Shown here one piece after another: positions 1 to 64,000 of a stretch of DNA of 64,000 nucleotides. The notes under the pieces are model-generated. The model saw only the letters and a list, made by a program, of their open reading frames with translations. It did no database searches and was not told the origin of the DNA. The stretch comes from an uncultured Gammaproteobacteria bacterium (GTDB taxonomy: Bacteria; Patescibacteriota; Patescibacteriia; Magasanikbacterales; UBA922). The stretch is taken from NCBI GenBank assembly GCA_964345045.1, contig CAYFPM010000001.1, forward strand, positions 375,632 to 439,631. The letters are read 5' to 3'. How positions within the stretch are numbered: position 1 is the stretch's first letter; every line of letters begins with the position of its first letter. Both the position numbers and the translations under genes were made by a program.

Positions 1-92
1 TAGATAATAAAAATATTTTTTTCATAAGTTAATAGTTACGAATAATTTAGCTTATGGTATAATATAGCAACTTTAGCGTCAAATCAAAAAAT

Positions 93-1061
93 ATGTACGA
101 CATAATTACAATTGGAGATACTACTGTAGATGTTTTTTTGGATGTAGATGAAAAAACCAAGCTTTGCAAAATGGACAAAGATAAAGAATGGCTAAATATA
201 AGATACGCTTCCAAAGTGCCAATTCGTCATGTAAACCAAGTGGCCGGAACCGGGAACGCCGCCAATGTGGCTCATGGTACTAGTCGATTGGGACTTCGTA
301 CCGCTATCTATACAGTACTAGGTGGAGACGACAAAGGCCAAGAAATACAAACCAAATTTGTGAGTAGCAATATAGATACCAAATATATAAAAGTAGAAAA
401 AGACACCGATACCAACATGTCGGTGATAATAGATTACAAGGGAGATCGTACTGCTCTGGTTCACCACGAAGATAGAGAATACAAACTACCCCGATTTTCC
501 AAACCAAAATGGATTTATTTTTCTTCTGTTTGTGGCAATCACAAAGACATAAACAAAGAAATAAACAATTATGTAAAACAAAAAAAAGTAAAATTAGCTT
601 TTAACCCCGGATCTTTGCAAATGCGTTTGGGTGCCAAAGGACTTAGACCAATTTTGTCTGTAGCCGAAGTGGTTTTTCTCAATCGCGAAGAAGCCGAAAA
701 GTTAACTACCAAAAATAGAAATATTAGAAAATTATTACAAGCCGTAAAAAAATTAGGCCCCAAAGTAGTAGTAATTACCGATGGCCGAGAAGGTTCTTAT
801 TGCTATAATGGTAAAAACATGTATCATGTAGGTATTATAGATTTGCCAGTAGTAGAAAGAACCGGCTGTGGCGATGCTTATGCCAGTGGTTTTACTTCGG
901 CTTTGTTTTACGATTTGGATATAAGAGAAGCTATGCGATGGGGGAGTGCCAATGGAGCTCATGCCGCTATGGAGATAGGATCACAAGATGGATTACTTCA
1001 CAAAAAACAGTTAGAAAATATGTTACGCAGACATAGTCATTTGCAACCCAAAAATATATGA
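93..1061 (+). CDS. PfkB-family carbohydrate kinase (ribokinase-like)
   Basis: 322 aa with N-terminal ITIGDTTVD and C-terminal GCGDAYASGF (PfkB signature 2-like); size fits the family. Confidence 0.75.
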   Translation: MYDIITIGDTTVDVFLDVDEKTKLCKMDKDKEWLNIRYASKVPIRHVNQVAGTGNAANVAHGTSRLGLRTAIYTVLGGDDKGQEIQTKFVSSNIDTKYIKVEKDTDTNMSVIIDYKGDRTALVHHEDREYKLPRFSKPKWIYFSSVCGNHKDINKEINNYVKQKKVKLAFNPGSLQMRLGAKGLRPILSVAEVVFLNREEAEKLTTKNRNIRKLLQAVKKLGPKVVVITDGREGSYCYNGKNMYHVGIIDLPVVERTGCGDAYASGFTSALFYDLDIREAMRWGSANGAHAAMEIGSQDGLLHKKQLENMLRRHSHLQPKNI

Positions 1062-1456
1062 AGTCTATTGTATATCTAAAATTAATTTTGGTTTCTGCTA
1101 TTTTTTATTCAATTCTTATGCTACCTTTTGTAGCCAACAAATGTCTGCAAAAAGAGGTTCATATCAATTTTTTTGAAAATAATACAGAAACAGTTTGCCC
1201 CAAAATGACCAATGGCATTTTGAAAGTTGCCATGTCTCATATGAATATAGTTTTGGGAGTAATGGCCACGATTATTGTCAAATTCTTTTTTGAATTAACT
1301 GTAAAAAGAAATTTGGAAAAATTAAAATATTTTTTTGAAAATTTTTCTTATATTTCGCAAACCCTCAAAGAAAGTTTGTTATTGGCAAAGATAATCATAA
1401 GCAAATTATTTTATTTTTTATTAGGTGGTAAGCTACATCCAAAAGTCTATTATTAA
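1058..1456 (+). CDS. hypothetical small membrane protein (weak)
   Basis: 132-aa ORF overlapping the PfkB stop by 4 nt; hydrophobic, low-complexity; no recognisable motif. Confidence 0.25.
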   Translation: MKSIVYLKLILVSAIFYSILMLPFVANKCLQKEVHINFFENNTETVCPKMTNGILKVAMSHMNIVLGVMATIIVKFFFELTVKRNLEKLKYFFENFSYISQTLKESLLLAKIIISKLFYFLLGGKLHPKVYY

Positions 1457-1463
1457 TAACACT

Positions 1464-1500
1464 GATTACACAGATTTTATCGAAAGGATTACGCAGATTT
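1464..1500. promoter_or_regulatory. tandem GATTAC(A/G)CAGATTT motif (2 direct copies, 23 bp apart)
   Basis: gattacacagatttt at 1464 and gattacgcagattt at 1487, upstream of dsbB. The same 14-mer recurs near 46981, 47004 and 57652. Confidence 0.4.
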
Positions 1501-1563
1501 GAACTATCTTAATTGTTTATTAATATCCTACATAAGTATATAATAGTTATTTATTAATAGATT

Positions 1564-2127
1564 ATGCTTACAAAATATGTTACGACAGGCCTGTCTATAT
1601 TAACTATAGCAGGAGATATCATTATAGTTCTTTTTATTCTAGATTGGTTGTTTGGATTATACTCCAAAAAGAAAGAACTAACCTTGTTTCCAATGATTTG
1701 GAAAAAGATAAAGGAGAAAACAGGGGAGTATGCTTTGCTCGTGGCTTCTATCGCTACTCTGGGTAGTTTGTATTATTCCGAAGTGGCTGGTTATAACCCT
1801 TGCAAACTGTGTTGGTACCAAAGAATATTTATGTATCCACAAGTGCTAATGTTCTTGATTCATACCAAGATCCGAGACAAAACTATTTATTTATATTCTT
1901 TAGTTTTGTCTGCTTTTGGGGGTCTTATTGCAGCTTATCACTATTATATCCAAGTGTTTCCAGAACACACTCCAGAGGGGTGTTCGGTAGTAGGTTATGC
2001 TTCTAGTTGTTCGGATAATTTTTTACTACATTTTGGATATATATCTATACCCATGATGGCTTTGACAGCATTTTTGCTGTTGGTGATTTTTTCACTACTA
2101 AAGCTAGATTGGGTAAAAACAAAGTAG
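1564..2127 (+). CDS. disulfide bond formation protein B (DsbB/BdbC family)
   Basis: 187 aa, polytopic membrane protein with CKLCWYQRIFMYP (BdbC-type CxxC-WYQR motif) and a second Cys pair (CSVVGYASSC). Confidence 0.7.
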   Translation: MLTKYVTTGLSILTIAGDIIIVLFILDWLFGLYSKKKELTLFPMIWKKIKEKTGEYALLVASIATLGSLYYSEVAGYNPCKLCWYQRIFMYPQVLMFLIHTKIRDKTIYLYSLVLSAFGGLIAAYHYYIQVFPEHTPEGCSVVGYASSCSDNFLLHFGYISIPMMALTAFLLLVIFSLLKLDWVKTK

Positions 2128-2208
2128 TCTTACAAACCTTATAATCCACATTTGACGAGGATCAAAGAGGTTGTTATAGTTATTTAACTTTTAAAATATT
2201 AATAATAT

Positions 2209-2967
2209 ATGGAAAAACACTCAAATTCACCTTTGGGGGATATGTCTCCAACTAAAATGTTTGCAGTAGGAGCTGTGGCCGGGATTTTGGTACTATGTAC
2301 TATTGGATTTTTTATCCTACTCGGAATAGTGCTAAATGGGGATTCTGCCAAATCGGGTTCAAACGGCAATATAAAAGTGGTAGAACAACCAAGTAATAAT
2401 GGCGCTGGGGCAGGTAATCAAGCACCTACTCCTCCTGCCGGAGAAGTTCCTGCTGTTACAGAAGATGATCATATAAAGGGTGGCAAAAATGCCAAAGTTA
2501 CTTTGATCGAGTATTCTGATTTTGAATGTCCATTCTGTGTTAGATTTGTGCCAACTCTACAACAAGTCGAACAAGAATATGGTGATGATGTTCGTATAGT
2601 GTATCGTCACTTCCCATTGTCATTTCACCCAGAAGCTACTCCATCGGCCGAAGCTTCGGAATGTGCGGCAGAACAAGGTAAATTTTGGGAATTTCACGAT
2701 GTTTTGTTTGAAAACCAAACTAGACTTGGTAGTAGCTTCTATACAGAAGTGGCACAAGACCTAGGTCTAAACATGAACAAGTTTAATGATTGTGTAAGTT
2801 CTAGAAAATACCAACAAAAAGTGATTGATCAGCAAAATGCTGGTGCTGTCGCCGGTGTAGGAGGCACCCCTCATACCTTTGTCGTGGGCAATGATGGTAG
2901 AGCTATCCCTGTTTCAGGAGCTTTGCCATTCTCTCAAATAAAAGCAACTATTGATTCTTTGCTATAG
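2209..2967 (+). CDS. DsbA-family thiol:disulfide oxidoreductase (thioredoxin fold, membrane-anchored)
   Basis: N-terminal TM helix followed by FECPFCVRF (CPFC active site) and DsbA-like spacing; lies directly downstream of the dsbB-like gene. Confidence 0.75.
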   Translation: MEKHSNSPLGDMSPTKMFAVGAVAGILVLCTIGFFILLGIVLNGDSAKSGSNGNIKVVEQPSNNGAGAGNQAPTPPAGEVPAVTEDDHIKGGKNAKVTLIEYSDFECPFCVRFVPTLQQVEQEYGDDVRIVYRHFPLSFHPEATPSAEASECAAEQGKFWEFHDVLFENQTRLGSSFYTEVAQDLGLNMNKFNDCVSSRKYQQKVIDQQNAGAVAGVGGTPHTFVVGNDGRAIPVSGALPFSQIKATIDSLL

Positions 2968-3021
2968 GCAAGCAAACAATAAAGCAAAAAAACCAGAAAG
3001 CAATAAAAATAGAATAGTAAA

Positions 3022-3048
3022 GCACCGGGGTTGTCCTGGTGCTTTTTA
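3022..3048 (+). terminator. rho-independent terminator after the dsbA-like gene
   Basis: gcaccggggttgtcctggtgc hairpin followed by TTTTT. Confidence 0.5.
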
Positions 3049-3103
3049 ATTAGTTGATTTAATGATTTAAAGTTTTTTTGCTTTATTGTTTTCTTGATTT
3101 CAT

Positions 3104-3175
3104 GTCACCCTTCGGGTGATCCCCGCCTGCCATGGTCTGAAGCCCAAGCGACTGGCGGGCAGGAGCCGAAGGCTG
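3104..3175. repeat. GC-rich hairpin element (UUCG-tetraloop hairpin plus second GC stem)
   Basis: gtcacccttcgggtgatc (stem CACCC/GGGTG with TTCG loop) is identical to an 18-mer at 24163. It is followed by ccgcctgcc...tggcgggcagg. The motif gactggcgggca also occurs at ~14200. Confidence 0.5.
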
Positions 3176-3206
3176 GCTTTAAAGCTTTTATGTTTTTTTG
3201 CTCTCG

Positions 3207-3224
3207 TGCTATAATGTAGCTACT
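3207..3224 (+). promoter_or_regulatory. extended -10 promoter (TGcTATAAT) abutting a start codon, possibly leaderless
   Basis: gtgctataat at 3207-3216; ATG at 3225 is 9 nt downstream, so the transcript may be leaderless. Confidence 0.3.
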
Positions 3225-5237
3225 ATGACCGCCCCGCAACTAAAACCAACCCATTCTTCCGAAGAAGACAAAGAAAATTTGTGCTTGTTTGCGCAGACCG
3301 ATTTTCGCAATCAGATGCGTCGTTTTGGTATAAAAACAGACGATCGACGTCGTCATATGTATGTAGTGGGCAAAACCGGTATGGGCAAGACCACCATGAT
3401 GGAAAACATGGTACTTCATGATATTTATAATGGACATGGAGTGGGAATTGTAGATCCTCATGGAGACTTTGCCGAAAAAATAATCAATTATATTCCACCA
3501 CACAGAATCAACGATGTGGTTTATTTCAATCCGGCCGACACCAGTTTCCCCATAGGATTTAATATTTTGGAAGTAAAAAATGATGAACAAAAACACTTGG
3601 TAGCTTCTGGACTTATGGCTACTTTCAAAAAGATTTGGCCGGATGTATGGAGTTCTAGAATGGAATACATCTTGAACAACACTCTTTTGGCACTTTTGGA
3701 CTATCCTGGTTCTACCTTGCTCGGGATAAATAGATTATTGGCTGACAAAGCCTACAGAAAAAAAGTTATTAGCAAATTGAAGGATCCGGTAGTAAAAGCT
3801 TTTTGGCAAAATGAATTTGCCAGCTATAACGACAGATATGCCCAAGAAGCTGTAGCTCCGATCCAAAACAAGATTGGTCAGTTTTTGTCTGCCAGTGTGA
3901 TTAGAAATATGGTAGCTCAGGTAAAATCAACTATAAACATCCGAGAAATTATGGATGGCCAAAAGATATTTGTAATGAATCTGTCCAAAGGTAGAATTGG
4001 AGAAGACAACAGTAGACTGCTTGGTGGTATGCTTATTACCGAAATCCAATTGGCTGCTATGGAAAGAGTAGACACTCCCGAACACGAAAGAAAAGATTTC
4101 TTTTTGTATGTAGACGAATTTCAAAACTTTGCTACCCCCAGTTTTGCCAATATTTTGTCCGAGGCTCGTAAATATCGCCTTAGTTTGATTATGGCGCACC
4201 AGTATATAAAACAGCTAGACGAAATAGTGGGGGATGCTGTGTTTGGGAACGTTGGTACTATTGTAACTTTTCGGGTGGGTGGTCCAGATGCCGAAGTTTT
4301 GGTAAAAGAATTTACTCCAACTTTTATGGAAGAAGATATTGTGAATCTAGAAAAGTTTCATATATTTTTGAAATTAATGATAAACGGAGTAGCTTCTCTA
4401 CCTTTTAGCGCTATGACTATGCCGCCAATTGGCTCGCCAACCGGTAGTGCCGAAAAAGTAATAAAAGTTTCTAGAGAAAGATATGCCAAAGACAAAAGCA
4501 GTATAGAAGACAAAATCACCAGGTGGAGTGGCATGGAGCCGGTAGAATCACAAGAAGAAGAATTTGATGTGGATACTACAAAAAGACCGCCCAAGAAAAA
4601 AGAATCCTCCAAAACAATATCGCTTAGTGATTTGAAACCAAAAGAAAATAATCCTCCAAAGGATAGTTCCAAAAAAACAAGTTCACAAAAACCAAAAGAA
4701 GAACGATCCTCTGCTTCTGATCGTCCAAAAGGAGACAAAGGGGCAGGAAATTCGTCTGCCGGCTTGGGACAAGAAAATAAAAATGGCCAAGCTGTAAGTG
4801 GTGGTGAGAGCCATGATTCGGAAAAGAAAAAAAGAAAACGAAAAAGAAAGAAAAAGAGTGAAGGCCAAAATAATGCTTCTTCTACAAATAATAATGGTAG
4901 TCAACCAAAACCAGAAGACACCCAAAAATCTCTATCCGAATTGCAATCGAGTAAACAAATAGAAAAGACTAATAAACAAGAAGAAGACTCGCCAGAAAAA
5001 CAAGAAACAACCAATACAGAGTATAAAATTAAAGATAGTAAACAACAGGTAGCAGACGTTGATGAAAAAATAGAATATAAGCAAGCTGTAGTAGAGAACA
5101 AAGATAATCAAGAAGAAAAAAACACAGAACCGATGATAAGTCTGGCAGACTTGTCGGAGAAAAAAGAAGACAAACCTACAGAAAACTCTGCCCCAAAAAA
5201 ATTAGACGAAAATGATATAATTAGTTTTGATTCTTAA
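3225..5237 (+). CDS. AAA-like ATPase of the VirD4/TraG/TraD coupling-protein type (DUF87/TraM-recognition-like) with long K/E/S-rich disordered C-terminal tail
   Basis: Walker A VVGKTGMGKTT; Walker B-like FLYVDEFQNF; C-terminal ~230 aa low-complexity lysine/glutamate/serine-rich region. The ORF track starts at TTG 3198; ATG 3225 is preferred. Confidence 0.55.
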   Translation: MTAPQLKPTHSSEEDKENLCLFAQTDFRNQMRRFGIKTDDRRRHMYVVGKTGMGKTTMMENMVLHDIYNGHGVGIVDPHGDFAEKIINYIPPHRINDVVYFNPADTSFPIGFNILEVKNDEQKHLVASGLMATFKKIWPDVWSSRMEYILNNTLLALLDYPGSTLLGINRLLADKAYRKKVISKLKDPVVKAFWQNEFASYNDRYAQEAVAPIQNKIGQFLSASVIRNMVAQVKSTINIREIMDGQKIFVMNLSKGRIGEDNSRLLGGMLITEIQLAAMERVDTPEHERKDFFLYVDEFQNFATPSFANILSEARKYRLSLIMAHQYIKQLDEIVGDAVFGNVGTIVTFRVGGPDAEVLVKEFTPTFMEEDIVNLEKFHIFLKLMINGVASLPFSAMTMPPIGSPTGSAEKVIKVSRERYAKDKSSIEDKITRWSGMEPVESQEEEFDVDTTKRPPKKKESSKTISLSDLKPKENNPPKDSSKKTSSQKPKEERSSASDRPKGDKGAGNSSAGLGQENKNGQAVSGGESHDSEKKKRKRKRKKKSEGQNNASSTNNNGSQPKPEDTQKSLSELQSSKQIEKTNKQEEDSPEKQETTNTEYKIKDSKQQVADVDEKIEYKQAVVENKDNQEEKNTEPMISLADLSEKKEDKPTENSAPKKLDENDIISFDS

Positions 5238-5248
5238 TTTTTATTAAT

Positions 5249-5662
5249 ATGAATATAAAAAGAGCCCTTGGCTTTGGTGTTATGATGTGGATACTGATTT
5301 TTGTAGCAGTGTCTATTATCATGTTTTTACCTTTTTTAGAGGGGCGAGAAGTTTTGCCTTATCTTATTTATTGGGTAGTTTTGGTACCGATGGTACTTTT
5401 TTCTGCCAAGTGGTATTTTCGGGTAGATCCCCCAACTCTTAAAAAAGGGTTTTTTCTTGGAGTGATAGGTGTTTTGGTGGGAACTGTTTTGGATCTAATT
5501 ATTACAATTCCTTTGTTTATTGCCCAAGACATCTCTTATGCAGAAGGTTTGAAAGAGTTTTATGGTATTTGGCCGTTTTGGGTGTCTCTGGCCTGGTTTA
5601 TTTTGCTCTGTGCCTATGCTGGTTGGGAGTTCGATGGTACGTTTAGTAAAAAAGGAAAATAA
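5249..5662 (+). CDS. hypothetical 4-TM membrane protein
   Basis: 137 aa, four hydrophobic helices; AT-rich host-like composition. Confidence 0.45.
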   Translation: MNIKRALGFGVMMWILIFVAVSIIMFLPFLEGREVLPYLIYWVVLVPMVLFSAKWYFRVDPPTLKKGFFLGVIGVLVGTVLDLIITIPLFIAQDISYAEGLKEFYGIWPFWVSLAWFILLCAYAGWEFDGTFSKKGK

Positions 5663-5759
5663 AAGTATTTAGCTATATTAAACAGATTTGTTGGGTATAT
5701 CTTGACAAGTCTGTTTTTTTTTGATAAGTTCAAATATCGCATAGATGTGGAGGTCAAAT

Positions 5760-6260
5760 ATGCGTATCGTAGACATGTTTAGTTTTCTGTTGTTCCTTTT
5801 GGGGCTTTGTAAAAAAAGTCCGGTACCTCTGTGGTACTTGGAGATCAAGCTCAAAAGACAAAAATTCACTCCTAAGACCCCCGAATGGGCAAAGTGGACG
5901 CCCCTTGAGCCCTGCTGGCATGAGACTGGTAGAGAAAAACGGGGAGCCATAAGTTTCCGAATCAGGGGGGACTTGATTCTGAGGAACGATGGTACGGCCG
6001 TGATCTTGAGCAGAGTTTCTAGTGCTAGGACACTAGAGCTGTGTGCTCTTCACACCGGGCAAGGAGTCCCGAGTGGAGAAGAAGCCAGACTGCGTGACCT
6101 AGCCAAAGATATTTTTTCTCGAGAACTATCTGAAGTGACAATCTCACCAAATCTCACGGCAGCCGGGATCTTTCGATTTGTTCGAGAGGAAAATATGTTT
6201 TCTGCCTATGTAAATGGCATTGCTTGTGAATATCGCCAAGCACGCCAATACGGTCAGTAG
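5760..6260 (+). CDS. GC-rich hypothetical secreted/lipoprotein-like protein (foreign-looking cassette gene)
   Basis: GGAGG 6 nt upstream of ATG 5760; TTGACA-17-TAAGTT promoter at 5702-5730; N-terminal hydrophobic segment ending LLGLC; local GC about 50% vs ~33% in flanks. Confidence 0.4.
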   Translation: MRIVDMFSFLLFLLGLCKKSPVPLWYLEIKLKRQKFTPKTPEWAKWTPLEPCWHETGREKRGAISFRIRGDLILRNDGTAVILSRVSSARTLELCALHTGQGVPSGEEARLRDLAKDIFSRELSEVTISPNLTAAGIFRFVREENMFSAYVNGIACEYRQARQYGQ

Positions 6261-6369
6261 AGTTCCTTGTGTGATCTCTCCACAAAAAAATCACCCAAAA
6301 TCAAAAGAACACCATTATATGGTGTCTTTTTGTATTTGGAATGGAGTGGCTCGGATCCTACTCGAGCCG

Positions 6370-6582
6370 CTAGTGGAGGGGATCGCTGGGGTTGGGACCA
6401 GCTTGATTCTCTCCGAGATGGAGACAACGTAGCTTCCAAGTATTGAAGGCATCTTCTTGCTCCGTCATCGGAGCGGCTCTTCCAGTTCGGAAGTATCCTT
6501 TGCCCTGGAGAGCCTTTCTTATGGTAGCAGAATCGGTTCGAGGAGGTGCCTGCCTTTTTTGGGTAATGGTAGCTTGAGCCAT
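6370..6582 (-). CDS. GC-rich hypothetical small protein (70 aa), convergent with the 5760 gene
   Basis: AAGGAG 9 nt upstream of ATG (minus strand). Minus-strand TTGACA-17-TATAAG promoter lies at ~6625-6660. Confidence 0.3.
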   Translation of the reverse strand: MAQATITQKRQAPPRTDSATIRKALQGKGYFRTGRAAPMTEQEDAFNTWKLRCLHLGENQAGPNPSDPLH

Positions 6583-6709
6583 CCGTGTCTTCTCCTTCTG
6601 GAATGTCTGTGACCATCTGGTCAATTTCCTTATACCAAAAATTATATCACTTGTCAAGAGTATCGGCAAGCTTGAAAGAAAAAATTGCCTATGTTAAGGT
6701 TTAGGCATT

Positions 6710-7795
6710 ATGAATAATGCAGACAAAGAAAAACTGTTTAGATTGGCCTTTTGGGGCTTCTTTTTTGTACTCCTGTTTAACGAAGCTTTGCCTTTTGTAG
6801 CTATTGTTTTGGCAATTTATCTGTTGTACAAAAAATCCAAAGGACAAAATCCAATCCCACCAAGCTTGGGCAAACACTTGCCAGAAGATTGGTATTTAAA
6901 AATTAATAATTATTTTGGTGCCAAAAGTGCCAGAGAAGAAAATATTATGGAAACAATAAGACCAAAAAGTGTAAAAAAATTTAAAGGAGTGGTATTTTTG
7001 GCAATCGTACTCATTGTAATTTTGCCGTTTGTTGGTTCTTTTTTTACGATCATTGATGCTGGTGAAACCGGGGTAAGAAGTTTTTTTGGAAAAGTAAGAG
7101 ACAAAGAATTTTCTTCTGGTTTCCACCTAAAAAATCCTTTGGAAAGAGTTACCAAGATGAATATACGAACCCAAGAGTACACCATGAGTATTGCTCACTC
7201 CGAAGGCAAAAGAGTTGGTGATGATTCTATTGCTGCTCTTACCAAAGAAGGTCTGCAAGTAGATTTGGACATTACCGTATTGTTTAGCTTGGTAGAAAAC
7301 AAAGCTTCCGATGTGTACAAAGAAGTTGGCTTAAGTTACGAAGATGTAATAATTAGACCGCAAATAAGAAGTACGATTCGCGAGGTAATCGCCGAATACC
7401 AAGCCAAAGATATTTATTCGGAAAAACGTCAAGAAGCAGCACAAAAGATTTTGGAAAAATTGAAAAAAAGCGTAGATCCTAGAGGGGTAGAAGTAGAAGA
7501 TGTACTACTTCGAAATGTGCAGTTGCCATCTGGCTTGGCCGAAAGTATCCAAGAAAAATTACAAGCCGAACAAGATGCAGAAAGATATAACTTTGTGCTA
7601 GAAAAAGAAGCCAAAGAAGCCGAGAGAAAAAGAATAGAAGCCGAAGGGCAAAGAGATGCTCAGCAAATAATTAATCAAAGTTTGACTCCTAGATATTTGG
7701 AATTCTTGTACATAAATAGTCTAAAAGACAGAGAAGGCACTATCTATGTCCCAACAAATTCGAACAATGGTTTGCCATTATTTCGTGGTATCTAA
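6710..7795 (+). CDS. SPFH/band-7 domain protein (prohibitin/HflK/C-like)
   Basis: TM anchor then SPFH core (GETGVRSFFGKVRDKEF...LTKEGLQVDLDITVLF...) and C-terminal coiled-coil EAERKRIEAEGQRDAQ. Alternative start at METIRPK (~6949). Confidence 0.75.
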   Translation: MNNADKEKLFRLAFWGFFFVLLFNEALPFVAIVLAIYLLYKKSKGQNPIPPSLGKHLPEDWYLKINNYFGAKSAREENIMETIRPKSVKKFKGVVFLAIVLIVILPFVGSFFTIIDAGETGVRSFFGKVRDKEFSSGFHLKNPLERVTKMNIRTQEYTMSIAHSEGKRVGDDSIAALTKEGLQVDLDITVLFSLVENKASDVYKEVGLSYEDVIIRPQIRSTIREVIAEYQAKDIYSEKRQEAAQKILEKLKKSVDPRGVEVEDVLLRNVQLPSGLAESIQEKLQAEQDAERYNFVLEKEAKEAERKRIEAEGQRDAQQIINQSLTPRYLEFLYINSLKDREGTIYVPTNSNNGLPLFRGI

Positions 7796-7938
7796 AAATT
7801 GACTTGTTGATACTGGCTTGATACAATAGGCGCGCAACTAGGGTGAATAATCTAAGATGGATAAAACATCGTCTGTTGCTGTTTGGATTAGTGTCTAATC
7901 CAAAAAAAGGTCGGTTTAATAAAAAACAAGTACAATTT

Positions 7939-8223
7939 ATGGACCAAGGTGACAGACAAATGTACGAAGTAAACGAAAAATGTGCAGAATGTGGTGCGGC
8001 TATTACAAAGCTTCCATTTCAACCAAGTGGTGACAAACCGCTTTACTGCTCAGATTGTCTTCGTGCCAAACGTCAAAACAATCGCGATCGCGCTCCACGT
8101 CAAATGTTTGACGTAGATCTAAAATGTGGGGAATGTGGTGCTGCTATTACACAGCTTCCGTTCCAACCATCTGGTGATCGTCCTGTTTACTGCTTTGACT
8201 GTGTCAAAGCTAGACGTAACTAG
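7939..8223 (+). CDS. tandem zinc-ribbon protein (2x CxxC-x17-CxxC)
   Basis: Two near-identical repeats KC(A/G)ECGAAIT(K/Q)LPFQPSGD(K/R)P(L/V)YC(S/F)DC; the longest ORF starts at 7843; lies immediately upstream of the ECF sigma gene. Confidence 0.55.
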   Translation: MDQGDRQMYEVNEKCAECGAAITKLPFQPSGDKPLYCSDCLRAKRQNNRDRAPRQMFDVDLKCGECGAAITQLPFQPSGDRPVYCFDCVKARRN

Positions 8224-8313
8224 TTTGCAAAAGCAAATTAATCAAAACCACTGGAATTTCCAGTGGTTTTTTGTTTGTTGAAATAAAATAGAGAATATGT
8301 TGTAGTAAAGAGT

Positions 8314-8889
8314 ATGAAACAAGCCGAAATGCAAGCAAAAAGTGACGAGGAAATAGTGAAGATAGTTCAAAATGGGGATGTAGAGGCCTTTGGCCTATTG
8401 GTAAATAGGTTTGAAAAAAAAATGCTTAGGTATGCCAAAAAGTTTTTGTTCGATGCGACAGAGGCCGAAGACTTGGTACAAGAAGTGTTTTTAAAAGCTT
8501 ATACCAACATCCAAAGTTTTGATACTAAAAAACCTTTTTCTCCTTGGCTTTATCGCATAGCCCACAATACATATATAAATGCCGGTAAGAAGAAAAAAAA
8601 TGAACCACTGGGATTTTTTGATTTTGATTTTTTGTCTACCTTTTTTAGTCGTGGCAAAAATGTAGAAGAAAATATAAAAGAAGAAGAGATAAAAGAAATG
8701 GTAAATAAATGTTTGTTTGAACTGGACAAAAAATATCGTGAGGTGATAGTTTTGTATTTTTTGGAAGAAATGGACTACAAAGCTATTTCGGACATTTTGC
8801 ATATTCCTACTTCTACCGTGGGAGTACGATTAAGCCGAGGCAAACAAAAATTGAAAAAAATATATTTGGACAAATATGGAAAAAAATAA
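8314..8889 (+). CDS. RNA polymerase sigma-70 factor, ECF subfamily
   Basis: Region 2 (EDLVQEVFLKAY...FSPWLYRIAHNTYIN) and region 4 HTH (YREVIVLYFLEEMDYKAISDILHIPTSTVGVRLSRGKQKL). Confidence 0.85.
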   Translation: MKQAEMQAKSDEEIVKIVQNGDVEAFGLLVNRFEKKMLRYAKKFLFDATEAEDLVQEVFLKAYTNIQSFDTKKPFSPWLYRIAHNTYINAGKKKKNEPLGFFDFDFLSTFFSRGKNVEENIKEEEIKEMVNKCLFELDKKYREVIVLYFLEEMDYKAISDILHIPTSTVGVRLSRGKQKLKKIYLDKYGKK

Positions 8890-9646
8890 GCACAATTCAA
8901 TTCAAACAGAAATCTTGCAAAAGATAAAAACAGGCGAAGCCAAAATGCGTCCCAAGTGGCATTTTGTATTGAAAGGGATTTTGTTTTTGTCTGGCATTAT
9001 TACTATTAGTTTGTTCTTGTTATATATCTCTAGCCTGATGTTGTTTGCTATGCGTCAGAGTGGAATTTGGTTTGTGCCAAGTCATAGTTGGTATGCGATC
9101 AAGCTTTATTTGTTTTCCATACCTTGGCTTTTGGTTTTGCTTAGTTTGGTATTTTTAATAGTCTTGGAAATTTTGGTAAGGCATTATAAATTTGCTTATA
9201 GAAAACCAATTCTTTTAAGTCTTTTTATAATTTTGATACTGGTTGTTTTTGGCAGTTTGTTTATAAGTAAGATTGGATTACATCAAAAATATTTTAATGC
9301 TATCAACCAAAAAAGTTTTGGTATAACCAAAGATGTTTATTGTAAATATGGTGCAAAAACAGGTAAGGGGGTGCATCCTGGCAAAGTATTATCTATAGAT
9401 GGTTCGGATTTTGTTTTGGTCAATCTGAATCGAGAAAATATTTTGGTACACACAAACAAGCGAACTAGAATACCAAAATTCGAAACTATTTCGGTAGGGG
9501 ATAATCTTTTGGTAATGGGAGAAAACAAACAAGGTGAAATTGTGGCCGTAGGTATAAGAAAAATACCCAAAGATATTTTTGTTTGGCACAAATTTGCTAC
9601 CTCTTCGGCAAAAAGAAATCCGCATCCTTGTTTGCCACGTAGATAA
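8876..9646 (+). CDS. membrane protein, putative anti-sigma factor (positional inference)
   Basis: Overlaps the sigma-factor stop; short cytoplasmic N-terminus followed by several TM helices; no conserved anti-sigma motif recognised. Confidence 0.35.
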   Translation: MEKNKHNSIQTEILQKIKTGEAKMRPKWHFVLKGILFLSGIITISLFLLYISSLMLFAMRQSGIWFVPSHSWYAIKLYLFSIPWLLVLLSLVFLIVLEILVRHYKFAYRKPILLSLFIILILVVFGSLFISKIGLHQKYFNAINQKSFGITKDVYCKYGAKTGKGVHPGKVLSIDGSDFVLVNLNRENILVHTNKRTRIPKFETISVGDNLLVMGENKQGEIVAVGIRKIPKDIFVWHKFATSSAKRNPHPCLPRR

Positions 9647-9678
9647 ATGAAATATTTTATTATTATCTTTGTAGTAAC

Positions 9679-9734
9679 AAATAGAGCCTGGGGCGGCTGT
9701 GTGCCCAAATCACTTTGGGTTCCCAGGCTCTATT
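9679..9734. repeat. perfect 14-bp inverted repeat with nested hairpin (strong stem-loop)
   Basis: aaatagagcctggg ... cccaggctctattt with an internal gcccaaa/tttgggtt hairpin; lies between the membrane-protein gene and the Spy-like gene. Confidence 0.5.
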
Positions 9735-9882
9735 TCGTTCAAGACTTGTGCATTTGAACAGTATGAAATAAAAATCACAACCGACTGTAGTAATAAGTGA
9801 AGCTTCTAAAGTTTTTTACTTGGCCAGTAAAAATTTGAACGAAATTGAACAGCTTTTATTTATAAGAATTAAATTGAAAAAT

Positions 9883-10347
9883 ATGAAAAATAAAAAAATG
9901 GTTATGGCTGTAGTACCAGCTATGGCAGTAGCGCTATTGGTGGGGGCTGGCACAGCTTCGGCACATGGTATGTTTGGCGGAGGAGAAGATCTTACTCCAG
10001 AGCAAAGAGCAGAAAAAGCTAGTCTAATGTTTGAAAGAAAAGCAGAAATGCTGGGGCTAGATGTGAATGTGGTAAAAGAGGCTTGGGCCGAAGGAAAGAA
10101 TTTTCGAGAATTGGCCGAAGAGCAGGGTATAGATATGGCAGAGCTAAAAGAGAAAATGCAGGCCGAACGAAAGGCTAGACAGCAAGAAAGATTGCAAAAT
10201 TTGGTCGAAGCCGGGGTAATTACCCAAGAGCAAGCCAATTTGCGTTTGGAAAGAATGCAAGAAAAAATGACAGAGAGAGCAGAAAATGGAGATGATTTTG
10301 CAGGCAAAAGAGGAGGAAGGGGTATGCACAAAGGATTCAAATTTTAA
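9883..10347 (+). CDS. periplasmic LTXXQ-motif protein (Spy/CpxP-like envelope-stress chaperone family)
   Basis: Signal peptide MKNKKMVMAVVPAMAVALLVGAGTASA; two LTxxQ-like motifs (LTPEQRAEK, ITQEQANLRLERMQEK); helical, K/E-rich. Start moved to 9883 from the track's 9820. Confidence 0.5.
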   Translation: MKNKKMVMAVVPAMAVALLVGAGTASAHGMFGGGEDLTPEQRAEKASLMFERKAEMLGLDVNVVKEAWAEGKNFRELAEEQGIDMAELKEKMQAERKARQQERLQNLVEAGVITQEQANLRLERMQEKMTERAENGDDFAGKRGGRGMHKGFKF

Positions 10348-10367
10348 ACAATTTAGCAGATAAAAAA

Positions 10368-10392
10368 ATCCGGCCGAATAGGTCGGGTTTTT
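10368..10392 (+). terminator. rho-independent terminator
   Basis: ccggccgaataggtcggg hairpin followed by TTTTTTG. Confidence 0.5.
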
Positions 10393-10447
10393 TGTTTGAC
10401 ACAAAACTACTCTAAGGCTACGATATACAATGAATTGAATTTAATTC

Positions 10448-11845
10448 TTGAAAAATATGAGCAATAGAACTATAGGACTAGAATTTGAATTTTTGGCAAT
10501 AAATCCAAACACTGGTTTGGCTATTAATAGAAATCAAATCAAAGCTATTTGGAAAGACTGGGCAGAAAAAGAAAATATAGAGCTGTACAAAGACAAGGGT
10601 ACGGGGGAGCCGGTAGGAGTAATCTACAAACTAGAAGATGGTAGAGAATTTACCATTAATACCGATGGGGGAGTTTGCTTGGTAGAATTTAGCTTTGCTC
10701 CGTTTGCCAACCTACACAAATGCAAAGAAGTACTAGACAAAGTAGTGGCTGAATTTTTGGAAATTGGTAAAAAACATGATGTTGCTCTTATATCTCATGG
10801 AGTACAGCCAAAAACACCGTGGTACTACCCAGATCTCAAAACCGAAAAAACTTGGTACCGTAGTTTTGCCAAAATGCCATACTTTCAACTATGGCACGAC
10901 CAGTTTCACAATATCGCAGCTCACCAAGCCTGTATCGGTATGGAATACAAAGAGATTATTCCAGTTATAAATGCTATGAATGCTTTGGGCGGAGCCACAG
11001 TAGCACTCTTTGCCAATAGCTCTATTCAAGAATACGAAGTAAGTGATTACCACGAAGAAAGGGAGTTTCGTTGGGAAAGATTGGTGGAAGGTTACGAAGA
11101 AATAATTCAAAATATCCAGGGCATTCCCAAAAAGCCGTTTACCTCTTTTCGGGATTATCTAGAGTACAACTGGAGTGTATATTTGCCAGCAGCTTTTCGA
11201 GGGGCAGACTTGCACAATTTTAAACAAAGAAAAACTATTAAAGAATTTTTGTTTGGCGCCGATCAGACAAGTTTCAATATTACCCAAACCAAACCAGACA
11301 AAATCACTCCAAACATTACCGACGCCAACATGCTAAACATGTATATTTGGATTCAAGCTAGACCAAAATTATTTTTTGACAAAAGCTTAGAGCTTACAGA
11401 TTTGCTAAAAGCTTTTGAAGAAAACAAAATTGATGAATTTGCCAGTGCAGAGGGAGCAATTGACAATTTGTATGCCGAAAACAGAAACATTGCGTCTCAG
11501 CCCTGGGAAGACAGGTTGGCTGGGGCGGCCTACTGCCTAGGGATTATGGAAAATATAGAAAAGGTAGAAGAGCTGGTAAAAGAAAAAACTTGGGAAGAGT
11601 GGCGAGCTTTGCGCCTAGAAACAATGAAATCTAGTATGGAAGTGGATGAAGCTGTAGAGGTGATTGAAAAACTTTTGCCACTGGCAAAAGAGGGATTAGA
11701 AAAAAGAGGATTGGGTGAAGAAGTTTACCTGGAGCCACTTTTTGAAAGATTAGAAAAAAAAGAATCGCCGGCAATGCGAGCGATTCAAGATTTTGAAGAT
11801 AAAGGATTGGATGATTTTATAGAGTCTAGGATTATAAAGGTTTAG
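10448..11845 (+). CDS. carboxylate-amine ligase / glutamate-cysteine ligase family-2-like protein (tentative)
   Basis: N-terminal IGLEFEF motif typical of GCS2/YbdK-type ligases; 465 aa; no other motif confidently recognised. Confidence 0.35.
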   Translation: MKNMSNRTIGLEFEFLAINPNTGLAINRNQIKAIWKDWAEKENIELYKDKGTGEPVGVIYKLEDGREFTINTDGGVCLVEFSFAPFANLHKCKEVLDKVVAEFLEIGKKHDVALISHGVQPKTPWYYPDLKTEKTWYRSFAKMPYFQLWHDQFHNIAAHQACIGMEYKEIIPVINAMNALGGATVALFANSSIQEYEVSDYHEEREFRWERLVEGYEEIIQNIQGIPKKPFTSFRDYLEYNWSVYLPAAFRGADLHNFKQRKTIKEFLFGADQTSFNITQTKPDKITPNITDANMLNMYIWIQARPKLFFDKSLELTDLLKAFEENKIDEFASAEGAIDNLYAENRNIASQPWEDRLAGAAYCLGIMENIEKVEELVKEKTWEEWRALRLETMKSSMEVDEAVEVIEKLLPLAKEGLEKRGLGEEVYLEPLFERLEKKESPAMRAIQDFEDKGLDDFIESRIIKV

Positions 11846-11847
11846 TT

Positions 11848-12630
11848 TTATTTATCTACTTCTTGCATTTGTCTAATCTGTTTGAGTAGTATTTTTTTTG
11901 GCAAAAATGGAACTATAGCCATTAAAATTTTTTGCCCAAAACTAATTCCTGAAACAACATCTAGCTTGCCATCTAGCATACCTTGGTATCCATCTAGAGC
12001 AACACTCTTGGCAGAAACTGTATTGGCAAAAAGTGAAGTTTTGTCCATACCAGAAGTTTTGGCGAATTCTGTTTCTGTAGCTCCTGGCATAAGATTGGTT
12101 ATTGTAATATTGGTATCGTGTAATTCTTCTGCAATTGCATTGGAAAAAGATTGTACATAAGCTTTTGTAGCATAATATACTGCTTGCAAAGGTCCTGGAA
12201 AAAAACTAGCTGTAGAACTTACATTTAAAATTTTTCCAGAATTTTTTGATACAAAATCAGGTAAGAATAATCTACAAAGATGAGTTAATGTAGTTATGTT
12301 AAGTTCGATCATTTGTTCATCTTTTTTCCAATCTCTTTCGTAAAATTTTCCTCTACCTCCAAAACCGGCATTGTTGATTAGATAATCAATTTCAATGTTT
12401 TCTTTTTTGATTTCATCATAAATTTCTTGAGGAGAATTTTTAACTGTAAGATCTTTGGCAATTATTTTAACAGAAACATTATATAATTTTTCTAATTCAT
12501 TTTTTAATTCCTTTAGGAGATCTTCTCGTCTGGCAACAATAACCAAATCACCTCCTTGTTTGGCATGGATTTTGGCTAGTTCTCTGCCTATTCCAGAGCT
12601 GGCTCCAGTAATAAGAGCTGTTTTTTTCAT
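11848..12630 (-). CDS. short-chain dehydrogenase/reductase (SDR) family oxidoreductase
   Basis: TGASSGIGRELA Rossmann motif, NNAG motif and a YxxxK catalytic pair (YYATK). Confidence 0.85.
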   Translation of the reverse strand: MKKTALITGASSGIGRELAKIHAKQGGDLVIVARREDLLKELKNELEKLYNVSVKIIAKDLTVKNSPQEIYDEIKKENIEIDYLINNAGFGGRGKFYERDWKKDEQMIELNITTLTHLCRLFLPDFVSKNSGKILNVSSTASFFPGPLQAVYYATKAYVQSFSNAIAEELHDTNITITNLMPGATETEFAKTSGMDKTSLFANTVSAKSVALDGYQGMLDGKLDVVSGISFGQKILMAIVPFLPKKILLKQIRQMQEVDK

Positions 12631-12831
12631 AGTGTTTTAGTTTGACAAGTTAGGGATTACTTTACATTAAAATAAAGATTAGAACAATGGAGCGCAGCGT
12701 TCCTTTTTGTTTATTTTTTCAAATTACTTTTTACAACAACTTGCACTACTTGACAGTTTGCCTGCTTTCATGATAATCTGCAATGTCCCTTGGACCGTGC
12801 CTTAATATAGAGGTGCGCATGGAGGTACAAA

Positions 12832-13353
12832 TTGATGAAAAAAATCATGGTGAAGGCCTTCGCCATGGCGGCCTTGACCTTGGCTATATACTTCGCCTTC
12901 GCATGGTACTTCGGTACTGTGGAGTCCCTAAGTGTGCACTCCCTCGGGAGGCGTTACTTCGAGGGGGTCTCCACCTCCATCGTGGTATTCTGCGGCTTTG
13001 TGTTTATCTTCTTTCTAGACGATTTCAACACATTTGCCGCCTGGGTAATTGCTGTTTTTACTCCCTTTGGGAGCGTCTGTTCCTGGTTCCTGTTCAGAGT
13101 ATCAGACGAAATGCCCTTAGGTCCCTTAGGAGGTTTCCTCTTTCTTCCGAGTTTCTCCCTTCTCCTAGTCGGGATTTTATCCGATTACGTCGTTAGAAAG
13201 GAGAAGGATGATCAGTACATATCCTTCATGCTTTTGTCTGACAAGGGCTATGTGCTGAAAGAGGTGTCGTATAGGAAGGTGTTCCTCGTCTACCTCGTCG
13301 AGGTGGCGAGCATCTCGATTCCCATATTCCTCCACCTGAGAAGTCTTAGGTAG
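12832..13353 (+). CDS. GC-rich hypothetical 4-TM membrane protein (foreign-looking cassette gene)
   Basis: GGAGG 7 nt upstream of ATG; GC about 50%; hairpin gagtgcttttttt after the stop (~13425-13450); TTGACAAGT at 12651. Confidence 0.45.
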   Translation: MMKKIMVKAFAMAALTLAIYFAFAWYFGTVESLSVHSLGRRYFEGVSTSIVVFCGFVFIFFLDDFNTFAAWVIAVFTPFGSVCSWFLFRVSDEMPLGPLGGFLFLPSFSLLLVGILSDYVVRKEKDDQYISFMLLSDKGYVLKEVSYRKVFLVYLVEVASISIPIFLHLRSLR

Positions 13354-13594
13354 GATCTACAAGGAGAGCCCACTCGTGTTTGAACGTACCATTCATCGTC
13401 AGACACGGGCGGGCAGACACATTCACTCTATGGAGTGCTTTTTTTATTATAAAAAATATTCTATCACGTTCCAGAATATGCGATGTTTGCTGGTGATATA
13501 ATAGCGAACGAAGTGAGCCAACACCAGCAAATATGGGTGGAGCGACCAACGGGAGCGAAACTGCATATTCTGTGTTATACGCTGTGATTATGTT

Positions 13595-14173
13595 TCAACC
13601 TCTATATAAAGATATTCCCCAAATCAAAAATGGAATCCACATTGATATTAAGAGAAACTGTTTGATGAGAAAATATTCAGTTTCGCGGCGTTTCAAACAT
13701 AAATAAATAATTGCAATAAATGGTAATAATATACCTAGCTCAATTAACAAATTTCGATATAGATAATAATTTTGCCAATCGAGCTTACCTGCGCTTGGCA
13801 ATACTCCAAAGGGAAGGGTTAATTTGCCACTATAAAATGGCCATAGATACGCTTTTGGGAAAACTCCTACCAGTAAATCCAGAAAAAGGTGTGAGAAAGA
13901 AGCAGTAAAAAGTTGAAAGCTTTTATTTAATAAATTTCTGTTTTTTTTGTATTTAAGGAATAATACACTTAGAATTGGCAAAATTAGTACAAATCCAATT
14001 GAGTGAGAATGTTTAAGTATTGTCTGAGAACCTAATATCCACAATGCAATATAATTTATATCAGGGGAAAATGCTAAAAACATTAGCCATACTGACCATT
14101 TCCAAGAATTGCTCTTTTTAGAAAGCCGCGAAACAGATAGACCTATAATGCTATGGCCGATAAATGATGACAT
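13595..14173 (-). CDS. membrane-bound metal-dependent hydrolase (DUF457/YdjM-like)
   Basis: IGHSIIG and HSHSIGF motifs with multiple TM helices. The track ORF extends to 14254 through a GC-rich leader; the MSSFIGHS start is preferred. Confidence 0.55.
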   Translation of the reverse strand: MSSFIGHSIIGLSVSRLSKKSNSWKWSVWLMFLAFSPDINYIALWILGSQTILKHSHSIGFVLILPILSVLFLKYKKNRNLLNKSFQLFTASFSHLFLDLLVGVFPKAYLWPFYSGKLTLPFGVLPSAGKLDWQNYYLYRNLLIELGILLPFIAIIYLCLKRRETEYFLIKQFLLISMWIPFLIWGISLYRG

Positions 14174-14448
14174 AATTTTTTGATAAGCACGGCGGACGAC
14201 TGGCGGGCACCGCCGCCCATTGATTGCAATGGAGCGAAGCGACATTGCGGTCAACGTTCGCGTGTATCAGAAGTGCCGCCCCTCATCATCGCACAAAACT
14301 TTGATTTATCACAGACTCTGTTGAATGCCCCAGGCTTTGGTTTCAGCTAGCGGCATTTGGGAGAGGGGAAAAGAAGTACCTTTAAAATCAATAAACAAAT
14401 TTCTTTTTCCCGAACCTGCTATACGCTGTTAGTCGATGTTGGGTTGAT

Positions 14449-14955
14449 TTATTCTATAGCATGCAATATGACTTCACTGATACGGATGTAATTAATTTCT
14501 CCCTCATCATTCTGACTGTACATTATTATTGTATCATCTTCTGAAACCCCCACTTTATCGGGGTTAAATTTTTGTATTTTTTTGACAATATCATTATCAG
14601 GAGAAAAATCAAATTTCCCAGAATCTTTTATTCTCTGTAAGCGTTTTAATACTTGGTCTCGAGTTTCGTTTCCACAACAGCTCGTTGCCTCCAAGTAATA
14701 ATCCACGTTGTCAGCCAAAAAACTAGATATAGTTTCAAAGTTCTTTTCCTTTTGACCGAGACTTTCCTCAAACATTTGAGCCGTCTCAATTATGATGTTG
14801 TTAACTTGTGTAGCTTGAGTCTTAGTTAGATGTGCAACATTCGCGACATTTGTTTTTTCTCCATTATCTAAGTTAAAAAAATACAAAATACTACCTATTG
14901 CTATAATTATCACAATAACTACAATACCCGTTACTAATTTTACTATACTGTTCAT
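14449..14955 (-). CDS. hypothetical protein with N-terminal TM anchor
   Basis: 168 aa, single N-terminal helix then soluble domain; no recognised motif. Confidence 0.4.
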   Translation of the reverse strand: MNSIVKLVTGIVVIVIIIAIGSILYFFNLDNGEKTNVANVAHLTKTQATQVNNIIIETAQMFEESLGQKEKNFETISSFLADNVDYYLEATSCCGNETRDQVLKRLQRIKDSGKFDFSPDNDIVKKIQKFNPDKVGVSEDDTIIMYSQNDEGEINYIRISEVILHAIE

Positions 14956-15107
14956 ATATCTAAGTGATTAAAGAATAAATCAGCCTAATTTCGCCTAACG
15001 TTTCGGTATATCTGATGTTTTGCGGAACGCAGTGGAGCAAAACTAGAGATTATGCGGAATCAGTTTGCAAAAGATAACATTATGGTATATTATGCAGAAA
15101 ATTATAC

Positions 15108-15932
15108 TTGATATGTATTATGAAATCTCTAAATGATATTGTAACCCGAGAAATGGAATTAGGCAATTATAGTCAAAAAACAATCAAAACCTATCTTGGG
15201 ATATACCAAGACCTATACAAAAATTTGGGCAAACCCCCAAGAGAAGCAAGTATGGATGAACTAAAAGATTATATCCATCAAAAAACAAAGAAAAATTTAT
15301 CTTCACAAACTATAGCTTTGTATGCCAATGCCATAAATTTTTTGTATATCTCGGTATATAAGAAAAAATCATACGAAAAATTTAAAATGCCTAAAAAGAC
15401 GAAGAAATTACCAGTAGTTTTGAGTAAAAAAGAAATCGAAACAATTGCAGCTCAAACCAAAAATTCAAAACACAAGCTAATGATTTTGTTGGCCTATGCT
15501 GCCGGACTCAGGGTAAGTGAAGTTACCAATTTGCGTGCAAAAGATATAGAATGCGACGAAGCACTGCTTACAATTCGTCAGGGAAAAGGCAAAAAAGATC
15601 GAGTTACAGTATTAAGTAATAAATTAATTGAAGAATTAAGAAGTTTAACTATAAAAAAGAATTCAGATGATTATTTGTTTGAAAGTGAGAGAGGGGGTAA
15701 ACTTACAAATGCAACCCCGCAAAAAGTATTTCAAAAATGTTTGACTAGTGCGCAAATAAAAAAGTCGGCCACCTTTCATAGTCTGCGTCATAGTTTTGCT
15801 ACGCACTTACTAGAAAACGGTGTAGATGTTCGATATGTCCAAGAACTACTCGGTCATGCCAATATTCGTACTACTCAGATATATACCAAAGTAACCAACC
15901 CAGCCATAAAAAATATCCAAAGTCCCTTATGA
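15108..15932 (+). CDS. tyrosine site-specific recombinase (XerC/XerD-like integrase family)
   Basis: C-terminal HSLRHSFATHLLENGVDVRYVQELLGHANIRTTQIYTKV (R...HxxR...Y catalytic signature); N-terminal SAM-like core-binding domain; 4-nt overlap with mnmA. Confidence 0.8.
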   Translation: MICIMKSLNDIVTREMELGNYSQKTIKTYLGIYQDLYKNLGKPPREASMDELKDYIHQKTKKNLSSQTIALYANAINFLYISVYKKKSYEKFKMPKKTKKLPVVLSKKEIETIAAQTKNSKHKLMILLAYAAGLRVSEVTNLRAKDIECDEALLTIRQGKGKKDRVTVLSNKLIEELRSLTIKKNSDDYLFESERGGKLTNATPQKVFQKCLTSAQIKKSATFHSLRHSFATHLLENGVDVRYVQELLGHANIRTTQIYTKVTNPAIKNIQSPL

Positions 15933-17062
15933 TTTTCTCAAAAGCTAAAAATAAAAAAACTAAAGTTTTAGTAGGTATGAGCGGTGGGGTAGATTCTTCT
16001 CTAGCTGCGGCTCTTTTGGTTAAACAAGGATATGACGTAACCGGAGCTTTTATGAAGCAGTGGAGCGATACCAAAGATGTTTCGGGACTCTGTACTTGGA
16101 AACAAGATAGACGAGATGCTATGCGGGTAGCAGCCAAACTTGGGATTCCTTTAATTACCTTAGACTTTGAAAAAGAATATAAAGACTGGGTAATGACCTA
16201 CATGTTTGACGAATACCAGGCAGGGAGAACCCCAAATCCAGATGTGCTTTGTAATAAGTATATTAAGTTTGGCGTGTGGCTGGATAAAGCTAAGGAATTG
16301 GGGTTTGATTATCTAGCTACTGGTCATTATGCTCGCGTGAAAGCGAAAAGCGAAAAGCGAAAAGCGGAAAGTAGTCTATCAGCTGTTAACTTTCAGCTGT
16401 TAGCCGGAGTTGATAATAACAAAGACCAAACTTATTTTCTTCACCAAATTACCCAAGAACAGTTGGCTCATACACTATTCCCAATTGGAAAATACAAAAA
16501 AAGTAAAGTAAGAAAACTAGCCAAGAAGTTTGATTTGCCTACTGCAGATAGGGAAGAGAGTATGGGGATTTGTTTTGTAGGCGAGATGCCGATGAAAGAT
16601 TTTCTACTTCAAAAGATTAAGCCAAATCCAGGCAAGATTGTAAATTCAAAAGGTGAAGTGCTAGGTGAGCACGATGGCCTGCCATTTTATACGATTGGAC
16701 AAAGGAATATTGGGATAGAAGGAACAAAAAGCAAGGAACAAGATACAAAACCTTTGTATGTAGTCGCCAAAAATTTTGATAAGAACGAATTGGTGGTGGG
16801 AGAAGAAAATGATCCTCTTTTGTACAGTAAAAAAGCCGAGGTGGCAGAGGTGAATTGGGTGTCTGGACTAGAGCCTGACTTTCCGTTAGAATGTGAAGTA
16901 AGATTGCGACACAGACAGGCTTTACAAAAAGCCAAAATCATAAATCATAAATCTAAAATCATAATTGAGTTTAGAGAACCTCAAAAAGCAGTCACTCCTG
17001 GGCAGTTTGCAGTTTTTTATAAGGATAATGAGTGTTTGGGTGGGGGAGTTGTAAGACAATAA
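15929..17062 (+). CDS. mnmA: tRNA-specific 2-thiouridylase MnmA
   Basis: VLVGMSGGVDSS PP-loop; DYLATGHYAR; catalytic Cys residues; conserved C-terminal VTPGQFAVFY...CLGGG. Confidence 0.9.
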   Translation: MIFSKAKNKKTKVLVGMSGGVDSSLAAALLVKQGYDVTGAFMKQWSDTKDVSGLCTWKQDRRDAMRVAAKLGIPLITLDFEKEYKDWVMTYMFDEYQAGRTPNPDVLCNKYIKFGVWLDKAKELGFDYLATGHYARVKAKSEKRKAESSLSAVNFQLLAGVDNNKDQTYFLHQITQEQLAHTLFPIGKYKKSKVRKLAKKFDLPTADREESMGICFVGEMPMKDFLLQKIKPNPGKIVNSKGEVLGEHDGLPFYTIGQRNIGIEGTKSKEQDTKPLYVVAKNFDKNELVVGEENDPLLYSKKAEVAEVNWVSGLEPDFPLECEVRLRHRQALQKAKIINHKSKIIIEFREPQKAVTPGQFAVFYKDNECLGGGVVRQ

Positions 17063-17095
17063 ACAGTGGTACATTAAACAATTAAGAACCTATTT

Positions 17096-19123
17096 ATGTT
17101 TATAGAAAAAGGTCTAAAATCAAAATCAGAAAGGTTATTATTTCTAGGCTTAGCTTTTATCACGTCGTTTCTTTACGATTTTTTGGTTTGGGATCAAAAT
17201 CTAGGGCTTGGTTTTGTAGCTTTTATTTTAGTTTCAATACTTTTGTTTGTACTCTGCGTGGGCTTGGTAAAAAAACAAGGTTTGCGTTGGTCACTGGTTT
17301 TACTTTTGCCAATCACTGTTATGGGTTTTGACATTCTTGTATATAACAACCAATTGGTTACCATTGGTGTGCCTATATTTGTTGTAATTTTGTTATTGAT
17401 TTTTTTTAGTCTATATACTCTCAAAAATCCAAACAGATTAAAATTTTCTTTTTTGGGAGTGCCTGTTTTAAAAAGTGCTGATTTGCCCATTGCCAAGTGG
17501 GGCAAAATTTACAAAGATATCTTTGGCAAATCAGAAGATAGTGAAAAGAATATTTTTGGTAAAATATTTTTGGGTTTTATTATAGCTTTACCTATTTTGT
17601 TTATTTTTGGAATACTTTTTGCCAAAGCCGATGCCTTGTTTGCAGATTGGTTAAATAATTTTTTAAGCATAGAGCCGGTAGACTTTTGGCGTATTATTAG
17701 AACCGTTGCTATCACTCTCTTGCTCGGTGGACTTTTTTACGTAGTTATTGACAATAACTATCATCTAAAAGAAAGACTATCTTCGGTAAAAAAATTTGAC
17801 GGCCTAATAATCAGTATTGTTTTGGGAAGTATAAATTTATTATTTGCTGTATTTCTTTTTTTCCAGTTTAAGTATTTGTTTGGTGGAGTAGCGTTTGTAC
17901 TTGATAATGGATTAAGTTTTGCTGAGTACGCCAGAGCTGGTTTTTTTCAATTGTGTTGGGTGGTAGCTCTGTCTGCTCTAATGCTTATAATAATCTACCG
18001 ATCATTTGTAGCTCACAAGGGAGCTTGGTCAGTATCAATACTTCAAACTTTATTGATCGTTCAGGTTATGGCTGTGGCTGCTTCGGCTCTAAAAAGAATG
18101 AATTTATATCAAGCAGAATTTGGCTATACAGTTTTGCGTTTGTATGTAGAATGGTTTATTTATTTTACCTTGATCATACTCGCTTTGGCTGGTTTTAGTC
18201 TGCTGGCTAGATTTAGTTTCCGTCGGTTTTACCATACTTCTGTGTTAATGGGTGTTTTGGCATTTTGTTTGGTTGCTTCTGTAAATGTTGATTTGGTAAT
18301 TGCCAAAGAAAATGTCGCTAGAAGTATAAATCAAGATAAAGCTTTGGATTTGGATTATTTAAAGTCATTGTCATCAGACACCATGCCGGCATTAATGCCT
18401 TTGTTTAAAGTCGATAACTTGCAAAAGCTTGATTATTATCAAAAATTGCAACTAAAAGGGATTTTGGATGAAATAAATAATAATTTTGGAAAAAGAGATT
18501 CTTGGAGAGAAATAAATTTTGGAGCTGTTAAGAGTCAACTATTGCTTCTGCAAATTCCAGAAACAAGCACAAAAAGTTTAAATAATTTGCAAAATAAAAA
18601 TATTTCTTTTAATGAAGAATTTTCACAGTTAAGCAAACAAACGGTACTAGCAAATTGTCCATACGATTTGATGAATAAATTTAATTTAGACAATAGTGTT
18701 GGTAATTTTAGTTTTTCTTGTGTTGAAAAAAAAGACGCTGATCAGGTTTATACTATTATTTTGAAGAAACCTGTATGGCTTTTCCCAAATATTCTAGATT
18801 CTAAAAACACCTTAGAAGATCCTGAATTTTTAAAAACTTCTTATTTGGTTTATCGAAACGACAATGTTTCTAAACCAATTTTTCAAAAGGATTTTGAGTT
18901 TGATATTAAAATAGTGTCCAACAAAGACTATTACAAATTGGCAGATTACTTTGCCCCTCAATTTGTAGGTATTAGAAATAGCGATAACTATATGTCGAAG
19001 AATAATTTTTTCTTGCAAAAAGATGGTTCTATTTTGGAGTCAGATTTTTATAGTTTGGATAATTACTTATATAGCTTTACTTTTTCTAATAATATTTTAA
19101 TCAAAAAAAACATTACAAAATAA
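17096..19123 (+). CDS. large polytopic membrane protein with C-terminal soluble domain, function unknown
   Basis: About 10 predicted TM helices in the first 400 aa, then an N/K/S-rich domain. Confidence 0.45.
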   Translation: MFIEKGLKSKSERLLFLGLAFITSFLYDFLVWDQNLGLGFVAFILVSILLFVLCVGLVKKQGLRWSLVLLLPITVMGFDILVYNNQLVTIGVPIFVVILLLIFFSLYTLKNPNRLKFSFLGVPVLKSADLPIAKWGKIYKDIFGKSEDSEKNIFGKIFLGFIIALPILFIFGILFAKADALFADWLNNFLSIEPVDFWRIIRTVAITLLLGGLFYVVIDNNYHLKERLSSVKKFDGLIISIVLGSINLLFAVFLFFQFKYLFGGVAFVLDNGLSFAEYARAGFFQLCWVVALSALMLIIIYRSFVAHKGAWSVSILQTLLIVQVMAVAASALKRMNLYQAEFGYTVLRLYVEWFIYFTLIILALAGFSLLARFSFRRFYHTSVLMGVLAFCLVASVNVDLVIAKENVARSINQDKALDLDYLKSLSSDTMPALMPLFKVDNLQKLDYYQKLQLKGILDEINNNFGKRDSWREINFGAVKSQLLLLQIPETSTKSLNNLQNKNISFNEEFSQLSKQTVLANCPYDLMNKFNLDNSVGNFSFSCVEKKDADQVYTIILKKPVWLFPNILDSKNTLEDPEFLKTSYLVYRNDNVSKPIFQKDFEFDIKIVSNKDYYKLADYFAPQFVGIRNSDNYMSKNNFFLQKDGSILESDFYSLDNYLYSFTFSNNILIKKNITK

Positions 19124-19164
19124 AATTAACAAATGAGTAGATATTGTTCACTGCTCACTGACAA

Positions 19165-21489
19165 TTGTTTACTGTTATGAAAACAAACGAACTAAGACAA
19201 AAATTTCTAGAATTTTTCAAAGAAAGAGAGCATGAGATAGTGCCCTCTGCTTCGCTATTGCCAGAGAACGACCCAACCACTCTCTTTACAGGCTCTGGTA
19301 TGCAGCCAATGGTCCCGTACTTGCTTGGAGAGAAACATCCAAAGGGAGTGAGACTAGCAGATTCACAAAAATGTTTCCGAGCTCAAGACATTGAGGAAGT
19401 AGGCGACAATCGCCACACCACATTTTTTGAGATGCTTGGCAACTGGTCACTGGGGGACTACTTCAAAAAAGAACAAATTAGCTGGATGTTTGAATTTTTA
19501 ACAAAAGAGCTAAAGTTAGATCCAAAAAATATTTATATTACTTGTTTCAAAGGTAATGAAGCTTTGCAAATAGAAAGAGATGAAGAATCTGTAAAACTAT
19601 GGCAAGAAGAATTTAAAAAACTAGGTATAGAAGCTACTGTAGGAGAAAATCCAGAGGCAGATGGAATGCAAGATAATAAGATTTTTTACTACGATGATAA
19701 GAAAAATTGGTGGAGCCGCTCTGGAGTACCAGCCAAAATGCCAGAAGGCGAACCAGGTGGACCAGACAGTGAAATGTTTTGGGACTATGGCGTAGAATTG
19801 GGCTTGCACGAGAAGTCTGAGTGGAAAGATGAACCTTGTCATGTCAATTGTGATTGTGGCCGCTTTATGGAGATTGGCAATAATGTTTTCATGGAGTATC
19901 AAAAAGTTCAGAAAAAAATATTGTTCGTGGACGCGATGTATACTTTATTCGATGAAAATTGGCAACCTGTTGTTGAAGTTGTTGAAGCTGTAAAAAATAT
20001 ATCTACAAAATATGATCTAAAGGTATTTGTTATCACTAACGGACCAAAAGAGATTGTATCACAATCCATTAGCAATACTGATCTTAATGCAACAATCATA
20101 ACATACGAGAATAGCCCTAGTAAAAATAATCCGTCATATTTTGCTAAGGTTCTAGACGAATACAACTTAAATTCACTTGATATTTTATATATAGATCACA
20201 GCCAGGATAATCTTGCTTCTGCCAACCAGCACAACATTTCAGGGGTTCACTTTAAGGGGGTTGATTCACTTTCTATTGTTGACACCAAGTTGAGTGCCTT
20301 CCAAAAACTAGAACAACAAAACGTAGACGAAGGTAGTGGTCTAGAGCGAATGGTGGCAGCTACTATAAACAATCCTGATGTATTCATGATTGATGCTTTT
20401 GATAATGGACGAAGCGTATTAGAAGAGTTAAGTGGTAAAAAATATGGTGAAAGCGAAGAAGTAACCGAAGCTTTCCGCGTTATCTTAGATCATTTACGGG
20501 CTGCTACTTTCTTAATTTCCGACTCAGCTTATCCATCGAACAAAGACCAAGGTTACTTTACTCGCAGACTAATTCGCAGATCAGTACGCTTTGCTGCGAG
20601 CCTTGGTATAGAAGAAAACTTTTGTGGTAGAGTGGCCGAAGGCTTTATAGAGACTTACCAAGAAGCATATCCAAATCTAGGAGAAGAAAAGAAAAGCATT
20701 CTAGACAATATGAGTAAGGAAGAAGAGAAGTTCCGAAAAGCTCTAAAACGTGGAGCCAAAGAATATGATAAGAAAATAGATGAGATTAAAAAAAGTGCTA
20801 GCCAAGAAAATTATGGCGAGCTAGCCAAAATTGCTTTTGACCTATACCAAACCCATGGTTTGCCAGTAGAAGTATTTACAGATTACTTAAATAATATTGG
20901 TGTAGCGGTAGAAGAAATGAAAATGCTGGATGAGTTTGATAAAGTTGTCAAAGAACATCAAGCCGTATCTCGCGCCGGAGCCGAAAAGAAATTTCATGGT
21001 GGACTAGCAGATCATAGTGAAAAATCTGTGCGGGGTCATACGGCCACTCATTTGCTCCATGCAGCTCTCCGTGAAGTATTAGGCGAACATGTACAGCAAA
21101 AGGGGAGTAACATTACTCCAGAGAGAGTTAGATTTGATTTTTCTCATAGTGATAAGCTAACAGACGAAGAAGTTAAAAAAGTTGAAGACCTGGTAAACGC
21201 TGCTATAGAAAAGGACTACCCAGTGAGCTGGCACGAGATGACAGTAGACGAAGCTTACCAGAAAAAAGCCATTGGTTTTTTCCCAGAGCGGTATGATGAG
21301 ATTGTAAAAGTCTATACTATTGGCGATCCAGAAAAACCTATGAAAGCCGATCCAGAATCAGCAACTTTTTCACAAGAAATCTGTGGTGGACCTCATGTAG
21401 AACATACTAGCGTGGTAGGCAAATTCAAGATTGCCAAAGAAGAAGCTTTGGGGACAGGATTACGTAGAATAAAGGCATTATTAGAGTAG
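19165..21489 (+). CDS. alaS: alanine--tRNA ligase (short form lacking C-Ala domain) with ~145-aa internal insertion
   Basis: Class II core (FTGSGMQPMVPY, RHTTFFEMLGNWS), GSGLERMVAA, editing domain (HTATHLLHAAL, CGGPHVEH); extra block KKILFVDAMYTLF...VFVITNG...ILYIDHSQDN between FMEYQKVQ and GLERM. Confidence 0.85.
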   Translation: MFTVMKTNELRQKFLEFFKEREHEIVPSASLLPENDPTTLFTGSGMQPMVPYLLGEKHPKGVRLADSQKCFRAQDIEEVGDNRHTTFFEMLGNWSLGDYFKKEQISWMFEFLTKELKLDPKNIYITCFKGNEALQIERDEESVKLWQEEFKKLGIEATVGENPEADGMQDNKIFYYDDKKNWWSRSGVPAKMPEGEPGGPDSEMFWDYGVELGLHEKSEWKDEPCHVNCDCGRFMEIGNNVFMEYQKVQKKILFVDAMYTLFDENWQPVVEVVEAVKNISTKYDLKVFVITNGPKEIVSQSISNTDLNATIITYENSPSKNNPSYFAKVLDEYNLNSLDILYIDHSQDNLASANQHNISGVHFKGVDSLSIVDTKLSAFQKLEQQNVDEGSGLERMVAATINNPDVFMIDAFDNGRSVLEELSGKKYGESEEVTEAFRVILDHLRAATFLISDSAYPSNKDQGYFTRRLIRRSVRFAASLGIEENFCGRVAEGFIETYQEAYPNLGEEKKSILDNMSKEEEKFRKALKRGAKEYDKKIDEIKKSASQENYGELAKIAFDLYQTHGLPVEVFTDYLNNIGVAVEEMKMLDEFDKVVKEHQAVSRAGAEKKFHGGLADHSEKSVRGHTATHLLHAALREVLGEHVQQKGSNITPERVRFDFSHSDKLTDEEVKKVEDLVNAAIEKDYPVSWHEMTVDEAYQKKAIGFFPERYDEIVKVYTIGDPEKPMKADPESATFSQEICGGPHVEHTSVVGKFKIAKEEALGTGLRRIKALLE

Positions 21490-21512
21490 ATTTTAAACAA
21501 AAAGTTTAAAAA

Positions 21513-21537
21513 AGCTGGTTTTAACCAGCTTTTTTTG
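21513..21537 (+). terminator. rho-independent terminator after alaS
   Basis: agctggttttaaccagct hairpin followed by TTTTTTT. Confidence 0.55.
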
Positions 21538-21617
21538 CTCTTTATTTTGCTTGTGTGTACTATCGTTCACATCCAGGCAATGGATAAAGTGAATGAGGGG
21601 GCACTGCCAAAATTTGT

Positions 21618-22043
21618 ATGATTGTCCATAGAAAACTTATGAAAGGCTATAATTTTTCGCAAAATGGCAACATACAATACCCAGATTACGGGAAGATTTG
21701 CCCGGCCACATTTCATATAGATCTTTCTGGCTGCCAAGCAAAATTTTTGCAGAGCAGATCTGTAGAGCATTTTTTCGATAGGGTGTGCCATCTGTTAGGG
21801 GTACAAAGGAGGGGGGATGCTCTTTTGCTGTATTTTGACGAAAGTCCGGATTTCAAAGGTTACAAAGCTGTACAAATTTTATCCAAGATATTTATCACCG
21901 GTCATTTTTGCCAAAACAAAAATTCTGTTAGCTTGGATATTTATTCGTATAGAGATTTGGATATCTATAGGATAGGAGCTTGGTCCAAAAAATATTTTGA
22001 TGCCAATAACCTAGCTATTCAGGATTTTACCAGATTGGTATAG
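21618..22043 (+). CDS. hypothetical protein
   Basis: 141-aa ORF, Cys/His-containing, no motif; weak. Confidence 0.3.
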   Translation: MIVHRKLMKGYNFSQNGNIQYPDYGKICPATFHIDLSGCQAKFLQSRSVEHFFDRVCHLLGVQRRGDALLLYFDESPDFKGYKAVQILSKIFITGHFCQNKNSVSLDIYSYRDLDIYRIGAWSKKYFDANNLAIQDFTRLV

Positions 22044-22045
22044 AT

Positions 22046-22888
22046 CTATAGTGGGCCAAATATTTTTTTAAATCTATTTTTTATTTTTTGAGCATCTTTT
22101 GGATGTTTTTTTAATACCAATTTTGCTTTTATCTTTCTTTTTACTAATTCGATAATATAATCTGGGTCAATCTCATTGTAGCTAGGAAATTTTTTATAAA
22201 TCTCGTCTATAAAATTTACAGTTTCTTGATCCAAGGTAATCGTCAAAATATAATCATCTATAACTGTAAAACTTTTGTTTCGCTCTTTTTTAAAAGATTC
22301 TCCATCTGGCAAAAGAAAGTATTTTTGTCTGGGATATTTTTCCCAGATTTTTTTACTATATCGGTCGAGTGGGGTATTCCCTCCCACAATCATATAATCA
22401 TCACTTACTAGTTTGTGAAAAGAGTTCAAAAACTGATCATTTTGTTTTTGGATAATTAGATCAAACCAAGTATGAGGACAATAGCTAGTGGCATAAGTTT
22501 CTGTAGAGTCATGTGCCATAGCCAAAAGTACCTGCGCCCAAGAACCATCCAACGTAACCATATCACTAAACTGCCAACTGATTTTTTGTTTTTCGTCTTT
22601 TGGCAAAATACTTTTTAAATAATTCAAATCAAAATAAACACTCTCTGCACGTTCGGCAAATTTGGCCAGGTTGAGTATCCAAGGTATGCGCAAAGAATAA
22701 GTTGTTTTGTTTTTTATAATAACGGCGTCTTGTTCTAATTGTTTCAAGACCTTGTATACAGATTGAATAGAAACCAAAATATCGTTTTGTCTACATTTTT
22801 GGTGAATTGCTTTGGCACTAAGGTTTGGCCTTTCTGACAGGGCATGAATTATACAGTTTTCTAGTTGTAGATTTATACCCAGTAGCAT
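22046..22888 (-). CDS. winged-helix (HTH) domain protein with uncharacterised C-terminal domain
   Basis: N-terminal LSAKAIHQKCRQNDILVSIQSVYKVLKQLEQDAVI resembles a wHTH; rest unknown. Confidence 0.4.
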   Translation of the reverse strand: MLLGINLQLENCIIHALSERPNLSAKAIHQKCRQNDILVSIQSVYKVLKQLEQDAVIIKNKTTYSLRIPWILNLAKFAERAESVYFDLNYLKSILPKDEKQKISWQFSDMVTLDGSWAQVLLAMAHDSTETYATSYCPHTWFDLIIQKQNDQFLNSFHKLVSDDYMIVGGNTPLDRYSKKIWEKYPRQKYFLLPDGESFKKERNKSFTVIDDYILTITLDQETVNFIDEIYKKFPSYNEIDPDYIIELVKRKIKAKLVLKKHPKDAQKIKNRFKKIFGPL

Positions 22889-23017
22889 ATAATAATTAAA
22901 AAATAAGTTATTTAGTTTCTAATAGCTTACAAAAAGAAATTGTAAGTTGCAACTTTTTTTAAAAAGGAGTTCCAACAAGAGTTTCTTTCGTAGATTCGTC
23001 GAAAAGTAGGGAGTGCA

Positions 23018-23569
23018 ATGAATATAAGGAGACCCCCCACAAGGGGGAAATACGATCACACCTCTCTCGAGGTAAGAGATTCAAATATTCAGGGACTGGG
23101 GCTTTTTGTAACTGCCAACATCGAGCTTGGCACAAAATTGTCACCTTTTGATGGTGTTATCTATAGAGCAGATTCTGATTATCAACTTCCCACAGAAATC
23201 AGAGGTTTGCCTATCCAAATTGGAGCTGGGCTTGTACAGATGGCCACCGGTTATGCTCTTTTTGTTGCTCATAAGTGCAACACCCCGAGTGCTATAATCC
23301 AGCTAGATGCTGAGACAGGTTTTTTTTGGGTAGTCGCTCGGATAAATTTGTCGGCACAAGCAGAAGTAACCATTGATTATGGTACGATTCAGTATCCAGA
23401 TCATTTTACGCTTTATCCGGCTTATACCAAATGTAAGTGTGGCGATGCCAACTGCAGAGGTAATAGGTTGGGATTTGAATCTATGCCAGTGCCACTTCGT
23501 CGTAGTTATCGAGACGAAGGTGCTATCCCAGATTGGCTTTGGGGGTTGCAAAAAAATGACGAGACTTAA
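23018..23569 (+). CDS. SET-domain protein (putative protein-lysine methyltransferase)
   Basis: GLGLFVTANIELGTKL (GxG SAM pocket), AHKCNTPSA (NHSCxPN-like), EVTIDYG (ELxxDYG-like), post-SET CKCGDANCRG; local GC about 45%; AGGGAG SD. Confidence 0.6.
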   Translation: MNIRRPPTRGKYDHTSLEVRDSNIQGLGLFVTANIELGTKLSPFDGVIYRADSDYQLPTEIRGLPIQIGAGLVQMATGYALFVAHKCNTPSAIIQLDAETGFFWVVARINLSAQAEVTIDYGTIQYPDHFTLYPAYTKCKCGDANCRGNRLGFESMPVPLRRSYRDEGAIPDWLWGLQKNDET

Positions 23570-23668
23570 TGTTCTTTTTGCAAAGGTTTTTGGGTCAGAG
23601 GCAGACTGACCCCCAGAATTCATTAACAAATTGTTTAACAGATTAAAAAGTGTTATACTTTTTTTATT

Positions 23669-24109
23669 ATGGTAAAAAAGACAGTGTTATATTTTTGGTC
23701 TTTGCGTCGAGAATTTGCAAAGTACTTCATTATCGGCTTCAGTGGCCTTTTTTTGGATTTGGGGACATTGTATATCTTAACAGATTTGTTTGGTATTTTG
23801 GCTTATATCTCTGTTATTTTGAATCAAGCCATCGTACTAACTTATAATTTTACTCTAAACAAATATTGGGCATTTCGAAACAAAGAAGTCCCTCACAAAC
23901 AAATGGTAAGGTATGGCATACTAGCCACCTGGAATTATATTTTTTCGGTAGTGGCCATGTATATTTTCAATAGTCAACTTGGTTACGAACACAAACTGGT
24001 TAGAATTGGTAGTATTGCGGTTATGGTAAGTTGGAATTTTTTCCTATACAAGTATTGGGTTTACAAGGAAAAAGAAGAACCCGTAATGAATCCTTTGTCA
24101 GAATATTAG
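23669..24109 (+). CDS. GtrA-family membrane protein (polysaccharide synthesis-associated)
   Basis: 146 aa, 4 TM helices, YNFTLNKYWAF and WNFFLYKYWVY GtrA-type motifs. Confidence 0.65.
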   Translation: MVKKTVLYFWSLRREFAKYFIIGFSGLFLDLGTLYILTDLFGILAYISVILNQAIVLTYNFTLNKYWAFRNKEVPHKQMVRYGILATWNYIFSVVAMYIFNSQLGYEHKLVRIGSIAVMVSWNFFLYKYWVYKEKEEPVMNPLSEY

Positions 24110-24119
24110 AACATTATCC

Positions 24120-24200
24120 CGACCTTGGTCGGGACTTTGCCTCTCGGCAAAGAGCAAGAAAGTCACCCTTCGGGTGATCACCCGAAGGGTGGCAAGAAAA
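24120..24200. repeat. stack of GC-rich tetraloop hairpins (repeat family shared with 3104)
   Basis: cccgaccttggtcggg; gtcacccttcgggtgatc (identical to 3104-3121) immediately followed by its complement cacccgaagggtgg. Confidence 0.5.
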
Positions 24201-24225
24201 CATTAAAGCATTAAAAAATTGTATT

Positions 24226-24663
24226 ATGAAAGCGGGGATGGATTATATTGGAATTGGTGTTGGGGCCTTTATTTTAAACGACAAGAAACAAGTATTACTA
24301 CAAAAAAGAGGATCTAAAAGCAAAAACGAAGTAGGAGTATGGGTAAAGCCTGGAGGAGCCGTAGAGTATGGAGAAACTGCCGAAGAAGCTCTTTTGCGAG
24401 AAATAAAAGAAGAATTAGATATAGAAATCGAAATTTTGGATTTTCTAGGTTACGAAGATCATTTGTTAAAAAAAGACAAACAACATTGGATAGCCTTGTT
24501 TTTTTTGGCCAAAGTAAAATCTGGTGAAGCAAAAAATATGGAACCGAGTAAAACAGATGAAATTGGGTGGTTTGATTTGAATAATATGCCAGAAGAAAAA
24601 GGAACATTTTTGGAAACGTCTTTACCTGTTTTGGAGAAATATTTAACTGTGAATAACTTTTAG
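24226..24663 (+). CDS. NUDIX hydrolase
   Basis: Nudix box GGAVEYGETAEEALLREIKEELDI (Gx5Ex7REUxEExGU). Confidence 0.8.
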   Translation: MKAGMDYIGIGVGAFILNDKKQVLLQKRGSKSKNEVGVWVKPGGAVEYGETAEEALLREIKEELDIEIEILDFLGYEDHLLKKDKQHWIALFFLAKVKSGEAKNMEPSKTDEIGWFDLNNMPEEKGTFLETSLPVLEKYLTVNNF

Positions 24664-24802
24664 GTTTTTACTCTTGAGTCAAACAGTCTCTATAATATAT
24701 ACTAAATTAAGCCAAAAATCTGATTAATCAAACTCTGGGCTTTGTCTATTGACAAGTTTTTTAGTTTCCTGTAAACTATGCCCAGATTAAGCCAAAGTAT
24801 TC

Positions 24803-25018
24803 ATGGCAAAAGAAAATTTGATAGAAGTAAAAGGGGAAATAGAAGAACTTCTTCCGGGCGGAAAATTTCGTGTCAGATTGGAAAATGGTCACGAAGTCAC
24901 AGCCCACCTATCTGGTAAACTAAGAAAAAATAGAATCAGAATAGGTATTGGAGACGAAGTAAAGGTAGAAATGACCCCTTACGATCTTACAAAAGGTCGC
25001 ATAACATTTAGAATGTAA
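24803..25018 (+). CDS. infA: translation initiation factor IF-1
   Basis: 71-aa S1-like OB fold, [13 protein letters not shown]...[18 protein letters not shown]; TTGACAagttttttagtttcctgTAAACT promoter at ~24738. Confidence 0.9.
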
Positions 25019-25138
25019 TTAAAATTTATAACTTATATCAACCAGTGCGGTGGAGCATTCTCTTCTGTAAAAGGCAGTTAGGTCAGTTAAGAGAAGCATA
25101 GATATCGCGGCAGTGGTTGGTATTTTTTGTTTAAAAAT

Positions 25139-25276
25139 ATGAAAGTAAAGGCTTCTGCAAAAAAAAGATGTAAGAATTGCAAAACTGTCCGTCGTAGGGG
25201 AGCCATTTATGTAATTTGTGAAAATCCTCGTCACAAACAAAGACAAGGCACCAAACAACGTAAGAAATCAGCTTAA
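25139..25276 (+). CDS. rpmJ: 50S ribosomal protein L36
   Basis: Manual translation [45 protein letters not shown] (CxxC...C...H zinc ribbon); absent from the track because it is under 60 aa. Confidence 0.8.
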
Positions 25277-25283
25277 TAAAAAT

Positions 25284-25670
25284 ATGCGTGTAGCAGGTAT
25301 TACAATCCCAAAAGAAAAAAGAATCGTTATCAGCCTAACATATATTTATGGTATTGGTCCGACCACTGCCAAAAAAGTATTGTCTGCCGCTGGTATTGAC
25401 GAAACTATTAGAACCAAAGATCTAAAACCGGAACAAGAAGACAAAATTCGTAACATCATCGAAAAAGACAATAGAACAGAAGGTGATTTGCGTCGTGAAG
25501 TAGTATCAAATATCAAAAGACTAAAAGATATCAAGTGCTACAGAGGTGTAAGACACACCAGAAGATTGCCGGTACGTGGTCAAAGAACCAAAACTAATTC
25601 TCGTACTGTTCGTGGCAACAAACGTAACATGGCCACTAGTGGTAAAAAACCAGCAGCACAAAAGACATAG
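25284..25670 (+). CDS. rpsM: 30S ribosomal protein S13
   Basis: [33 protein letters not shown]... canonical S13; start moved from the track's 25218 to ATG 25284. Confidence 0.9.
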
Positions 25671-25693
25671 TACTTCTTGTTTGAATGAATTTT

Positions 25694-26089
25694 ATGGCAC
25701 AAGCTAAAAAAACAACTAAAAAGAAAAAAGCCGTAGCAAAACAAGTTAGCCACGCTAAGGCTTATATTCAGGCTACCTTTAACAACACTATTGTAAGCGT
25801 TACTGACCAAAACGGAGATGTATTGGGTTGGGCTAGCGCCGGTCAAGTAGGTTTCAAAGGACCTAAAAAAGCTACTCCTTATGCCGCCGGTCAAGTTGTA
25901 AAAAAAGTAGTTGAAAATATCAAAGATTGTGGAGTAAAAGAAGTAAGCGTATTTGTAAAAGGTATTGGTGGTGGTAGAGAAGGTGCGATTCGTGGTTTCA
26001 ACAGCAACGGTGTTTCTGTTGTTTCTATCAAAGATGTGACACCTATTCCACACAATGGTTGTAGACCTCCAAAAAGAAGAAGAGTATAA
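25694..26089 (+). CDS. rpsK: 30S ribosomal protein S11
   Basis: AYIQATFNNTIVSVTD...GFKGPKKATPYAAG...CRPPKRRRV. Confidence 0.9.
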   Translation: MAQAKKTTKKKKAVAKQVSHAKAYIQATFNNTIVSVTDQNGDVLGWASAGQVGFKGPKKATPYAAGQVVKKVVENIKDCGVKEVSVFVKGIGGGREGAIRGFNSNGVSVVSIKDVTPIPHNGCRPPKRRRV

Positions 26090-26129
26090 AAAATGTGCGA
26101 ATTACGAAATTTAGGAATATAAAATAAAT

Positions 26130-26753
26130 ATGGGAAGATATATTGGACCAAAAAATAAAATTGCTCGTCGCTTCGGCATAAATTTGGGTTTGAAAACAAA
26201 TGCTACCAAAGTTGCCAGAAGACTAAGCCAACCGCCTGGAGTGCATGGACCAAGAAAAAGACCTGGTGCCAGTTCTTCTTTTGGTAAACAATTGGCAGAA
26301 AAACAAAAAGCCAAATATATGTACGGTCTAAGAGAAAAGCAATTTAGCGCTTATGTAAAAGAGGCCAACCGTAGAGAAGGTGATTCTGGTGTTAACTTAC
26401 AACAAATTTTGGAAATGAGACTAGACAATGTTGTATACAGATTAGGTTTTGCCACTACCAGAGCTCAAGCCAGACAATTTGTAAACCACGGTATGTTTGT
26501 CCTAAATGGTAAAAAAATGGATATCCCATCTCACTTGGTAAAGGTAGGAGATGTAGTAGCTCTAAAAGAAAACAAAGCTAAGAAAAAAGCCTTTGAAACT
26601 ATAACTGATCAACTAAACAAAGTGGATTTGCCATCTTGGTTGAAAAATGATCCTGCAAAGAAAACCGGTACTGTTACTAACAAACCAGGTGAAAAAGATT
26701 TTGACAAAGTCTTTGACGTCAAACTTATCATTGAGTACTACTCTTCTAGATAA
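26130..26753 (+). CDS. rpsD: 30S ribosomal protein S4
   Basis: MGRYIGPKNKIARRFG..., S4 domain MRLDNVVYRLGFATTRAQARQFVNHG. Confidence 0.9.
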   Translation: MGRYIGPKNKIARRFGINLGLKTNATKVARRLSQPPGVHGPRKRPGASSSFGKQLAEKQKAKYMYGLREKQFSAYVKEANRREGDSGVNLQQILEMRLDNVVYRLGFATTRAQARQFVNHGMFVLNGKKMDIPSHLVKVGDVVALKENKAKKKAFETITDQLNKVDLPSWLKNDPAKKTGTVTNKPGEKDFDKVFDVKLIIEYYSSR

Positions 26754-26779
26754 GGTATTACTCTATTAACATTTGTTAT

Positions 26780-27538
26780 ATGGAACAAATTTTGCTCCCA
26801 ACAAAAATCGAATTCCAAGAAACCGATAACCCAAATGTGGGTAAGGTTGTAATTACTCCATGTCATCAAGGATATGGTACTACTCTTGGTAATGCCCTGC
26901 GTCGAGTATTGTTGTCTTCTTTGCCAGGAGCAGCAGTTGAATCTGTAAAAATAAAAGGCGTGCAGCATGAATTTTCGGCTGTAGAAGGTGTAAAGGAAGA
27001 CATGATTCAAATTATTTTAAATCTAAAGCAGTTGGCTGTTAGATCTCATTCCGATGAGGTAGTTACTTTAACCCTTAACAAAAAAGGTAAAGGTGATGTA
27101 ACTGCTGCTGATTTTGAAAAAAATTCTGATGTAGATGTAATTAGCAAAGATCTAAAAATTTGTACTGTTACAGATGCCAATATTAATTTTGAAATGGAAG
27201 TTAAAATTAGCAAAGGTAGAGGTTATGTAACTGTAGCCGAAAAAGAAACCAAAGGCCTAGACCTTGGAACTATTGCTATTGACTCACTTTATACTCCTAT
27301 TAGAGATATCGGTTACAATGTAGAAGCTACTCGTGTAGGAGACGTAACTGACTACGAAAAATTAACTTTGAGAATTGAAACCAATGGAGCTATTTCTCCA
27401 AAAGAAGCTATTTCTCAATCAACCAAAATTTTGATGGATCACTTTGCTATTGTACTAGATGCTGCTACCGAAGGTAAAAAAGAAACAGCAAAGGTAGAAT
27501 CAAAAGAAGAGGAAGAAGAAGTGCCCGCCGACGCCTAG
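26780..27538 (+). CDS. rpoA: DNA-directed RNA polymerase alpha subunit, N-terminal domain only (no alpha-CTD)
   Basis: Alpha-NTD dimerisation/assembly motifs (GYGTTLGNALRRVLLSSLPGAAV); ends after 252 aa with an acidic tail; rplQ starts 31 nt later. Confidence 0.8.
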   Translation: MEQILLPTKIEFQETDNPNVGKVVITPCHQGYGTTLGNALRRVLLSSLPGAAVESVKIKGVQHEFSAVEGVKEDMIQIILNLKQLAVRSHSDEVVTLTLNKKGKGDVTAADFEKNSDVDVISKDLKICTVTDANINFEMEVKISKGRGYVTVAEKETKGLDLGTIAIDSLYTPIRDIGYNVEATRVGDVTDYEKLTLRIETNGAISPKEAISQSTKILMDHFAIVLDAATEGKKETAKVESKEEEEEVPADA

Positions 27539-27568
27539 GCTCTGGCGTGGTAAAGAATAATTATAAAT

Positions 27569-27919
27569 ATGAGACACAGAAAAACAGGAAAAACTTTAGG
27601 TAGACCAAAAGCACAAAGAGAAGCTCTAATGAAAAATTTGGCTGAGAGTTTAATTTTGCATGGTTCAATCAATACTACCAAAGCCAAAGCTCAAGTTTTG
27701 AAAACAGTAGTAGAACCAATGGTAACAAAAGCTAAAAAAGGTGATTTGGCTGCCAGAAGACAGTTGATAAAAGGATTGTTTACAGACAAAGCTGTAAATA
27801 CTTTGCTAAAAGATATTGCCCCACGTTACAAAGATCGCAATGGTGGTTACACCAGAATTACCAAAATCGGCACCAGACAAAATGATGCAGCTGAAATGGT
27901 AAGAATAGAATTTGTATAA
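27569..27919 (+). CDS. rplQ: 50S ribosomal protein L17
   Basis: MRHRKTGKTLGRPKAQREALMKNLAESLILHG... Confidence 0.9.
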   Translation: MRHRKTGKTLGRPKAQREALMKNLAESLILHGSINTTKAKAQVLKTVVEPMVTKAKKGDLAARRQLIKGLFTDKAVNTLLKDIAPRYKDRNGGYTRITKIGTRQNDAAEMVRIEFV

Positions 27920-27923
27920 AAAT

Positions 27924-28286
27924 ATGGCTAAAGAAATAAAAAGACAAAAGCACGAAATCAATGCAGCCGGTAGAGCTGTTGGTAGAATTGCTACAGAAGT
28001 AGCCATGATTTTGCGTGGCAAAAACAAACCTGATTTTTCTCCTCATGTGGACAGTGGTGATTTTGTAACTATTCTAAATGCTTCACAAGTTAAATTTACC
28101 GGTAAAAAATTAGTTCAAAAAGATTATTATCATCACACTCTTTATCCGGGTGGTTTGAAAAGAACTCCTATGAAAAAGGTGTTTGAAGAAAAACCAGAAG
28201 AGATTTTGCGCAAAGCTGTATTTGGCATGTTGCCAAAAAACAATTTGCGTAACGAGATGATGAAAAGACTTACTATCAAAGCATAA
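27924..28286 (+). CDS. rplM: 50S ribosomal protein L13
   Basis: INAAGRAVGRIATEVAMILRGKNKPDFSPHVDSGDFV; start moved to ATG 27924. Confidence 0.9.
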   Translation: MAKEIKRQKHEINAAGRAVGRIATEVAMILRGKNKPDFSPHVDSGDFVTILNASQVKFTGKKLVQKDYYHHTLYPGGLKRTPMKKVFEEKPEEILRKAVFGMLPKNNLRNEMMKRLTIKA

Positions 28287-28288
28287 AT

Positions 28289-28690
28289 ATGGCAGATTTA
28301 AAAGAAACAATGCAAAGAGCCGTAGGTAGACGCAAAAAAGCTTCTGCTCGTGTTAGAATTACCCCTGGTAAAGGTGGTATTAATGTAAACGGCAAAGATT
28401 ATAAAGAATATTTTCCAACCGCTATTTGGCAAGAGATTGTACTCTCGCCATTGGTAGCGCTTGGCAAAGAAAAAGATTACGAAGTGAGTGTAAGAGTCGC
28501 CGGTGGTGGTGTAAAGGGACAAGCCGAAGCTGTAAGACATGGTCTTTCTCGCGCTTTGGTAGAGTGGAATGAAGATTTCAAACCAGTTCTAAAATCTCAT
28601 GGTTACCTAACTCGTGATTCTAGAGCCAAAGAAAGAAAGAAACCTGGTATGTACAAAGCTCGTAGAGCTCACCAATGGAGAAAACGTTAA
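28289..28690 (+). CDS. rpsI: 30S ribosomal protein S9
   Basis: AVGRRKKASARVRITPGKG...GGGVKGQAEAVRHGLSRAL...ARRAHQWRKR. Confidence 0.9.
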   Translation: MADLKETMQRAVGRRKKASARVRITPGKGGINVNGKDYKEYFPTAIWQEIVLSPLVALGKEKDYEVSVRVAGGGVKGQAEAVRHGLSRALVEWNEDFKPVLKSHGYLTRDSRAKERKKPGMYKARRAHQWRKR

Positions 28691-28736
28691 TATTGGATGT
28701 ACGAAATACGAAAAATACGAATTTACGAATAATTTA

Positions 28737-28767
28737 AAACCGACTTGTGTAGACAAGTCGGTTTTTG
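28737..28767 (+). terminator. rho-independent terminator after rpsI
   Basis: ccgacttgtgtagacaagtcgg hairpin followed by TTTTTG; preceded by a tacgaa-type short repeat. Confidence 0.55.
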
Positions 28768-28799
28768 TTTTTGAATGGTGGGAGAGAGTCTCCTTGATG

Positions 28800-29099
28800 T
28801 TATTGGTCTTGAGGTTTGACTGGTCGGCCATCTGGTGAAATTTCTGTAAGGGCTTTTAGCACCTTGGTTACAATGCTTTCGGACATCTCATCGGGTACCC
28901 AGTTTCCTTGCCATTTCCCACCTGCAAAAAGCAAACCAGCGTGAAAAACTACTTTTTCATCTGCGTCAACTTGTTTCAGATCGGCAATATGGGTGTCGCC
29001 CTCTCGCCAGCAGCAGGTGACTTGGTACCTGTTGCCCTCTTCTTCAAAACTCCAGGCAAAGCCTCCGTGGTCATTGTACTCAAGATCTTCTGGTTTCAC
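28800..29099 (-). CDS. GC-rich hypothetical protein (~99 aa; start uncertain)
   Basis: Start placed at GTG 29099 with a GGGAG SD. The track ORF runs to 29366, but a minus-strand terminator (caactcccaaagagttgttttttt, ~29140-29165) sits upstream, so the long form is unlikely. GC about 47%. Confidence 0.3.
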   Translation of the reverse strand: MKPEDLEYNDHGGFAWSFEEEGNRYQVTCCWREGDTHIADLKQVDADEKVVFHAGLLFAGGKWQGNWVPDEMSESIVTKVLKALTEISPDGRPVKPQDQ

Positions 29100-29230
29100 A
29101 TTTTCTCCCACTTGATTGTAATGAAAGTAAAAATTTTTTGCAATAAAAAAACAACTCTTTGGGAGTTGCTTAATTTTTGGATTGTCCTGACGAACTTGGC
29201 TTCTGTTGTAACTGCAATTCTCTAGTTTTG

Positions 29231-29590
29231 TCAGGTTTCTTCTTCTACCACTGTATAGGCGGGGAGTTCCCCATTGGGCGATAGGACTTTGATGCGAATC
29301 ATAAATGGGTTTATACAAACTTGGTGGGCATCTGGAACATTGGAGTCTCTCGATACCTCTAGCCATCTACCATCGAACCATCTGCAGATGTATTGTACCG
29401 TTGCCCCCTTGGGTCCATAGAAATCTGTCAGATTCATCTCTGCTTTGGCGCCATGCTCTCCATGAATCTTGACCAGGCAGATAGCATTCCGTCCTTTGAT
29501 AAGAGCCGCCCAACTGACAGATTCCATGAATTCAGCATCAACATAGGTTGCTTTTGTTCCGTCATGGTCGAGGGTAACTTCTATACTCAT
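29231..29590 (-). CDS. GC-rich hypothetical protein (119 aa)
   Basis: ATG at 29588-29590 with GGAG about 10 nt upstream; terminator hairpin immediately after the stop; no recognised motif. Confidence 0.4.
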   Translation of the reverse strand: MSIEVTLDHDGTKATYVDAEFMESVSWAALIKGRNAICLVKIHGEHGAKAEMNLTDFYGPKGATVQYICRWFDGRWLEVSRDSNVPDAHQVCINPFMIRIKVLSPNGELPAYTVVEEET

Positions 29591-29689
29591 GTGGTCAATC
29601 TCCTGTATAAACAAGATTAATTGAGTTATAAGTTTGTGTCAAATAATCCAACTTGAAAATTAGCTATTTTTAGAATAAAATTAGACTAT

Positions 29690-31120
29690 ATGGCAAACTC
29701 TATTACCAAAAATACCGCTTTTATGACTATGGCCTCGGTCGGCCAAAAAATAGTCGCTTTTGTATACTTTACACTTATTGCTAGAAATATCGGAGCAGAG
29801 GGAACTGGTAAGTATTTTTTCGCCTTGTCTTTTACTACTATTTTTGTAGTTTTTGTAGATCTTGGTCTTACCAATGTTTTGGTACGCGAAGCCGCTAGGA
29901 TGAAAGAAAAAATGCAGCAATATTTGTCTACTATTTTGTCGGTAAAATTATTTTTTGGGGTTATAACTTATATTGTGGCGGTTATAACCATAAATTTGCT
30001 TGGCTACCCGATAGAAACCAAACACTTGGTTTATCTCTCGGCAGTGACCATGTTGTTTGATTCTTTGCATTTGACTATTTATGGAGTTTTGCGGGCCATT
30101 GGAGATTTGAAATACGAAGCAATTGGTATTGTAAGTAGTCAATTAATTACGCTTATTTTGGGTAGTATATTCTTATATTTTGGTTACCCGCTTATTTTTC
30201 TTATTCTTGCTTTTACTATTCCTAGTTTCTTCAATGTTTTGTTTGCTGCTACAGTTCTAATAAGTAAATATAAAATAAGTCTAAAACCCAAGTTTGAAAA
30301 AGAAACTTTTTTGTTTATTTCCAAGATTGCCGTGCCTTTTGCCTTGGCCGCAGTTTTTGCGAGGGTCTATTCGTATATAGATTCAGTTTTACTTTCCAAA
30401 CTGGCAGGAGATGTGGCAGTCGGTTGGTACAGTATTGCTTACAAAATTACTTTTGCTTTTCAGTTTGTGCCGCTTGCTTTGGTGGCAGCTCTGTACCCAC
30501 GTTTTAGCGAATATTTCAAAAATAATAAAAGTAAGCTTTCCTTTGCTTTTGAACAAAGTTTAAAATATTTGTTGATAATAGCTTTTCCAATTGTATTTGG
30601 GATTTCCATACTAGCCAAGGATATTGTACTTACTCTTTATACAGAAGAATTTATAAACGCTATTTTGCCATTGCAAATTCTTTTGGCAGGTTTGATTTTT
30701 TCTTATGTTAGTTTTCCTATTGGAGCTTTTCTCAATGCTTGTGACAGACAAAAAACACAAACAACTATTGTAGGAATTGTTCTTAGTTTTAATGTAGTTT
30801 TGAATTTAATTTTGATACCCAAGTTTGGAGTAGTTGGAGCGGCCAGTGCTGCTGCTATTGGCAATGTGCTTTTGACAATTTTGGGGTATGCTGTAGCGCC
30901 AAGTATTAGCAAAATTAGACATAGTTTTATATTAAAAACTTTTATTCAACTTTTAGTTTCGGCTAGTGTAATGGGAGTATTTGTTTGGTATATCAATAAG
31001 TTATCTAATTTTATTTTGGCAATTTTGGTTGGAGCCGTGGTTTATCCGTTTATGTTATTTATAACTAGAGCTGTTACCAAAAGACAACTAAGAGAAGCTA
31101 TTTTGTTTGTAAAAAGATGA
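29690..31120 (+). CDS. polysaccharide/oligosaccharide flippase (Wzx-like, MOP superfamily)
   Basis: 476 aa with about 12-14 TM helices and a typical Wzx N-terminus (KNTAFMTMASVGQKIVAFVYFTLIAR). Confidence 0.7.
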   Translation: MANSITKNTAFMTMASVGQKIVAFVYFTLIARNIGAEGTGKYFFALSFTTIFVVFVDLGLTNVLVREAARMKEKMQQYLSTILSVKLFFGVITYIVAVITINLLGYPIETKHLVYLSAVTMLFDSLHLTIYGVLRAIGDLKYEAIGIVSSQLITLILGSIFLYFGYPLIFLILAFTIPSFFNVLFAATVLISKYKISLKPKFEKETFLFISKIAVPFALAAVFARVYSYIDSVLLSKLAGDVAVGWYSIAYKITFAFQFVPLALVAALYPRFSEYFKNNKSKLSFAFEQSLKYLLIIAFPIVFGISILAKDIVLTLYTEEFINAILPLQILLAGLIFSYVSFPIGAFLNACDRQKTQTTIVGIVLSFNVVLNLILIPKFGVVGAASAAAIGNVLLTILGYAVAPSISKIRHSFILKTFIQLLVSASVMGVFVWYINKLSNFILAILVGAVVYPFMLFITRAVTKRQLREAILFVKR

Positions 31121-31130
31121 AGTATCAATT

Positions 31131-31203
31131 ATCACTATTTTTTTGCTGCGGAATAAGGCTCACTTCGTTCTCGCAAACGTCCTCGCTGCAAAAATAGTGA
31201 TAA
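31131..31203. repeat. 72-bp GC-rich palindromic repeat element, copy 1
   Basis: atcactatttttttgctgcggaataaggctcacttcgttctcgcaaacgtcctcgctgcaaaaatagtgat; internally palindromic; about 95% identical to 32466-32539. Confidence 0.6.
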
Positions 31204-31277
31204 TTGAATTTAATATTTGTCATAATTTTTACTAAATCTATTATTTAAAAATCAGGATTCTATAAGATAATTATTAT

Positions 31278-32435
31278 ATGAAAAAAGTTTTATTAGTTAC
31301 TTTGGAGCATCCTCCACAGATTGGGGGGATTGCGACTTATTGTCATGATTTGGCAGCGGCTCTGGGCAAAGAAAATGTTGTAGTTTTGGCTCCAGCTGGC
31401 AAAGACAAGTACGCCACGCAAGCAGAAAAATTAGCTTGGGACAAAGAACAACCTTACAAAATTGTACGTAAGCGAATGTTATTGCCAAAGTTTATTTGGC
31501 CTCGTTGGATTTTGTTAGGCTGGCAGCTTTGGCGTACAGCCAAAGAAGAAAATTGTCAGATTGTATTTGTACAACATGTCTTGCCAGTAGGTTATGCCGC
31601 TATTTTTACCAAAATTATTGGCAAAATTCCGTTTTTATTATTTTCTCATGGTACAGATTTGGTAGCTGGTACAGCCAACTGGTGGAAGAAAAAAATGGTA
31701 ACCATGGTTTCGGAACATTCCGAAGAAATTATTTTTAATAGCGAATCACTCAAGCGTCGTTTTTTGCGAGTCTTGTCACAGTTCGAAAGTAAATCTTTGG
31801 TACTTTATCCTTGTCCGGAGCCGGCTTTTTTGGAGCCACCAAACGAGGCAGATTTGTTGGCCTTGCGTGCACAGTATGCGCTAGAAGGTAAAAAAGTTTT
31901 GCTTTCTATTTCTAGATTAACCGATGGTAAGGGGTTCCCACACCTTATAAATATAATGCCCGAGGTTTTGAAAAAAAATCCGAACTTGGTTTGGTTTATC
32001 GTAGGAGATGGACCAAAAAAGAATGAAATTATAAAACATATTAGAGAAAATAATTTACAAAATATTGTTCGTTTTATTGGAGAAATTCCACATATCGCTT
32101 TGCATCAATATTATTATTTGGCAGATCTTTTTGTACTGTTAACTCATCCGGACGAAGGTAAAGAAGAAGGTTTGGGATTGGTATTTTTGGAGGCTTCGGC
32201 AGCGGGTTTGCCTATAGTGGCTGGCAAAAGTGGGGGAGTAGAAGAGGCAGTATTAGACAAACAAACCGGTTTGGTGGTGGACACTCACAATGGTACAGAA
32301 GTGGCGGAAGCAATCTTGGGGATGCTAGAAAACGAGGGGCAAGCCAAACAATTTGGAAATGCTGCTAAAAATAGAATTATTAATGATTTTAATTGGCCAA
32401 AACAAGTGGCAAAGCTAGGTCCTTGGTTAAAATAG
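31278..32435 (+). CDS. glycosyltransferase family 4 (GT-B, group 1)
   Basis: C-terminal EASAAGLPIVAGKSGGVEEAV...GLVVD (EX7E-type GT1 motif). Confidence 0.8.
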   Translation: MKKVLLVTLEHPPQIGGIATYCHDLAAALGKENVVVLAPAGKDKYATQAEKLAWDKEQPYKIVRKRMLLPKFIWPRWILLGWQLWRTAKEENCQIVFVQHVLPVGYAAIFTKIIGKIPFLLFSHGTDLVAGTANWWKKKMVTMVSEHSEEIIFNSESLKRRFLRVLSQFESKSLVLYPCPEPAFLEPPNEADLLALRAQYALEGKKVLLSISRLTDGKGFPHLINIMPEVLKKNPNLVWFIVGDGPKKNEIIKHIRENNLQNIVRFIGEIPHIALHQYYYLADLFVLLTHPDEGKEEGLGLVFLEASAAGLPIVAGKSGGVEEAVLDKQTGLVVDTHNGTEVAEAILGMLENEGQAKQFGNAAKNRIINDFNWPKQVAKLGPWLK

Positions 32436-32465
32436 CCTTATAATTTTGAATTACAGTAGTATCAG

Positions 32466-32539
32466 GAATCACTATTTTTTTGCTGCGGAATAAGGCTCGC
32501 TTCGCTCTCGCAAACGTCCTCGCTGCAAGAATAGTGATT
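32466..32539. repeat. 72-bp GC-rich palindromic repeat element, copy 2
   Basis: gaatcactatttttttgctgcggaataaggctcgcttcgctctcgcaaacgtcctcgctgcaagaatagtgattc; with copy 1 it lies on both sides of the GT4 gene. Confidence 0.6.
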
Positions 32540-32610
32540 CCTTCACTTTAGAGGTAATTCAAAATAATATTTAGATAGATCACTTCATTCAGGATGGCTC
32601 TTAGAGAACT

Positions 32611-33309
32611 ATGCACGACTTAATTAGTATAATTATTCCGGTTTACAATCACGAAGCAGAACTTCGACATGCTTTGGATTCTATTTTTTTGCAAACTTAC
32701 AAAAATATAGAAGTGATTGTGGTAAACGATGGATCGCAAAAACCCTTACAACTTACAACTTATAACTTACAACTGATTAATCAGGAAAATAAAGGTGCTC
32801 CGGCAGCTAGAAACAGAGGTCTAAGAGAGGCCAAAGGAGATTATGTAATATTTTGGGATGCCGATGTGGTGGCCGAGCCAGAAATGTTAGAAAAAATGCA
32901 TCATGTGCTAGAAATACATCCAGAAGCTAGTTATGTTTACAGTGATTTTTGTTTTGGCGACAAACTAATGAAAGCCCAAAAGTTTTCTGCCGAAGCTTTG
33001 CAAAAAAATAATTTTATTCATTCTACTTCTTTGATTAGAAAAGAGGCTATGGAAAAGATTGCTTGGGACGAAAGTTTAAAAAGATTTCAAGATTGGGATT
33101 TGTGGTTAACAATGCTCAAAAAAAGAAAAGAGGGGATTTATATTCCGGAAACCTTGTTTAAGGTAGTCCCCAGAAAAACCGGCATAAGTAGCTGGTTGCC
33201 GTCGTTTGCTTACAAAAAACCTTTTAGATTTTTGCCAGGCTTTGCAAAAAGAGTTAGAGAATATGAGGAAAAGAAGGAAATTGTGATGAAGAAACAAGGA
33301 CTTCTTTAG
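32611..33309 (+). CDS. glycosyltransferase family 2 (GT-A)
   Basis: SIIIPVYNHEAELRHALDSIFLQTY...VVNDGS, DxD-like WDADVV; contains a short acaactta-type tandem repeat at ~32745-32775. Confidence 0.8.
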   Translation: MHDLISIIIPVYNHEAELRHALDSIFLQTYKNIEVIVVNDGSQKPLQLTTYNLQLINQENKGAPAARNRGLREAKGDYVIFWDADVVAEPEMLEKMHHVLEIHPEASYVYSDFCFGDKLMKAQKFSAEALQKNNFIHSTSLIRKEAMEKIAWDESLKRFQDWDLWLTMLKKRKEGIYIPETLFKVVPRKTGISSWLPSFAYKKPFRFLPGFAKRVREYEEKKEIVMKKQGLL

Positions 33310-33383
33310 TAATTTGTAAACAGTAAATTGTAAATAGATATTTACTTATCGCAGACGCTTTCTCCAAGTAACTTGTTATGTAA

Positions 33384-33446
33384 GGGATCCTTCGGCTTTG
33401 CCTCAGGATGACTCGTGTAGTCATTCTGAGCGTTAGCGAAGAATCT
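33384..33446. repeat. dispersed GC-rich repeat element (intergenic copy)
   Basis: Blocks gggatccttcg, caggatgactc, gtcattctgagcg and gaagaatctc recur, circularly permuted, inside tatD at 47533-47614. Confidence 0.5.
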
Positions 33447-33451
33447 CTAAC

Positions 33452-34909
33452 CTATAAGATCTCTCTAACCTTATCTACCAACACATCTACAAAGCTGTGT
33501 TTTTCTGTAGAAATAGTAAAAGCGTATACAAAAAAGACAATCCCAAATAAATGAAAAATAAGAGGGGCGGTAATGTTCATAAGTAAAACAGCAAACAAGC
33601 TAGCTACAACTCCAAGTTCTATAAATTGACAATGTGGATCTTTTTTGTAAATTTTTATAAGTTTATAAATTAAATAAACCAAAACAGTTAATAAAATTGC
33701 CAAACCAATGATTCCCATTTCGGCTAATATTTCTAGATAACCCCAATCAAATTGTCGAGTAGTGATTTGTGAAAATCCACCATCTGGATTGGGGGCAAAG
33801 AAGGTAACGCTGCTGCCAAGCCCATGGCCATAAAAGGGATTTTGTTTTACTAATTCTATCGCTGGTGTAAGTAATGCCGATCTGGTATAAGCACTTAGCT
33901 CTGTGCTAGGACTAGCAATGCTTCCAAAACGATTACTAATTAGTGCCAATCCAAAAGAAGTAAAATTACTAGCAACTAAGTGAATAGAGAAAAATAAAAA
34001 TATGGTAATGCCAGCTAGACTAGCAGACACTTTGAACCATTTTTTGAAATTTTGTTTGTAAAGTAGAATTAAAAATCCAAAAGCTAATCCCAAAAAGTAA
34101 GTGCGAGAAAGATTTAGTACTAGAGTAAACAAAGCTAGTGTTGCTAGGGTGTAAAAAAGTTTATTATGTTTGTCTGTTTTCATTAGTTTGGCAGCCGCAC
34201 CCAACACAATTGGTACGAGTAGCAAGTGAATAGGCTCGACAATACGAAAAAATCCAGTGCCTGTGTTTGTTATTTTGCCAGCCAGGACATCGCGAATCCA
34301 TTTGTAGTAGGGATCATGAATTATTTCCCAGCCTATAGTAAACACAACAAAATTGTATAAGCCAAAAATAGCGGTGCCGATAACAAAGGCAATTAATAAG
34401 TTTTTGCAATAGTTTATTAGTTTTTTGTCCTCGAATAATTCTGTAGAAGGAAAGACAAGTAAAATATATAGGTAAGGAATAAAATCTTGTGTGGCTGCGA
34501 AAAAACCATTGTTAATAGCTCCTAGAATCCAAAATATACCGACAAAAGCAATTAAGCCAAAGATTGCTAATCTTTGGGTTTTGTTTAGGTGTTTGCTAAG
34601 TTTTTTTCTATTGATTATTTTATCGCCAAACCAGAGAGTTACAAATGTGACAAGGAATACACTACGGAGTGACAGGCCGTAGAGTTCTAGCAGTTGCCCA
34701 GATCCCCCGAGAAGTAGTTCTGTTATAACTATAGCAAAAGCCGTTTTTGGAGATCGGTAATAAGCATAGCCTAAAGTTATGACTAATAAGAAGGTGAGGA
34801 GGGATTGAAGGATTAAATGGTTTGCAGTGAAGTAGGAAAGAATGCGAAAAGAAAAAAATGTTAACAACAAGATGATTATTTGGCTTTGTTTGTTTGGTTT
34901 CATATACAA
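33452..34909 (-). CDS. O-antigen ligase/polymerase-like polytopic membrane protein (Wzy/WaaL family, tentative)
   Basis: 485 aa, more than 10 TM helices with a central periplasmic loop; sits in the glycosyltransferase/flippase neighbourhood. Confidence 0.45.
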   Translation of the reverse strand: MYMKPNKQSQIIILLLTFFSFRILSYFTANHLILQSLLTFLLVITLGYAYYRSPKTAFAIVITELLLGGSGQLLELYGLSLRSVFLVTFVTLWFGDKIINRKKLSKHLNKTQRLAIFGLIAFVGIFWILGAINNGFFAATQDFIPYLYILLVFPSTELFEDKKLINYCKNLLIAFVIGTAIFGLYNFVVFTIGWEIIHDPYYKWIRDVLAGKITNTGTGFFRIVEPIHLLLVPIVLGAAAKLMKTDKHNKLFYTLATLALFTLVLNLSRTYFLGLAFGFLILLYKQNFKKWFKVSASLAGITIFLFFSIHLVASNFTSFGLALISNRFGSIASPSTELSAYTRSALLTPAIELVKQNPFYGHGLGSSVTFFAPNPDGGFSQITTRQFDWGYLEILAEMGIIGLAILLTVLVYLIYKLIKIYKKDPHCQFIELGVVASLFAVLLMNITAPLIFHLFGIVFFVYAFTISTEKHSFVDVLVDKVREIL

Positions 34910-34969
34910 ATATTATCTCAGAGTTTGGAGCTATTAACAAATGAAATGATCCGCTATAAGGGGAGCTTT

Positions 34970-35884
34970 TTATTTTAATTTAGAATTATCCAAATTCACA
35001 TTCCCTCTCACAAACTCCTCACCACTCATTTCTTTTTTTCCTTCTAGTTGAAGTTTTTTCGCTACTATAGATCCAGTACCACAACCAATCAAAACTTGTT
35101 TATCGACAAATCGAATAGTCCCGGTCGGGATAGATTCTTGACTGGGTTCTATTTCGGTCAATTTCAAACGCTTGTTTTCTACGGTAGTCCAAATTCCAGG
35201 CCATGGAGTAAGACCACGAAAAAGATTAAAAATTTTAATATTAGACTGATTCCAATCTATCCGACCATCTTCGCGAGAGAATTGCCCGCAGGTAGTAGCT
35301 TGGCTATTATCTTGGTCCTTTGGCATTAACTCACCAGCTACATAGGCTGGTATAGCCTCCAAAAGCGCTTCTCGGCCTATTTTGGCTAGTTTTTGATCAA
35401 CTATAGGGTAGGTGTCGTTTGCTTCTATTACAAGGCTTTTTTGCAATAGTATAGGACCTGTATCCAAGCCTTCGTCCATTTTCATAATTGTGACTCCGGT
35501 TTTAGTTTCGCCATTTATTAGAGCAGATTGGATTGGAGATGCTCCACGATATTTTGGGAGTAGAGAAGTGTGGACATTGAGTATGCCAAGTTCTGGAGCT
35601 TCTAAAATGTGTTTGGGAACTAACAAACCATATTGAGCAGTTATTCCTAGTTTGTAGGTTGTAGTTGGTAGTGAGTAATTTTTTAAACTTTTTGGCTGTT
35701 CTACTTTTAGGCCATTTTGTTCGGCTAGGATTTTTACCGGTGGGGGAGTGAGGATTTTTTTTCTACCCGCGGGTTTGTCTGGTTGGGTGATTACCAAATC
35801 AACCGAAATATTAGGGTCGTCGATTAGGCCTTGTAAAATTGTAGTGGCAAATTGATGAGTGCCAAAAAAGATTGTTTTTATCAT
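34970..35884 (-). CDS. fmt: methionyl-tRNA formyltransferase
   Basis: N-terminal IFFGT...; HTSLLPKYRGASPIQ (SLLP formyltransferase motif); C-terminal fmt domain. Confidence 0.85.
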   Translation of the reverse strand: MIKTIFFGTHQFATTILQGLIDDPNISVDLVITQPDKPAGRKKILTPPPVKILAEQNGLKVEQPKSLKNYSLPTTTYKLGITAQYGLLVPKHILEAPELGILNVHTSLLPKYRGASPIQSALINGETKTGVTIMKMDEGLDTGPILLQKSLVIEANDTYPIVDQKLAKIGREALLEAIPAYVAGELMPKDQDNSQATTCGQFSREDGRIDWNQSNIKIFNLFRGLTPWPGIWTTVENKRLKLTEIEPSQESIPTGTIRFVDKQVLIGCGTGSIVAKKLQLEGKKEMSGEEFVRGNVNLDNSKLK

Positions 35885-35885
35885 A

Positions 35886-36629
35886 TTATTTAAAAATCAA
35901 AACTGCGGCTGAAATAAGAACTACCAAACCAAATAAAATTTTCACCCATTCTGCTCCTTTTTTTAAGGCTGTATGAGCTCCTAGCCAACCGCCCACCAAC
36001 ATCCCCAGAAAAAGAGCAATTCCATATTCGATATTAACAATCCCATTCATCGTAAACATAATCAATGGAATTAAGGTTATAAAAATACCTGGAATTTTCA
36101 TGGTGGCGGCTGATTCTATTGTAGTGAATCCAAAAAAGATCATGTATACGTAGGCTGTAAGTGTAGCCCCGGCTGCTCCAAAAAAAGCTCCCCAAGTTTG
36201 GGTTAAAAAATTTAAACAGTAACCAATGAAATTTTTGAATTTGCTGTGTTCACGGTTGATAGTTCCTATTTCTTTTTTGTAAAAAAGCAAAGGTAAAAGT
36301 GCCAAGATAATAATACTAATCAAAACTTCCAAAATTTTTCTATCAATATTCAAAAGTAATTGAGCTCCTAAGTAAGAAGAAAAAATAGCCATGATAGAAA
36401 AAGCTGGCACATATTTCCATTGGATTTTGTCGCTTTTTACATATCTAGACAAAGCTCCCAACAAAAGGCCAAATCCACCAAATTTGTTGGTAGCAATAGC
36501 TACTTGTGGTGGCACACCCATAAAAATTAAAAAAGGGATAGATACTAGTCCACCACCTCCAACCATAGCGCCAAACCAGGCGGCAAATGCCCCTACAAAA
36601 AATATCGCAATGTCGGCCCCAATGTTCAT
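35886..36629 (-). CDS. TauE/SafE-family (DUF81) membrane transporter
   Basis: 247 aa, 7-8 TM helices, GGGGLVSIPFLIFMGVPPQVAIATNKF signature. Confidence 0.7.
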   Translation of the reverse strand: MNIGADIAIFFVGAFAAWFGAMVGGGGLVSIPFLIFMGVPPQVAIATNKFGGFGLLLGALSRYVKSDKIQWKYVPAFSIMAIFSSYLGAQLLLNIDRKILEVLISIIILALLPLLFYKKEIGTINREHSKFKNFIGYCLNFLTQTWGAFFGAAGATLTAYVYMIFFGFTTIESAATMKIPGIFITLIPLIMFTMNGIVNIEYGIALFLGMLVGGWLGAHTALKKGAEWVKILFGLVVLISAAVLIFK

Positions 36630-36689
36630 AAGTTTTTTTAGATAATTTTACTTTTATTACTTGACATAGATTGAAATTTATGATATTTT

Positions 36690-37135
36690 GTTTTGTCATT
36701 GTTCGTGTTCCTATTGAATGCGTTCGGACCCTCGGTATCCGACATAAGACGATGAATGATATCCGCTTCTCGTTCGACTAACCTAGAACTTTAATCAAGG
36801 AAAGTCGACATGGAATGCAGGAAAATTGACAAGGGAATCCCCCCACGCCTCGCCATGAGATTGGGACGTAGCCGATCGTTGCGCGTACTTTCTCTAGTGC
36901 TTGAAGGTGGCAAGGAGGTATCCTTTTTACCTGCCTACGTTGCGTATGCAAGAGGCCGATTCCCGAGAGGAACGCCTTGCTTCTACGCACTAGGTAAGGA
37001 TCTAATCACTGGTCGGCCGTGCAAGGTTTTTAGCCGTCGGTTCTGTGAAGGATTTTTCCTAGTTACTTGGTGAAGCCTCGTCAATGCCTTTATTTGCCCG
37101 GACGGTCTGTTTTATCGGATCGTTCGGGCTTCTTC
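36690..37135. other. GC-rich (~52%) island without convincing ORF; candidate structured RNA or degraded cassette
   Basis: Sharp composition shift. Only an 87-aa Arg-rich ORF (36810..37073) with a weak SD is present. Minus strand contains GUCCGGGC and ACAGAACCGACGGCU (RNase P P4-like words), but their spacing is wrong for RNase P RNA. Confidence 0.25.
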
Positions 37136-37147
37136 ATTTACAAAAAT

Positions 37148-37663
37148 TTAGTCTTGTCTTTTTCTAACTCTTTCAATTTTTTCTTCTGGATCAACTTCGT
37201 AAACATCTTTGGCTCTGTCGATAAATAAAATACCGTTCAAATGATCAAGTTCGTGTTGGACTACTCTGGCAAAAAAGTTTTTGGCTTCGAAATCTAGATC
37301 ACTTCCATCAACTGCCATAGCCCGTACTCGCAAATGGCTGGCTCGCTTAACTTTGCCAAAAGTATGAGGGACAGACAAACAACCTTCCGAGTCTACATTT
37401 TTTTTGCGACTAAGAATCTCTATCTCCGGATTAACCAAAATCAGATCTTCTTTCAAAGAATTGTCAGCGTCTTTGCCAATTACACAAATGCGAATATTTT
37501 TGTCTACTTGTGGAGCAGCCAGACCAATGCCTTCGTAATGGTACATGGCTGGGATCATGTCTTCGCAAAATTTTTGCATTTCTGGGGTAAGCAATTCTTC
37601 TTTGGAGACAGTCTGTGATTCTTGGCGGAGAGATTCACGAGGTAAGGTAACTAGGGGTAACAT
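37148..37663 (-). CDS. def: peptide deformylase
   Basis: GIGLAAPQV, EGCLSVP, QHELDHLNG metal-binding motifs. Confidence 0.9.
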   Translation of the reverse strand: MLPLVTLPRESLRQESQTVSKEELLTPEMQKFCEDMIPAMYHYEGIGLAAPQVDKNIRICVIGKDADNSLKEDLILVNPEIEILSRKKNVDSEGCLSVPHTFGKVKRASHLRVRAMAVDGSDLDFEAKNFFARVVQHELDHLNGILFIDRAKDVYEVDPEEKIERVRKRQD

Positions 37664-37732
37664 ACTTTCTTTATCAATTTAAGATGAAATTGTCATTGCG
37701 GTCTAAAATCGCTCGCAATGACAGAGGATAGT

Positions 37733-39595
37733 TTAGGGATTTAAAATAGAAATTGGATTAGGATCTACTTTCCAGTTGGCAGGGATTATTTTATTCAATG
37801 CTATAAGCTGTTTTTGCCAATCTTTTTTTTCTAATTTTACAGTAATTACGTACCAAAATTGTTTTCTATAAAACTTTGGTTGCATTTCTACTGGAAGACT
37901 TATTTTAGCGGCAAAATTAGTTTTTGTCAACGCAGCTTTAAGATCTTTGGCCACTCTTTCGGCTTCATTTTTGGCAATTAATTTGTCTGGGTTACCATAA
38001 AAATATCTTACCAAGTAACTATATGGTGGATAAAACGTTTTCATGCGGTAGTTAAGCTCTGTACGATAAAATCTGTCTGGTTCAATTAAAGAACGAAAAA
38101 CAAGATGATTGGGGTTGTGAGTTTGGACAAAAATTTTGCTATTGTCTCGGGTTCGAAAATCAAACTCACCCAAAGTTTGCCACAAAGATTCGGCTGCTTG
38201 AAATTCTGGGATATTTAATTCCATGTCTGGATTGATCAAAATTACCAAATCAGTTTTGTCCCAACGTACATGCCGCTTGGCCATTTGGGTGCCAATTATG
38301 ATGCGTGGTTTTTTTGTATATGGCAAATCTTCTTCTATAGAACTATCAATTCTAATAATTTCGTAAGGGCAGTCTTTGCCTAACAAGTTTTTTACTCCTT
38401 CTTCGATAAATTCTGTACCTACACCACGTAATTCTACAAACTTGTCTTTGCAACGAGGGCAAGTAAAGTTGGCTGTAATTTTTATTCTACAGTAGTTGCA
38501 AGCAAACACATTTTGTTTGGCGTGGTAGATAAGTGGTTGGTTACATTTGTGACAAGTGTTTACAAAACTACAACTAGCACAATGAACAATAGAAGAAAAA
38601 CCAAGTTTATTAATATAAAGAAAAATATCACCGGTAGCATTTTTGATAGCTTCTTTTGCTTGGTCGGCCAAAACTCCATAATGCCCGGCTTTTTTTTCGT
38701 AGAGCATGTTTAATAGTTCTATTTTTTCGAGCGGGGGTAATTTGGTGGTGTTTGTGTCCAGACCGTTTTTGTGAATATCAAAATAAGCTTCTGAGCTAGG
38801 GGAGTGAGAAACAAAAACAGTTTCAAGATTAGCTTTTTTGGCAATTAACTTGGCCAAATCTTTGGTATGAAATCTGGGGTTTTGATCCCAGTGTTTGTGA
38901 TTATTATCTCCTTCAAAAAGAATAACAATTTGATCAAAATGAAAAATTGGCAAAAGCAAAGTACCTCTAGTACCTATAATAATATTTTTTTCTTCGTTTC
39001 TAATTTCGAGCCAGCGTTCAAATTTTTGTTTGGTGCTAAGGGCACTGTGCCAAACTACAGTTTCTTTTTGTTTCTCAATAGAAAGATTTTTTTTGACTTC
39101 ATCTATCAAATAAACTTCGGGGACTACAAAAATAGTTTTTTTGTTTTTTTCCAAAAGTGTTTGGATAACTTGTTTTTGTTCATCTGGGTTTTTTACAATA
39201 AAAAATTTTTCTTTCTTGTCACCCTTTGGGGGACTTTCTTGCCCTATTATTTGTTTAAATTCTACTTTTTTAAGTTTGTTTTTTTGCAAAGGCAATAAAC
39301 TCATCTGTGCCAAAGTGGGTAGGGAAGTGGCATAAATTTGAGAAAGTTCTTTTAGATAATTTATAAAATTTTCTGTTACAATTGGTTCTTGGTTTACTAT
39401 CGATGTTACATTTTTTAATTTTGGGTCATCTTCATTTTTCAATCGCAAAACCAAGCCAAAAATTTCTGACTTGCGAAAGGAGATTTTTACCAGTTGGCCA
39501 ACTTTTATTTTTTGGGCCAAATCTGCCTCTACATTGTAATCAAAAAAAGATATTGCACGGGGCAATCTCTTTAGTGGGATAACTTCGGCAATCAT
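37733..39595 (-). CDS. priA: primosomal protein N' (PriA)-like protein lacking Walker A and with degenerate Walker B
   Basis: PriA blocks: KKTIFVVPEVYLIDEV, VVWHSALS...ERW, IIIGTRGTLLLP, VFVSHSPSSEAY, Cys-rich Zn cluster CASCSF...CHKC...CNYC...CPRC. The GxGKT P-loop segment is absent and DEEH reads FEGD. Confidence 0.55.
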   Translation of the reverse strand: MIAEVIPLKRLPRAISFFDYNVEADLAQKIKVGQLVKISFRKSEIFGLVLRLKNEDDPKLKNVTSIVNQEPIVTENFINYLKELSQIYATSLPTLAQMSLLPLQKNKLKKVEFKQIIGQESPPKGDKKEKFFIVKNPDEQKQVIQTLLEKNKKTIFVVPEVYLIDEVKKNLSIEKQKETVVWHSALSTKQKFERWLEIRNEEKNIIIGTRGTLLLPIFHFDQIVILFEGDNNHKHWDQNPRFHTKDLAKLIAKKANLETVFVSHSPSSEAYFDIHKNGLDTNTTKLPPLEKIELLNMLYEKKAGHYGVLADQAKEAIKNATGDIFLYINKLGFSSIVHCASCSFVNTCHKCNQPLIYHAKQNVFACNYCRIKITANFTCPRCKDKFVELRGVGTEFIEEGVKNLLGKDCPYEIIRIDSSIEEDLPYTKKPRIIIGTQMAKRHVRWDKTDLVILINPDMELNIPEFQAAESLWQTLGEFDFRTRDNSKIFVQTHNPNHLVFRSLIEPDRFYRTELNYRMKTFYPPYSYLVRYFYGNPDKLIAKNEAERVAKDLKAALTKTNFAAKISLPVEMQPKFYRKQFWYVITVKLEKKDWQKQLIALNKIIPANWKVDPNPISILNP

Positions 39596-39605
39596 TGTCT
39601 AATGT

Positions 39606-40379
39606 TTATATAGAAAAATGGGCAGTAAGATAGCCTACACCGTAGGGATGTTCGTACGAGTTTATAGTAAGGCGATAATTGATATTTTTCAAGATACCCA
39701 TAAGAATTAAGATAGATCTATAGCCACATTCTTCCAAATCTTTGGATTTTGACTCTAATTCTAGCAAAGACTCTATATCTTTGTCGGCTAGAGCTTGCAT
39801 TATAGTTTCGTCAAATTTTTGAGCCAAGCTGTCTTCGACATTTGCTCCATGAGCTAGATCTCCAGAAGCAATCACGGCTACTTTTTTGTTTCCTTCCATG
39901 ATTATTTCTTTGATAAGCTTACCAAAGGCAATATGGTCTGGGCCAGCCAAATTGCTATAACCTATCGGCAAAATTTTGGTTTCTTTTAAATGTTCGGTTA
40001 GATAATACAAAGGAACTGTAGATCCATGATCCAAAGTTTCATCACTTACAATTGTAATTGGGATATGTTTTTTTTTGGCACAATGATTTATTTTTGTAGC
40101 AAAGTTGGTATCTCCTTGCCAAGTTGGGTTGGTAGTTAAGTCTCCAAATTTTTGGAATTGTGATACAAAATGGGTATTTGAATTAATAGAAAAAGAATCT
40201 GCAAACAAAGCACTATGAGGAGATATAACAATTATTAAATCTGGTTTGCAGAGGTAGAGGCTTTCTTCCAATTCTTTCATGGCTTTTTGGGTGTGGGCCA
40301 AGTCAGACAATTTTTCTTTGCCTATATTTGGGATTAACACGGGTGGATGTGGGGTGATAGCAGCAAAACAAATAGACAT
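39606..40379 (-). CDS. class III extradiol dioxygenase-like / AmmeMemoRadiSam system protein B-like (LigB/MEMO fold, tentative)
   Basis: ITPHPPVLIP, VISPHSA, ASGDLAHG motifs typical of the LigB/MEMO1 family. Confidence 0.45.
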   Translation of the reverse strand: MSICFAAITPHPPVLIPNIGKEKLSDLAHTQKAMKELEESLYLCKPDLIIVISPHSALFADSFSINSNTHFVSQFQKFGDLTTNPTWQGDTNFATKINHCAKKKHIPITIVSDETLDHGSTVPLYYLTEHLKETKILPIGYSNLAGPDHIAFGKLIKEIIMEGNKKVAVIASGDLAHGANVEDSLAQKFDETIMQALADKDIESLLELESKSKDLEECGYRSILILMGILKNINYRLTINSYEHPYGVGYLTAHFSI

Positions 40380-40382
40380 ATT

Positions 40383-42632
40383 TTAAAAATTATTAATTGC
40401 CCATTTGGCAAATTTTTCTGGTTCGGCAAATTTATTGGCATGGTCAGGATTGCCCAAAGTAATTAATATAAAATTTTTCCCATCTTTTTTTCTTTTTACA
40501 TTCATTACCAAATTATCTCCAGCTTCTTCTAGATAACCGGTTTTGCTGGTAATTATATCAAAAGGTAAACCCGCTCGTCTGGTTAGATGATTACTGTGGT
40601 TGTCAAAATGTCTTGGTTTGTTGTCTAGATCCAATCTTTCGTTATATTCATATTTTTTCATCCCCAAAAATTTGGCAACATCAATGTTTTTGGTAGCGTT
40701 TCGATAAACGGTTAAATATTCTTTGGCAGTAGAAACATTGCCCACTCCACCACCAGTTGGATCATCAAAATTAGTGTGGGCTAATTTCCAAGTATCAATT
40801 TGGCTGTTCATGCGATTTATAAATTTGGATTGATTTTTTTCTACAGAATCTACCAACATTTTGGCCGGAGTATTTAGCGAAGAAATTAGAGTAGCTTGCA
40901 AGAGATGTTTGTTCAAAACACTCTCACCTGGAGCAATACGGAAGCGATGGTAAATAGACTTGTGTTCACTTGGCACATAAGTAGTACTACGGTTTAGGTT
41001 TACACCTTCTTTCATTAGTTGGTAAGCAGTCATTACTTTGGTAAGGCTGGCTAGTGGACGGACAGTATCTATGTTTTTACCGGCCAAAATTTCTCCGGTT
41101 TCTGCATCGGCAACCAAGTAACTATCTATGTCTGTATCAAATTTTTCACCTACAAATTCGAATTTTTCCCTAGGAGTTACTACCATTTTGGCGCTAGAGA
41201 TAATTTCTACTACTTCTGCTTTGTTTGTGGTTGGTTTGTCTACTATCTGCAATTCTCGACGCATATAAACAGGCTGACCGGTAGGGTGATTGAGTCCGGT
41301 AAATTCATCGGTCCAGATAATATTGCTCCAATTATAACCCAGGACATTGAAAACCGTTTCATTGGCTATATGACGTTTTTTGCTATTTTCAATTACATAT
41401 ATTTTGCTAAAGCCTTTTATCCCTAGCAAAGTTCCATCTTTGAAAAGGATTGGCTCGGCACTAGTTAAAGGGTGTAGTTCTGTAGCCGAAACTTTTTCTA
41501 CAGACAAATGCGGAAAAACAGAATCAATAATCTGTTCGTCTGTAATAGCGTGATAAGTAGTATCTGTTAGGTAGTAGTAATTATTATTTTCTTTTACTTT
41601 TACCACTCTACCTAGGGCAGAGTTGGTATTTTCTCCAATTAGGTTGCCAGATTGGTAAGTGGCCAAGTCTAAACTAGAAATTTCGATTATTTCGTCTGGG
41701 TGATAGCCTAATTTTTTAACTACATTATAATTGGCAAATTTTCTGGATTTTTCATTGTCGAGTAGATAATAATTGGGCCCAGATTTGACTACAGAATAAT
41801 TTGGCAAGCTAATGTCTGGAGCAGATTCATAACGAGATAGTTCTGTATCTGGAGCTGTAATAATGTATTTGGGATCAAATCTAGTTTGCAGAGCTGTCAT
41901 GTTGGCAAAAGCTCTTTTTTTGCCATCTTGAATTAGGTAGACAGTATTATCACTTTGACCTTTTACCAAAGTTCCATCTGGATAAACTTGTTCAAACCAT
42001 CTTTGCCAAAGGATCCAAAAATTTTTATTACCCAAGATATGGGGAGTGTAGGTATAAAGAAATCCAGTAGCGAGAGAGAGTGGTCTTACTGTAGTAGAGT
42101 CTATTCTATAACTATAACCAGTTCGTTTGATCCAAGATTCTTTGTTTAGATTGTCGTAGTACCAACGCATAATAGCGGCTGCACTATCTACCTGCACGCC
42201 AAAGCCTTTGTGTTTTTGCAAAGTTGGATCAGACTTGCTGCAACTATCACAAATACCATATCCAGTGGCCCAGTCCAATTGTTTTTGACTAGGGTTTTTG
42301 GCACTAATTAGGCTTTGTTCTTTTTGTAATTTTACGAGTATATATTTGGGATTTATTTGGTGTTCTTTGGCTGCTCTGGCGATAATATCGGCAACTGTTC
42401 TTTGGGTTCCTTTGTAATCGGTTGTTTTGTAGTTGGCAATAAAACCAGATTGATCATCCAAAAAAGCTTGGATATCGGCTCTATTCATACTTTGCCAATT
42501 TTGCAGCTCAAAGTCGCTTAGCAAAAAATTGGGATCAAAATCTTCTTCGGCAGCCGCCAAAGAGGTAAATGGAGTTAGTAGCAAACTTAGCACTACTACA
42601 AAATTTGTCAGTTTAAAAGCTGTTTTTTTCAT
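40383..42632 (-). CDS. serine-type D-Ala-D-Ala carboxypeptidase (PBP5/DacA-like, S11) with ~450-aa N-terminal extension
   Basis: Signal peptide; C-terminal SLTK (SxxK), SSLN (SxN), KTG triad; long N-terminal domain of unknown function. Confidence 0.6.
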   Translation of the reverse strand: MKKTAFKLTNFVVVLSLLLTPFTSLAAAEEDFDPNFLLSDFELQNWQSMNRADIQAFLDDQSGFIANYKTTDYKGTQRTVADIIARAAKEHQINPKYILVKLQKEQSLISAKNPSQKQLDWATGYGICDSCSKSDPTLQKHKGFGVQVDSAAAIMRWYYDNLNKESWIKRTGYSYRIDSTTVRPLSLATGFLYTYTPHILGNKNFWILWQRWFEQVYPDGTLVKGQSDNTVYLIQDGKKRAFANMTALQTRFDPKYIITAPDTELSRYESAPDISLPNYSVVKSGPNYYLLDNEKSRKFANYNVVKKLGYHPDEIIEISSLDLATYQSGNLIGENTNSALGRVVKVKENNNYYYLTDTTYHAITDEQIIDSVFPHLSVEKVSATELHPLTSAEPILFKDGTLLGIKGFSKIYVIENSKKRHIANETVFNVLGYNWSNIIWTDEFTGLNHPTGQPVYMRRELQIVDKPTTNKAEVVEIISSAKMVVTPREKFEFVGEKFDTDIDSYLVADAETGEILAGKNIDTVRPLASLTKVMTAYQLMKEGVNLNRSTTYVPSEHKSIYHRFRIAPGESVLNKHLLQATLISSLNTPAKMLVDSVEKNQSKFINRMNSQIDTWKLAHTNFDDPTGGGVGNVSTAKEYLTVYRNATKNIDVAKFLGMKKYEYNERLDLDNKPRHFDNHSNHLTRRAGLPFDIITSKTGYLEEAGDNLVMNVKRKKDGKNFILITLGNPDHANKFAEPEKFAKWAINNF

Positions 42633-42662
42633 AGGTCTTTATTATAGCATATTTTGTAGGGT

Positions 42663-42759
42663 GTAGGCAGGAGGGAATAGGCAATAGGGTTTAAAGTTTA
42701 TTTCTATTCTCTATACCATATGTTTTTGGCAATAACCAATACTATTGCCTACTGCCTGT
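42663..42759. promoter_or_regulatory. imperfect ~25-bp inverted repeat in divergent promoter region
   Basis: gtaggcaggagggaataggcaatagg ... ctattgcctactgcctg between the dacA-like gene (minus) and rsmI (plus). Confidence 0.3.
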
Positions 42760-42843
42760 TGCCTCTTATCTTCTAAATTTATTAAAAAGTATCTCAACCT
42801 AAAAAGTTGAAATAAGTTACTTATTTGTTATACTTACCTCCAT

Positions 42844-43512
42844 ATGACAGGAAACTTATACATGGTTGCCACTCCGATTGGCAATTTGGGGGATATTAGT
42901 GTTCGGGCTTTGGCTACCTTGAAAGAGGTAGATTTAATTTTGTGCGAAGACACCAGAGTTACGAAAAAACTTTTGAATCATTTTGAAATAAATACTCCAA
43001 CCAAGAGTTATCATCAACATAGCAATGTAAAGAAGTACAAAGAAATATTGAATTTGCTTGAGAATGATCAAAGCATAGCTCTCGTTACAGATGCTGGTAC
43101 GCCTGGGATTTCGGATCCTGGCAACGAACTAGTTGCTTATTTAACAGAAAATTTGGAAGATCTAAAAGTAATTCCCGTGCCTGGTGCATCTGCCATGGTT
43201 TCCGCGCTATCTATTTCTGGTTTTCCTACAGACAAATTTATTTTTCTCGGTTTTCCACCACACAAGAATAAGCGTAAAAAATATTTTGAAGAATTGGCCA
43301 AAGAAAAAAGAACCGTTGTTTTTTACGAGTCGTCTCACAGAATTAAAAAAGCTTTGGCAGATTTGCAAAGTGTTTTGAGTAAAGACAGAAAGGTAATGAT
43401 TGCTAGAGAATTAACTAAAAAATTTGAAACTATATACAGGGGGACAATTGAAGAATTGTTGGAAATGAATATTTCGGAAAAGGGAGAGTTTGTGGTGGTG
43501 GTAGGAAAATAA
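42844..43512 (+). CDS. rsmI: 16S rRNA (cytidine1402-2'-O)-methyltransferase RsmI
   Basis: LYMVATPIGNLGDISVRALATLKEVDLILCEDTR... tetrapyrrole-methylase fold of the RsmI type. Confidence 0.8.
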   Translation: MTGNLYMVATPIGNLGDISVRALATLKEVDLILCEDTRVTKKLLNHFEINTPTKSYHQHSNVKKYKEILNLLENDQSIALVTDAGTPGISDPGNELVAYLTENLEDLKVIPVPGASAMVSALSISGFPTDKFIFLGFPPHKNKRKKYFEELAKEKRTVVFYESSHRIKKALADLQSVLSKDRKVMIARELTKKFETIYRGTIEELLEMNISEKGEFVVVVGK

Positions 43513-43592
43513 ATTTTGTTAATTAAAAATAATTAAATCAAGCTTTGGCTTGATTTTTTTGTGTATTTGTTTTAGGTTTAGATTAAGGAGGT

Positions 43593-44006
43593 GTGTCTAT
43601 GACACCCAAAGAAATTGAGAGAAATAGGATTAAATTCCTTTTGGATGTTCTTTCTGTTGATAAGCCCAATGGTTGGAGGGTTCTAGAGATCCCAAAGGAC
43701 AAAAGAGGAAATTGGCTTTGCCAAAGTCCGGGTTCTCCATTTACAAACTTTTCACAATTAAATCCAATATTGAGTGATTTGAGATTTTTTGGTTATCTTG
43801 GTCAAAGAAAATCCAGATCCCCGTGGCACTGGTGGAGGTGGAACCCTTTTACCAAAGAACCTATGGCTGAAAAAAATCCCTATAACGAGGCCTATGCCAA
43901 ACAAAGGAACGCTGCGATTGTAGCATCCAGAGGTAAAAGAGGTGTTCCTTTCCAGGATCCGATTAATTGGAGCCTTATTGATTTTGGGGGAAATAATGGG
44001 GTTTAG
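43593..44006 (+). CDS. hypothetical protein (Trp-rich)
   Basis: Strong AAGGAGG SD 8 nt upstream; 137 aa with SPWHWWRWNPF segment; no recognised family. Confidence 0.4.
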   Translation: MSMTPKEIERNRIKFLLDVLSVDKPNGWRVLEIPKDKRGNWLCQSPGSPFTNFSQLNPILSDLRFFGYLGQRKSRSPWHWWRWNPFTKEPMAEKNPYNEAYAKQRNAAIVASRGKRGVPFQDPINWSLIDFGGNNGV

Positions 44007-44166
44007 TTTTTTGTGCCTTATCCCGAATCGTTTAGGAGTCATTACCGAACTTGCCGTGCCTTTGTAAGTCGGTCAAATCCCATTATTTATGAATGATCGT
44101 AAATAGTGGGTTTTTTCTTGTAATTTATAGGCTTTTTTGCTAATCTTAGTTGGTTAACAAAAGTTT

Positions 44167-45666
44167 ATGAAACCATTTTATATCACTACAACTCTGCCAT
44201 ATGTAAACGCTGATCCACATATTGGCTTTGCTTTGGAAATTATCCAGGCCGATGCTGTAGTTCGCTACCAACGCCTGCTTGGTAACGAAGTTTTTTACAA
44301 CACTGGTACAGACGAACATGGTCTAAAAATTTATAGAAAAGCTGTAGAAGCAGGCCAAGATCCGCAAGCATATTGCGACGAGTATGCTGCCAAGTTTCGT
44401 GAATTGGAAAATCTTTTAAATTTAGACAATCCAACCTTTATTCGCACTACCGACGAGCATCATGTAAAAGCAGCACAAGAGTTTTGGAAGCTGTGCGAAG
44501 CCAAGGGAGATATTTACAAAAAAAATTATCAAGTAAAGTATTGTGTTGGTTGTGAATTAGAAAAAACAGATTCCGAATTGGTCGATGGCAAATGTCCTAT
44601 TCACCCTAGCTACGAATTGGAATTGATTGATGAAGAAAATTATTTTTTCAAATTTTCCAATTATCAAGATAAACTTTTGGAATTTTATGACAATAACCCA
44701 AATTTTGTAATCCCTACCCACAGACAAAAAGAAATTGCTGCTTTTGCAGAGCGTGGCTTACAAGATTTTTCAATTTCCAGAATCAAAGAAAAAATGCCTT
44801 GGGGCGTGCCGGTTCCAGGAGACGACGAGCATGTAATGTATGTTTGGTTTGATGCACTTGTAAATTATATTTCCACCCTTGGTTGGCCTGGTGACCAAGA
44901 AAATTTTGATAAGTTTTGGGGCACAGAAGAAAGCCCAAATGCTATTCAAGTGGCTGGCAAAGATAATTTGCGTCAGCAAACTGCGATGTGGCAAGCCATG
45001 CTTATGTCTGCCGATTTGCCAAGCAGCAAGCAGGTTTTTATACATGGTTTTGTTACTAGCGAAGGCCAAAAGATGAGCAAGAGTGTGGGCAATGTTGTAA
45101 ACCCATACGATGTGGTAGAAAAGTACGGAGTCGACGCTTTGCGTTACTACATTTTGGGAGCTGTACCAGCTAGCGAAGATGGAGATTTTTCTGTAGCTAG
45201 ATTCGAAGAGTTTTATACAGCTCATTTGGTAAATGGGGTAGGGAACCTAACTTCTCGGGTTCTAACAATGCTAGAAAAATACTGCAATAATTGTTTGGAA
45301 GAAAAATCGGCGGATAATTTTGATATTAAAAAATATTGGGATAGATATACTAACCATGTTGAAAATTACGAATTTGAAGAAATGGTAAAAGTTTCACAGG
45401 ATTTGGTTTGTGTATGTGACAAGCTTATAAATGAAGAAAAGCCCTGGGAGAAAGTAAAAAATGGTGAAAATATTGATGGCTTAATTTATCAGCTTGCAGA
45501 ATCGCTTCGTCATATAGCTCTTATGTTACTTCCAATTATCCCAAACGCTGCCGAGAAAATTTTGGAGCAACTTGGAGCAGGGGAAATTAGAAGTCGAGAT
45601 TGGGGAGGATTGCCAGAAGGTGGTATAATAAAAAAAGGAGAAATACTTTTTCCTAGATTGAATTAA
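44167..45666 (+). CDS. metG: methionine--tRNA ligase
   Basis: HIGH-type PHIGF, KMSKS, single CxxC...CPIH zinc knuckle; 499 aa (no C-terminal tRNA-binding extension). Confidence 0.9.
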   Translation: MKPFYITTTLPYVNADPHIGFALEIIQADAVVRYQRLLGNEVFYNTGTDEHGLKIYRKAVEAGQDPQAYCDEYAAKFRELENLLNLDNPTFIRTTDEHHVKAAQEFWKLCEAKGDIYKKNYQVKYCVGCELEKTDSELVDGKCPIHPSYELELIDEENYFFKFSNYQDKLLEFYDNNPNFVIPTHRQKEIAAFAERGLQDFSISRIKEKMPWGVPVPGDDEHVMYVWFDALVNYISTLGWPGDQENFDKFWGTEESPNAIQVAGKDNLRQQTAMWQAMLMSADLPSSKQVFIHGFVTSEGQKMSKSVGNVVNPYDVVEKYGVDALRYYILGAVPASEDGDFSVARFEEFYTAHLVNGVGNLTSRVLTMLEKYCNNCLEEKSADNFDIKKYWDRYTNHVENYEFEEMVKVSQDLVCVCDKLINEEKPWEKVKNGENIDGLIYQLAESLRHIALMLLPIIPNAAEKILEQLGAGEIRSRDWGGLPEGGIIKKGEILFPRLN

Positions 45667-45671
45667 AAAAT

Positions 45672-46052
45672 ATGGACAAAAAAATCCATACAGAACTTTC
45701 TACATTTTTGGTAAAAAAAGGTAAAGAAGCTAGAGCAGAAGAATGGATGAAACTTTTGCAAGAAAAACAGGCAGAATGTGTAGAAACTTTACCAAGAGAA
45801 CAAATGCTTTTTGAATCAGTATTTAAATTTTATAAAAATGAAAGAATGTATTTGACTTGGTTTTCTGTGCAAAAAGAAGGTCATAAAAAGATTGATACTT
45901 CTGAACATGAAATTGATAAACTCCATTTACAATTTTGGAATGAATGTTTGGAAAGAAATAAAGAAACAGGGGAATTTCCTTCTGATGATCATCAGCATGT
46001 GGTTTCTTTTTTACCAAAAGAATTAGAAGAAATTTTTAATAAACTATATTAG
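45672..46052 (+). CDS. hypothetical cytoplasmic protein
   Basis: 126 aa, helical; 5-nt gap after metG. Confidence 0.4.
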   Translation: MDKKIHTELSTFLVKKGKEARAEEWMKLLQEKQAECVETLPREQMLFESVFKFYKNERMYLTWFSVQKEGHKKIDTSEHEIDKLHLQFWNECLERNKETGEFPSDDHQHVVSFLPKELEEIFNKLY

Positions 46053-46055
46053 TTT

Positions 46056-46613
46056 ATGCCACTAGAAACAGTAGATGTAATTCTACTTTTAATCATTGCC
46101 GGTTTTGCTTTGGCCGGACTTTGGTTTGGATTTGTACATGCCTTGGGATCTCTGCTTGGAACCGTTTTGGGAGTTTATTTGGCAGCTCGTTACTTTACAG
46201 TGCTAGCTGGTTGGCTAACTAATATTTTTGGTTGGGAAGGTAACGCACCAAAAGTATTGGCTTTTGTAGTTTCTTTTTTTGTAATAAATAGAGTAGTTGG
46301 ATTCGCGTTTTGGTTTTTGGAAAAATTTATAGGATTTTTTACCAGATTACCTTTTGTTCGTTCGCTAAACAGATTATTAGGATTACTTCTAGGGGCAGCC
46401 GAAGGGATAATTTCGGTTGGTATAGTGCTTTACTTTATAGAAAGGTTTCCTTTGTCTTTGCCATTTATGAGTCACTTGGCCAATTCGCAAGTGGCTCCAT
46501 ATGCTGTGTCGGTAGTATCTGTATTTTTGCCACTTGTGCCAGAGGCAATCAAATTTTTGGAATCCACGGTTGATTATGTAGAAAATAGAGTGGTAGAGGT
46601 GGTAGCTTCGTAG
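46056..46613 (+). CDS. CvpA-family (colicin V production) membrane protein
   Basis: 4 TM helices; VILLLIIAGFALAGLWFGFVHAL CvpA-type N-terminus. Confidence 0.7.
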   Translation: MPLETVDVILLLIIAGFALAGLWFGFVHALGSLLGTVLGVYLAARYFTVLAGWLTNIFGWEGNAPKVLAFVVSFFVINRVVGFAFWFLEKFIGFFTRLPFVRSLNRLLGLLLGAAEGIISVGIVLYFIERFPLSLPFMSHLANSQVAPYAVSVVSVFLPLVPEAIKFLESTVDYVENRVVEVVAS

Positions 46614-46672
46614 TTGTAAATTGACTTTTGTAAAAAAATGTTTTAAATTCTTTTTTAGAAAGGGGCAAGAAG

Positions 46673-46828
46673 GTGTCTGACAAAAGCAAAAAAACAGGAA
46701 AAGTGAAAGAACAGTCAAAATGTGGACGTTGCCAAGGTACGGGAATAGATCCTATTCCTCTTTTACCGCCAGGAGCAAAAAAGAAAGAGTCGTGCATTCG
46801 ATGCCATGGTACCGGAAAGAAAAAATGA
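46673..46828 (+). CDS. mini zinc-finger protein with two DnaJ-type CxxCxGxG motifs (51 aa)
   Basis: Manual translation VSDKSKKTGKVKEQSKCGRCQGTGIDPIPLLPPGAKKKESCIRCHGTGKKK; GTG start with AAAGGGG upstream; absent from the ORF track. Confidence 0.3.
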   Translation: MSDKSKKTGKVKEQSKCGRCQGTGIDPIPLLPPGAKKKESCIRCHGTGKKK

Positions 46829-46967
46829 GATATGATTTTCAATTGGTGGGCATTTCTCAAACGGCACCTCCATTCAAAATAAGAATACACTCGACAAGAG
46901 TGTTTTTTGGTTCTATACTTTCAACTATAGATTTCACCCCGACACTCACTGCGTTCGGTCGGAGCAG

Positions 46968-47034
46968 GCAGATTAAAAAAGATTACGCAGATTTAAATTC
47001 AAAAATCTGCGTAATCTTAAATAATCTGCGCAAT
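46968..47034. promoter_or_regulatory. cluster of GATTACGCAGATTT motifs (1 direct, 2 inverted)
   Basis: gattacgcagattt (46981), aaatctgcgtaatc (47004), taatctgcgcaatc (47021); ends 9 nt upstream of the tatD start. Confidence 0.4.
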
Positions 47035-47042
47035 CAACTTAT

Positions 47043-47975
47043 ATGATGATAGATACTCACTGCCATGTGCAGTTCAAAGCTTTTAAAGATGATTACGAAG
47101 AAGTAATAAAAAAGTGCCTCGACAAAGGCATGATTTTGAATTTGGTGGGTACACAAAAAGACACTAGCCAGTGGGGCGTAGAATTGGCAGAACAGTATGA
47201 CAATGTTTACGCTAGTATAGGCACACATCCATTACACCTGCATCCTACTCATGTAGACGAAGAAGAAACACATTTTATGTCTCGCGAAGAAAGTTTTGAT
47301 TGGGAACATTACGAAAAATTAGCCAAATCAAAAAAAGTAATCGGAGTGGGGGAGTGTGGGCTAGAACTTTTTCATGTACCAAAAGACAAAACCAAAGAAG
47401 AAGTTTTGGCCAAACAAAAAATAGTATTTTTAGATCATGTGCGGTTTGCTAGCCAACACAACTTACCATTAGTAGTGCACTGCCGTGATGCCCACGACGA
47501 GATGATTGAATTGTTACAAAATTATTTGACCAGTCATTCTGAGCGAAGCGCAGCGGAGTCGAAGAATCTCGGTGAATTACCAAAGGGATCCTTCGTTAGC
47601 ACTCAAGATGACTCTGGAAAATTTAGAGGAACAATCCACTGCTTCACCTCCAACTGGGATCATGCTCAAAAATATTTGGATATGGGATTTAATCTAGGTT
47701 TTACCGGAGTAGTGACTTTTCCACCAAAAAAGACCGATCCCCAGCCACAGCTGGATCTAGAAGAAGTAATTCAAAATATACCGCTAGATAAAATAGTGGT
47801 AGAAACAGACTCTCCATATCTAGCCCCACAGGCCTATAGAGGCAAGCGATCCGAACCCTGGATGGTAGAAGAAGTAATCAAAAAATTCGCTAAAGTAAGA
47901 GGAAAAAGTCAAAAAGAAATGGAAGACATTATAGCCGAAAATACCCTTCGATTATTTACACACATACAAGCTTAA
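47043..47975 (+). CDS. tatD: TatD-family metal-dependent hydrolase (DNase)
   Basis: IDTHCHV, GVGECGLE, HCRDAHDE, HCFTSN, ETDSPYL motifs; an extra ~30-aa segment (TSHSERSAAESKNLGELPKGSFVSTQDDSGKF) precedes HCF and is encoded by a dispersed repeat. Confidence 0.85.
   Translation: MMIDTHCHVQFKAFKDDYEEVIKKCLDKGMILNLVGTQKDTSQWGVELAEQYDNVYASIGTHPLHLHPTHVDEEETHFMSREESFDWEHYEKLAKSKKVIGVGECGLELFHVPKDKTKEEVLAKQKIVFLDHVRFASQHNLPLVVHCRDAHDEMIELLQNYLTSHSERSAAESKNLGELPKGSFVSTQDDSGKFRGTIHCFTSNWDHAQKYLDMGFNLGFTGVVTFPPKKTDPQPQLDLEEVIQNIPLDKIVVETDSPYLAPQAYRGKRSEPWMVEEVIKKFAKVRGKSQKEMEDIIAENTLRLFTHIQA
47533..47614. repeat. dispersed GC-rich repeat element inserted in-frame within tatD
   Basis: gtcattctgagcg, gaagaatctc, gggatccttcg and caagatgactc blocks shared with 33384-33446; GC-rich relative to the rest of tatD. 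Confidence 0.45.
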
Positions 47976-48028
47976 AAATACATTGACGAAAGACTAAATT
48001 TCGTATATACTAGTGCCGTTCAAAACTT

Positions 48029-48328
48029 ATGAAAGAATTAGAAAAACAAAAGGAAGCTTTGATGCACAAGTCCTTTACCATGATGTTTAGGGTAGCTTTG
48101 ATATTTGGATTACCGGCTGCTGCTGCTTTTTTTGTAGGTCGATATTTGGACACTACTTATAGTATTAGACCTTGGGGTAGTGTAGGGGTATTGGCTGTTA
48201 CTTTTTTAGGTTCTTGGATAGCCGTGATAAAAATGTATCTAAAATTGGACAAAGAATTAAGAGAGTTTCGTCAAAAAGAAGATGAAGCCGAAGAACAAGA
48301 AAAAAAAGAGTTAGAAATTAAGAGTTAG
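48029..48328 (+). CDS. AtpZ/AtpI-like small membrane protein preceding the atp operon
   Basis: 99 aa, 2 TM helices, located directly upstream of atpB. Confidence 0.4.
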   Translation: MKELEKQKEALMHKSFTMMFRVALIFGLPAAAAFFVGRYLDTTYSIRPWGSVGVLAVTFLGSWIAVIKMYLKLDKELREFRQKEDEAEEQEKKELEIKS

Positions 48329-48339
48329 GAATTACAAAT

Positions 48340-49134
48340 TTGGTTATAAATATGATTTTTCAAGTAGCCGCCGAACAACCTCCAGTAAAACCAGAAACAA
48401 TTTTTTCAATTGGTTCTCTTGATTTTACCAACGCCATGATTACAGGCGTGGCTATTACATTGTTATTTTTGTTAATTAGTTTAATTATAAAAAACAGAAG
48501 CAAATTGCTACCAAGTAAATTTCAAACAATTATAGAACTAACAGTAGAAGCTTTTCTTACTTTGCTAGAACAAATATCTGGAGACAAGAAAAAAGCAGAA
48601 AAACTTTTGCCGTTAGTCGGAACTATCTTCTTGTTTTTTGGACTTTCCAATATTATTACTTTGTTTCCTTTTATTGGTTCGTTTACATACAATGGAGTAC
48701 CTCTTTTTCGTACCCCAACCAATGATTTCAACATGACCTTTAGCGTGGCTACAGGGATTGTTATCCTTACCCAAATTATGAGTGTAAAAGTATTTGGTTT
48801 TTTGGGACACTTGGGCAAGTATTTCAAATTCAAAGATGTGTACTTGGGATTCAAAAAAGGAATTGGAGCCGGAGTTTTGTCTATCGTAGATTTTCTAATT
48901 GGTTTGCTTGATATTATTTCCGAGATTGCGAAGGTGGTATCTTTGTCCTTACGTCTGTTTGGTAATATGTACGCCGGAGAAGTTTTGGCAGCTATTCTTT
49001 TGGGAGCATTTGCTCTGGCTGTGCCATCGGCTTGGCTGGGTATGAATTTGTTAGTAGGGTTGCTACAAGCTATGGTATTTGGAGCTTTGACTGCGGCTTA
49101 TTATACTTTGTCTACAGAGGTAGAGGAGAGTTAA
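48340..49134 (+). CDS. atpB: F0F1 ATP synthase subunit a
   Basis: LSLRLFGNMYAGE (essential Arg region), 5-6 TM helices. Confidence 0.85.
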   Translation: MVINMIFQVAAEQPPVKPETIFSIGSLDFTNAMITGVAITLLFLLISLIIKNRSKLLPSKFQTIIELTVEAFLTLLEQISGDKKKAEKLLPLVGTIFLFFGLSNIITLFPFIGSFTYNGVPLFRTPTNDFNMTFSVATGIVILTQIMSVKVFGFLGHLGKYFKFKDVYLGFKKGIGAGVLSIVDFLIGLLDIISEIAKVVSLSLRLFGNMYAGEVLAAILLGAFALAVPSAWLGMNLLVGLLQAMVFGALTAAYYTLSTEVEES

Positions 49135-49203
49135 TTTCTATTTGATATCTATTAATATTAGTGGGTATCAACCAGTAATTAATAAGTTATTAATAATAGA
49201 CAT

Positions 49204-49419
49204 ATGGACATTGAAGCAGCTCGTCTTATTGCCAAAGGTCTTTGTACTGTATCCATGTTTGGATCTGGTATTGGAGAAGGTTACTTGGTAGGTAAGGCTC
49301 TAGAAGCTATTGGACGTAATCCAAAAATGGAAGGTAGCATCTTTTCAAAGATGATTATCGGTGTGGCGCTAGCAGAATCTACTGCTATCTACGCTTTCGT
49401 AGCTTTCTTTATCGTATAA
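49204..49419 (+). CDS. atpE: F0F1 ATP synthase subunit c
   Basis: 71-aa hairpin with GIGEGYLVGKALEAIGRNP loop and conserved carboxylate (AESTAIYAFVAFF). Confidence 0.9.
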   Translation: MDIEAARLIAKGLCTVSMFGSGIGEGYLVGKALEAIGRNPKMEGSIFSKMIIGVALAESTAIYAFVAFFIV

Positions 49420-49471
49420 TTAATTACGACCACTCGTCTTGAGTGGAGAGGCAAGAACTTCTCCATTCAAG

Positions 49472-49993
49472 ATGAATAAAAAATTTATGAATTACATTTT
49501 AGAAACATTGGGTAAGGTAGGGTTTGAGTGGCAAATGGGTTTGTTCAACCTTATTAACTTTTTGATTATCTTTTTTATTCTCAAAAAGTTTTTCTTTGCT
49601 TCTGTAACAAAAACTATTAACGAAAGACAACTAAAAGCAAAAGAGGCTGTAGAAAACTTTGAAAGAGCCAAAACCGAACTTGGTATGGCTACCAAAAAAT
49701 CTCAAGAAATTATCGATGGTGCCAAGGTAGAAGCCAACAAAATTGTAGAAAAAGCCAGTGACGAATCTAAAGCAGAATCTGAACGAAACAAAGAAAAAGC
49801 TAAAAAAGAAATTGAAATGTTGGTAACTCAAGCCAAAAAGAATATTGAAATTGATAAAAAAGAAATGAAAGAAGAAATTAGCAAAGAAACTGCTAATTTG
49901 GTGGTAGCTGCTGTAGAAAAAATTATCGGTGAAAAAATGGATCAAAAGAAAGATACCAAAATCATAGAGGAGACTTTGACTGAATTAAACTAG
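49472..49993 (+). CDS. atpF: F0F1 ATP synthase subunit b
   Basis: Single N-terminal TM then long charged helix (ERQLKAKEAVENFERAKTEL...); start moved to ATG 49472. Confidence 0.7.
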   Translation: MNKKFMNYILETLGKVGFEWQMGLFNLINFLIIFFILKKFFFASVTKTINERQLKAKEAVENFERAKTELGMATKKSQEIIDGAKVEANKIVEKASDESKAESERNKEKAKKEIEMLVTQAKKNIEIDKKEMKEEISKETANLVVAAVEKIIGEKMDQKKDTKIIEETLTELN

Positions 49994-49996
49994 TTT

Positions 49997-50377
49997 ATGA
50001 AGTTATTACCAAAACAGTACGCTAAAATTTTGTACGATTTGACTATCAACAAAACCGGAAAAGATTTGGATACCGCTATAAAAGAATTTGCTCTTTTTTT
50101 GAGAAAAGAACAAATGGCTTCTAAGCTAAGCTATATAGTGGATGAGTTTATTAGTTATTCCAAAAAAATGTCTGGCGTAAAACAAATTACTATAAAAAGT
50201 GCCAGAAAACTTACTGAAGCTCAAATAAAAAAGATTTCCAAACAATTTGCTAACAAAGTAGAAGCAGATGTTATAGTAGAACCTCGATTGGTGGGAGGTA
50301 TTATTGTAAAAGATGGAAATAGAGTATTAAACGGAAGTGTAAAAAAACAAATTGAGAATTTAAAAACTCGATTATAA
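49997..50377 (+). CDS. atpH: F0F1 ATP synthase subunit delta (short form)
   Basis: Position between b and alpha; C-terminal EPRLVGGIIVKDGNRVLNGSVKKQIENLK matches the OSCP/delta C-terminus. Confidence 0.7.
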   Translation: MKLLPKQYAKILYDLTINKTGKDLDTAIKEFALFLRKEQMASKLSYIVDEFISYSKKMSGVKQITIKSARKLTEAQIKKISKQFANKVEADVIVEPRLVGGIIVKDGNRVLNGSVKKQIENLKTRL

Positions 50378-50436
50378 TTCGTACATTCGCCTGCCTATCG
50401 GCAGACAGGTACTATTCGTAATTCGCAAATAATAAT

Positions 50437-51933
50437 ATGTCGTATACAGATCAAGTTGTAAAAACTTTAAAAAAGAATATTGAATCTTTCAAAAAAGAAG
50501 TCCAAGTAGAAGAAGTTGGTACTGTTATTCAAATTGGAGACGGTATCGCTCGCATGACCGGATTAGACAAATGTCAGGCCATGGAGATGCTAGAATTCCC
50601 AGGTGGAACATACGGACTGGCTCTAAATCTAGAAGAAGAAACTGTCGGGGCTATTATCCTAGGTGAGTACAAACACATCAAAGAAGGGGATGAAGTAAAA
50701 AGAACTGGTAAGATTATGTCTGTACCTGTAGGAGAATCTTTGGTAGGTAGAGTAGTAAACGCTATTGGTGAGCCAATTGATGGAGCCGGAGAATTGAAAA
50801 CTAAAGAATTTTATCCTGTAGAGAGAGTAGCTCCTGGTGTAATGACCCGTCAGCCGGTAGATACGCCTGTACAAACTGGTATCAAAGCCATTGATGCGCT
50901 TATCCCCGTTGGTCGTGGACAGCGTGAACTTATTATTGGAGACCGCCAAACTGGTAAAACTGCGGTAGCTGTAGACACCATTATCAACCAAAAAGGCCAA
51001 GACATGATTTGTATCTATGTTGCTGTTGGTCAAAAAGAATCAAAAGTAGCTCGTTTAGTAGCCAAGTTAAAAGAAACTGGGGCTATGGATTACTCTATAG
51101 TAGTTTCTGCCGGTGCTAGTGAGCCGGCTCCTATGAGTTACTTGGCTCCATACGCTGGTGTGGCTATGGCCGAATACTTTGCCGATCGTGGCAAGGACGT
51201 ACTAGTAGTATACGATGACTTGACCAAACAAGCTTGGGCATACCGTGAAATGTCGCTACTACTTCGCCGTCCACCAGGACGCGAGGCCTACCCAGGTGAT
51301 GTGTTCTACCTTCACTCACGCCTACTTGAACGTGCTTGTAATTTAAACGAAGAAAACGGTGGTGGTTCTATTACTGCGTTGCCTATTATCGAGACTCAGG
51401 CTGGCGACATTTCTGCTTATGTTCCAACCAATGTAATTTCTATTACCGATGGTCAGATTTTCTTGGAAACAGATCTATTCTACCGTGGTATTCGTCCAGC
51501 TCTTAATGTAGGACTGTCTGTATCTCGTGTAGGTGGAGCTGCCCAGACCAAACCAATGAAAAAAGTGGTTGGAAGTATGAAACTTTCATTGGCTCAATTT
51601 CGTGAACTAGAAGCTTTTGCTCAATTTGCTAGTGATCTTGATCCAGAAACCAAGAAACAAATTGACCGTGGTAGCAGACTTACCGAACTATTAAAACAAG
51701 GTCAATTTGCTCCGCTAGCTGTAGAAAAACAAGTTATCTCAATTTTTGCAGCTTCCAATGGTTATTTTGATGATGTAGAAGTCTCCGAAGTAAAAGAAAC
51801 AGAAGAAAAACTTCTTAATTTTTTTGAAAAGAGTAAAGGTAATGTACTAGAAAAAATTGCTAGTGGAGATTGGAGTGATGAAACACAAACTGCCATTAAA
51901 GAAGGCGTAGAAGAATGGAAAAAATCAATATAA
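50437..51933 (+). CDS. atpA: F0F1 ATP synthase subunit alpha
   Basis: GDRQTGKT Walker [42 protein letters not shown]. Confidence 0.95.
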
Positions 51934-51986
51934 CAATTTAGCCAGATAACAATTAATTGTTAAATTGTTATATTGTTAATAAGCTT

Positions 51987-52979
51987 ATGCCCGTAAACAC
52001 AAAGGCCATTAAAGGCCGCATAAAATCAGTTAAAAACACCAAGAAAATTACCAAGGCAATGGAAATGGTGTCGGCCGCCAAGATGCGCAAAGCTGTGCAG
52101 GCTGCTTTGGATACTAGAGAATATGGAAATTTGGCAAGAGAATTAATGCAACATCTATCAAAAATCAATGAGCCTAATTATGCACTATTAGAAACTCGCC
52201 CTGTTAAAAATCTTTTAGTAGTTTTGATTAGTTCAAACAGAGGCTTGTGTGGTAGTTTTAATTCCAATGTTTTCAAAAAAACCGGTCAAATTTTGGCTGA
52301 CAAAGAAAACCTTGGTAAACACAGAATAGAAGATGGTGAAGATATATTGCCAGAAAAAGACTTTAATATAAATGTAATTGGTGTTGGTAAGAAGAGCGCC
52401 AGTTTTGCCAAGAAAAATGGTTACAACTTGGTAGCTGTGTTTGATTCACTAAGTGAAAAAAGAGATTTTGACGAAATTGTGCCGATTGGTCGAATGATAA
52501 TAGAAGAATACAAAAAAGGAACTTATGACAAAGTAGTAGTAGCTTATACAGATTATGTTTCCAGTCTTTTGCAAGTTGCCAAAGTTAGACAACTTTTGCC
52601 AATATCACCAAAAGATTTGGAAAAAATGATGGATATTGATCTTGGTAAAAATAAATCTGCCGACGTTCGTTTGGAGACAGACTCTAGCGAGGCAAAAGAA
52701 GAAGGGGAATATCCATTGGAAAATTATTTGTTTGAGCCAGATACAGAAGCTATTGTAGAGTATGTTTTGCCTAGATTAGTAGAAATCCAAATCTTCCAAG
52801 CTGTACTAGAATCTGCTGCTAGTGAACATAGTGCCAGAATGATGGCCATGAGAAATGCCAGTGATTCTGCCGGAGAAATGATAGAAAACTTAAATCTTAC
52901 TTTTAACAAAGCTAGACAAGCGGCCATTACCCAAGAAATTGCCGAGATTGCCGGTGGTGCAGCAGCGTTAAGTAGTTAA
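51987..52979 (+). CDS. atpG: F0F1 ATP synthase subunit gamma
   Basis: ITKAMEMVSAAKMRKA N-terminus and ASDSAGEMIENLNLTFNKARQAAITQEI C-terminus; start moved to ATG 51987. Confidence 0.85.
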   Translation: MPVNTKAIKGRIKSVKNTKKITKAMEMVSAAKMRKAVQAALDTREYGNLARELMQHLSKINEPNYALLETRPVKNLLVVLISSNRGLCGSFNSNVFKKTGQILADKENLGKHRIEDGEDILPEKDFNINVIGVGKKSASFAKKNGYNLVAVFDSLSEKRDFDEIVPIGRMIIEEYKKGTYDKVVVAYTDYVSSLLQVAKVRQLLPISPKDLEKMMDIDLGKNKSADVRLETDSSEAKEEGEYPLENYLFEPDTEAIVEYVLPRLVEIQIFQAVLESAASEHSARMMAMRNASDSAGEMIENLNLTFNKARQAAITQEIAEIAGGAAALSS

Positions 52980-52982
52980 TAA

Positions 52983-54431
<1,449 letters not shown>

Positions 54432-54469
54432 TTAGTAACTTTTAATAATTATTTTTTGCAACGATTTGT

Positions 54470-55135
54470 ATGAATAAAATTATTTTACTAACTTTTAGTT
54501 TAATACTGATTGGTCAGGGTTGTGCTTCTTCTCTGCCAGATGCAAAAGTACAAACCAAATCGGCCAATTTGGAGACTAATGTTAGTGTAACTAATAAACA
54601 AGAAAAAATATCAAAACGTATGATAGATGGACAAAAAGACTTGGTAAAAGAATACAAACAAGCTGTTCTAAAAACCAACAAGGGAGATATCGTAATAGAA
54701 TTTTACGGAGAAGCTTCTCCTGTTACTGTAAATAATTTTTTGAATTTGGCAGAATCAGAATTCTACAATGGTACAACCTTTCACAGAGTTATAAAAGATT
54801 TTATGATCCAAGGTGGTGACCCAAATAGCAAGGATCAATCAAAAAGATTTTTGCATGGTACCGGTGGCCCAGATTATCGTTTTGCCGATGAATTTAATAA
54901 TGAAAAATTAGTAAGAGGAAGCCTCGCTATGGCCAACTCTGGTCCAGACACCAATGGCTCTCAATTTTTTATTGTTACTGCTGCCGAAACTCCATGGTTG
55001 GATGGCAAACACACTAACTTTGGTAAAGTAGTTTCTGGTATGGAAATAGTGGATTTAATTGAAAATGTAGAAGTTGATCCAAATGATAATCCTGTCCAGC
55101 CTGTGATCGTAGAAAGTATTAGTCTACTACCTTAA
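54470..55135 (+). CDS. cyclophilin-type peptidyl-prolyl cis-trans isomerase, lipoprotein
   Basis: Lipobox LIGQGC; FHRVIKDFMIQGGDP, FFIVT...WLDGKHTNFGKVV cyclophilin core; inserted between atpD and atpC. Confidence 0.85.
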   Translation: MNKIILLTFSLILIGQGCASSLPDAKVQTKSANLETNVSVTNKQEKISKRMIDGQKDLVKEYKQAVLKTNKGDIVIEFYGEASPVTVNNFLNLAESEFYNGTTFHRVIKDFMIQGGDPNSKDQSKRFLHGTGGPDYRFADEFNNEKLVRGSLAMANSGPDTNGSQFFIVTAAETPWLDGKHTNFGKVVSGMEIVDLIENVEVDPNDNPVQPVIVESISLLP

Positions 55136-55198
55136 TCTAGTAGCAATTAACAATGGAACAATTCATACATGAAGTTAATCCATTGTTTATAAATTTAT

Positions 55199-55633
55199 AT
55201 GAGTGAAAAAAAATCCACAATGCAATTTAAGATAGTAACTCCAGAAGGAGTAGTTTATGATAGTGAGATAGAAAAAGTTACTATTCCTACCGAAGCGGGT
55301 GAAATTACCGTACTGCCAACTCATGCTCCAATTGTATCTGTTTTGAAACCCGGTGAATTATTGGTTTACAAAGAAGGACAAGCTTACAGCCTGGCTGTTT
55401 CTGGTGGAATCCTAGAGATCAGGCCAACCGGAGAAGTGATTATACTGGCAGACACTGCCGAGAGAGCCGAAGATATTGATGTTTCTAGAGCCGAGGAAGC
55501 CAGGAAGCGTGCCGAAGCCTTGCTCAAAGAGCAAGAGAATGTAGCCGATGTGGATTTTGCCAGACTCCAAGCTGCTATTGAAAAGGAGTTGGCGAGAATC
55601 AGTATTGGGAAGAAATATAAAAATGTAAAATAA
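55199..55633 (+). CDS. atpC: F0F1 ATP synthase subunit epsilon
   Basis: MQFKIVTPEG...ITVLPTHAPIVSVLKPGEL, C-terminal helical hairpin. Confidence 0.85.
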   Translation: MSEKKSTMQFKIVTPEGVVYDSEIEKVTIPTEAGEITVLPTHAPIVSVLKPGELLVYKEGQAYSLAVSGGILEIRPTGEVIILADTAERAEDIDVSRAEEARKRAEALLKEQENVADVDFARLQAAIEKELARISIGKKYKNVK

Positions 55634-55635
55634 AA

Positions 55636-55662
55636 AGAAGAGCCGGAAGGCTCTTTTTTTTT
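55636..55662 (+). terminator. rho-independent terminator after atpC
   Basis: agagccggaaggctct hairpin followed by 9 T. Confidence 0.6.
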
Positions 55663-55849
55663 ATAGGTAGAAGTAGTTAATCCGATAAGTTTTTATCTTG
55701 AAAAAAGACTTTTTGTAACAATTTACCTTGTTTTACGTCTACTATATATAACCCCACATTCTGGTGGGGCTAATTGCTTTTTTATGAGCATACGCGAATG
55801 CAAGGAGGACCACCCAACCCGGGTGGGTGGAAGGAGGGTAATATAGATT

Positions 55850-57610
55850 ATGAAATATCACACCAAACTCACATTCAAGATATATCTACAACATGCTTTG
55901 CGCTACAAGCTAATGTTTTTTGTAATACTTGCTAGTGCTGTTTTTGCTTCTGTTTCAGATTTGGTAGCTCCATTTTTGTATAAAGAATTTTTTGATATCC
56001 TTACAGATTCAAGCATTACAGAGGCAAAAGCTGAACTGATAAGAATTCTACTTTTTATTCTGGGGATTCACATGCTTACTACTTTGTTTTGGCGAATTAG
56101 TTTTTTTACCAACAACAGATTTCAACCAAAGGTGATGGCAGATTTGGCCAACACTTGTTTTGCATATTTGCACAAGCATTCTTTTTCATTTTTCAACAAT
56201 AATTTTGTAGGTTCTCTGGTCAAAAGAGTAAACCGTTTTTATAGAGCTTTTGAAGCTTTGTCAGATCGGTTAATGTTTGACCTCTTGAAACTAGCTATCG
56301 AAGTAACAGTAATTACTGCTGTTTTGTTTACAAAAAGTGTAATCCTCGGTATTTCAATTTTACTTTGGACGATACTTTTTGTAGCTTTGAATTATTTTTA
56401 TAGTGTTTTCAAATTAAAATACGATATAGAGCGTAGCGAACAAGACACCAAAGTAACTGGTGTTTTGGCAGATTCTGTAACCAATCAATCAAACATAAAA
56501 CTTTTTGCAGGGTACGATAGAGAAAGAAAAAGATTTGGTTCTGTAACAGAAGAGCTGCGTAGATTAAGAACCTTAACTTGGGATTTGGGGCAAATTGCCG
56601 AGTCTGTGCAGATTTTGCTTATGATTGCTCTTGAAGTGATCTTAATGTACTTTGCCATAGGTTTGTGGGAACAAGGCGTTTTGAGTATTGGAGACTTTGT
56701 GTTATTGCAGGCTTACCTAATGTCTTTGTTTAACCATATTTGGAGCTTTGGTCGTATTATAAGAGACTTTTACGAGCAGCTTGCCGATGCCGAAGAAATG
56801 ACTGTAATACTCGACACGCCACACGAAGTAAAGGACAAAAAAAGAGCTGGTTTGCTAGATGTAAAAAAAGCCAAAATAAAGTTTGATAATGTGGATTTTT
56901 ATTATCATAAAACTCGCAAGGTTATTGATAAATTAAAACTTATTATAAAACCAGGAGAGAAAGTGGCTTTGGTAGGACCTTCGGGAGCTGGTAAATCTAC
57001 TATAATAAAACTTTTACTTAGAATACACGATGTTTCTGGTGGTAAAATTTTTATTGATGAACAAAATATTGCCAATGTGAGTCAAGATAGTTTGCACCAA
57101 GCCATTAGTTTAGTTCCTCAAGATCCGATTTTATTTCATAGAACATTGCTCGAAAATATTAGGTATGCCAAACCAAATGCTACAGAAGAAGAAGTTATAA
57201 AAGCAGCAGAATTGGCTCATTGTCACGAATTTATCAAGGATTTCCCAGAAGGTTACAACACTTATGTTGGAGAAAGAGGGGTAAAATTGTCTGGTGGAGA
57301 AAGACAGAGAGTAGCTATTGCTAGAGCAATTTTGAGCAATAGCCCAATTTTAATTTTGGACGAAGCTACATCTAGTCTTGATTCAGAATCAGAAAAATTG
57401 ATTCAAGATGCACTGGACCAACTAATGAAGAAAAAAACAGTAATCGTTGTGGCTCATAGATTGTCTACTATTATGAAAATGGATAGAATTCTTGTAGTAG
57501 AAGGAGGTAAAATAGTAGAACAAGGTTCTCACAAAGAACTGTTAAAGAAGAAAAAAGGCATCTATAGTCGTTTGTGGAAATACCAAGCCGGTGGATTTAC
57601 AAAGACTTAA
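55850..57610 (+). CDS. ABC transporter, fused permease/ATP-binding exporter (MsbA-like type I)
   Basis: 6-TM domain then GPSGAGKST, LSGGERQRVAIARA, ILILDEATSSLD; GGAAGGAGGG SD; two GC hairpins (ccccacattctggtgggg, ccacccaacccgggtgggtgg) in the leader. Confidence 0.9.
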   Translation: MKYHTKLTFKIYLQHALRYKLMFFVILASAVFASVSDLVAPFLYKEFFDILTDSSITEAKAELIRILLFILGIHMLTTLFWRISFFTNNRFQPKVMADLANTCFAYLHKHSFSFFNNNFVGSLVKRVNRFYRAFEALSDRLMFDLLKLAIEVTVITAVLFTKSVILGISILLWTILFVALNYFYSVFKLKYDIERSEQDTKVTGVLADSVTNQSNIKLFAGYDRERKRFGSVTEELRRLRTLTWDLGQIAESVQILLMIALEVILMYFAIGLWEQGVLSIGDFVLLQAYLMSLFNHIWSFGRIIRDFYEQLADAEEMTVILDTPHEVKDKKRAGLLDVKKAKIKFDNVDFYYHKTRKVIDKLKLIIKPGEKVALVGPSGAGKSTIIKLLLRIHDVSGGKIFIDEQNIANVSQDSLHQAISLVPQDPILFHRTLLENIRYAKPNATEEEVIKAAELAHCHEFIKDFPEGYNTYVGERGVKLSGGERQRVAIARAILSNSPILILDEATSSLDSESEKLIQDALDQLMKKKTVIVVAHRLSTIMKMDRILVVEGGKIVEQGSHKELLKKKKGIYSRLWKYQAGGFTKT

Positions 57611-57651
57611 CAAAAAGCTATACTTAGGTAGATTATAAGTTAATAAACATT

Positions 57652-57686
57652 GATTACGCAGATTATTTTAAGATTACACAGATTTG
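57652..57686. promoter_or_regulatory. tandem GATTAC(G/A)CAGATT motif (2 direct copies, 21 bp apart)
   Basis: gattacgcagatt at 57652 and gattacacagattt at 57673, about 100 nt upstream of the lipoprotein operon. Confidence 0.4.
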
Positions 57687-57784
57687 AATTGATTTAATCC
57701 CTCAATGTTTACATTGGAAAATAATAATTATTCAAGTTTATACCCTGTTTCTTACGGTGGGTATATTCATTTAATAGTCTACCT

Positions 57785-58384
57785 ATGTATATGGCTAAAA
57801 ATTTACACAAGAATAACAAGTATGGATTACTGGTTCTGTTATCAGTAGTTTTTTTATTATCTGGCTTTGGTTGCAATAGCAAAGACAATGTAGAAAAAGA
57901 AACAATGACTGGAAAAATGGAATTGGGTGAGTTTGTAGGGGATATGCAAACAAAAGAAAAAATGGAAGAAAGTACAGTTTCTACAGATAAAATGATGAAG
58001 AAATTTAATGGAACAGAAACCGGAATGATGATGACAAAAACAGATTATCAGTACGAAGGCTTTTTGGAAGATGTAAGTGGAGGAAATGCTTCTGGTGTCG
58101 CCAAAGCTAGTTTTGAGGATGGAACTTACAAATTGTTAGCTAGTTTTTCCGATTTGCCACCACTTGAAAAAGATTATTTTTACGAAGGTTGGGTAGTCAG
58201 AAAAAATCCATTCGATTTTATTAGTACCGGAGCTGCCAAAAATATGGGGGGAATATACAACAATCTTTATCAATCCGATCAAAATCTAACAGATTATGAT
58301 TTTTATGTGCTTACCTTGGAACCGGACGATGGAGACCCTGCTCCGGCAGCTCATATAGTAGAGGGAACAATGAAGAAAAAATAA
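57785..58384 (+). CDS. hypothetical lipoprotein
   Basis: Signal peptide with lipobox LLSGFGC; Met/Lys-rich mature region. Confidence 0.5.
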   Translation: MYMAKNLHKNNKYGLLVLLSVVFLLSGFGCNSKDNVEKETMTGKMELGEFVGDMQTKEKMEESTVSTDKMMKKFNGTETGMMMTKTDYQYEGFLEDVSGGNASGVAKASFEDGTYKLLASFSDLPPLEKDYFYEGWVVRKNPFDFISTGAAKNMGGIYNNLYQSDQNLTDYDFYVLTLEPDDGDPAPAAHIVEGTMKKK

Positions 58385-58391
58385 TTAGTAA

Positions 58392-59057
58392 ATGAAATTT
58401 CGGCAACAAAAAAATTTAATATTGCTTCTAACACTATTTTTGGGTACGGTTGCACTGTATCTTTGGTTTGCCGATAGCCAATATTATCAAGAATTTATTA
58501 TTTGGATTGAGAGTAATATGTTACTTTTTTTCTCGATCCTTTTTTTAATAAAATTTTTGGGGCTAGTTTGGCCGCCAATACCCGGAGGGGTACTTACCTT
58601 GGGAGCAATCCCTATTATTGGTTGGCAAAAAGCTTTTTTGATAGATTTTTTGGGAGAGTTAGCCGGTAGTGTAGTAGCTTATTATTTGGCTTTGTATTGG
58701 GGAGAGACTTTGGTAAAAAAGGTGGTAGATAAAAAAAATTACGAAAAGATCAAAAATTTTAAAGTAAAAAAGAATAGAGAATTTGAGTTGGTATTTTTGC
58801 TTAGAGTATTTGGGGGGACTCTAATAGAAATAGTTTGTTATGCAGCTGGTCTTATGAAAGTCAAATTCAAACCTTTTTTCTTGGCTTCTTTTATTGGTTA
58901 TGCATTGGTTGGTTCATTTACTTTTTACTTTGCAGGGGCTGCTATCCAAAGAGAAAATCTATTAGTCAATACATTTTTACTAATTGTGGCTGCCGTTATA
59001 TTTATTTCTTTTCGAAAGAGATATTTTGAGCTTAATAGCCTAAATAAGAAAAAATAA
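58392..59057 (+). CDS. DedA/TVP38/TMEM64-family membrane protein
   Basis: VWPPIPGGVLTLGAIPIIG and ...LLRVFGGTLIEIVCYAAGLMKVKF re-entrant-loop motifs. Confidence 0.7.
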   Translation: MKFRQQKNLILLLTLFLGTVALYLWFADSQYYQEFIIWIESNMLLFFSILFLIKFLGLVWPPIPGGVLTLGAIPIIGWQKAFLIDFLGELAGSVVAYYLALYWGETLVKKVVDKKNYEKIKNFKVKKNREFELVFLLRVFGGTLIEIVCYAAGLMKVKFKPFFLASFIGYALVGSFTFYFAGAAIQRENLLVNTFLLIVAAVIFISFRKRYFELNSLNKKK

Positions 59058-59058
59058 T

Positions 59059-59508
59059 ATGAGCAAAAAAGTAATTATAATTTTTTTATTAGGAATTTCT
59101 TTTTTGATTGCTTTTTGGTTGATTTCGCCTCTTTTTATAGACAAAGAAGTAAATGAAAGTTTAACAGATATATTAGGGGAAAATGAAGATTTGGAAGTAA
59201 TTTCAAAAGGTGATTTTGTAGGATTGGATAATCATAGAGCTACAGGGACTGCCACACTGCTAAAATCAAATGAGAATTATTTTATTAGATTTGAAGATGA
59301 TTTTGATATTACCAATGGTCCGGATCTGTTTGTAGATCTGGGAAAAAGTGGTCAACATGATTCAGAAGCAAGATTAGGTAAATTAAAGGGGAGTATTGGT
59401 AGCCAAAATTATAAAATTCCAACGGATTTAAATATAGATGAGTACAATGAAGTTTGGGTGTGGTGCCGAGCTTTTTCTGTGCCATTTGGAAAAGTAACTT
59501 TTAAATAA
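59059..59508 (+). CDS. DM13-domain protein (membrane-anchored)
   Basis: TM anchor; GTATLLKS...YFIRFE...ITNGPDLFVDLG...YNEVWVWCRAFSVPFG. Confidence 0.45.
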   Translation: MSKKVIIIFLLGISFLIAFWLISPLFIDKEVNESLTDILGENEDLEVISKGDFVGLDNHRATGTATLLKSNENYFIRFEDDFDITNGPDLFVDLGKSGQHDSEARLGKLKGSIGSQNYKIPTDLNIDEYNEVWVWCRAFSVPFGKVTFK

Positions 59509-59512
59509 TTTT

Positions 59513-60373
59513 ATGCATAAGAAAGAAATTATCAAGAATATAGCCAGAGGTTTTGTAATGGGGAGTGCCGATGTCGTTCCTGGAGTTTCTGGTGGAACTA
59601 TGGCACTTATATTGGGGATTTATGAAAAATTAATAAATTCAATTAGAACTATAAACAAAAAAACTTTAAAACTTTTTTTTAATTTCAAATGGAAAGTTTT
59701 TTTCAAAGAAATCCCAACTATTTTTTTGGGTTCTTTGGCTTTTGGGATACTCTTGGCAGTTTTTACTTTGGCCAAACCAATCGAATGGTTACTAGATCAC
59801 AATCCTAGTTTGGTTTGGGCGTTTTTCTTTGGTTTGGTCTTGGCTTCTATACTTGTGGTAAAAAATAGAATAAAAACTCATTCTTTTTATACGCTGATCG
59901 TGTTTTTGATAGGAGTTGTAGTGGCTTACATTATTGCCGGTCTCTTGCCGGCCGAGACAGCTGCTACTCCGATTTTGTTTTTTATTTCCGGAGCAATCGC
60001 TATTTCGGCTATGATTTTGCCTGGTATTTCTGGATCATTTTTGCTGGTTATAATGGGCAAATACGAACAAGTTCTTTCGGCAGTTAATAATAGAGAAATA
60101 GATACTCTTTTTATTTTTTTATGTGGAATTATTGTAGGTTTACTTTTGTTTGCCAAGTTTTTGTCTTGGCTTTTGCATAATTATCATGATTTAACCATGG
60201 CTACTTTGGTAGGACTTATGTTTGGTTCATTACGCAAGATTTGGCCGTGGAAAATTGGCGAAGCCAATATTGTTCCAACTGATTTTTCTATAAATAATTT
60301 TTATTTGCTTTTGCTTGTCATTTTGGGAATGGCGACGGTTTTTCTTTTGCAAAAGTTAGCAAACAACAAGTAA
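59513..60373 (+). CDS. DUF368-family membrane protein (putative polyprenyl-phosphate transporter)
   Basis: Duplicated (V/I)PG(V/I)SG(G/S) motif: VVPGVSGGTMALILG and ILPGISGSFLLVIMG. Confidence 0.8.
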   Translation: MHKKEIIKNIARGFVMGSADVVPGVSGGTMALILGIYEKLINSIRTINKKTLKLFFNFKWKVFFKEIPTIFLGSLAFGILLAVFTLAKPIEWLLDHNPSLVWAFFFGLVLASILVVKNRIKTHSFYTLIVFLIGVVVAYIIAGLLPAETAATPILFFISGAIAISAMILPGISGSFLLVIMGKYEQVLSAVNNREIDTLFIFLCGIIVGLLLFAKFLSWLLHNYHDLTMATLVGLMFGSLRKIWPWKIGEANIVPTDFSINNFYLLLLVILGMATVFLLQKLANNK

Positions 60374-60377
60374 TTTT

Positions 60378-61271
60378 ATGAAGAAATTATCTAAAGAAAG
60401 AGTAGGAGAATTAAATTTGTTGGGGACAGCTGTTTTGTGGTCTTTTTTCCCAATTATTTCTATTTTGATTATTTCAGGACTCGCACCTTTGGCTGCGGCT
60501 GCTGTTAGTACTTTTTTTTCTACTTTTTTCTTTCTTTTGATCATGATCAAAAAAAGATTGTTTGCAGAGTTAAAAATAAAAGAAGCTTGGCCAGATATAC
60601 TAAAAGCTACTTTTATTATAGGATTTTTGGTTTATTTTTTTATCTTTATAGGTTTAAAATTTACTAGTGCCGGCAACATGATTATTATATCCCAATCAGA
60701 ATCCTTGTTTGCCATTTTTATAATGTATTATTGGAAAGGAGAAAAACTTACCAGACCTCAACTCTATGGAGCCTTACTTATGCTTCTGGGGGTTGGGTTG
60801 GTTCTTTACAACGGGGCTTTTGAATTGAATAGGGGAGATGTATTGGTTCTTTTGGCTGCGGCCGTAGCTCCGGTTGGAAATTATTATGCCAAAAGAGTAA
60901 TGAGATTGGTTAGTAGTCATACTCTAATGTTTGTAAGAAGTATTATTAGTTTTATCTTGTTATTTTTTTCTGCCCTTCTTTTGGAAGGTATGCCAAGCTT
61001 TTCGGCTATTGAAGCTTCGTTATTGTTTTTGTTAATAAATGGTTTTTTGCTTTTAGGATATTCCAAACATTTGTGGTTAGAAGGCTTGAGAAGATTGTCT
61101 GTTTCCAAAGCTACCGCCATGATGCCGATTATTCCAGCTTTTACCTTGCTCTTTGCTATTCCTATCTTAGGTCAAATTCCTACTATTTATCATCTTTTGG
61201 GTTTGGTGATTATTATTTTTGGTCTGTATCTTATTACATTTAACAATGGTAAATTACCAAAAACAACTTGA
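60378..61271 (+). CDS. EamA/DMT-family transporter
   Basis: 297 aa, 10 TM helices arranged as two EamA repeats. Confidence 0.7.
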   Translation: MKKLSKERVGELNLLGTAVLWSFFPIISILIISGLAPLAAAAVSTFFSTFFFLLIMIKKRLFAELKIKEAWPDILKATFIIGFLVYFFIFIGLKFTSAGNMIIISQSESLFAIFIMYYWKGEKLTRPQLYGALLMLLGVGLVLYNGAFELNRGDVLVLLAAAVAPVGNYYAKRVMRLVSSHTLMFVRSIISFILLFFSALLLEGMPSFSAIEASLLFLLINGFLLLGYSKHLWLEGLRRLSVSKATAMMPIIPAFTLLFAIPILGQIPTIYHLLGLVIIIFGLYLITFNNGKLPKTT

Positions 61272-61290
61272 TTTTAGTAACTTTTAAATT

Positions 61291-61854
61291 ATGAAATTAA
61301 AATTAACTATCTTGCTTGGTACTGCCAGAGAAGGTAGACAAAGCGAAAACGTGGCCAAGTTTGTAGAAACAGAGGCCAAAAAATTGGATAATGTAGAAAT
61401 TACTTATGTAGATGTAAAGGATCACCCTATGACAGCTACAGTGCCAAACTGGCAACCTGGTTTGGCCGAACCATCTGCTTGGTCAAAAATCGCCAAAGAG
61501 TCTGATGGTTTTATATTTGTAGTGCCAGAATATAATCATAGTTTTCCTGGGGAATTTAAGCTCCTTTTTGATACGGCTTTTGAAGAATATAAGCACAAAC
61601 CAGTAGCTATAGTACCAGTGTCTTCTGGTGGGTTTGGTGGTACTAGACTGGTAGAAACTTTGCAAAATGTATTGATAGAAACTGGGGCGATTCCGGTTTC
61701 TACAGTTTGGAATGTGTCCAAAGTGGGGGATATGTTTGATGAGTCTGGTAAAGTGATAGATGAAAAAGCTTCGGGGAGACTTAAAAAAGTTTTGGATGAA
61801 CTAGTTTGGTTTGGAAGAATTATGAAAGAAGCAAGAGAGAAACAGGTAAAATAA
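61291..61854 (+). CDS. NADPH-dependent FMN reductase family flavoprotein
   Basis: LTILLGTAREGRQSE, FIFVVPEYNHSFPGEFKLLFD flavodoxin-like motifs; terminator aacatctgatgaggatgtt at ~61862. Confidence 0.8.
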   Translation: MKLKLTILLGTAREGRQSENVAKFVETEAKKLDNVEITYVDVKDHPMTATVPNWQPGLAEPSAWSKIAKESDGFIFVVPEYNHSFPGEFKLLFDTAFEEYKHKPVAIVPVSSGGFGGTRLVETLQNVLIETGAIPVSTVWNVSKVGDMFDESGKVIDEKASGRLKKVLDELVWFGRIMKEAREKQVK

Positions 61855-61935
61855 AAAACATCTGATGAGGATGTTTGGATAGTTGGTTTTTCAAGCTTCG
61901 AGGAGATCGTGACCTCCCCGAAGCTTGTAGCTTGA

Positions 61936-62070
61936 TCAGCCTTTTCGGACGTTGCCGCATTTCGTGCAGACGTAGTCCCTGCCGCTTTGGTCATGATCCG
62001 TGTCATCGTAGCAGTTAGTGCAGTACAGCGTGACTGCTTTGTATAGGGCTATCGCGATGAGCTTGATCAT
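61936..62070 (-). CDS. GC-rich small zinc-ribbon protein (44 aa)
   Basis: MIKLIAIALYKAVTLYCTNCYDDTDHDQSGRDYVCTKCGNVRKG (CxxC-x17-CxxC); AAGGAG 6 nt upstream; followed by long hairpin caagcttcgaggag...ctccccgaagcttg. Confidence 0.35.
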   Translation of the reverse strand: MIKLIAIALYKAVTLYCTNCYDDTDHDQSGRDYVCTKCGNVRKG

Positions 62071-62140
62071 TTCTTCTCCTTCGCTCCCAATGTTGTGGGG
62101 AGCTGAGGAGATCTTATTGTATTTTTTTGATTTTGTCAAT

Positions 62141-62209
62141 ATGTATTTAGAAATTAAAAAAGACCTTCGCAATTTAGCACACCTAGAAAAGAAAAAGCTA
62201 TACAAGTAG
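62141..62209 (+). pseudogene. truncated duplicate of the alkD 5' end (22 codons then stop)
   Basis: aaaaaagaccttcgcaatttagcacacctagaaaagaaaaag is about 90% identical to 62858-62900 at the start of intact alkD; encodes MYLEIKKDLRNLAHLEKKKLYK*. Confidence 0.5.
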
Positions 62210-62335
62210 TTTTTTAAGATTGGAAAATGGCACTATGCTGAGGACGTAAATATGTCACAGACAGACGCTTGACAAATGATTAATAACCTTTTATCTTTTA
62301 AGCGGATCAATAGATCCCCATAGGAAGGAGAAATC

Positions 62336-62668
62336 GTGCAAAATCTGGAAACCTCTAGAAAAGATCTGGAGAGTACCTACAAGGCCTACTATAGGGCCCT
62401 CCGGGGGAGAGACCAAAAAGAATCCCTCACGCCGGAGAGATTCATGCAGATCATGGGAGGGGGGCCAAACTCGGGTCAGGAGCTTCGCCTCAAAGGAGGA
62501 GATGATCCCAAGTTGGTCCAGGCCGTAGTAAAGGCCGTTCAGGTCTATACTTCTGCCGTCCAGAGTCACAATGCCTCAGTGGGGGATAGGTACGTCGTGA
62601 ACCTCAATGACCCCGTCTCGCGAGGCCTGGCCGATGACGCACCTGGCCGGTACAGGTACCGACGGTAG
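62336..62668 (+). CDS. GC-rich hypothetical protein (110 aa) on an inserted cassette
   Basis: GTG start with AGGAAGGAG SD; TTGACA-17-TATCTT promoter at ~62269; 10-bp-stem hairpin cccagagtgc...gcactctggg at 62684-62719; GC over 55%. Confidence 0.45.
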   Translation: MQNLETSRKDLESTYKAYYRALRGRDQKESLTPERFMQIMGGGPNSGQELRLKGGDDPKLVQAVVKAVQVYTSAVQSHNASVGDRYVVNLNDPVSRGLADDAPGRYRYRR

Positions 62669-62732
62669 CTCGAATTCAAGAATCCCAGAGTGCATGAATA
62701 ATTTTCAGGCACTCTGGGAGATCGATCATTAT

Positions 62733-62762
62733 TTTGTAAATATAAAAATTCATATTTACAAA
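62733..62762. promoter_or_regulatory. perfect 11-bp inverted repeat upstream of alkD (operator-like)
   Basis: tttgtaaatat-aaaaattc-atatttacaaa. Confidence 0.4.
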
Positions 62763-62840
62763 ATAATAAGATAGTTTAATTTTTTATTTTTTCGTATAGT
62801 ATTTTTCTGTGCTAGTCGAGGTATTTACTTAAAAGTTTTT

Positions 62841-63548
62841 ATGAGTGTAGCAAAAATAAAAAAAGACCTTCGCAATCTAGCAGACCCAGAAAGAAAAAAA
62901 GTTTATGAGTGGTTTTTTAAGACTGGTCGAGGCCAATATGGGGAAGGGGATAAATTTTTGGGAGTAGTGATGCCAAACATTCGTAAAGTTGCCAAAAATT
63001 ATGTAGAAATGGATTTAGAGAATATAGAAAAGATTTTACAATCTTCATTTCACGAAGATCGGATGTGTGCTTTGGTAATAATGACTTATAAATTTAAAAA
63101 AGTTGATGAAAAAGAACAGAAGAAAATTTATAATTCTTATCTAAAACATATAAAAAAGTATGTAAATAATTGGGATTTGGTAGATGTAAGTGCCCATAAG
63201 ATTGTGGGGGAGTATTTGTTAGACAAAGATAGGAATATACTTTACAAATTAGCTAAATCAAAAAATTTGTGGGAAAGACGAGTAGCAATTGTAGCTACTT
63301 ATCAATTTATAAAAAATAAAGAATTGGAAGATACTTTGAAAATATCAAAAATATTGCTAGAAGATAGTCATGATCTAATCCACAAAGCTGTGGGGTGGAT
63401 GTTGCGAGAGGCTGGGAAAAAAGATGTAAAAGTTTTGGAAAAATTTTTGAAAAAATATTATAAAAAAATGCCACGGACTATGCTTCGTTATTCAATAGAA
63501 AAATTCCCAGAAAAAATTAGAAAAGATTATTTGGTTGGTAAGATATAA
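62841..63548 (+). CDS. DNA alkylation repair protein (AlkD/AlkC-like HEAT-repeat glycosylase family)
   Basis: LRNLADPERKKVYEWFFKTG..., WDLVDVSA, WERRVAIVATY HEAT-like repeats typical of AlkD. Confidence 0.7.
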   Translation: MSVAKIKKDLRNLADPERKKVYEWFFKTGRGQYGEGDKFLGVVMPNIRKVAKNYVEMDLENIEKILQSSFHEDRMCALVIMTYKFKKVDEKEQKKIYNSYLKHIKKYVNNWDLVDVSAHKIVGEYLLDKDRNILYKLAKSKNLWERRVAIVATYQFIKNKELEDTLKISKILLEDSHDLIHKAVGWMLREAGKKDVKVLEKFLKKYYKKMPRTMLRYSIEKFPEKIRKDYLVGKI

Positions 63549-63629
63549 AAATTCAATAAAAATCTAGACTGCCAAGGTCTTGATTTTTTTGTTTATTTCT
63601 GGTAGCGTCTCAATTGGAGGTAGTTAGAC

Positions 63630-64000
63630 ATGTGTATTGAAAAGAGTGAGGTTTTGTCGGGTGGGTACCCTATGTTGGCTTATTTGCCTAGGCAAACAAA
63701 CTCTCAGTTTCAAGATCCTCAAAGACTCTTGATTTTTCATGGAGGTATCCCTTGTGCCCCCATGGAGGTTCTAATGCGCCACGCCGCTCATCGGTTGGGG
63801 TATACCAGTCTATGGGTAGGAAGAGGTCGTCAAAGAGAAGAGGCTCTTTGGTTGTATGATTTGGGACAAGCTGCAAATGGCTTGGGTTATGATTCTCAAT
63901 ATTTGCATAGAGCAAGTCACCTCAGTTTCAGCATGGGATCTTGTTTTGCCCTGCGTGCTATTTTGCATTTTGGTGGAGCCAATTCTTTATATGCCCTGCA
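63630..64000 (+). CDS. GC-rich alpha/beta-hydrolase-like protein, 5' partial (runs off window)
   Basis: GGAGG 9 nt upstream of ATG 63630; manual translation MCIEKSEVLSGGYPMLAYLP...LLIFHGG...SFSMGSCFAL (HGG oxyanion and GxSxG-like nucleophile elbow); GC about 50%. Confidence 0.4.
   Translation, partial: MCIEKSEVLSGGYPMLAYLPRQTNSQFQDPQRLLIFHGGIPCAPMEVLMRHAAHRLGYTSLWVGRGRQREEALWLYDLGQAANGLGYDSQYLHRASHLSFSMGSCFALRAILHFGGANSLYAL

Follow-up and report, generated by a model that had tools for sequence, protein, structure and literature searches.

The window analyzed here, a continuous stretch of 64,000 nt, contains several copies of a 13-nt box, GATTACRCAGATT, which are probably non-autonomous members, without a gene of their own, of a widely distributed family of small intergenic repeats; on balance, we favor an origin of these copies from cassettes with a GxxExxY gene, whose protein would act on the repeat arrays. 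Allowing for at most one mismatch, eight copies are found at four loci versus 0.16 expected, and none of 100 shuffles of the window reaches this number. The recurrent motif proposed in a preliminary description of this DNA is thus real, and its frequency lies above expectation. All eight copies are intergenic, and each of them is situated as much 3' of the preceding gene as 5' of the next one. With up to two mismatches there are 14 matches versus 3.3 expected, the additional two-mismatch matches being unconvincing when inspected. The density of the box is low, with four loci in the 84 kb read of this genome (the window and 10 kb on either side). As a sequence, the box is one member of a broader group of words, C-R-C-R-N-A-K; the window contains only three single-class clusters of such words (C[AG]C[AG]NA[GT]), which coincide with motif loci and are all of the class CRCAGAT.

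At two of the four loci, exact copies form a direct pair. The first pair lies between an ORF of 132 aa (end 1456) and dsbB (start 1564) and consists of GATTACACAGATT at 1464-1476 (+), a box that is identical in a contig from a second sample, and GATTACGCAGATT at 1487-1499 (+), 23 nt further on. The second pair has the boxes in the order GATTACGCAGATT at 57652-57664 (+) and GATTACACAGATT at 57672-57684 (+), 20 nt apart, between an ABC transporter gene (end 57610) and the lipoprotein/DedA genes (start 57785). Its flanks (TAATAAACATT before, TGAATT after) are similar to those of the first pair, whose spacer TTATCGAAAG is in turn like the TTGAAAGG found between paired boxes in other phyla. RNA folding predicts no structure for either pair, and a terminator scan of both loci called nothing. 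The window boxes do not carry the outer word CCAC, and they stand 20-23 nt apart rather than in a 9-nt tandem. The tandem direct repeats noted earlier are therefore present at both loci, but their spacing is 23 and 20 nt instead of 21-23; most of the coordinates given previously are borne out as well, except that 57673 is 57672 and 47021 is 47023.

The other two loci are hairpins. Directly before the start codon of tatD (47043), a composite hairpin at 46968-47035, which ends 7 nt before the gene, combines a partial box GCAGATT (46968-46974), exact boxes at 46981-46993 (+) and 47004-47016 (-), and a one-mismatch copy at 47023-47035 (-). The direct-plus-inverted set described for this site is thus present, and it constitutes an inverted repeat (46968-46994 / 47003-47029) with 27-nt arms that are 89% complementary. 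The folding energy is -34.2 kcal/mol (z = -11.2); the hairpin is terminator-like on the minus strand only, and on the plus strand no T run follows it. The inverted repeat previously seen between atpG and atpD (52988-53036) is likewise found again, as a hairpin of the diverged word AATCTGCTT/AGGCAGA, with two mismatches to the box at 52994-53006 (+) and one at 53024-53036 (-); it folds with -26.9 kcal/mol (z = -6.3) and is located about 18 nt before the atpD start. This copy sits inside the ATP synthase operon, and the earlier placement upstream of four operons is thus only loosely accurate. For the window, Rfam yields no match at the gathering score, and relaxed thresholds give only sub-threshold matches, mostly to hairpin families of microRNA precursors.

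A scan of species-representative genomes reveals the same box in at least 120 genomes or loci from more than 20 phyla, with GC contents of 31-71%. Among the loci listed (at least 120), a minimum of two exact copies lies within 60 nt at no fewer than 79; inverted pairs (hairpins) occur at at least 50 of the loci, direct pairs (17-25 nt apart, most 20-22) at at least 24 and 9-nt tandem arrays at at least 19; by our own estimate, about 0.07 exact pairs are expected by chance in the whole genome collection. The family consensus is TCCRCAGATTACRCAGATT and its word of about 9 nt is CRCAGATTA, the units of the window reading GATTACRCA. In the 120 loci listed, this is the only recurrent word with a period of at least 7 nt; its variants all have period 9, and the copy number of the 9-mer differs between arrays. 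Two features not imposed by the search are held in common, namely the flank TCCRCA and the spacers of direct pairs, which are similar between different phyla. The family is nearly always intergenic: out of 148 clusters, 78 lie between co-directional genes, 23 between convergent and 11 between divergent ones, 10 in crude ORFs and 26 at locus ends, with no strand bias relative to the genes. Inverted arrays also delimit longer elements, which span about 90-490 bp. An element of about 170 bp occurs in two copies, 89% identical, located on separate contigs of a single MAG; two Bacteroidales genera share a 63-nt hairpin at 100% identity, whereas its flanks have diverged; and in Asticcacaulis a hairpin is nested within other palindromes. 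These observations point to dispersal and persistence. Neither a target-site duplication nor a common target was detected next to 53 hairpins or 25 gene-bearing units, and no empty site was found. Clustering of the ORFs in the 120 listed loci gave no family common to more than 10 loci; on reading, the members sampled from the largest clusters resembled ordinary housekeeping families.

One gene family is nevertheless associated with these words. Arrays of the class C-R-C-R-N-A-K flank genes for GxxExxY proteins (PF13366, Pfam PDDEXK_3; TIGR04256). This very large family is annotated by a sequence motif only, its function being listed as unknown; its phylogeny indicates multiple transfers between divisions (PMC3424549). 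Each of the four GxxExxY genes in the 120 listed motif loci has motif arrays within 500 nt, and two of these genes have inverted arrays on both sides. At 59 of 80 independent GxxExxY loci (74%), at least three words of the same class occur within 220 nt, versus 9 of 317 control windows (2.8%) taken from the same contigs. Upstream and downstream flanks form inverted repeats (score >=14) in 33 of 66 loci and in none of 66 shuffled controls. The polarity of the words is fixed, with the order forward-gene-reverse at 23 loci and reverse-gene-forward at one, and units of array, GxxExxY gene and inverted array measure 425-690 bp. Proteins with a common word class are more similar (59.8% vs 47.4% identity, permutation p < 0.0005), a difference confounded with host lineage; the one attempt at a within-contig correlation of protein and word was uninformative. 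In the isolate Alkalitalea saponilacus, a GxxExxY gene lies among at least seven CACAGAT hairpin units, and solo clusters occur elsewhere in the same 20 kb. Among 82 classified GxxExxY loci, the word CACAGAT is used at no more than 6, and the 84 kb read of the genome studied here contains no GxxExxY gene.

Based on these patterns we infer that the window copies descend from GxxExxY cassettes. The family units are built of words of about 9 nt that are inverted (hairpins), paired directly about two helical turns apart or run in tandem, and in other bacteria inverted arrays of the same class delimit cassettes of 425-690 bp that code for one small GxxExxY protein of the PD-(D/E)XK nuclease superfamily apiece. 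According to our model, the protein, encoded elsewhere in the genome now or formerly, may recognize and cut the arrays and may thereby spread or homogenize them, much as RAYT transposases act on REP/REPIN sequences; solo arrays like those of the window would be MITE-like progeny of the cassettes. Effects on neighboring genes are probably incidental, and the two stable hairpins before tatD and atpD could alter mRNA stability or translation. The 'very small mobile repeat' that the preliminary description offered in brackets comes close to this reading, in which movement of the elements is itself deduced from the patterns above. A broader version can be put forward only tentatively: GxxExxY could be the nuclease of unrecognized pan-bacterial mobile cassettes of about 0.5 kb with ends of 8-10-nt tandem words, each subfamily with its own word, and the abundant hairpins and box pairs without a gene, among them the four loci of this CPR genome, could be their REPIN-like progeny.

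Tempting at first sight is the interpretation of the boxes as operators of one transcription factor, whose regulon of dsbB/dsbA, tatD and the lipoprotein/DedA operon would link envelope redox, lipid-carrier recycling and tatD, as initially suggested. Both direct pairs have a spacing of about two helical turns (20 and 23 nt), the window copies are intergenic without exception, their free orientation relative to genes is what duplex binding sites would show, and the dsbB pair, as read directly, lies just 5' of TTGTTT-N18-TATAAT. However, in four syntenic relatives (Ca. Magasanikbacteria, TatD 67-75% identical) no box is present at the cvpA-tatD, atpG-atpD and DedA sites; their syntenic loci contain no copy with at most one mismatch anywhere, and the few two-mismatch matches lie away from the three compared sites. 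The position relative to promoter-like sites is also inconsistent: the dsbB pair is upstream of the only plausible dsbB promoter, whereas the tatD hairpin and the lipoprotein/DedA pair are downstream of the promoter-like sites at 46891-46919 and 57596-57624, and one locus lies within the atp operon. The cognate HTH regulator sought was not found in a Pfam scan that covered 35 of the window ORFs outside the ribosomal-protein region; the only regulator-type match in it is an ECF sigma factor at 8314-8889. Moreover, more than 20 phyla have this box in these arrangements beside unrelated genes, often between convergent genes, and also as tandem arrays and in the longer inverted-repeat elements of 90-490 bp. 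Because the sites are absent from relatives, their promoter position is inconsistent, no HTH regulator was found in the scanned ORFs and the distribution spans phyla, the regulon is unsupported and very unlikely. Transcription-factor operator pairs do resemble the window boxes in their intergenic position, their direct or inverted orientation and a distance of about two helical turns, but the boxes here are not conserved at orthologous promoters, keep no consistent promoter position, and form long arrays or lie between convergent genes. Sites of a universal chromosomal protein, such as a nucleoid protein or weak DnaA boxes that titrate DnaA, would suit the cross-phylum distribution; the unit is a 9-mer ending in CACA, and several Acidobacteria carry a perfect TTATCCACA as the outer word. 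We regard this as extremely improbable, since, as read directly, no more than 5 of 9 positions agree between the strict DnaA box and the window copies and the CACA core is lost in the G variant (ACGCA), the two bases that complete the DnaA box are not conserved in the family, abutting 9-mers are out of helical phase, and the distribution among related genomes is patchy. A DnaA box cluster was likewise rejected for the window, where the units are GATTACRCA and not TTATCCACA, the outer word being TTATCCACA only in some Acidobacteria.

Selection at the RNA level, i.e. hairpins with a common RNA-binding partner that act as mRNA stabilizers, processing sites (e.g. for RNase III) or translation modulators, is an unlikely explanation, but it has the very stable structures 7 nt before tatD and about 18 nt before atpD in its favor; the relatives retain a hairpin built of other words at the atpG-atpD position. 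Arrays in GxxExxY cassettes would moreover form a long stem around the ORF, comparable to the intervening sequences of 23S rRNA. Against it, two of the four window loci are direct pairs without structure, and direct arrays are random relative to transcription, about 7 in the same and 8 in the opposite direction by hand count. The inter-box spacers of the two arms, read directly, are not complementary, Rfam gives no match, and the only terminator-like call at the three loci scanned (dsbB, tatD and lipoprotein/DedA) falls on the non-coding strand. Quite unlikely, too, is a repeated independent origin by replication slippage or template switching, with neither a common ancestor nor a cognate protein. 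The window and its relatives are indeed rich in intergenic tandem-word arrays and hairpins of unrelated words, the 9-mer varies in copy number between arrays, and arbitrary 9-periodic control words are also found as exact direct pairs in public data. On inspection, however, all control pairs are coding-looking tandem repeats and none is inverted, whereas the real family is marked across phyla by an outer word of its own, by similar spacers and by an A/G polymorphism, is the only recurrent word of its period class in the 120 listed loci, and is tied with fixed polarity to one gene family, GxxExxY.

Among known systems, REP/REPIN-RAYT is similar in its short intergenic repeats, which occur singly, as inverted hairpin doublets or in clusters, more commonly between co-directional and convergent than divergent genes, and in its small cognate gene flanked by repeats, with solo copies that persist at orthologous sites. 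REPIN-RAYT systems have been described as lineage-specific and vertically inherited (bioRxiv 10.1101/2022.05.22.493013). In contrast to such lineage-specific systems, the same box is common to more than 20 phyla here. The consensus TCCRCAGATTACRCAGATT is furthermore without the 5' GTAG of the REP unit, the units are tandem 9-nt words and not one imperfect palindrome, and the gene found in the 120 listed loci is a PD-(D/E)XK-fold GxxExxY and not the Y1 HUH transposase sought there. Cyanobacterial STRR heptamers are comparable tandem repeats. Intergenic TAACTGA heptamers have been described in Beggiatoaceae, Cyanobacteria and Bacteroidetes (PMC4679880). Both systems share with the present family one specific short word in tandem, intergenic and common to distant phyla; the way in which it spreads is not known, and the functions of the genes downstream follow no pattern. 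However, the heptamers are 7-nt direct repeats, almost never inverted, lie mostly just 5' of start codons and have been proposed to act on RNA, whereas the family described here has a period of 9 or about 21 nt, occurs most commonly as inverted arrays, is freely oriented relative to genes and comes with a candidate cognate gene. MITEs (e.g. Correia elements) and cyanobacterial small dispersed repeats are gene-less intergenic units bounded by inverted repeats. They are alike in being sometimes nested and in having a longer gene-bearing form, and the hairpin units and ~90-490-bp elements described here end in inverted arrays in the manner of terminal inverted repeats. Unlike MITEs, the present units (down to 35 nt in length) showed neither a target-site duplication nor a parent with a DDE transposase; as for an autonomous parent, the 425-690-bp GxxExxY units exist, and transposition by their protein is putative.

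For the window, these results remove a tempting regulon and explain the motif as a dispersed repeat. Beyond it, they join two things for which the literature searched offers no explanation: a near-invariant 13-nt box and the GxxExxY / PDDEXK_3 family. We expect that the repeat family may also lie behind many of the spurious small ORFs predicted where such repeats occur. Should the link be causal, GxxExxY would gain a testable function as a nuclease on its own flanking arrays, and the cassettes would represent a new class of minimal mobile elements. If true, this would be a second, independent partnership of protein and repeat beside RAYT-REPIN, and hence a second system for studying the persistence of sequence populations inside genomes.

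Exact copies of the 13-nt box GATTACRCAGATT lie at 1464 and 1487, at 46981 (+) and 47004 (-), and at 57652 and 57672 (+), and copies with one mismatch at 47023 (-) and 53024 (-), which confirms the positions given in the preliminary description to within two bases. Shuffles that preserve dinucleotides predict 0.16 copies at one mismatch or fewer, and none of them reached the eight observed; the frequency, on which the earlier proposal had been made to depend, is above expectation. All copies are intergenic, in a window of which only about 12% is intergenic DNA according to a crude ORF model, and the additional matches with two mismatches are chance-like. In other samples, contigs of this population have identical copies. 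Extending the contig by 10 kb on each side revealed no further box copy and no gene of the GxxExxY family discussed below, so that about 84 kb of the genome contain four box loci. A tRNA scan of the window was negative.

The loci differ in structure. The direct pairs at 1464/1487 (23 nt apart; z = -0.3) and 57652/57672 (20 nt apart; z = +0.4) have no predicted RNA structure. At tatD, the boxes form a composite hairpin (46968-47035) in the order partial box, spacer, box, loop, box, spacer, box, with 27-nt arms that are 89% complementary (-34.2 kcal/mol, z = -11.2), and the tatD start codon follows 7 nt past its end. The hairpin between atpG and atpD is built from the diverged word AATCTGCTT (-26.9 kcal/mol, z = -6.3). 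The boxes neighbour dsbB/dsbA, tatD with the ATP synthase operon behind it, and genes for an RskA_C-like protein and a DedA/VTT protein. The cvpA-tatD spacer measures 430 bp in the window versus only 50 bp in the closest relative; it contains a 52-codon ORF (46670-46827) with two CxxCxGxG motifs, a weak match to the DnaJ zinc finger and its own terminator-like hairpin.

The preliminary description had mainly interpreted the boxes as operators of a transcription-factor regulon, and this interpretation does not hold. The window matches a 92.5-kb metagenome contig (ENA ERZ930070, k127_94816), which TatD homologues assign to Candidatus Magasanikbacteria (Patescibacteria). We compared four syntenic relatives among Candidatus Magasanikbacteria (L124-L127; 56 kb in total), whose TatD proteins are 67-75% identical and which share the cvpA-tatD-atp synteny; cvpA lies upstream in three of the four, L125 shares tatD-atp only, and L124 extends to the DedA region. 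None of them has a box at the cvpA-tatD, atpG-atpD or DedA intergenic sites (the last judged from L124), nor is there a copy at one mismatch or fewer anywhere in the 56 kb. This absence argues against a regulon, whose true sites should persist over such a distance. The position relative to promoters is inconsistent as well: promoter-like sequences lie upstream of the boxes at tatD (TCGACA-17-TATACT, 46891-46919) and at 57652/57672 (TTTACA-17-TATACT, 57596-57624), so that these boxes fall in 5' leaders, while at dsbB the sole plausible promoter found by sequence inspection (TTGTTT-18-TATAAT) is downstream of the boxes. Furthermore, no cognate helix-turn-helix regulator was found among 35 window ORFs scanned against Pfam; the scan showed only an ECF sigma factor (8314-8889). 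A reading of the boxes as promoters of this sigma factor was dropped because the direct repeat is no -35/-10 pair, and DnaA boxes were also rejected for the window copies. The tatD and atpD hairpins may still influence the respective transcripts. At the atpG-atpD site, the relatives retain a hairpin built from unrelated words, which suggests that some structure is useful there whatever its sequence.

The box is widespread among bacteria. We scanned a single genome of each species, requiring a box and, no more than 30 nt after it, a degenerate second copy in either orientation, and found at least 120 loci. The matches listed belong to Chloroflexota, Acidobacteriota, Gemmatimonadota, Bacteroidota, Planctomycetota, Verrucomicrobiota, Omnitrophota, Elusimicrobiota, NC10, Cloacimonadota, Cyanobacteria, Desulfobacterota, Alpha- and Gammaproteobacteria and others, with Asticcacaulis, Flavobacterium and Pedobacter represented by isolates, and span a local G+C content of 31 to 71%. 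In 79 of the 120 loci listed, at least two exact 13-mers fall within 60 nt; by our arithmetic, chance alone would give about 0.07 exact pairs over the entire collection. Among the same 120 loci, inverted pairs are found in 50, direct pairs 15-60 nt apart in 24, and 9-nt tandems in 19. The basic unit is a 9-mer, (GATTACRCA)n. A distinct outer word usually terminates the arrays, which then read TCCRCAGATTACRCAGATT; this flank was not imposed by the search pattern, and the window copies are without the CCAC outer word. The spacing of direct pairs peaks at 20-22 nt (29 cases among the matches listed), and several direct pairs of different phyla have the spacer TTGAAAGG in common, the pair at 1464 in the window reading TTATCGAAAG.

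The clusters are nearly always intergenic: 78 lie between co-directional, 23 between convergent and 11 between divergent genes, with 10 inside crude ORFs and 26 at the ends of loci. Direct arrays show no orientation preference relative to genes. When the ORFs of the 120 loci listed were clustered, no family extended beyond 10 loci, and those members of the largest clusters that were sampled look generic. The plasmid and phage collections gave two matches and one match, respectively, all weak; hence, the element is chromosomal. For viral contigs, the locus count is non-discriminating, with 17 box loci against 1, 5 and 17 for scrambled-word controls; the exact pairs of these controls are all direct tandem repeats in coding-looking sequence, and none is inverted.

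Some members are longer or nested. In a Gemmatimonadales MAG (L049, 5486-6858), a five-fold tandem array has a 266-bp unit, each containing an element of about 160 bp bounded by inverted motif arrays, and one MAG holds two dispersed copies, 89% identical, of an element of about 170 bp. No internal sequence is common to the long elements of different genomes. In Asticcacaulis (L029, 5120-5380; L084, 2850-3110), the motif hairpin is placed inside a G+C-rich palindrome (CGCCGCGCAGCGGCA...), itself within (CACGAACnn)3 / (nnGTTCGTG)3 arrays, resulting in three layers of inverted repeats. A 63-nt hairpin is 100% identical at an orthologous site in two Bacteroidales genera, represented by Bacteroides merdavium and Mediterranea sp. 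(L080, 330-560; L112, 1220-1450), in contrast to the diverged intergenic DNA around it; next to the hairpin lies another word, CACAGAGTTCTCTG. In a cyanobacterial MAG (L063, 1380-1640), the box is part of tandem units of about 33 nt composed of TCCACAGATTACACAGATTG and TCTGAAGGAGGGG. Neither target-site duplications nor empty sites were found.

A gene associated with these arrays surfaced only through inspection of the interiors of long inverted pairs, when a small gene was noticed inside the one at L074. A tblastn search over all box loci recovered four GxxExxY genes, all within 500 nt of motif arrays and two of them (at L074 and L088) with inverted arrays on both sides. Two of the four products were confirmed as members of Pfam PDDEXK_3 (PF13366) and NCBIfam TIGR04256 ('GxxExxY protein'); a PDB sequence search with the GxxExxY profile gave no match. 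This is a very large family: of 8000 scored candidates, all 8000 passed E <= 1e-10. It is listed as having no known function, and multiple transfers between divisions are described (PMC3424549).

A second sample of 80 independent GxxExxY loci from metagenomes establishes the association. Their flanks carry arrays of words of the general form C[AG]C[AG]NA[GT]; in 82 classified loci, the word is CACATAG in 19, CRCAAAG in 18, CACAGAG in 16 and CACAGAT in 6, so that the last accompanies a minority of the sampled genes. At least three words of one class within 220 nt were found for 59 of 80 genes (74%) versus 9 of 317 control windows (2.8%) taken from the same contigs at least 500 nt away. Scored as inverted repeats, the upstream and downstream flanks reach 14 or more in 33 of 66 loci, compared with none of 66 shuffled controls. 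The polarity is fixed: 23 loci have forward words upstream and reverse words downstream, and one has the opposite arrangement. Another 25 loci possess complete hairpins beside the gene. The units measure 425-690 bp, with no obvious target-site duplication. The proteins are more alike within a shared word class, at 59.8% against 47.4% identity (permutation p < 0.0005), with host lineage as a confound. The complete Alkalitalea saponilacus genome has the gene amid at least seven CACAGAT hairpin units, with solo clusters in two further intergenic regions within the same 20-kb stretch. A few kb from this gene, one assembly (L249, 4450-4830) has a called DUF559 (Vsr-like endonuclease domain) gene that the calls of the other (L248) lack; the cause could be a difference in gene calling or an insertion.

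The window contains further repeats and genes. An 81-nt hairpin-forming repeat (31121-31201 and 32458-32538; 93% identical, direct orientation) flanks the gene for a GT4 glycosyltransferase (31278-32435) within a polysaccharide locus and may represent either the boundary of a cassette or a further family of small repeats. The hairpin motif CACCCTTCGGGTGATC occurs at two distant intergenic sites (3082-3124 and 24173-24215; 43-nt arms, 81% complementary). Tandem words of 7-9 nt, often mirrored in hairpins, fill many intergenic regions of the lineage, chiefly in the ATP synthase operon (in the window at 28700-28740, 50378-50436, 51950-51980, 19140-19176 and 42650-42800; also in L124 and L126); they differ by site and genome, as in (CCCTAAA)4 at L126 13357-13402 and the (GTAAAYC)5 hairpin at L126 3209-3275, and do not match the GxxExxY word form. 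The regions 3198-5237, 8314-9646 and 15108-15932 cover a TrwB/TraG-like coupling-protein homologue, the ECF sigma region and a XerC/D-type tyrosine recombinase. The ECF sigma gene is followed by an unannotated 256-aa ORF, which we presume may be its anti-sigma partner.

Rfam searches of the window and of the loci from other phyla, at gathering and relaxed thresholds, returned nothing beyond chance hairpin matches, and a full-text literature search found no publication containing the box sequence. Among described phenomena, REP/REPIN elements come closest, together with the TAACTGA heptamer repeats common to Beggiatoaceae, Cyanobacteria and Bacteroidetes; for these heptamers, 'no mechanism is evident' (PMC4679880). 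In the window, clusters of the form C[AG]C[AG]NA[GT] are confined to the three motif loci, and no GxxExxY gene is present in the 84 kb of this genome covered. The best reading of the window boxes is that they are gene-less representatives of a widespread repeat family, REP/REPIN- or MITE-like, and not operators. The association of the arrays with GxxExxY genes, its polarity and the nuclease fold are established. On the model of RAYT genes flanked by REPs, we propose that the nuclease-like GxxExxY protein would recognise and cut arrays of its own word, and such cutting would spread or homogenise them. We also infer that the elements may be mobile and that the window copies would descend from GxxExxY cassettes.

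Follow-up and report, generated by a model that had tools for sequence, protein, structure and literature searches.

The question raised by this locus is why an AT-rich chromosome, most of whose genes start without a Shine-Dalgarno (SD) sequence, should carry about ten ORFs with a strong SD, spread over eight or nine islands of higher GC content. The contig is a Magasanikbacteria-like CPR/Patescibacteria chromosome, that of an ultra-small bacterium, and the window, by which we mean the whole 64,000-nt stretch analyzed here, has a GC content of 36.6% (0.366 +/- 0.055 in 200-nt windows). An earlier note on this DNA had seen in the islands a family of mobile mini-cassettes acquired horizontally, possibly with an effector/immunity or addiction function.

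Composition and expression signals of the islands

A GC scan in 200-nt windows, in which stretches at or above 45% GC were merged, found the islands where they had been described, at 5741-6680 (47.0% GC), 12741-13560 (47.4%), 14061-14420 (45%), 23161-23620 (44%), 28741-29600 (46%), 36681-37160 (46.9%), 61801-62760 (44-49%) and 63601-63980 (46%). The enrichment is real, but the range of 45-57% given for it is not, as island averages lie between 44 and 49% and 56% is reached only within the ORF at 62336-62668. GC content by itself is not diagnostic of these islands, because the core genes atpA, atpD and alaS contain internal stretches of comparable GC. The dinucleotide signature is more telling: pooled islands differ from the core with a delta* of 102, whereas two disjoint sets of islands are only 41 apart. 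Core segments matched for GC retain the core signature, with a rho(GC) of 1.22 vs 0.95 in the islands, and a rho(GA/TC) of 0.92 vs 1.11. Seven of the eight islands are nearer to other islands than to the core, and a ninth island, located just upstream of the window, shows a delta* of 57 against the islands and of 132 against the core.

Translation signals follow the same division. Core genes (n=65) have a GC of 0.362 +/- 0.038 and a GC3 of 0.290 +/- 0.043, island ORFs (n=8) a GC of 0.49 and a GC3 of 0.52, and the two groups differ in GC, GC3 and SD strength (Mann-Whitney p = 6e-10, 6e-6 and 9e-4, respectively). As had been claimed, core genes are largely SD-less (63/65); SD duplexes that reach at least -6 kcal/mol are predicted at two of the 65, compared to six of the eight island ORFs. 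After start refinement, 10 of 11 island ORFs carry a predicted SD whose energy is at least as strong as -7 kcal/mol. Inside the islands the positional background for an SD is 10.6%, which gives a binomial P of 7e-8 for 9 of 11 starts, three of which had been picked with the SD in view. The islands are hence consistently foreign in GC, GC3, SD use and dinucleotide signature. With regard to the TTGACA promoters and private terminators also attributed to them, perfect -35 boxes are present at 12750, 36661, 62139 (minus strand) and 62269, and most units are bordered by terminator hairpins. Promoter-like matches overall are not enriched over shuffled sequences.

Cargo of the islands

ORF lengths were judged against shuffled sequence, and coding signal by codon periodicity. 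Most islands do contain the short SD-bearing ORFs described for them, with the exception of 14174-14448 and 36690-37135, where no ORF extends beyond chance. Island 2 (12750..13447, plus strand) is a monocistronic unit composed of a TTGACA-16-GATAAT promoter (12750-12777, +) that is the top match within its 10-kb region (11/12), a 172-aa ORF (12835-13353, +) with a GGAGG SD, and a hairpin followed by a T-run (13424-13447). The ORF exceeds chance length (P=0.004), shows codon periodicity (p=1e-8), and has a GC3 of 0.66 vs 0.29 in the core; its about four hydrophobic segments predict a 4-TM membrane protein. Island 5 (28800..29590, -), whose neighbor rpsI has its native terminator at 28736-28765, was considered as an operon pair, which was ruled out as separate promoters and terminators define two monocistronic units: I5a (29231-29590, -; 119 aa, SD AGGAG) with its own hairpin at 29171-29149, and I5b (28800-29111 or 28800-29099, -; about 100 aa), with a promoter at 29143-29115 and a GGGAG SD before a GTG at 29099. 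Island 5 ORF length is significant (P=0.002), and codon periodicity is clear for I5b (p 2e-4) and borderline for I5a (p 0.06).

The region from 63600 to the end of the window, which had been taken as a further small-gene island, is instead the start of a larger gene. Island 8 (63630..64000, +; 45% GC, SD GGAGG) covers the first third, at the 5' end, of an orphan gene of 318 aa that extends past the window end and is complete on the same contig (L001, 12340-13296), with significant length (P<0.002) and codon periodicity (p=4e-5). An additional SD-bearing orphan ORF (43599..44006, +; 135 aa, 41% GC) sits between a TP_methylase gene and metG with its own downstream hairpin; its SD, TAAGGAGGT, is the strongest in the window (dG -14.9), and the protein is a singleton in clustering.

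Island 7 has two units. On the left, I7a (61936..62070, -) has a TTGACA promoter (62139-62111, -) and encodes a 44-aa peptide with a hydrophobic helix and a CxxC...CxxC zinc-ribbon (GC3 0.71; SD AAGGAG, dG -9.6); the hairpin at 61892-61927 is common to this unit and the FMN-reductase gene. On the right, I7b (62269..62719, +) extends from a TTGACA-17-TATCTT promoter (62269-62297) to a terminator (62683-62719) and contains a 110-aa ORF (62336-62668, +; 56% GC; SD AAGGAG, dG -11.2) whose length by itself is not significant (P=0.12), and whose GC1/2/3 of 0.62/0.42/0.65 is (p=1e-3).

The statement that the island proteins are unrecognizable does not hold for island 4 (23018..23569, +; SD GGGAG; length P<0.002). 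Its 183-aa product carries the motifs GLG, AHKC and EVTIDY plus a post-SET CKCGDANC, is collinear with the SET plus post-SET region of KMT2 in PDB (E 0.013), and matches PF00856 with an E of 0.0075 and 17.1 bits, under the 22.4 cut-off; it is a predicted SET-domain protein methyltransferase, for which a large database gave a self match only. The other proteins, including those of islands 2 and 8 and of ORF 43599-44006, did remain without a match in Pfam, NCBIfam, PHROG and PADLOC (for island 8, also in PDB). With I7b as query, phmmer was run exhaustively against 1.84e9 representative proteins and returned nothing but I7b itself and repeat-inflated spurious matches; beyond I7b and I4, evidence for ORFan status is weaker, as it comes from Pfam, PHROG, PADLOC, NCBIfam and clustering. 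The cargo is accessory material of mixed kinds, in which the SET-domain methyltransferase is found alongside the 4-TM protein, the zinc-ribbon peptide and further small proteins of orphan status.

Not all islands appear to code for protein: no coding signal was seen in 14174-14448, 36661-37129 and possibly 5700-6700, which may instead be genes for RNAs. Island 3 (14174..14448, about 50% GC) is intergenic, between hyp168 and the true start of the YdjM gene (13595-14173, -), and holds no credible ORF, the longest open frame being 58 codons (P=0.81); its plus strand folds into three hairpin domains (z -3.2 and -3.8). Island 6 (36661..37129, +) runs antisense to its neighbors as a transcription unit of its own, with a TTGACA-17-TATTTT promoter with TG (36661-36689, +), a 14-bp terminator (37096-37129, +) and a predicted GC-rich transcript of about 400 nt, whose fold z is -2.85 on the plus strand vs -0.8 on the minus strand. 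Its arginine-rich ORF (36810-37073, +; 87 codons) is doubtful, being of chance length (P=0.29) and devoid of codon periodicity. Rfam searches with islands 3 and 6 gave no match. In island 1 (5700..6700, 47% GC), two convergent units are separated by a bidirectional hairpin (6295-6339): the candidate ORFs I1a (5760-6260, +; 166 aa, SD GGAGG, hydrophobic N-terminus) and I1c (6370-6582, -; 70 aa, SD AAGGAG), the latter with a TG-extended promoter upstream (6669-6641, -). SD energies of -10.5 and -9.7 and ORF length (P=0.02) would suggest genes, but codon periodicity is absent in I1a, I1b and I1c (p 0.3-0.9), several reading frames are open simultaneously, and no match was seen in Pfam, PHROG, PADLOC or Rfam; the coding capacity of island 1 is doubtful.

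Such results raise the possibility that some islands (3 and 6, possibly also 1, and perhaps further ones) are structured non-coding RNA genes, in which GC content would stem from base pairing, and ORFs and SD-like purine runs would be by-products. Island 1 is predicted to fold very stably (z between -3.5 and -6.4; -5.7 for 6261-6709 on the minus strand, with an MFE near the centroid), compared to z values of +1.1 to -2.8 for core controls, and the promoter and strong terminator of island 6 would fit an RNA gene. As a general explanation we nevertheless consider this unlikely. Islands 2, 4, 5 (I5b), 7 (both units) and 8 are significant in codon periodicity, ORF length or both, correctly spaced SDs far exceed background, and fold z is near 0 for islands 5 and 8. 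Compositionally heterogeneous segments can also inflate fold z, no Rfam family was matched even when small windows were searched with a cut-off of E<=10, and no homologous DNA was found in 1.68 Mb of loci. Missing coding signal in islands 3 and 6 (and doubtfully 1), and stable folds in islands 1 and 2 (for island 2 with z of -5.3 and -5.1, a stability that is unexplained), are in any case not predicted by simple horizontal transfer.

Island sites in relatives and the island 7 duplication

Comparison with relatives, suggested by the earlier note as a check, showed that, where relatives were available, their syntenic positions lack the islands or hold other cargo, and no island protein had a tblastn match in any relative locus. 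The gap between rpsI and the flippase gene, where island 5 resides, is empty in relative L105 (90 nt) and about 1 kb long in the window, L015 and L101, with GC-rich cargo that differs in each (L015 has a DUF218 gene there, and L101 an orphan of 248 aa). The alaS/GtrA junction, site of island 4, is empty in L015 and L105, and fmt and def, which flank island 6, are adjacent in L015. Islands hence lie at synteny breakpoints, based on three comparable junctions in relatives that are distant, with an alaS identity of at most 74%. AT-rich accessory genes likewise differ between relatives, so that gene flux is not confined to GC-rich DNA.

At island 7, the I7b unit is flanked by a duplication. An 87-nt segment (62151..62237, +) is a decayed copy (78% identity) of codons 1-29 of the DNA-alkylation-repair gene and is interrupted by a premature stop; the live copy of the gene (62841-63548) contains the partner at 62854-62940. 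The pair was recovered by blastn (82% over 73 nt, E 5e-15), by tblastn (61% over 31 aa) and by repeat search, as family D1, and represents an insertion scar. No comparable remnant was found by tblastn at the other islands.

It is also possible, although improbable, that we are dealing with native genes specific to this lineage, which either evolve fast or arose de novo, and in which selection keeps the higher GC and the SD, for example for a separate SD-dependent mode of translation. All are orphans with no detectable donor, all are led by an SD in a genome that avoids it, and variation among relatives extends to AT-rich genes. However, a dinucleotide shift independent of GC and a GC3 of up to 0.66-0.71 are hard to obtain under the AT-biased mutation of the host, the SET domain is an old and widespread fold rather than a de novo one, one junction holds different cargo in relatives, and the island 7 scar points to insertion.

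Still less probable is that the islands are cargo of one undescribed cassette-mobilizing system, integron-like or based on a new site-specific element, and possibly made of effector/immunity or addiction modules. A uniform layout (one small gene with promoter, SD and terminator), the common dinucleotide signature, the rpsI/flippase hotspot in three genomes and a tyrosine recombinase gene at 15120-15932 would all agree with such a system. Nonetheless, the islands share no DNA or protein similarity, common boundary repeats or hairpins, their proteins are not paralogous, and they are scattered singly rather than arrayed. The recombinase, an integrase considered for this role and rejected, looks like a conserved housekeeping Xer, because a relative shows the same arrangement next to mnmA. 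The sole scar consists of a duplicated gene end of 87 nt that has diverged, rather than of a short target-site duplication or att core, and toxin, antitoxin, immunity and defense models all failed to match, so that neither the mobile family nor the function proposed for it is supported. That the islands are chimeric joins to reads of GC-richer organisms, as a metagenomic source and islands with no homologues elsewhere could suggest, is hardly credible given 100% identity among contigs of four runs in the ENA/MEGAHIT and Logan assemblies, the native genes that border each island to its left and right, and flanks syntenic with relatives.

Probable horizontal acquisition of moron-like islets

We therefore favor, with a probability of roughly 60%, that the islands are independent and fairly recent horizontal acquisitions of autonomous, moron-like units from one SD-using donor pool. 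Horizontal acquisition is the best reading because foreign composition and signals combine with absence or replacement at the syntenic sites of relatives and with an insertion scar. Counting against it, homologues would be expected if transfer from a sampled lineage had been recent, yet I7b and I4 matched only themselves in large protein databases, and no donor was matched by tblastn in plasmids, phages or IMG/VR.

The donor pool we infer would be moderately GC-rich, with one common dinucleotide signature, and each island, located intergenically where one native transcription unit gives way to the next, would be a short foreign stretch. Most are self-contained, in that a small ORF led by an SD is combined with a sigma-70 promoter and an intrinsic terminator, and such autonomy would allow expression, and presumably function, in a host whose genes start without an SD and many of whose mRNAs are apparently leaderless or very short-leadered. 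The most likely route of entry is DNA uptake, after which recombination, either illegitimate or facilitated by homology, would have integrated the DNA, probably without a dedicated cassette recombinase. Island 7 fits such a route: an incoming fragment with a homologous start of the DNA-alkylation gene might have recombined in the gene, leaving the displaced 5' fragment upstream.

In Patescibacteria, horizontal transfer has been reported, as have islands that make up as much as 13% of genome length, with competence proposed as a route (PMC12455944). Att/attC-like sites and an associated recombinase were looked for at the islands and not found. The defining marks of morons are a deviant GC and a promoter and terminator of their own (PMC3594210), a combination that most of the islands likewise show, and these acquired islets look like an ordinary feature of a known kind rather than a new mobile cassette system.

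Anatomy and composition of the islands

All eight islands proved to be genuine elevations in GC content over a window that averages 36.6% GC, even though the amplitude proposed for them in the earlier note was too generous, as they average 44-49% and a value of 56% is reached only in the ORF at 62336-62668. Stretches of similar GC content are also found inside some conserved core genes, atpA, atpD, and alaS among them, and it is a combination of features that sets the islands apart. Every island unit sits between native transcription units, and no native gene is interrupted. Island 1 (5700-6700) comprises two convergent units with a common bidirectional hairpin; directly upstream of it lies a gene of native composition for a TraG/VirD4-type coupling protein (3225-5237; TrwB_AAD_bind and TraG-D_C domains), which may be relevant to DNA transfer or uptake. 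Island 2 (12750-13447) is a plus-strand unit of promoter, Shine-Dalgarno (SD) sequence, ORF, and terminator, encoding a 172-aa protein with about four hydrophobic segments. Island 3 (14174-14448) is an intergenic stretch that precedes the true start of a gene for a YdjM-family membrane hydrolase (13595-14173, minus strand; PF04307, 31.8 bits, above the cut-off), which is uncalled in the public annotation, where a 62-aa ORF on the opposite strand is called. Island 4 (23018-23569) holds a 183-aa SET-domain gene; island 5 (28800-29590) two monocistronic minus-strand units, I5a and I5b; and island 6 (36661-37129) is a unit in antisense orientation to the genes around it, led by a TG-extended promoter and closed by a 14-bp terminator. 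In island 7 (61936-62719) the gene for a 44-aa zinc-ribbon peptide (I7a) and a 110-aa ORF (I7b, 62336-62668) are divergently transcribed, while island 8 (63630-64000) covers the start of a 318-aa gene that continues past the window end. A further SD-led orphan ORF lies at 43599-44006, and about 1 kb before the window start there is a ninth island, which has three SD-led ORFs. A 20-nt match upstream of both island 8 and the ORF at 43599 was set aside, as the two sequences are merely similar terminator tails. The RNA polymerase alpha gene of the window (26780-27538) encodes only 252 aa, with the N-terminal and dimerisation Pfam domains and no alpha-CTD; a stand-alone 126-aa ORF that lies about 1.6 kb upstream of the window start (8302-8682 of L135, a flanking locus of the same contig), within the GC-rich, SD-bearing island there, has a match in the alpha-CTD of RNAP alpha from mycobacteria (residues 247-308, E 0.0014).

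The description of the islands as short SD-led units with TTGACA promoters and private terminators was confirmed, a promoter and hairpin scan showing perfect TTGACA boxes at several units and private hairpins at most. Four perfect TTGACA -35 boxes were found in the three scanned regions with an island nearby (at 12750, 36661, 62139 on the minus strand, and 62269), each heading an island unit, and most units end in a hairpin of their own. Because each unit carries its own promoter, SD, and terminator, it would be expressible. The contrast with the native genes in SD use is in fact stronger than had been claimed, with 97% of core genes lacking an SD rather than 80%. Based on public gene calls checked by eye, an SD duplex of -6 kcal/mol or stronger precedes 2 of 65 core genes (GC 0.362 +/- 0.038; GC3 0.290 +/- 0.043) and 6 of 8 island ORFs (GC 0.49; GC3 0.52), with Mann-Whitney p values of 6e-10 for GC, 6e-6 for GC3, and 9e-4 for SD. 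When starts were refined, 10 of 11 island ORFs showed an SD of -7 kcal/mol or stronger, against 10.6% of island positions by chance, although the resulting P of 7e-8 is optimistic, as three of these starts were picked with the SD in view. TATAAT-like hexamers (one mismatch at most) crowd the last 10 nt before core start codons, with 23 hits there versus about 3 per 5-nt bin further upstream, in 18 of 64 genes. Judging from such sequence features, core genes may largely be transcribed as leaderless or very short-leader mRNAs, which would account for the absent SDs.

The deviation of the islands goes beyond local GC, and in GC, GC3, SD use, and dinucleotide signature they are outliers against the core genes of the window, as the earlier note had anticipated. 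The pooled islands lie at a dinucleotide-signature distance (delta*) of 102 from the core, beyond the 95% range (78) of equal-sized core samples. Core segments matched for GC (45%) retain the native pattern of dinucleotide odds (rho GC 1.22, GA/TC 0.92, AT 0.83), in contrast to the islands at 46% GC (0.95, 1.11, and 0.96, respectively). Two disjoint sets of islands differ from each other by only 41, seven of the eight islands are nearer to the other islands than to the core in a leave-one-out comparison, and the independent ninth island lies at 57 from the islands and 132 from the core. This common signature points to a single lineage, or a single type, of donor behind the islands; the islands of relatives gave no clear match to it. 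It is in this respect only that the islands form the family that had been proposed, as blastn, tblastx, and blastp returned chance matches among them, which rules out a family by sequence. Common terminal repeats, hairpins, or att sites were also absent from the island boundaries, the only repeat being the gene-end duplicate at island 7.

Coding signal, RNA structure, and protein identities

To assess coding signal, ORF length was compared with dinucleotide shuffles and GC periodicity was scored by codon position. The two tests gave P<0.002 and p=4e-5 for island 8, P<0.002 and p=7e-3 for island 4, and P=0.004 and p=1e-8 for island 2; in island 5, ORF length gave P=0.002 and periodicity p=2e-4 for I5b and p=0.06 for I5a. 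ORF length was not significant in island 7 (P 0.07 and 0.12), where periodicity was (I7b p=1e-3; I7a p=6e-3). Island 1 gave P=0.02 for length and no periodicity in three candidate ORFs (p 0.3-0.9), island 6 P=0.29 and no periodicity, and island 3 P=0.81 with no ORF on which to score it. The predicted RNA folds of several islands are also unusually stable. Fold z-scores range from -3.5 to -6.4 for island 1, and reach -3.2 and -3.8 for the plus strand of island 3 and -2.85 for that of island 6 (minus strand -0.8), compared to about 0 to -1.7 for islands 5, 8, and I7b, and +1.1 to -2.8 for core controls. Taking these tests together, we treat islands 2, 4, 5, I7a, I7b, and 8 as protein-coding, and consider islands 3 and 6 to be probably non-coding. 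The island 2 ORF (12835-13353) is clearly coding by these measures (GC3 0.66) yet has an exceptionally stable predicted mRNA fold (z -5.3 versus dinucleotide shuffles and -5.1 versus codon shuffles), made of many short perfect hairpins, one with a UUCG loop.

These results leave room for a different explanation, in which some islands, especially 3 and 6 and perhaps 1, are structured RNA genes. We regard it as rather unlikely. No match to Rfam 15 was found at gathering threshold in the window and its two flanking loci, small windows searched at E<=10 gave chance-level matches only, and ARAGORN detected no tRNA or tmRNA in the approximately 82 kb of contiguous chromosome formed by the window and 18 kb of flanking contig (L135 and L001). 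A GGAAAGUC motif suggested RNase P for island 6, and this was rejected as there was no RNase P hit at any threshold. In the Magasanikbacteria relative, about 150 nt at about 65% GC (10376-10530 of its locus, L015) lie directly 3' of the rpsI stop and end in a terminator, ahead of an inserted DUF218 gene; this stretch may be a small structured RNA.

The encoded proteins had been said to match nothing recognisable, and this held for all of them except that of island 4. All are singleton clusters at 90% identity; Pfam, NCBIfam, PHROGs, and PADLOC gave no match but a sub-threshold SET hit, and tblastn against plasmid and phage genomes and scans of IMG/VR contigs returned nothing. Exhaustive search of 1.84 billion representative proteins found no genuine homologue of I7b, its three non-self hits (Big_1/Invasin and TPR proteins) being rejected as repeat-inflated, and a search for the island 4 protein in a database of 5.8 billion proteins returned only the protein itself. 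Orphan status is thus firm for I7b and I4 only, based on these searches; the island 8 protein had no match among PDB sequences. The island 4 protein aligns collinearly with the SET and post-SET regions of KMT2D (4z4p) over residues 23-156, and carries the motifs GLG, AHKC, EVTIDY (with the catalytic Tyr), and a post-SET CKCGDANC in order. Its Pfam PF00856 score is 17.1 bits against a cut-off of 22.4, and single-sequence AlphaFold2 models were too poor to use (pLDDT 30 for this protein and 40 for I5a). Bacterial SET-domain protein-lysine methyltransferases, which include effectors of intracellular pathogens, share with it the minimal SET plus post-SET layout and the GxG, (N)HxC, ExxxDY, and CxCx4C motifs, although the island 4 protein falls below the Pfam gathering threshold and has no close homologue in the databases searched. 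The further proposal that the islands are effector/immunity or addiction modules found no support, as the island proteins matched no toxin, antitoxin, immunity, or defence family in Pfam, NCBIfam, or PADLOC, and no two-gene operon is present: I5a and I5b are parted by a terminator and a promoter, and the island 1 candidates I1a and I1c are convergent.

Junctions in relatives and the origin of the islands

The window is a CPR/Patescibacteria chromosome and not a mobile element, given its housekeeping gene content (rps/rpl/rpoA, the atp operon, alaS, metG, priA, def/fmt, DciA) and its nearest relative, a Candidatus Magasanikbacteria MAG (S9 65% identical) that is the sole near relative among GTDB species representatives. 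Its sequence is also present in the 92.5-kb metagenomic contig k127_94816 (ENA PRJEB17505), and its proteins are found on a 621-kb NCBI contig. An S9-anchored genome scan returned mainly Bacteroidota and one useful CPR relative. Relatives were represented by alaS-anchored metagenome loci and the Magasanikbacteria MAG, all distant (alaS identity 74% or less). Gene order is kept among them as mnmA-alaS-(GtrA)-infA-rps...rpsI-flippase-GT4-GT2. The gap between rpsI and the flippase gene is only 90 nt in one relative (L105), holding just a terminator and a promoter, but widens to about 1 kb in the window, with I5a and I5b, in L015, with a DUF218 gene at 46% GC, and in L101, with a 248-aa orphan at 47% GC behind a perfect TTGACA-17-TATAAT promoter. 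The SET gene is missing from L015 and L105, as alaS adjoins GtrA in both, and fmt adjoins def in L015. Island proteins had no tblastn match in the relatives' loci, and island DNA, which occurs once in the window, found no match in the 1.68 Mb of loci that were fetched. The islands are thus lineage-specific insertions, as shown at the three comparable junctions, each empty or with other cargo in these distant relatives, and at least one of them, rpsI-flippase, is a recurrent landing site. Automated SD scoring in the relatives, in which the minimum among the candidate starts was taken, was too noisy to be quantitative, with about 30% false positives. Four repeats of the TACGAA(T/A) type occur after the rpsI stop codon and before the rpsI terminator (28700-28735), and a similar TACGAAT cluster occupies the same place in L101 (15965-16040), in spite of an S9 identity of only 53%; from this recurrence, the repeats may be a conserved regulatory or binding element.

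Gene flux extends beyond the GC-rich class, as AT-rich, SD-less accessory genes at 17096-19123 and 21639-22888 differ from relatives as well. A DUF4153 gene separates mnmA from alaS in the window, the two being adjacent in L096 and L105, and two further genes share the alaS-GtrA interval with the SET gene, one AdoMet-decarboxylase-like and the other encoding a 280-aa wHTH (FUR-like) protein.

Island 7 alone preserves what looks like a scar. The first 29 codons of the DNA-alkylation-repair gene recur as an 87-nt copy, 78% identical and with a premature stop, 703 nt upstream of the live start, and the two copies bracket the I7b unit. With such length and divergence the duplicate is no target-site duplication, and it would fit incoming DNA that carried a homologous gene start with upstream cargo and recombined. 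Homology-facilitated illegitimate recombination is known from natural transformation, and island 7 has the corresponding single homologous anchor, homology-free upstream junction, and displaced gene fragment. The comparison is inferred from this one scar, as remnants of neighbouring genes are absent from the other islands.

We consider the best-supported account, with a probability of about 60%, to be that small autonomous transcription units were repeatedly acquired by horizontal transfer from one donor pool, SD-using and moderately GC-rich. This agrees with the earlier note as to horizontal acquisition, and is based on composition, SD use, signature, the junctions in relatives, and the island 7 scar. 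Insertion would have taken place between native transcription units, probably following the uptake of DNA. The main weakness of this account is that neither donor nor homologue was found, I7b and I4 having no homologue in donor lineages or mobile elements and plasmids, phages, and IMG/VR being empty as well. The islands could instead be a native class of SD-dependent orphan genes, but this is improbable in view of a signature independent of GC, the scar at island 7, and the varying cargo at one junction. The dedicated, recurrent mini-cassette system that had been proposed is more improbable still, since every defining feature that could be tested (attC sites or repeats, array, associated recombinase) is absent. 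An assembly artefact is effectively excluded, because the window sequence is identical among contigs of four runs and two assemblers.

Implications and comparison with known systems

If repeated acquisition is the right reading, these islands offer a clean view of how accessory genes are gained by a genome of the ultra-small, streamlined kind typical of episymbionts: they would arrive as tiny autonomous units between native transcription units. Composition signature and SD would then be two independent marks of acquired genes, allowing a cheap and annotation-free listing of recent acquisitions in SD-less CPR genomes and, possibly, the tracing of donors or hosts. The question is also raised of whether SD-led genes are translated at all where the cell's own genes use no SD. 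The SET-domain protein and the stand-alone alpha-CTD-like protein outside the window would be candidate host- or self-modulating factors. A bolder and quite doubtful possibility is that the islets, instead of being haphazard debris of horizontal transfer, make up a coherent and exchangeable layer of "chromosomal morons" in CPR that stems from a single donor lineage, perhaps that of the host organism or of its mobile elements. These would be translated by an SD-dependent channel apart from SD-independent or leaderless core translation, and some (islands 1, 2, 3, and 6) would be or contain new large structured RNAs.

Among known kinds of element, the islets differ from integron cassettes, transposons, site-specific islands, and toxin-antitoxin modules, and they belong to no known RNA family. 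Integron cassettes are likewise small, mainly single-ORF, and often of orphan cargo, but they are usually promoterless, whereas island units bring their own promoters, are dispersed on the chromosome, and lack attC sites, an array, and an intI/attI platform. No imperfect palindrome is common to the islands, and the sole tyrosine recombinase in the window is a conserved Xer-like gene adjoining mnmA. Terminal inverted repeats, target-site duplications, and multiple copies, as in transposable elements or MITEs, are all absent, and so are, within the 82 kb, a tRNA or tmRNA and an island-borne integrase, as in site-specific integrative islands.

Closer parallels exist. In Patescibacteria, islands of horizontal transfer make up to 13% of the genome, with natural competence as the proposed route and transfers reported as mostly between Patescibacteria (PMC12455944). 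The islets of the window are likewise compositionally deviant and lineage-specific, and take up about 10% of the sequence of a streamlined CPR genome, but they are far smaller (0.3-1 kb, one or two genes), carry no mobility genes or identifiable donor, and look non-patescibacterial in composition and SD use. Phage morons are defined by deviant GC, a promoter and terminator of their own, and a position between genes that stand side by side in relatives (Cumby, Davidson & Maxwell 2012, PMC3594210). The island units share this anatomy of one small gene between a sigma-70 promoter and a factor-independent terminator of its own, a GC content unlike that of the neighbours, and often orphan cargo, and the genes flanking them are adjacent at rpsI-flippase in L105, at alaS-GtrA in L015 and L105, and at fmt-def in L015. 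Unlike phage morons, the islands have no PHROG, IMG/VR, or phage-genome match, lie among the housekeeping operons (rps, atp, aaRS) of a cellular CPR chromosome rather than in a prophage, and differ from their host in the translation-initiation signal too. Horizontally acquired islets and morons are already well known as a class; the noteworthy twist here is that foreign genes are marked out by having an SD, in a genome that otherwise lacks them.

Follow-up and report, generated by a model that had tools for sequence, protein, structure and literature searches.

The alaS gene of the window (the whole 64-kb stretch of DNA that was analysed, from a Patescibacteria/CPR bacterium with a tiny genome) carries an insertion of 381 nt, or 127 codons (K250-L376; 19912..20292, + strand), that is predicted to encode a complete cap-less, YihX-like HAD-IA core, referred to here as a mini-HAD. 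The arrangement is probably the result of a lineage-specific, in-frame capture of a YihX-like mini-HAD gene, which would have yielded a working alanyl-tRNA synthetase (AlaRS) with a tethered phosphohydrolase module. In such an event, alaS would have received in frame, at the tip of a β-hairpin, the whole coding sequence of a YihX-like HAD-IA hydrolase that lacks a cap. A preliminary description of the same DNA had proposed a HAD-like domain inside the catalytic domain of AlaRS, and sequence, profile, predicted fold, and comparison with relatives agree on this point.

Aminoacyl-tRNA synthetases (aaRSs) are textbook examples of domain-gaining enzymes, and nearly all of their known acquisitions are ancient. 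The earlier statement that inserted domains are rare in aaRS cores was too strong: the INS domain of ProRS, the GAD domain of bacterial AspRS, the HisRS insertion, and CP1 of the class I enzymes are all insertions of this kind. The INS domain of bacterial ProRS is a hydrolytic editing domain located between motifs 2 and 3. The AlaRS insert has in common with ProRS INS, AspRS GAD, and the HisRS insertion that a folded domain of ~60-180 aa is placed between motifs 2 and 3 while the class II fold stays intact. Those three domains have other folds, are of ancient origin, and occur throughout their clades, whereas the insert of the window is a HAD domain seen at the level of a strain or species. 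The insertion appears to have been caught young, with an insert-less ortholog of 90% identity, an identifiable donor family, and the whole donor ORF inserted, and an independent event has hit the same residue on the other side of the divide between bacteria and archaea. As a natural experiment in the splicing of a folded enzyme into an essential catalytic core, it may help to tell which sites tolerate insertion and whether fusions of this kind serve minimal-genome organisms as a link between housekeeping chemistry and translation.

The synthetase

The gene for this small-type alanine--tRNA ligase is located at 19177..21489 on the + strand, and a protein identical to its product is present in public assemblies (P0001). 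The ORF is unbroken and ends at 21489; a start at ATG 19177 gives 770 aa and one at the in-frame upstream TTG 19165 gives 774 aa. Residue numbers are those of the 774-aa frame, unless model numbering (770 aa) is stated. The protein matched NCBIfam model NF002436 with 634.8 bits (cut-off 529), the match being split in two by the insert, TIGR00344 with 488.1 bits (cut-off 457.05), and Pfam tRNA-synt_2c with an E value of 1e-103. Among its best 120 matches, it is 55-90% identical to AlaRSs of Patescibacteria.

The class II catalytic domain begins with an N-terminal portion (19177..19911, +) that extends as far as the first hairpin arm and contains the pocket residues N239 and V241 in NNVFMEY. This portion could be aligned with the catalytic fragments of the A. 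aeolicus and E. coli enzymes, has columns invariant in 119 AlaRSs, and was modelled by AF2 in the full-length protein with a pLDDT mostly >90. DSSP analysis of the same model assigned a long β-hairpin of which the first arm (19864..19914, +; strand 230-246 in model numbering) leads into the insert, while the second arm (20290..20340, +; strand 372-388) returns to the catalytic sheet. The latter carries D388 and G390, which we take to be the equivalents of D235 and G237 of E. coli AlaRS; both columns of this D-x-G pair are invariant in the 119 AlaRSs. Class II motif 3 starts with GSGLERMVAA (20332..20361, +), which aligns with GMGLER of A. aeolicus and in which G, G, E, and R are invariant. The remainder (20362..21489, +) comprises the helical tRNA-recognition domain and the editing domain, with HTATH at 21037-21051 and Pfam tRNA_SAD at 21304-21471 (residues 714-769).

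The N/V strand, D-x-G, and the GxGxER motif 3 are all present in alignments of 10 and of 119 AlaRSs, and the HxxxH and CxxxH of the editing site are kept as invariant columns. A comparison with the nearest ortholog, P0002, gave 231 synonymous-only versus 63 nonsynonymous codon differences. Together, these alignments show catalytic and editing motifs that are intact and, to judge from the codon differences, under strong purifying selection. The AlaRS core was also confidently modelled in the full-length structure. The enzyme is thus presumably a working one, and its gene is the only alaS within the 64-kb window; neither a second mini-HAD nor a tRNA gene was found there.

The preliminary description had added that the enzyme lacks the C-Ala domain. 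The domain is indeed absent, but this does not set the protein apart: all close relatives are 630-655 aa long, fit NF002436 (a model of 595 positions), and stop at the same point, the C-terminus ...RRIKALLE being common to all aligned relatives. According to the available text of a bioRxiv preprint (10.1101/2023.05.29.542759), small AlaRSs consist of the catalytic, tRNA-recognition/ATL, and editing domains without the cradle-loop barrel and C-Ala, and the subgroup occurs in CPR, DPANN, and some other archaea. By its sequence, the enzyme of the window belongs to this type, in which the lack of C-Ala is a known trait. It has the domain order, C-terminus, and conserved motifs of the subgroup and differs in the insert at the hairpin tip, which was seen in this enzyme only when 119 relatives and 32 GTDB loci were compared. 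A HAD insert is not described in the available portion of the preprint.

Limits and reality of the insertion

Between FMEYQKVQ and ...NVDEGSGLER, the AlaRS of the window has 140 residues and P0002 has 13. Alignment of the two genes left one gap, of exactly 381 nt, with 82% nucleotide identity elsewhere and flanks that are collinear on both sides. The ortholog is 90% identical at the amino acid level and has no insert. The insert is therefore 127 codons long rather than ~145 aa as estimated before, and its true limits fall inside the region 19780-20330 that had been pointed out. MAFFT placed the gap at 19914-20294, which in codon terms corresponds to K250-L376 (19912-20292); the tblastn match breaks at 19908/20296, and the protein alignment is consistent with these limits. 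The insert starts with KKILF and ends with DTKL, followed by SA. The mini-HAD copy has lost its own start and stop codons.

That the segment might be a common variant of an AlaRS linker is contradicted by its distribution and by a HAD profile score above the cut-off. It is missing from the 119 other AlaRSs among the best 120 matches, the nearest ortholog included; only P0001, the same protein, combined a PF00702 match with a length of ~770 aa in this set. All alaS loci matched in GTDB (32/32) measure 1.83-1.97 kb, the size of the gene without insert. The identical sequence was recovered with 0 mismatches from two ENA assemblies of different runs, ERZ930070 (8.3 kb) and ERZ930065 (3.2 kb). The insertion is real, as it is reproduced in independent assemblies, and their 100% identity to the window means that it is not a chimera. 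The comparisons further indicate that a whole mini-HAD gene was inserted in frame, recently and specifically in this lineage.

Several properties would fit an artefact or a self-removing element, such as an assembly chimera, a frameshift, an intein, or an intron. The GC content of the insert is lower (33.9% versus 39.9%; GC3 27.6% versus about 34-35%), the site is a conserved one in an essential gene, as is seen with inteins, and an imperfect 8-mer (AAGTTCAG / AAGTTGAG) is present at both junctions. Against this stand the unbroken ORF, the insert devoid of stop codons, whose length of exactly 3 x 127 nt keeps the frame, the identical assemblies, the collinear flanks, the predicted HAD fold, and the lack of any Hint/intein Pfam family at E<=1. 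The first residue is Lys, not Cys/Ser/Thr, and an HN-Cys/Ser/Thr junction is absent at the end. The intein, intron, frameshift, and chimera readings were rejected on these grounds, and we regard an origin of this type as extremely improbable. The 8-mers were also considered as a target-site duplication or microhomology, and this was rejected too: they are 383 nt apart and not 381. At the true offset of 381 nt, no repeat better than chance was found, so the mechanism of insertion cannot be inferred.

The insert as a HAD domain

The HAD signature goes far past what chance would produce. The insert scored above the gathering cut-off of PF00702 (26.4), with 28.3 bits in the whole protein and 28.6 bits on its own. 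For PF13419 (cut-off 23.8), the insert alone reached 25.0 bits and the whole protein 22.3 bits, which is below the cut-off. A profile of the mini-HAD family spans positions 1-123 of the 127 of the insert. AF2 modelling of the insert by itself, one of the checks proposed at the outset together with the AlaRS alignment that mapped the insertion, gave a HAD fold with a pLDDT of 94.3 and a pTM of 0.88. The predicted fold has the Rossmannoid α/β core with five parallel strands, β1-β5 in HAD order, and the catalytic motif residues at the strand ends.

The four motifs named in the preliminary description proved to fall on alignment columns that are invariant, or nearly so, throughout the family. In motif I (ILFVDAMYT, 19918..19944, +), the predicted nucleophile D256 (19930-19932) lies at the end of β1, where model strand 5-9 ends; an Asp is found there in 32/33 family sequences, and T260 occupies the conserved +4 position (T or C). 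Motif II (VFVITNG, 20023..20043, +) has T291 and N292 at the end of β2 (model strand 39-44), with T in 27/33 and N in 31/33 sequences. K320 (codon 20122-20124), in the motif III region SPSKNNPSYF (20113..20142, +), corresponds to a Lys present in 33/33. Motif IV (ILYIDHSQDN, 20182..20211, +; end of β4, model strand 93-97) contains Y342, D344, H345, and D348, and the counts are 33/33 for Y, 33/33 for D/E, and 30/33 for H; H345 follows D344 where the canonical "DD" has its second Asp. The insert thus keeps the whole conserved set of D, T/N, K, Y, D/E-H, A, and I.

The second Asp of motif I (Asp+2) is replaced by M258, as had been noted. The mini-HAD family has V/M/I/A at this position, and the residue is also missing in E. 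coli YihX (Gly; FDLGNV) and in the nearest capped relatives, which makes its absence, as far as the sequences tell, a trait of the clade and not a sign of decay. The insert can be assigned to the HAD superfamily, in a clade that probably uses non-canonical acid/base chemistry. It is, on the basis of its sequence and predicted fold, a true HAD core with the full family-conserved catalytic set.

The nearest characterised relative is E. coli YihX, a proven alpha-D-glucose-1-phosphate phosphatase of known structure in the HAD-IA variant 3 clade (PDB 2b0c, 8pno). The two differ in the spacing of motifs I and II, which is ~90 residues in YihX and ~25 in the insert, from which the C1 cap is absent, and in motif IV, which is DD in YihX and D/E-H in the mini-HAD insert. 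Models of pyrimidine 5'-nucleotidase and YjjG gave weaker profile matches. The cap-less (C0) phosphatases MDP-1 (1u7p), HisB-N (2fpr), KdsC/YrbI, and the 137-aa Cgl 2pr7 are more distant than YihX. Since its sequence is nearer to capped HAD-IA proteins such as YihX than to C0 HADs, the mini-HAD looks like a cap-deleted HAD-IA.

Free-standing relatives

An exhaustive phmmer search with the insert yielded 49 matches, and a profile search yielded 3334 proteins at E<=1e-5. A word-indexed search with the insert and its flanks was insensitive and missed even the identical P0001; the family was recovered by the exhaustive search. The best 120 of the 3334 profile matches all come from Patescibacteria and DPANN and are free-standing proteins of 125-161 aa, most of them 127 aa. 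In a set of 101 sequences, 65 have this modal length, and the insert aligns with these proteins from end to end. Examples annotated as "HAD-IA family hydrolase" are P0190 from Ca. Dojkabacteria, P0215 from Nanoarchaeota, and P0298; they share length (~127 aa), conserved residues, and end-to-end homology with the insert. Whereas they are encoded by independent genes, the copy of the window is embedded in alaS and divergent. Judged by homology, the free-standing ~127-aa mini-HADs of Patescibacteria/DPANN are the donor family.

Identities of the insert are 20-31% to the main mini-HAD subfamily and at most 34% to full-length members of the family; the best standalone relative shares 53% over 57 aa. 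No close relatives of the insert were found in JGI metagenome contigs. In IMG/VR viral contigs no mini-HAD was confirmed, and there is thus no sign of a phage-borne one. The profile-match and literature searches returned no characterised member of the family.

The low identities put the insert on a long branch, which is compatible with a relaxed constraint. They could also be expected if the mini-HAD were a passenger that had landed in a tolerant AlaRS loop by illegitimate recombination and is now catalytically irrelevant or decaying, its imprecise loss being lethal. In keeping with this, the insert occurs in one population only, and the ortholog that is 90% identical does not need it. Intactness of the ORF says nothing on HAD function, as the frame is held open by selection on AlaRS alone. 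Nevertheless, seven out of seven invariant or near-invariant family positions have been kept in the insert, and this leads us to consider a passenger somewhat unlikely.

Site of insertion and a second case

The insert is located at the very tip of the long β-hairpin directly before motif 3 of the small AlaRS. In the full-length model, the point of attachment is ~9-14 β-strand residues away from the alanine-pocket residues. As the hairpin arms hold the insert at this distance, the alanine pocket should be undisturbed. The alignment used for the full-length AF2 model had depth for AlaRS only, and with a pLDDT of 30-73 for the insert, the inter-domain geometry of this model is not readable. A joint MAFFT alignment of AlaRSs and mini-HADs scattered the latter across AlaRS at every setting tried.

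A mini-HAD at the same residue position was found in P0290, a 700-aa AlaRS (NF002436, 748 bits) of DPANN origin with a TFIIE-alpha gene on the same contig. Its insert is 47-48% identical to the free-standing proteins P0131 and P0133 and 24% identical to the insert of the window. These identities show that the DPANN AlaRS acquired its mini-HAD independently, from another subfamily, at the residue position that is also used in the window. The hairpin tip may be a structurally permissive site, which would explain the convergence. The archaeal copy also keeps the conserved family positions, although the nearest free-standing protein is just 48% identical to it, and this again argues against a passenger, as does the fact that the same AlaRS site was hit twice.

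Fusion partners and possible roles

If the mini-HAD gene was captured as proposed, the tethered domain would fold autonomously and act as a Mg2+-dependent hydrolase module of the phospho-aspartyl type. A point that weighs against such activity is that the active site of a cap-less HAD often closes only with the help of an oligomer or of another domain. By analogy with the nearest characterised relatives, its most likely activity would be the dephosphorylation of a small phosphorylated metabolite, e.g., a sugar phosphate or a nucleotide. Tethering would give co-expression or co-localisation at most and would add no new step to aminoacylation.

Mini-HADs are also fused to LeuRS, LysRS, ribosomal protein uL22, a flavin reductase, a VTT/DedA membrane protein, and membrane anchors, and larger HAD-type inserts are present in a Der/EngA GTPase. 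They have been captured by aaRS hosts at least four times, which is difficult to reconcile with a passenger. Other aspects of the fusions agree with one: the partners are heterogeneous, and the placement in other aaRSs varies, with the domain at the C-terminus of LysRS and within the C-terminal region of LeuRS. Fusions are moreover rare, as only 2 of ~80 sampled metagenome loci were real ones, both with a flavin-reductase domain, a fraction biased low by a sample that favoured N-terminal free-standing genes. Around the free-standing genes no conserved partner and none related to translation was found; GNAT and NUDIX genes are near in some loci.

The repeated captures, namely those by AlaRS (twice at an identical residue), LeuRS, and LysRS, the uL22 fusion, and the inserts in Der/EngA have also been weighed as signs of a coupled accessory domain acting in cis with the synthetase. 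Roles that can be imagined for it are the hydrolysis of a phosphorylated or adenylate-type by-product or of an aminoacyl-nucleotide inhibitor, an action on the tRNA 3' end, or an oligomerisation that replaces C-Ala. The insert occupies the place between motifs 2 and 3 where ProRS has its INS editing domain. The substrates of cap-less HADs are typically bulky or macromolecular. In addition, the LeuRS P0130 carries GNAT and serine-hydrolase inserts, enzyme classes known from microcin C immunity, where they detoxify aaRS inhibitors of the aminoacyl-nucleotide type (PMC8323819).

These arguments are drawn by analogy throughout, and a number of findings run counter to them. The attachment point is well removed from the pocket residues, the placement of the mini-HAD differs among aaRS hosts, the editing domain of AlaRS is already intact, the nearest characterised relatives are small-molecule phosphatases, and the partners include proteins that have no part in translation. 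Coupling in cis is therefore quite improbable in our opinion, and capture of a metabolite-type phosphohydrolase is preferred. Searches of the literature turned up no HAD domain within an aaRS, whether from CPR or elsewhere, and no insertion at the AlaRS hairpin; the small-AlaRS preprint was the one relevant paper.

A wider proposal would make the mini-HAD an unrecognised translation accessory module of CPR/DPANN that was repeatedly recruited into aaRSs and uL22 and acts in cis; we hold this to be improbable. If it were true, the mini-HAD would be a hydrolase of a new kind within aaRSs, comparable to ProRS INS. An action on adenylates, tRNA ends, or aaRS inhibitors would define a new class of accessory or editing-like modules of aaRSs, and if the mini-HAD does not act in this way, the insertion would be a clean example of near-neutral domain accretion. 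The 127-aa HAD family itself, uncharacterised and typical of CPR and DPANN, is abundant, with >3000 clusters.

The alaS gene and its insert

The alaS gene of the window is a single uninterrupted ORF on the forward strand that runs from 19165 (TTG, picked by ORF calling) or 19177 (ATG, used in the public gene calls) to 21489; both starts are in frame, and ortholog N-termini start at the Met corresponding to 19177. Residue numbers refer to the 774-aa product of the TTG start unless stated otherwise. The protein is identified as an alanine--tRNA ligase by Pfam (tRNA-synt_2c, E 1e-103, plus tRNA_SAD) and by the NCBIfam models NF002436 (634.8 bits; cut-off 529) and TIGR00344 (488.1 bits; cut-off 457). 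Upstream lies a gene for a 675-aa multi-pass membrane protein (DUF4153; 17096-19123, forward strand), and downstream are an AdoMet-decarboxylase-like gene (21640-22043, forward strand) and a 280-aa ORF without a Pfam match (22046-22888, reverse strand). None of these three neighbours has a function related to HAD enzymes or tRNA. The C-Ala domain is indeed absent, as the preliminary description had pointed out. Since the host is of the known small-AlaRS type, in which C-Ala is also missing, this absence is ordinary.

When the protein was aligned with the catalytic fragment of A. aeolicus AlaRS, the match extended up to residue 251 (chain residue 207) and resumed at residue 381 (chain residue 211), so that about 127 extra residues replace a short turn. 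The closest insert-less ortholog, P0002 (643 aa), is 89-90 % identical to the window protein. Its contig (L003) and the window share 82 % DNA identity with one internal gap of exactly 381 nt, placed at 19914-20294 by MAFFT and, codon-wise, at 19912-20292 (K250-L376); the tblastn match of P0002 on the window breaks at 19908/20296. The other 119 proteins among the best AlaRS matches all lack the insert, and none has a PF00702 match. Nearly all of them are 613-674 aa long, and the extra length of P0049 (775 aa) consists of an N-terminal extension only. The alaS matches in 32 GTDB species-representative loci all measure 1.83-1.97 kb, the insert-less size. With the insert absent from both sets, the segment is not a common AlaRS linker variant.

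A protein on public contigs (P0001, 770 aa) is identical to the window AlaRS. Two ENA assemblies from separate runs, ERZ930070 (8.3 kb) and ERZ930065 (3.2 kb), match the window with zero mismatches; as far as can be judged from assemblies, this rules out a frameshift or an assembly chimera. The insert has a lower GC content than the rest of alaS (33.9 % versus 39.9 %; GC3 27.6 % versus approximately 34-35 %), the stretch 19900-20200 being AT-richer, which is compatible with, albeit not decisive for, a donor gene of foreign origin or with a different expression level. An imperfect direct 8-mer is present at both junctions, AAGTTCAG at 19904-19911 and AAGTTGAG at 20287-20294; its copies are spaced 383 and not 381 nt apart, and no repeat at the 381-nt insert offset was above chance.

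Every column that is invariant across 119 AlaRS is retained in the window protein, including the N/V strand, D-x-G, GxGxER (motif 3), and HxxxH and CxxxH of the editing site. With 231 synonymous-only versus 63 nonsynonymous codon differences from its ortholog, the gene with the insert shows strong purifying selection on its AlaRS portions. A full-length model, for which AlaRS sequences alone supplied the alignment depth, has a confident AlaRS core and places the insert between two long β-strands (residues 230-246 and 372-388 of the 770-aa product). One arm of this hairpin carries the pocket residues N239 and V241 (NNV...) and the other D388 and G390, just before motif 3; we take these to be the equivalents of N212, V214, D235, and G237 of E. 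coli AlaRS. As the junctions are approximately 9-14 residues along the strands from the pocket residues in this model, the alanine pocket should be undisturbed. Class II synthetases with a domain inserted between motifs 2 and 3 are already known, an example being ProRS with its INS domain.

The insert as a HAD domain

The proposed HAD-like nature of this insertion in the catalytic domain is borne out by Pfam models scoring above their gathering scores (PF00702, 28.3-28.6 bits versus 26.4; PF13419 on the insert alone, 25.0 versus 23.8) and by an AlphaFold2 model of the insert made with a family alignment (pLDDT 94.3, pTM 0.88), which has a five-stranded Rossmannoid core. Foldseek of this model against the PDB returned no folds other than HAD cores. 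Among solved structures, the alpha-D-glucose-1-phosphate phosphatase YihX of E. coli is the closest by sequence profile (E 2e-6). With only approximately 25 residues between motifs I and II and no cap, the insert would be a cap-deleted HAD-IA domain, here called mini-HAD.

A word-indexed protein search with 162 aa covering the insert and its flanks gave 0 matches though P0001 is in the database, so this null result does not mean absence. Exhaustive phmmer with the insert against 1.84 billion cluster representatives yielded 49 matches (best 40 % identity, E 8e-11), mostly proteins of 123-146 aa aligning cleanly across the entire insert. A family profile made of 32 such domains retrieved 3334 proteins at E<=1e-5. 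The best 120 of these are all free-standing, 125-161 aa and mostly 127 aa long, and come from Patescibacteria and DPANN archaea (Nanoarchaeota, Woesearchaeota); the named members among them are annotated as 'HAD-IA family hydrolase' or TIGR01509. The modal length of free-standing mini-HADs is 127 aa (65 of 101), and the insert aligns with them end to end, from KKILFVD against MKTILVD at residue 1-2 to the last residue (...TKL against ...ENL). The 127 codons thus amount to a complete donor ORF that lacks only the start and stop codons.

All residues conserved among 33 family sequences are present in the insert: D256 of motif I (Asp in 32) and T260 four positions further on (T or C in 32), T291 and N292 of motif II (27 and 31, respectively), K320 of motif III (all 33), and Y342, D344, and H345 of motif IV (Y in 33, D/E in 33, H in 30). 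The model has these residues where β1, β2, and β4 end, which is also their place in HAD enzymes. The second Asp of motif I is replaced by M258, as had been noticed before. It is absent from every mini-HAD family member, from the nearest capped relatives (FDLNKV, FDVGGV, FDLGNV, and others), and from YihX (FDLGNVIV), a deposited structure of which (8pno) is a complex with MgF3 as transition-state analogue; the absence of this Asp is therefore a trait of the clade and not a sign of decay.

The best-supported reading is that a whole mini-HAD gene was recently inserted, in frame, at a structurally permissive hairpin tip of AlaRS. The product would be a working AlaRS to which a HAD hydrolase module that folds on its own is tethered; judged by homology, this module most probably removes phosphate from a small phosphorylated metabolite. 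The insertion, the predicted fold, the retained residues, the convergence described below, and the integrity of AlaRS are shown here, whereas the activity of either part and the kind of substrate are inferred. The main rival is that the insert is a neutral passenger. Selection on AlaRS enforces its open frame, which is hence not evidence for a HAD function.

Recurrence in archaeal AlaRS and other proteins

The AlaRS P0143 also carries a mini-HAD, as does P0290 (700 aa; NF002436, 748 bits), a full-length protein of the same cluster, in which the domain (locus L041, 2473-4575) lies at the same hairpin position within one residue. The P0290 contig contains a TFIIE-alpha gene and its host is therefore archaeal, which fits the transfer of small-AlaRS into DPANN reported in a bioRxiv preprint (10.1101/2023.05.29.542759). 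Identity is 39 % between the two host AlaRS and only 24 % between their inserts. The archaeal insert shares 47-48 % identity with free-standing proteins from a different subfamily ('DGM...VVN' type); these are thus independent, convergent insertions. Reports of a HAD domain in any aaRS, or of an insertion at this AlaRS hairpin, were not found in the searched literature. As far as that literature shows, both are new, as are a young event with an identifiable donor family and independent bacterial and archaeal recurrence.

Two other synthetases have a mini-HAD. The bacterial-type LeuRS P0130 (JGI, 1318 aa; TIGR00396, 884 bits) contains three extra in-frame enzyme domains: a GNAT acetyltransferase at approximately residues 250-396, a serine hydrolase/alpha-beta hydrolase at approximately 437-603, before the editing domain, and a mini-HAD at 1116-1225, within the C-terminal region. 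NCBIfam also includes a model (NF040702) of an IleRS that has a GNAT domain. In the class II LysRS P0126/P0292 (664 aa; NF001756, 434 bits, and TIGR00499, 387 bits, each slightly under cut-off), the mini-HAD is C-terminal, appended after motif 3. An N-terminal mini-HAD is joined to ribosomal protein uL22 in P0125 (298 aa) and probably also in P0128 (263 aa); Pfam Ribosomal_L22 was confirmed for P0125 only, and the L22 part is archaeal-type by eye.

The recurrence in aaRSs suggests, as a further rival reading, that the HAD might be coupled in cis with the synthetase, by hydrolysis of a by-product or inhibitor, by tRNA-end chemistry, or by oligomerisation. Analogies are offered by the ProRS INS domain, likewise between motifs 2 and 3, and by GNAT, Ser-hydrolase, and HIT enzymes, which confer immunity to aminoacyl-nucleotide inhibitors (PMC8323819). 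The case for such coupling is less strong because the mini-HAD varies in position among the other aaRS hosts and also has fusion partners outside translation. That the insert represents a truly novel accessory function of aaRSs is unlikely.

Among the further fusions, the Der/EngA-type double GTPase P0149/P0293 (878 aa; MMR_HSR1 and KH_dom-like) has larger HAD domains, at the N-terminus and inserted in the first GTPase domain, and is annotated at source as 'glucose-1-phosphatase' or HAD hydrolase. The VTT/DedA membrane protein P0144 carries two mini-HAD copies, one of them degenerate. In two metagenome loci (L049, 180-1217; L081, 131-1108), the mini-HAD is N-terminal to a flavin-reductase-like domain (PF01613). 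Several further mini-HAD proteins have N-terminal membrane anchors or regions without known identity. Fusions are a small minority, these two loci being the only ones in a biased sample of approximately 80 metagenome loci, and the neighbours of the free-standing mini-HAD genes are not conserved.
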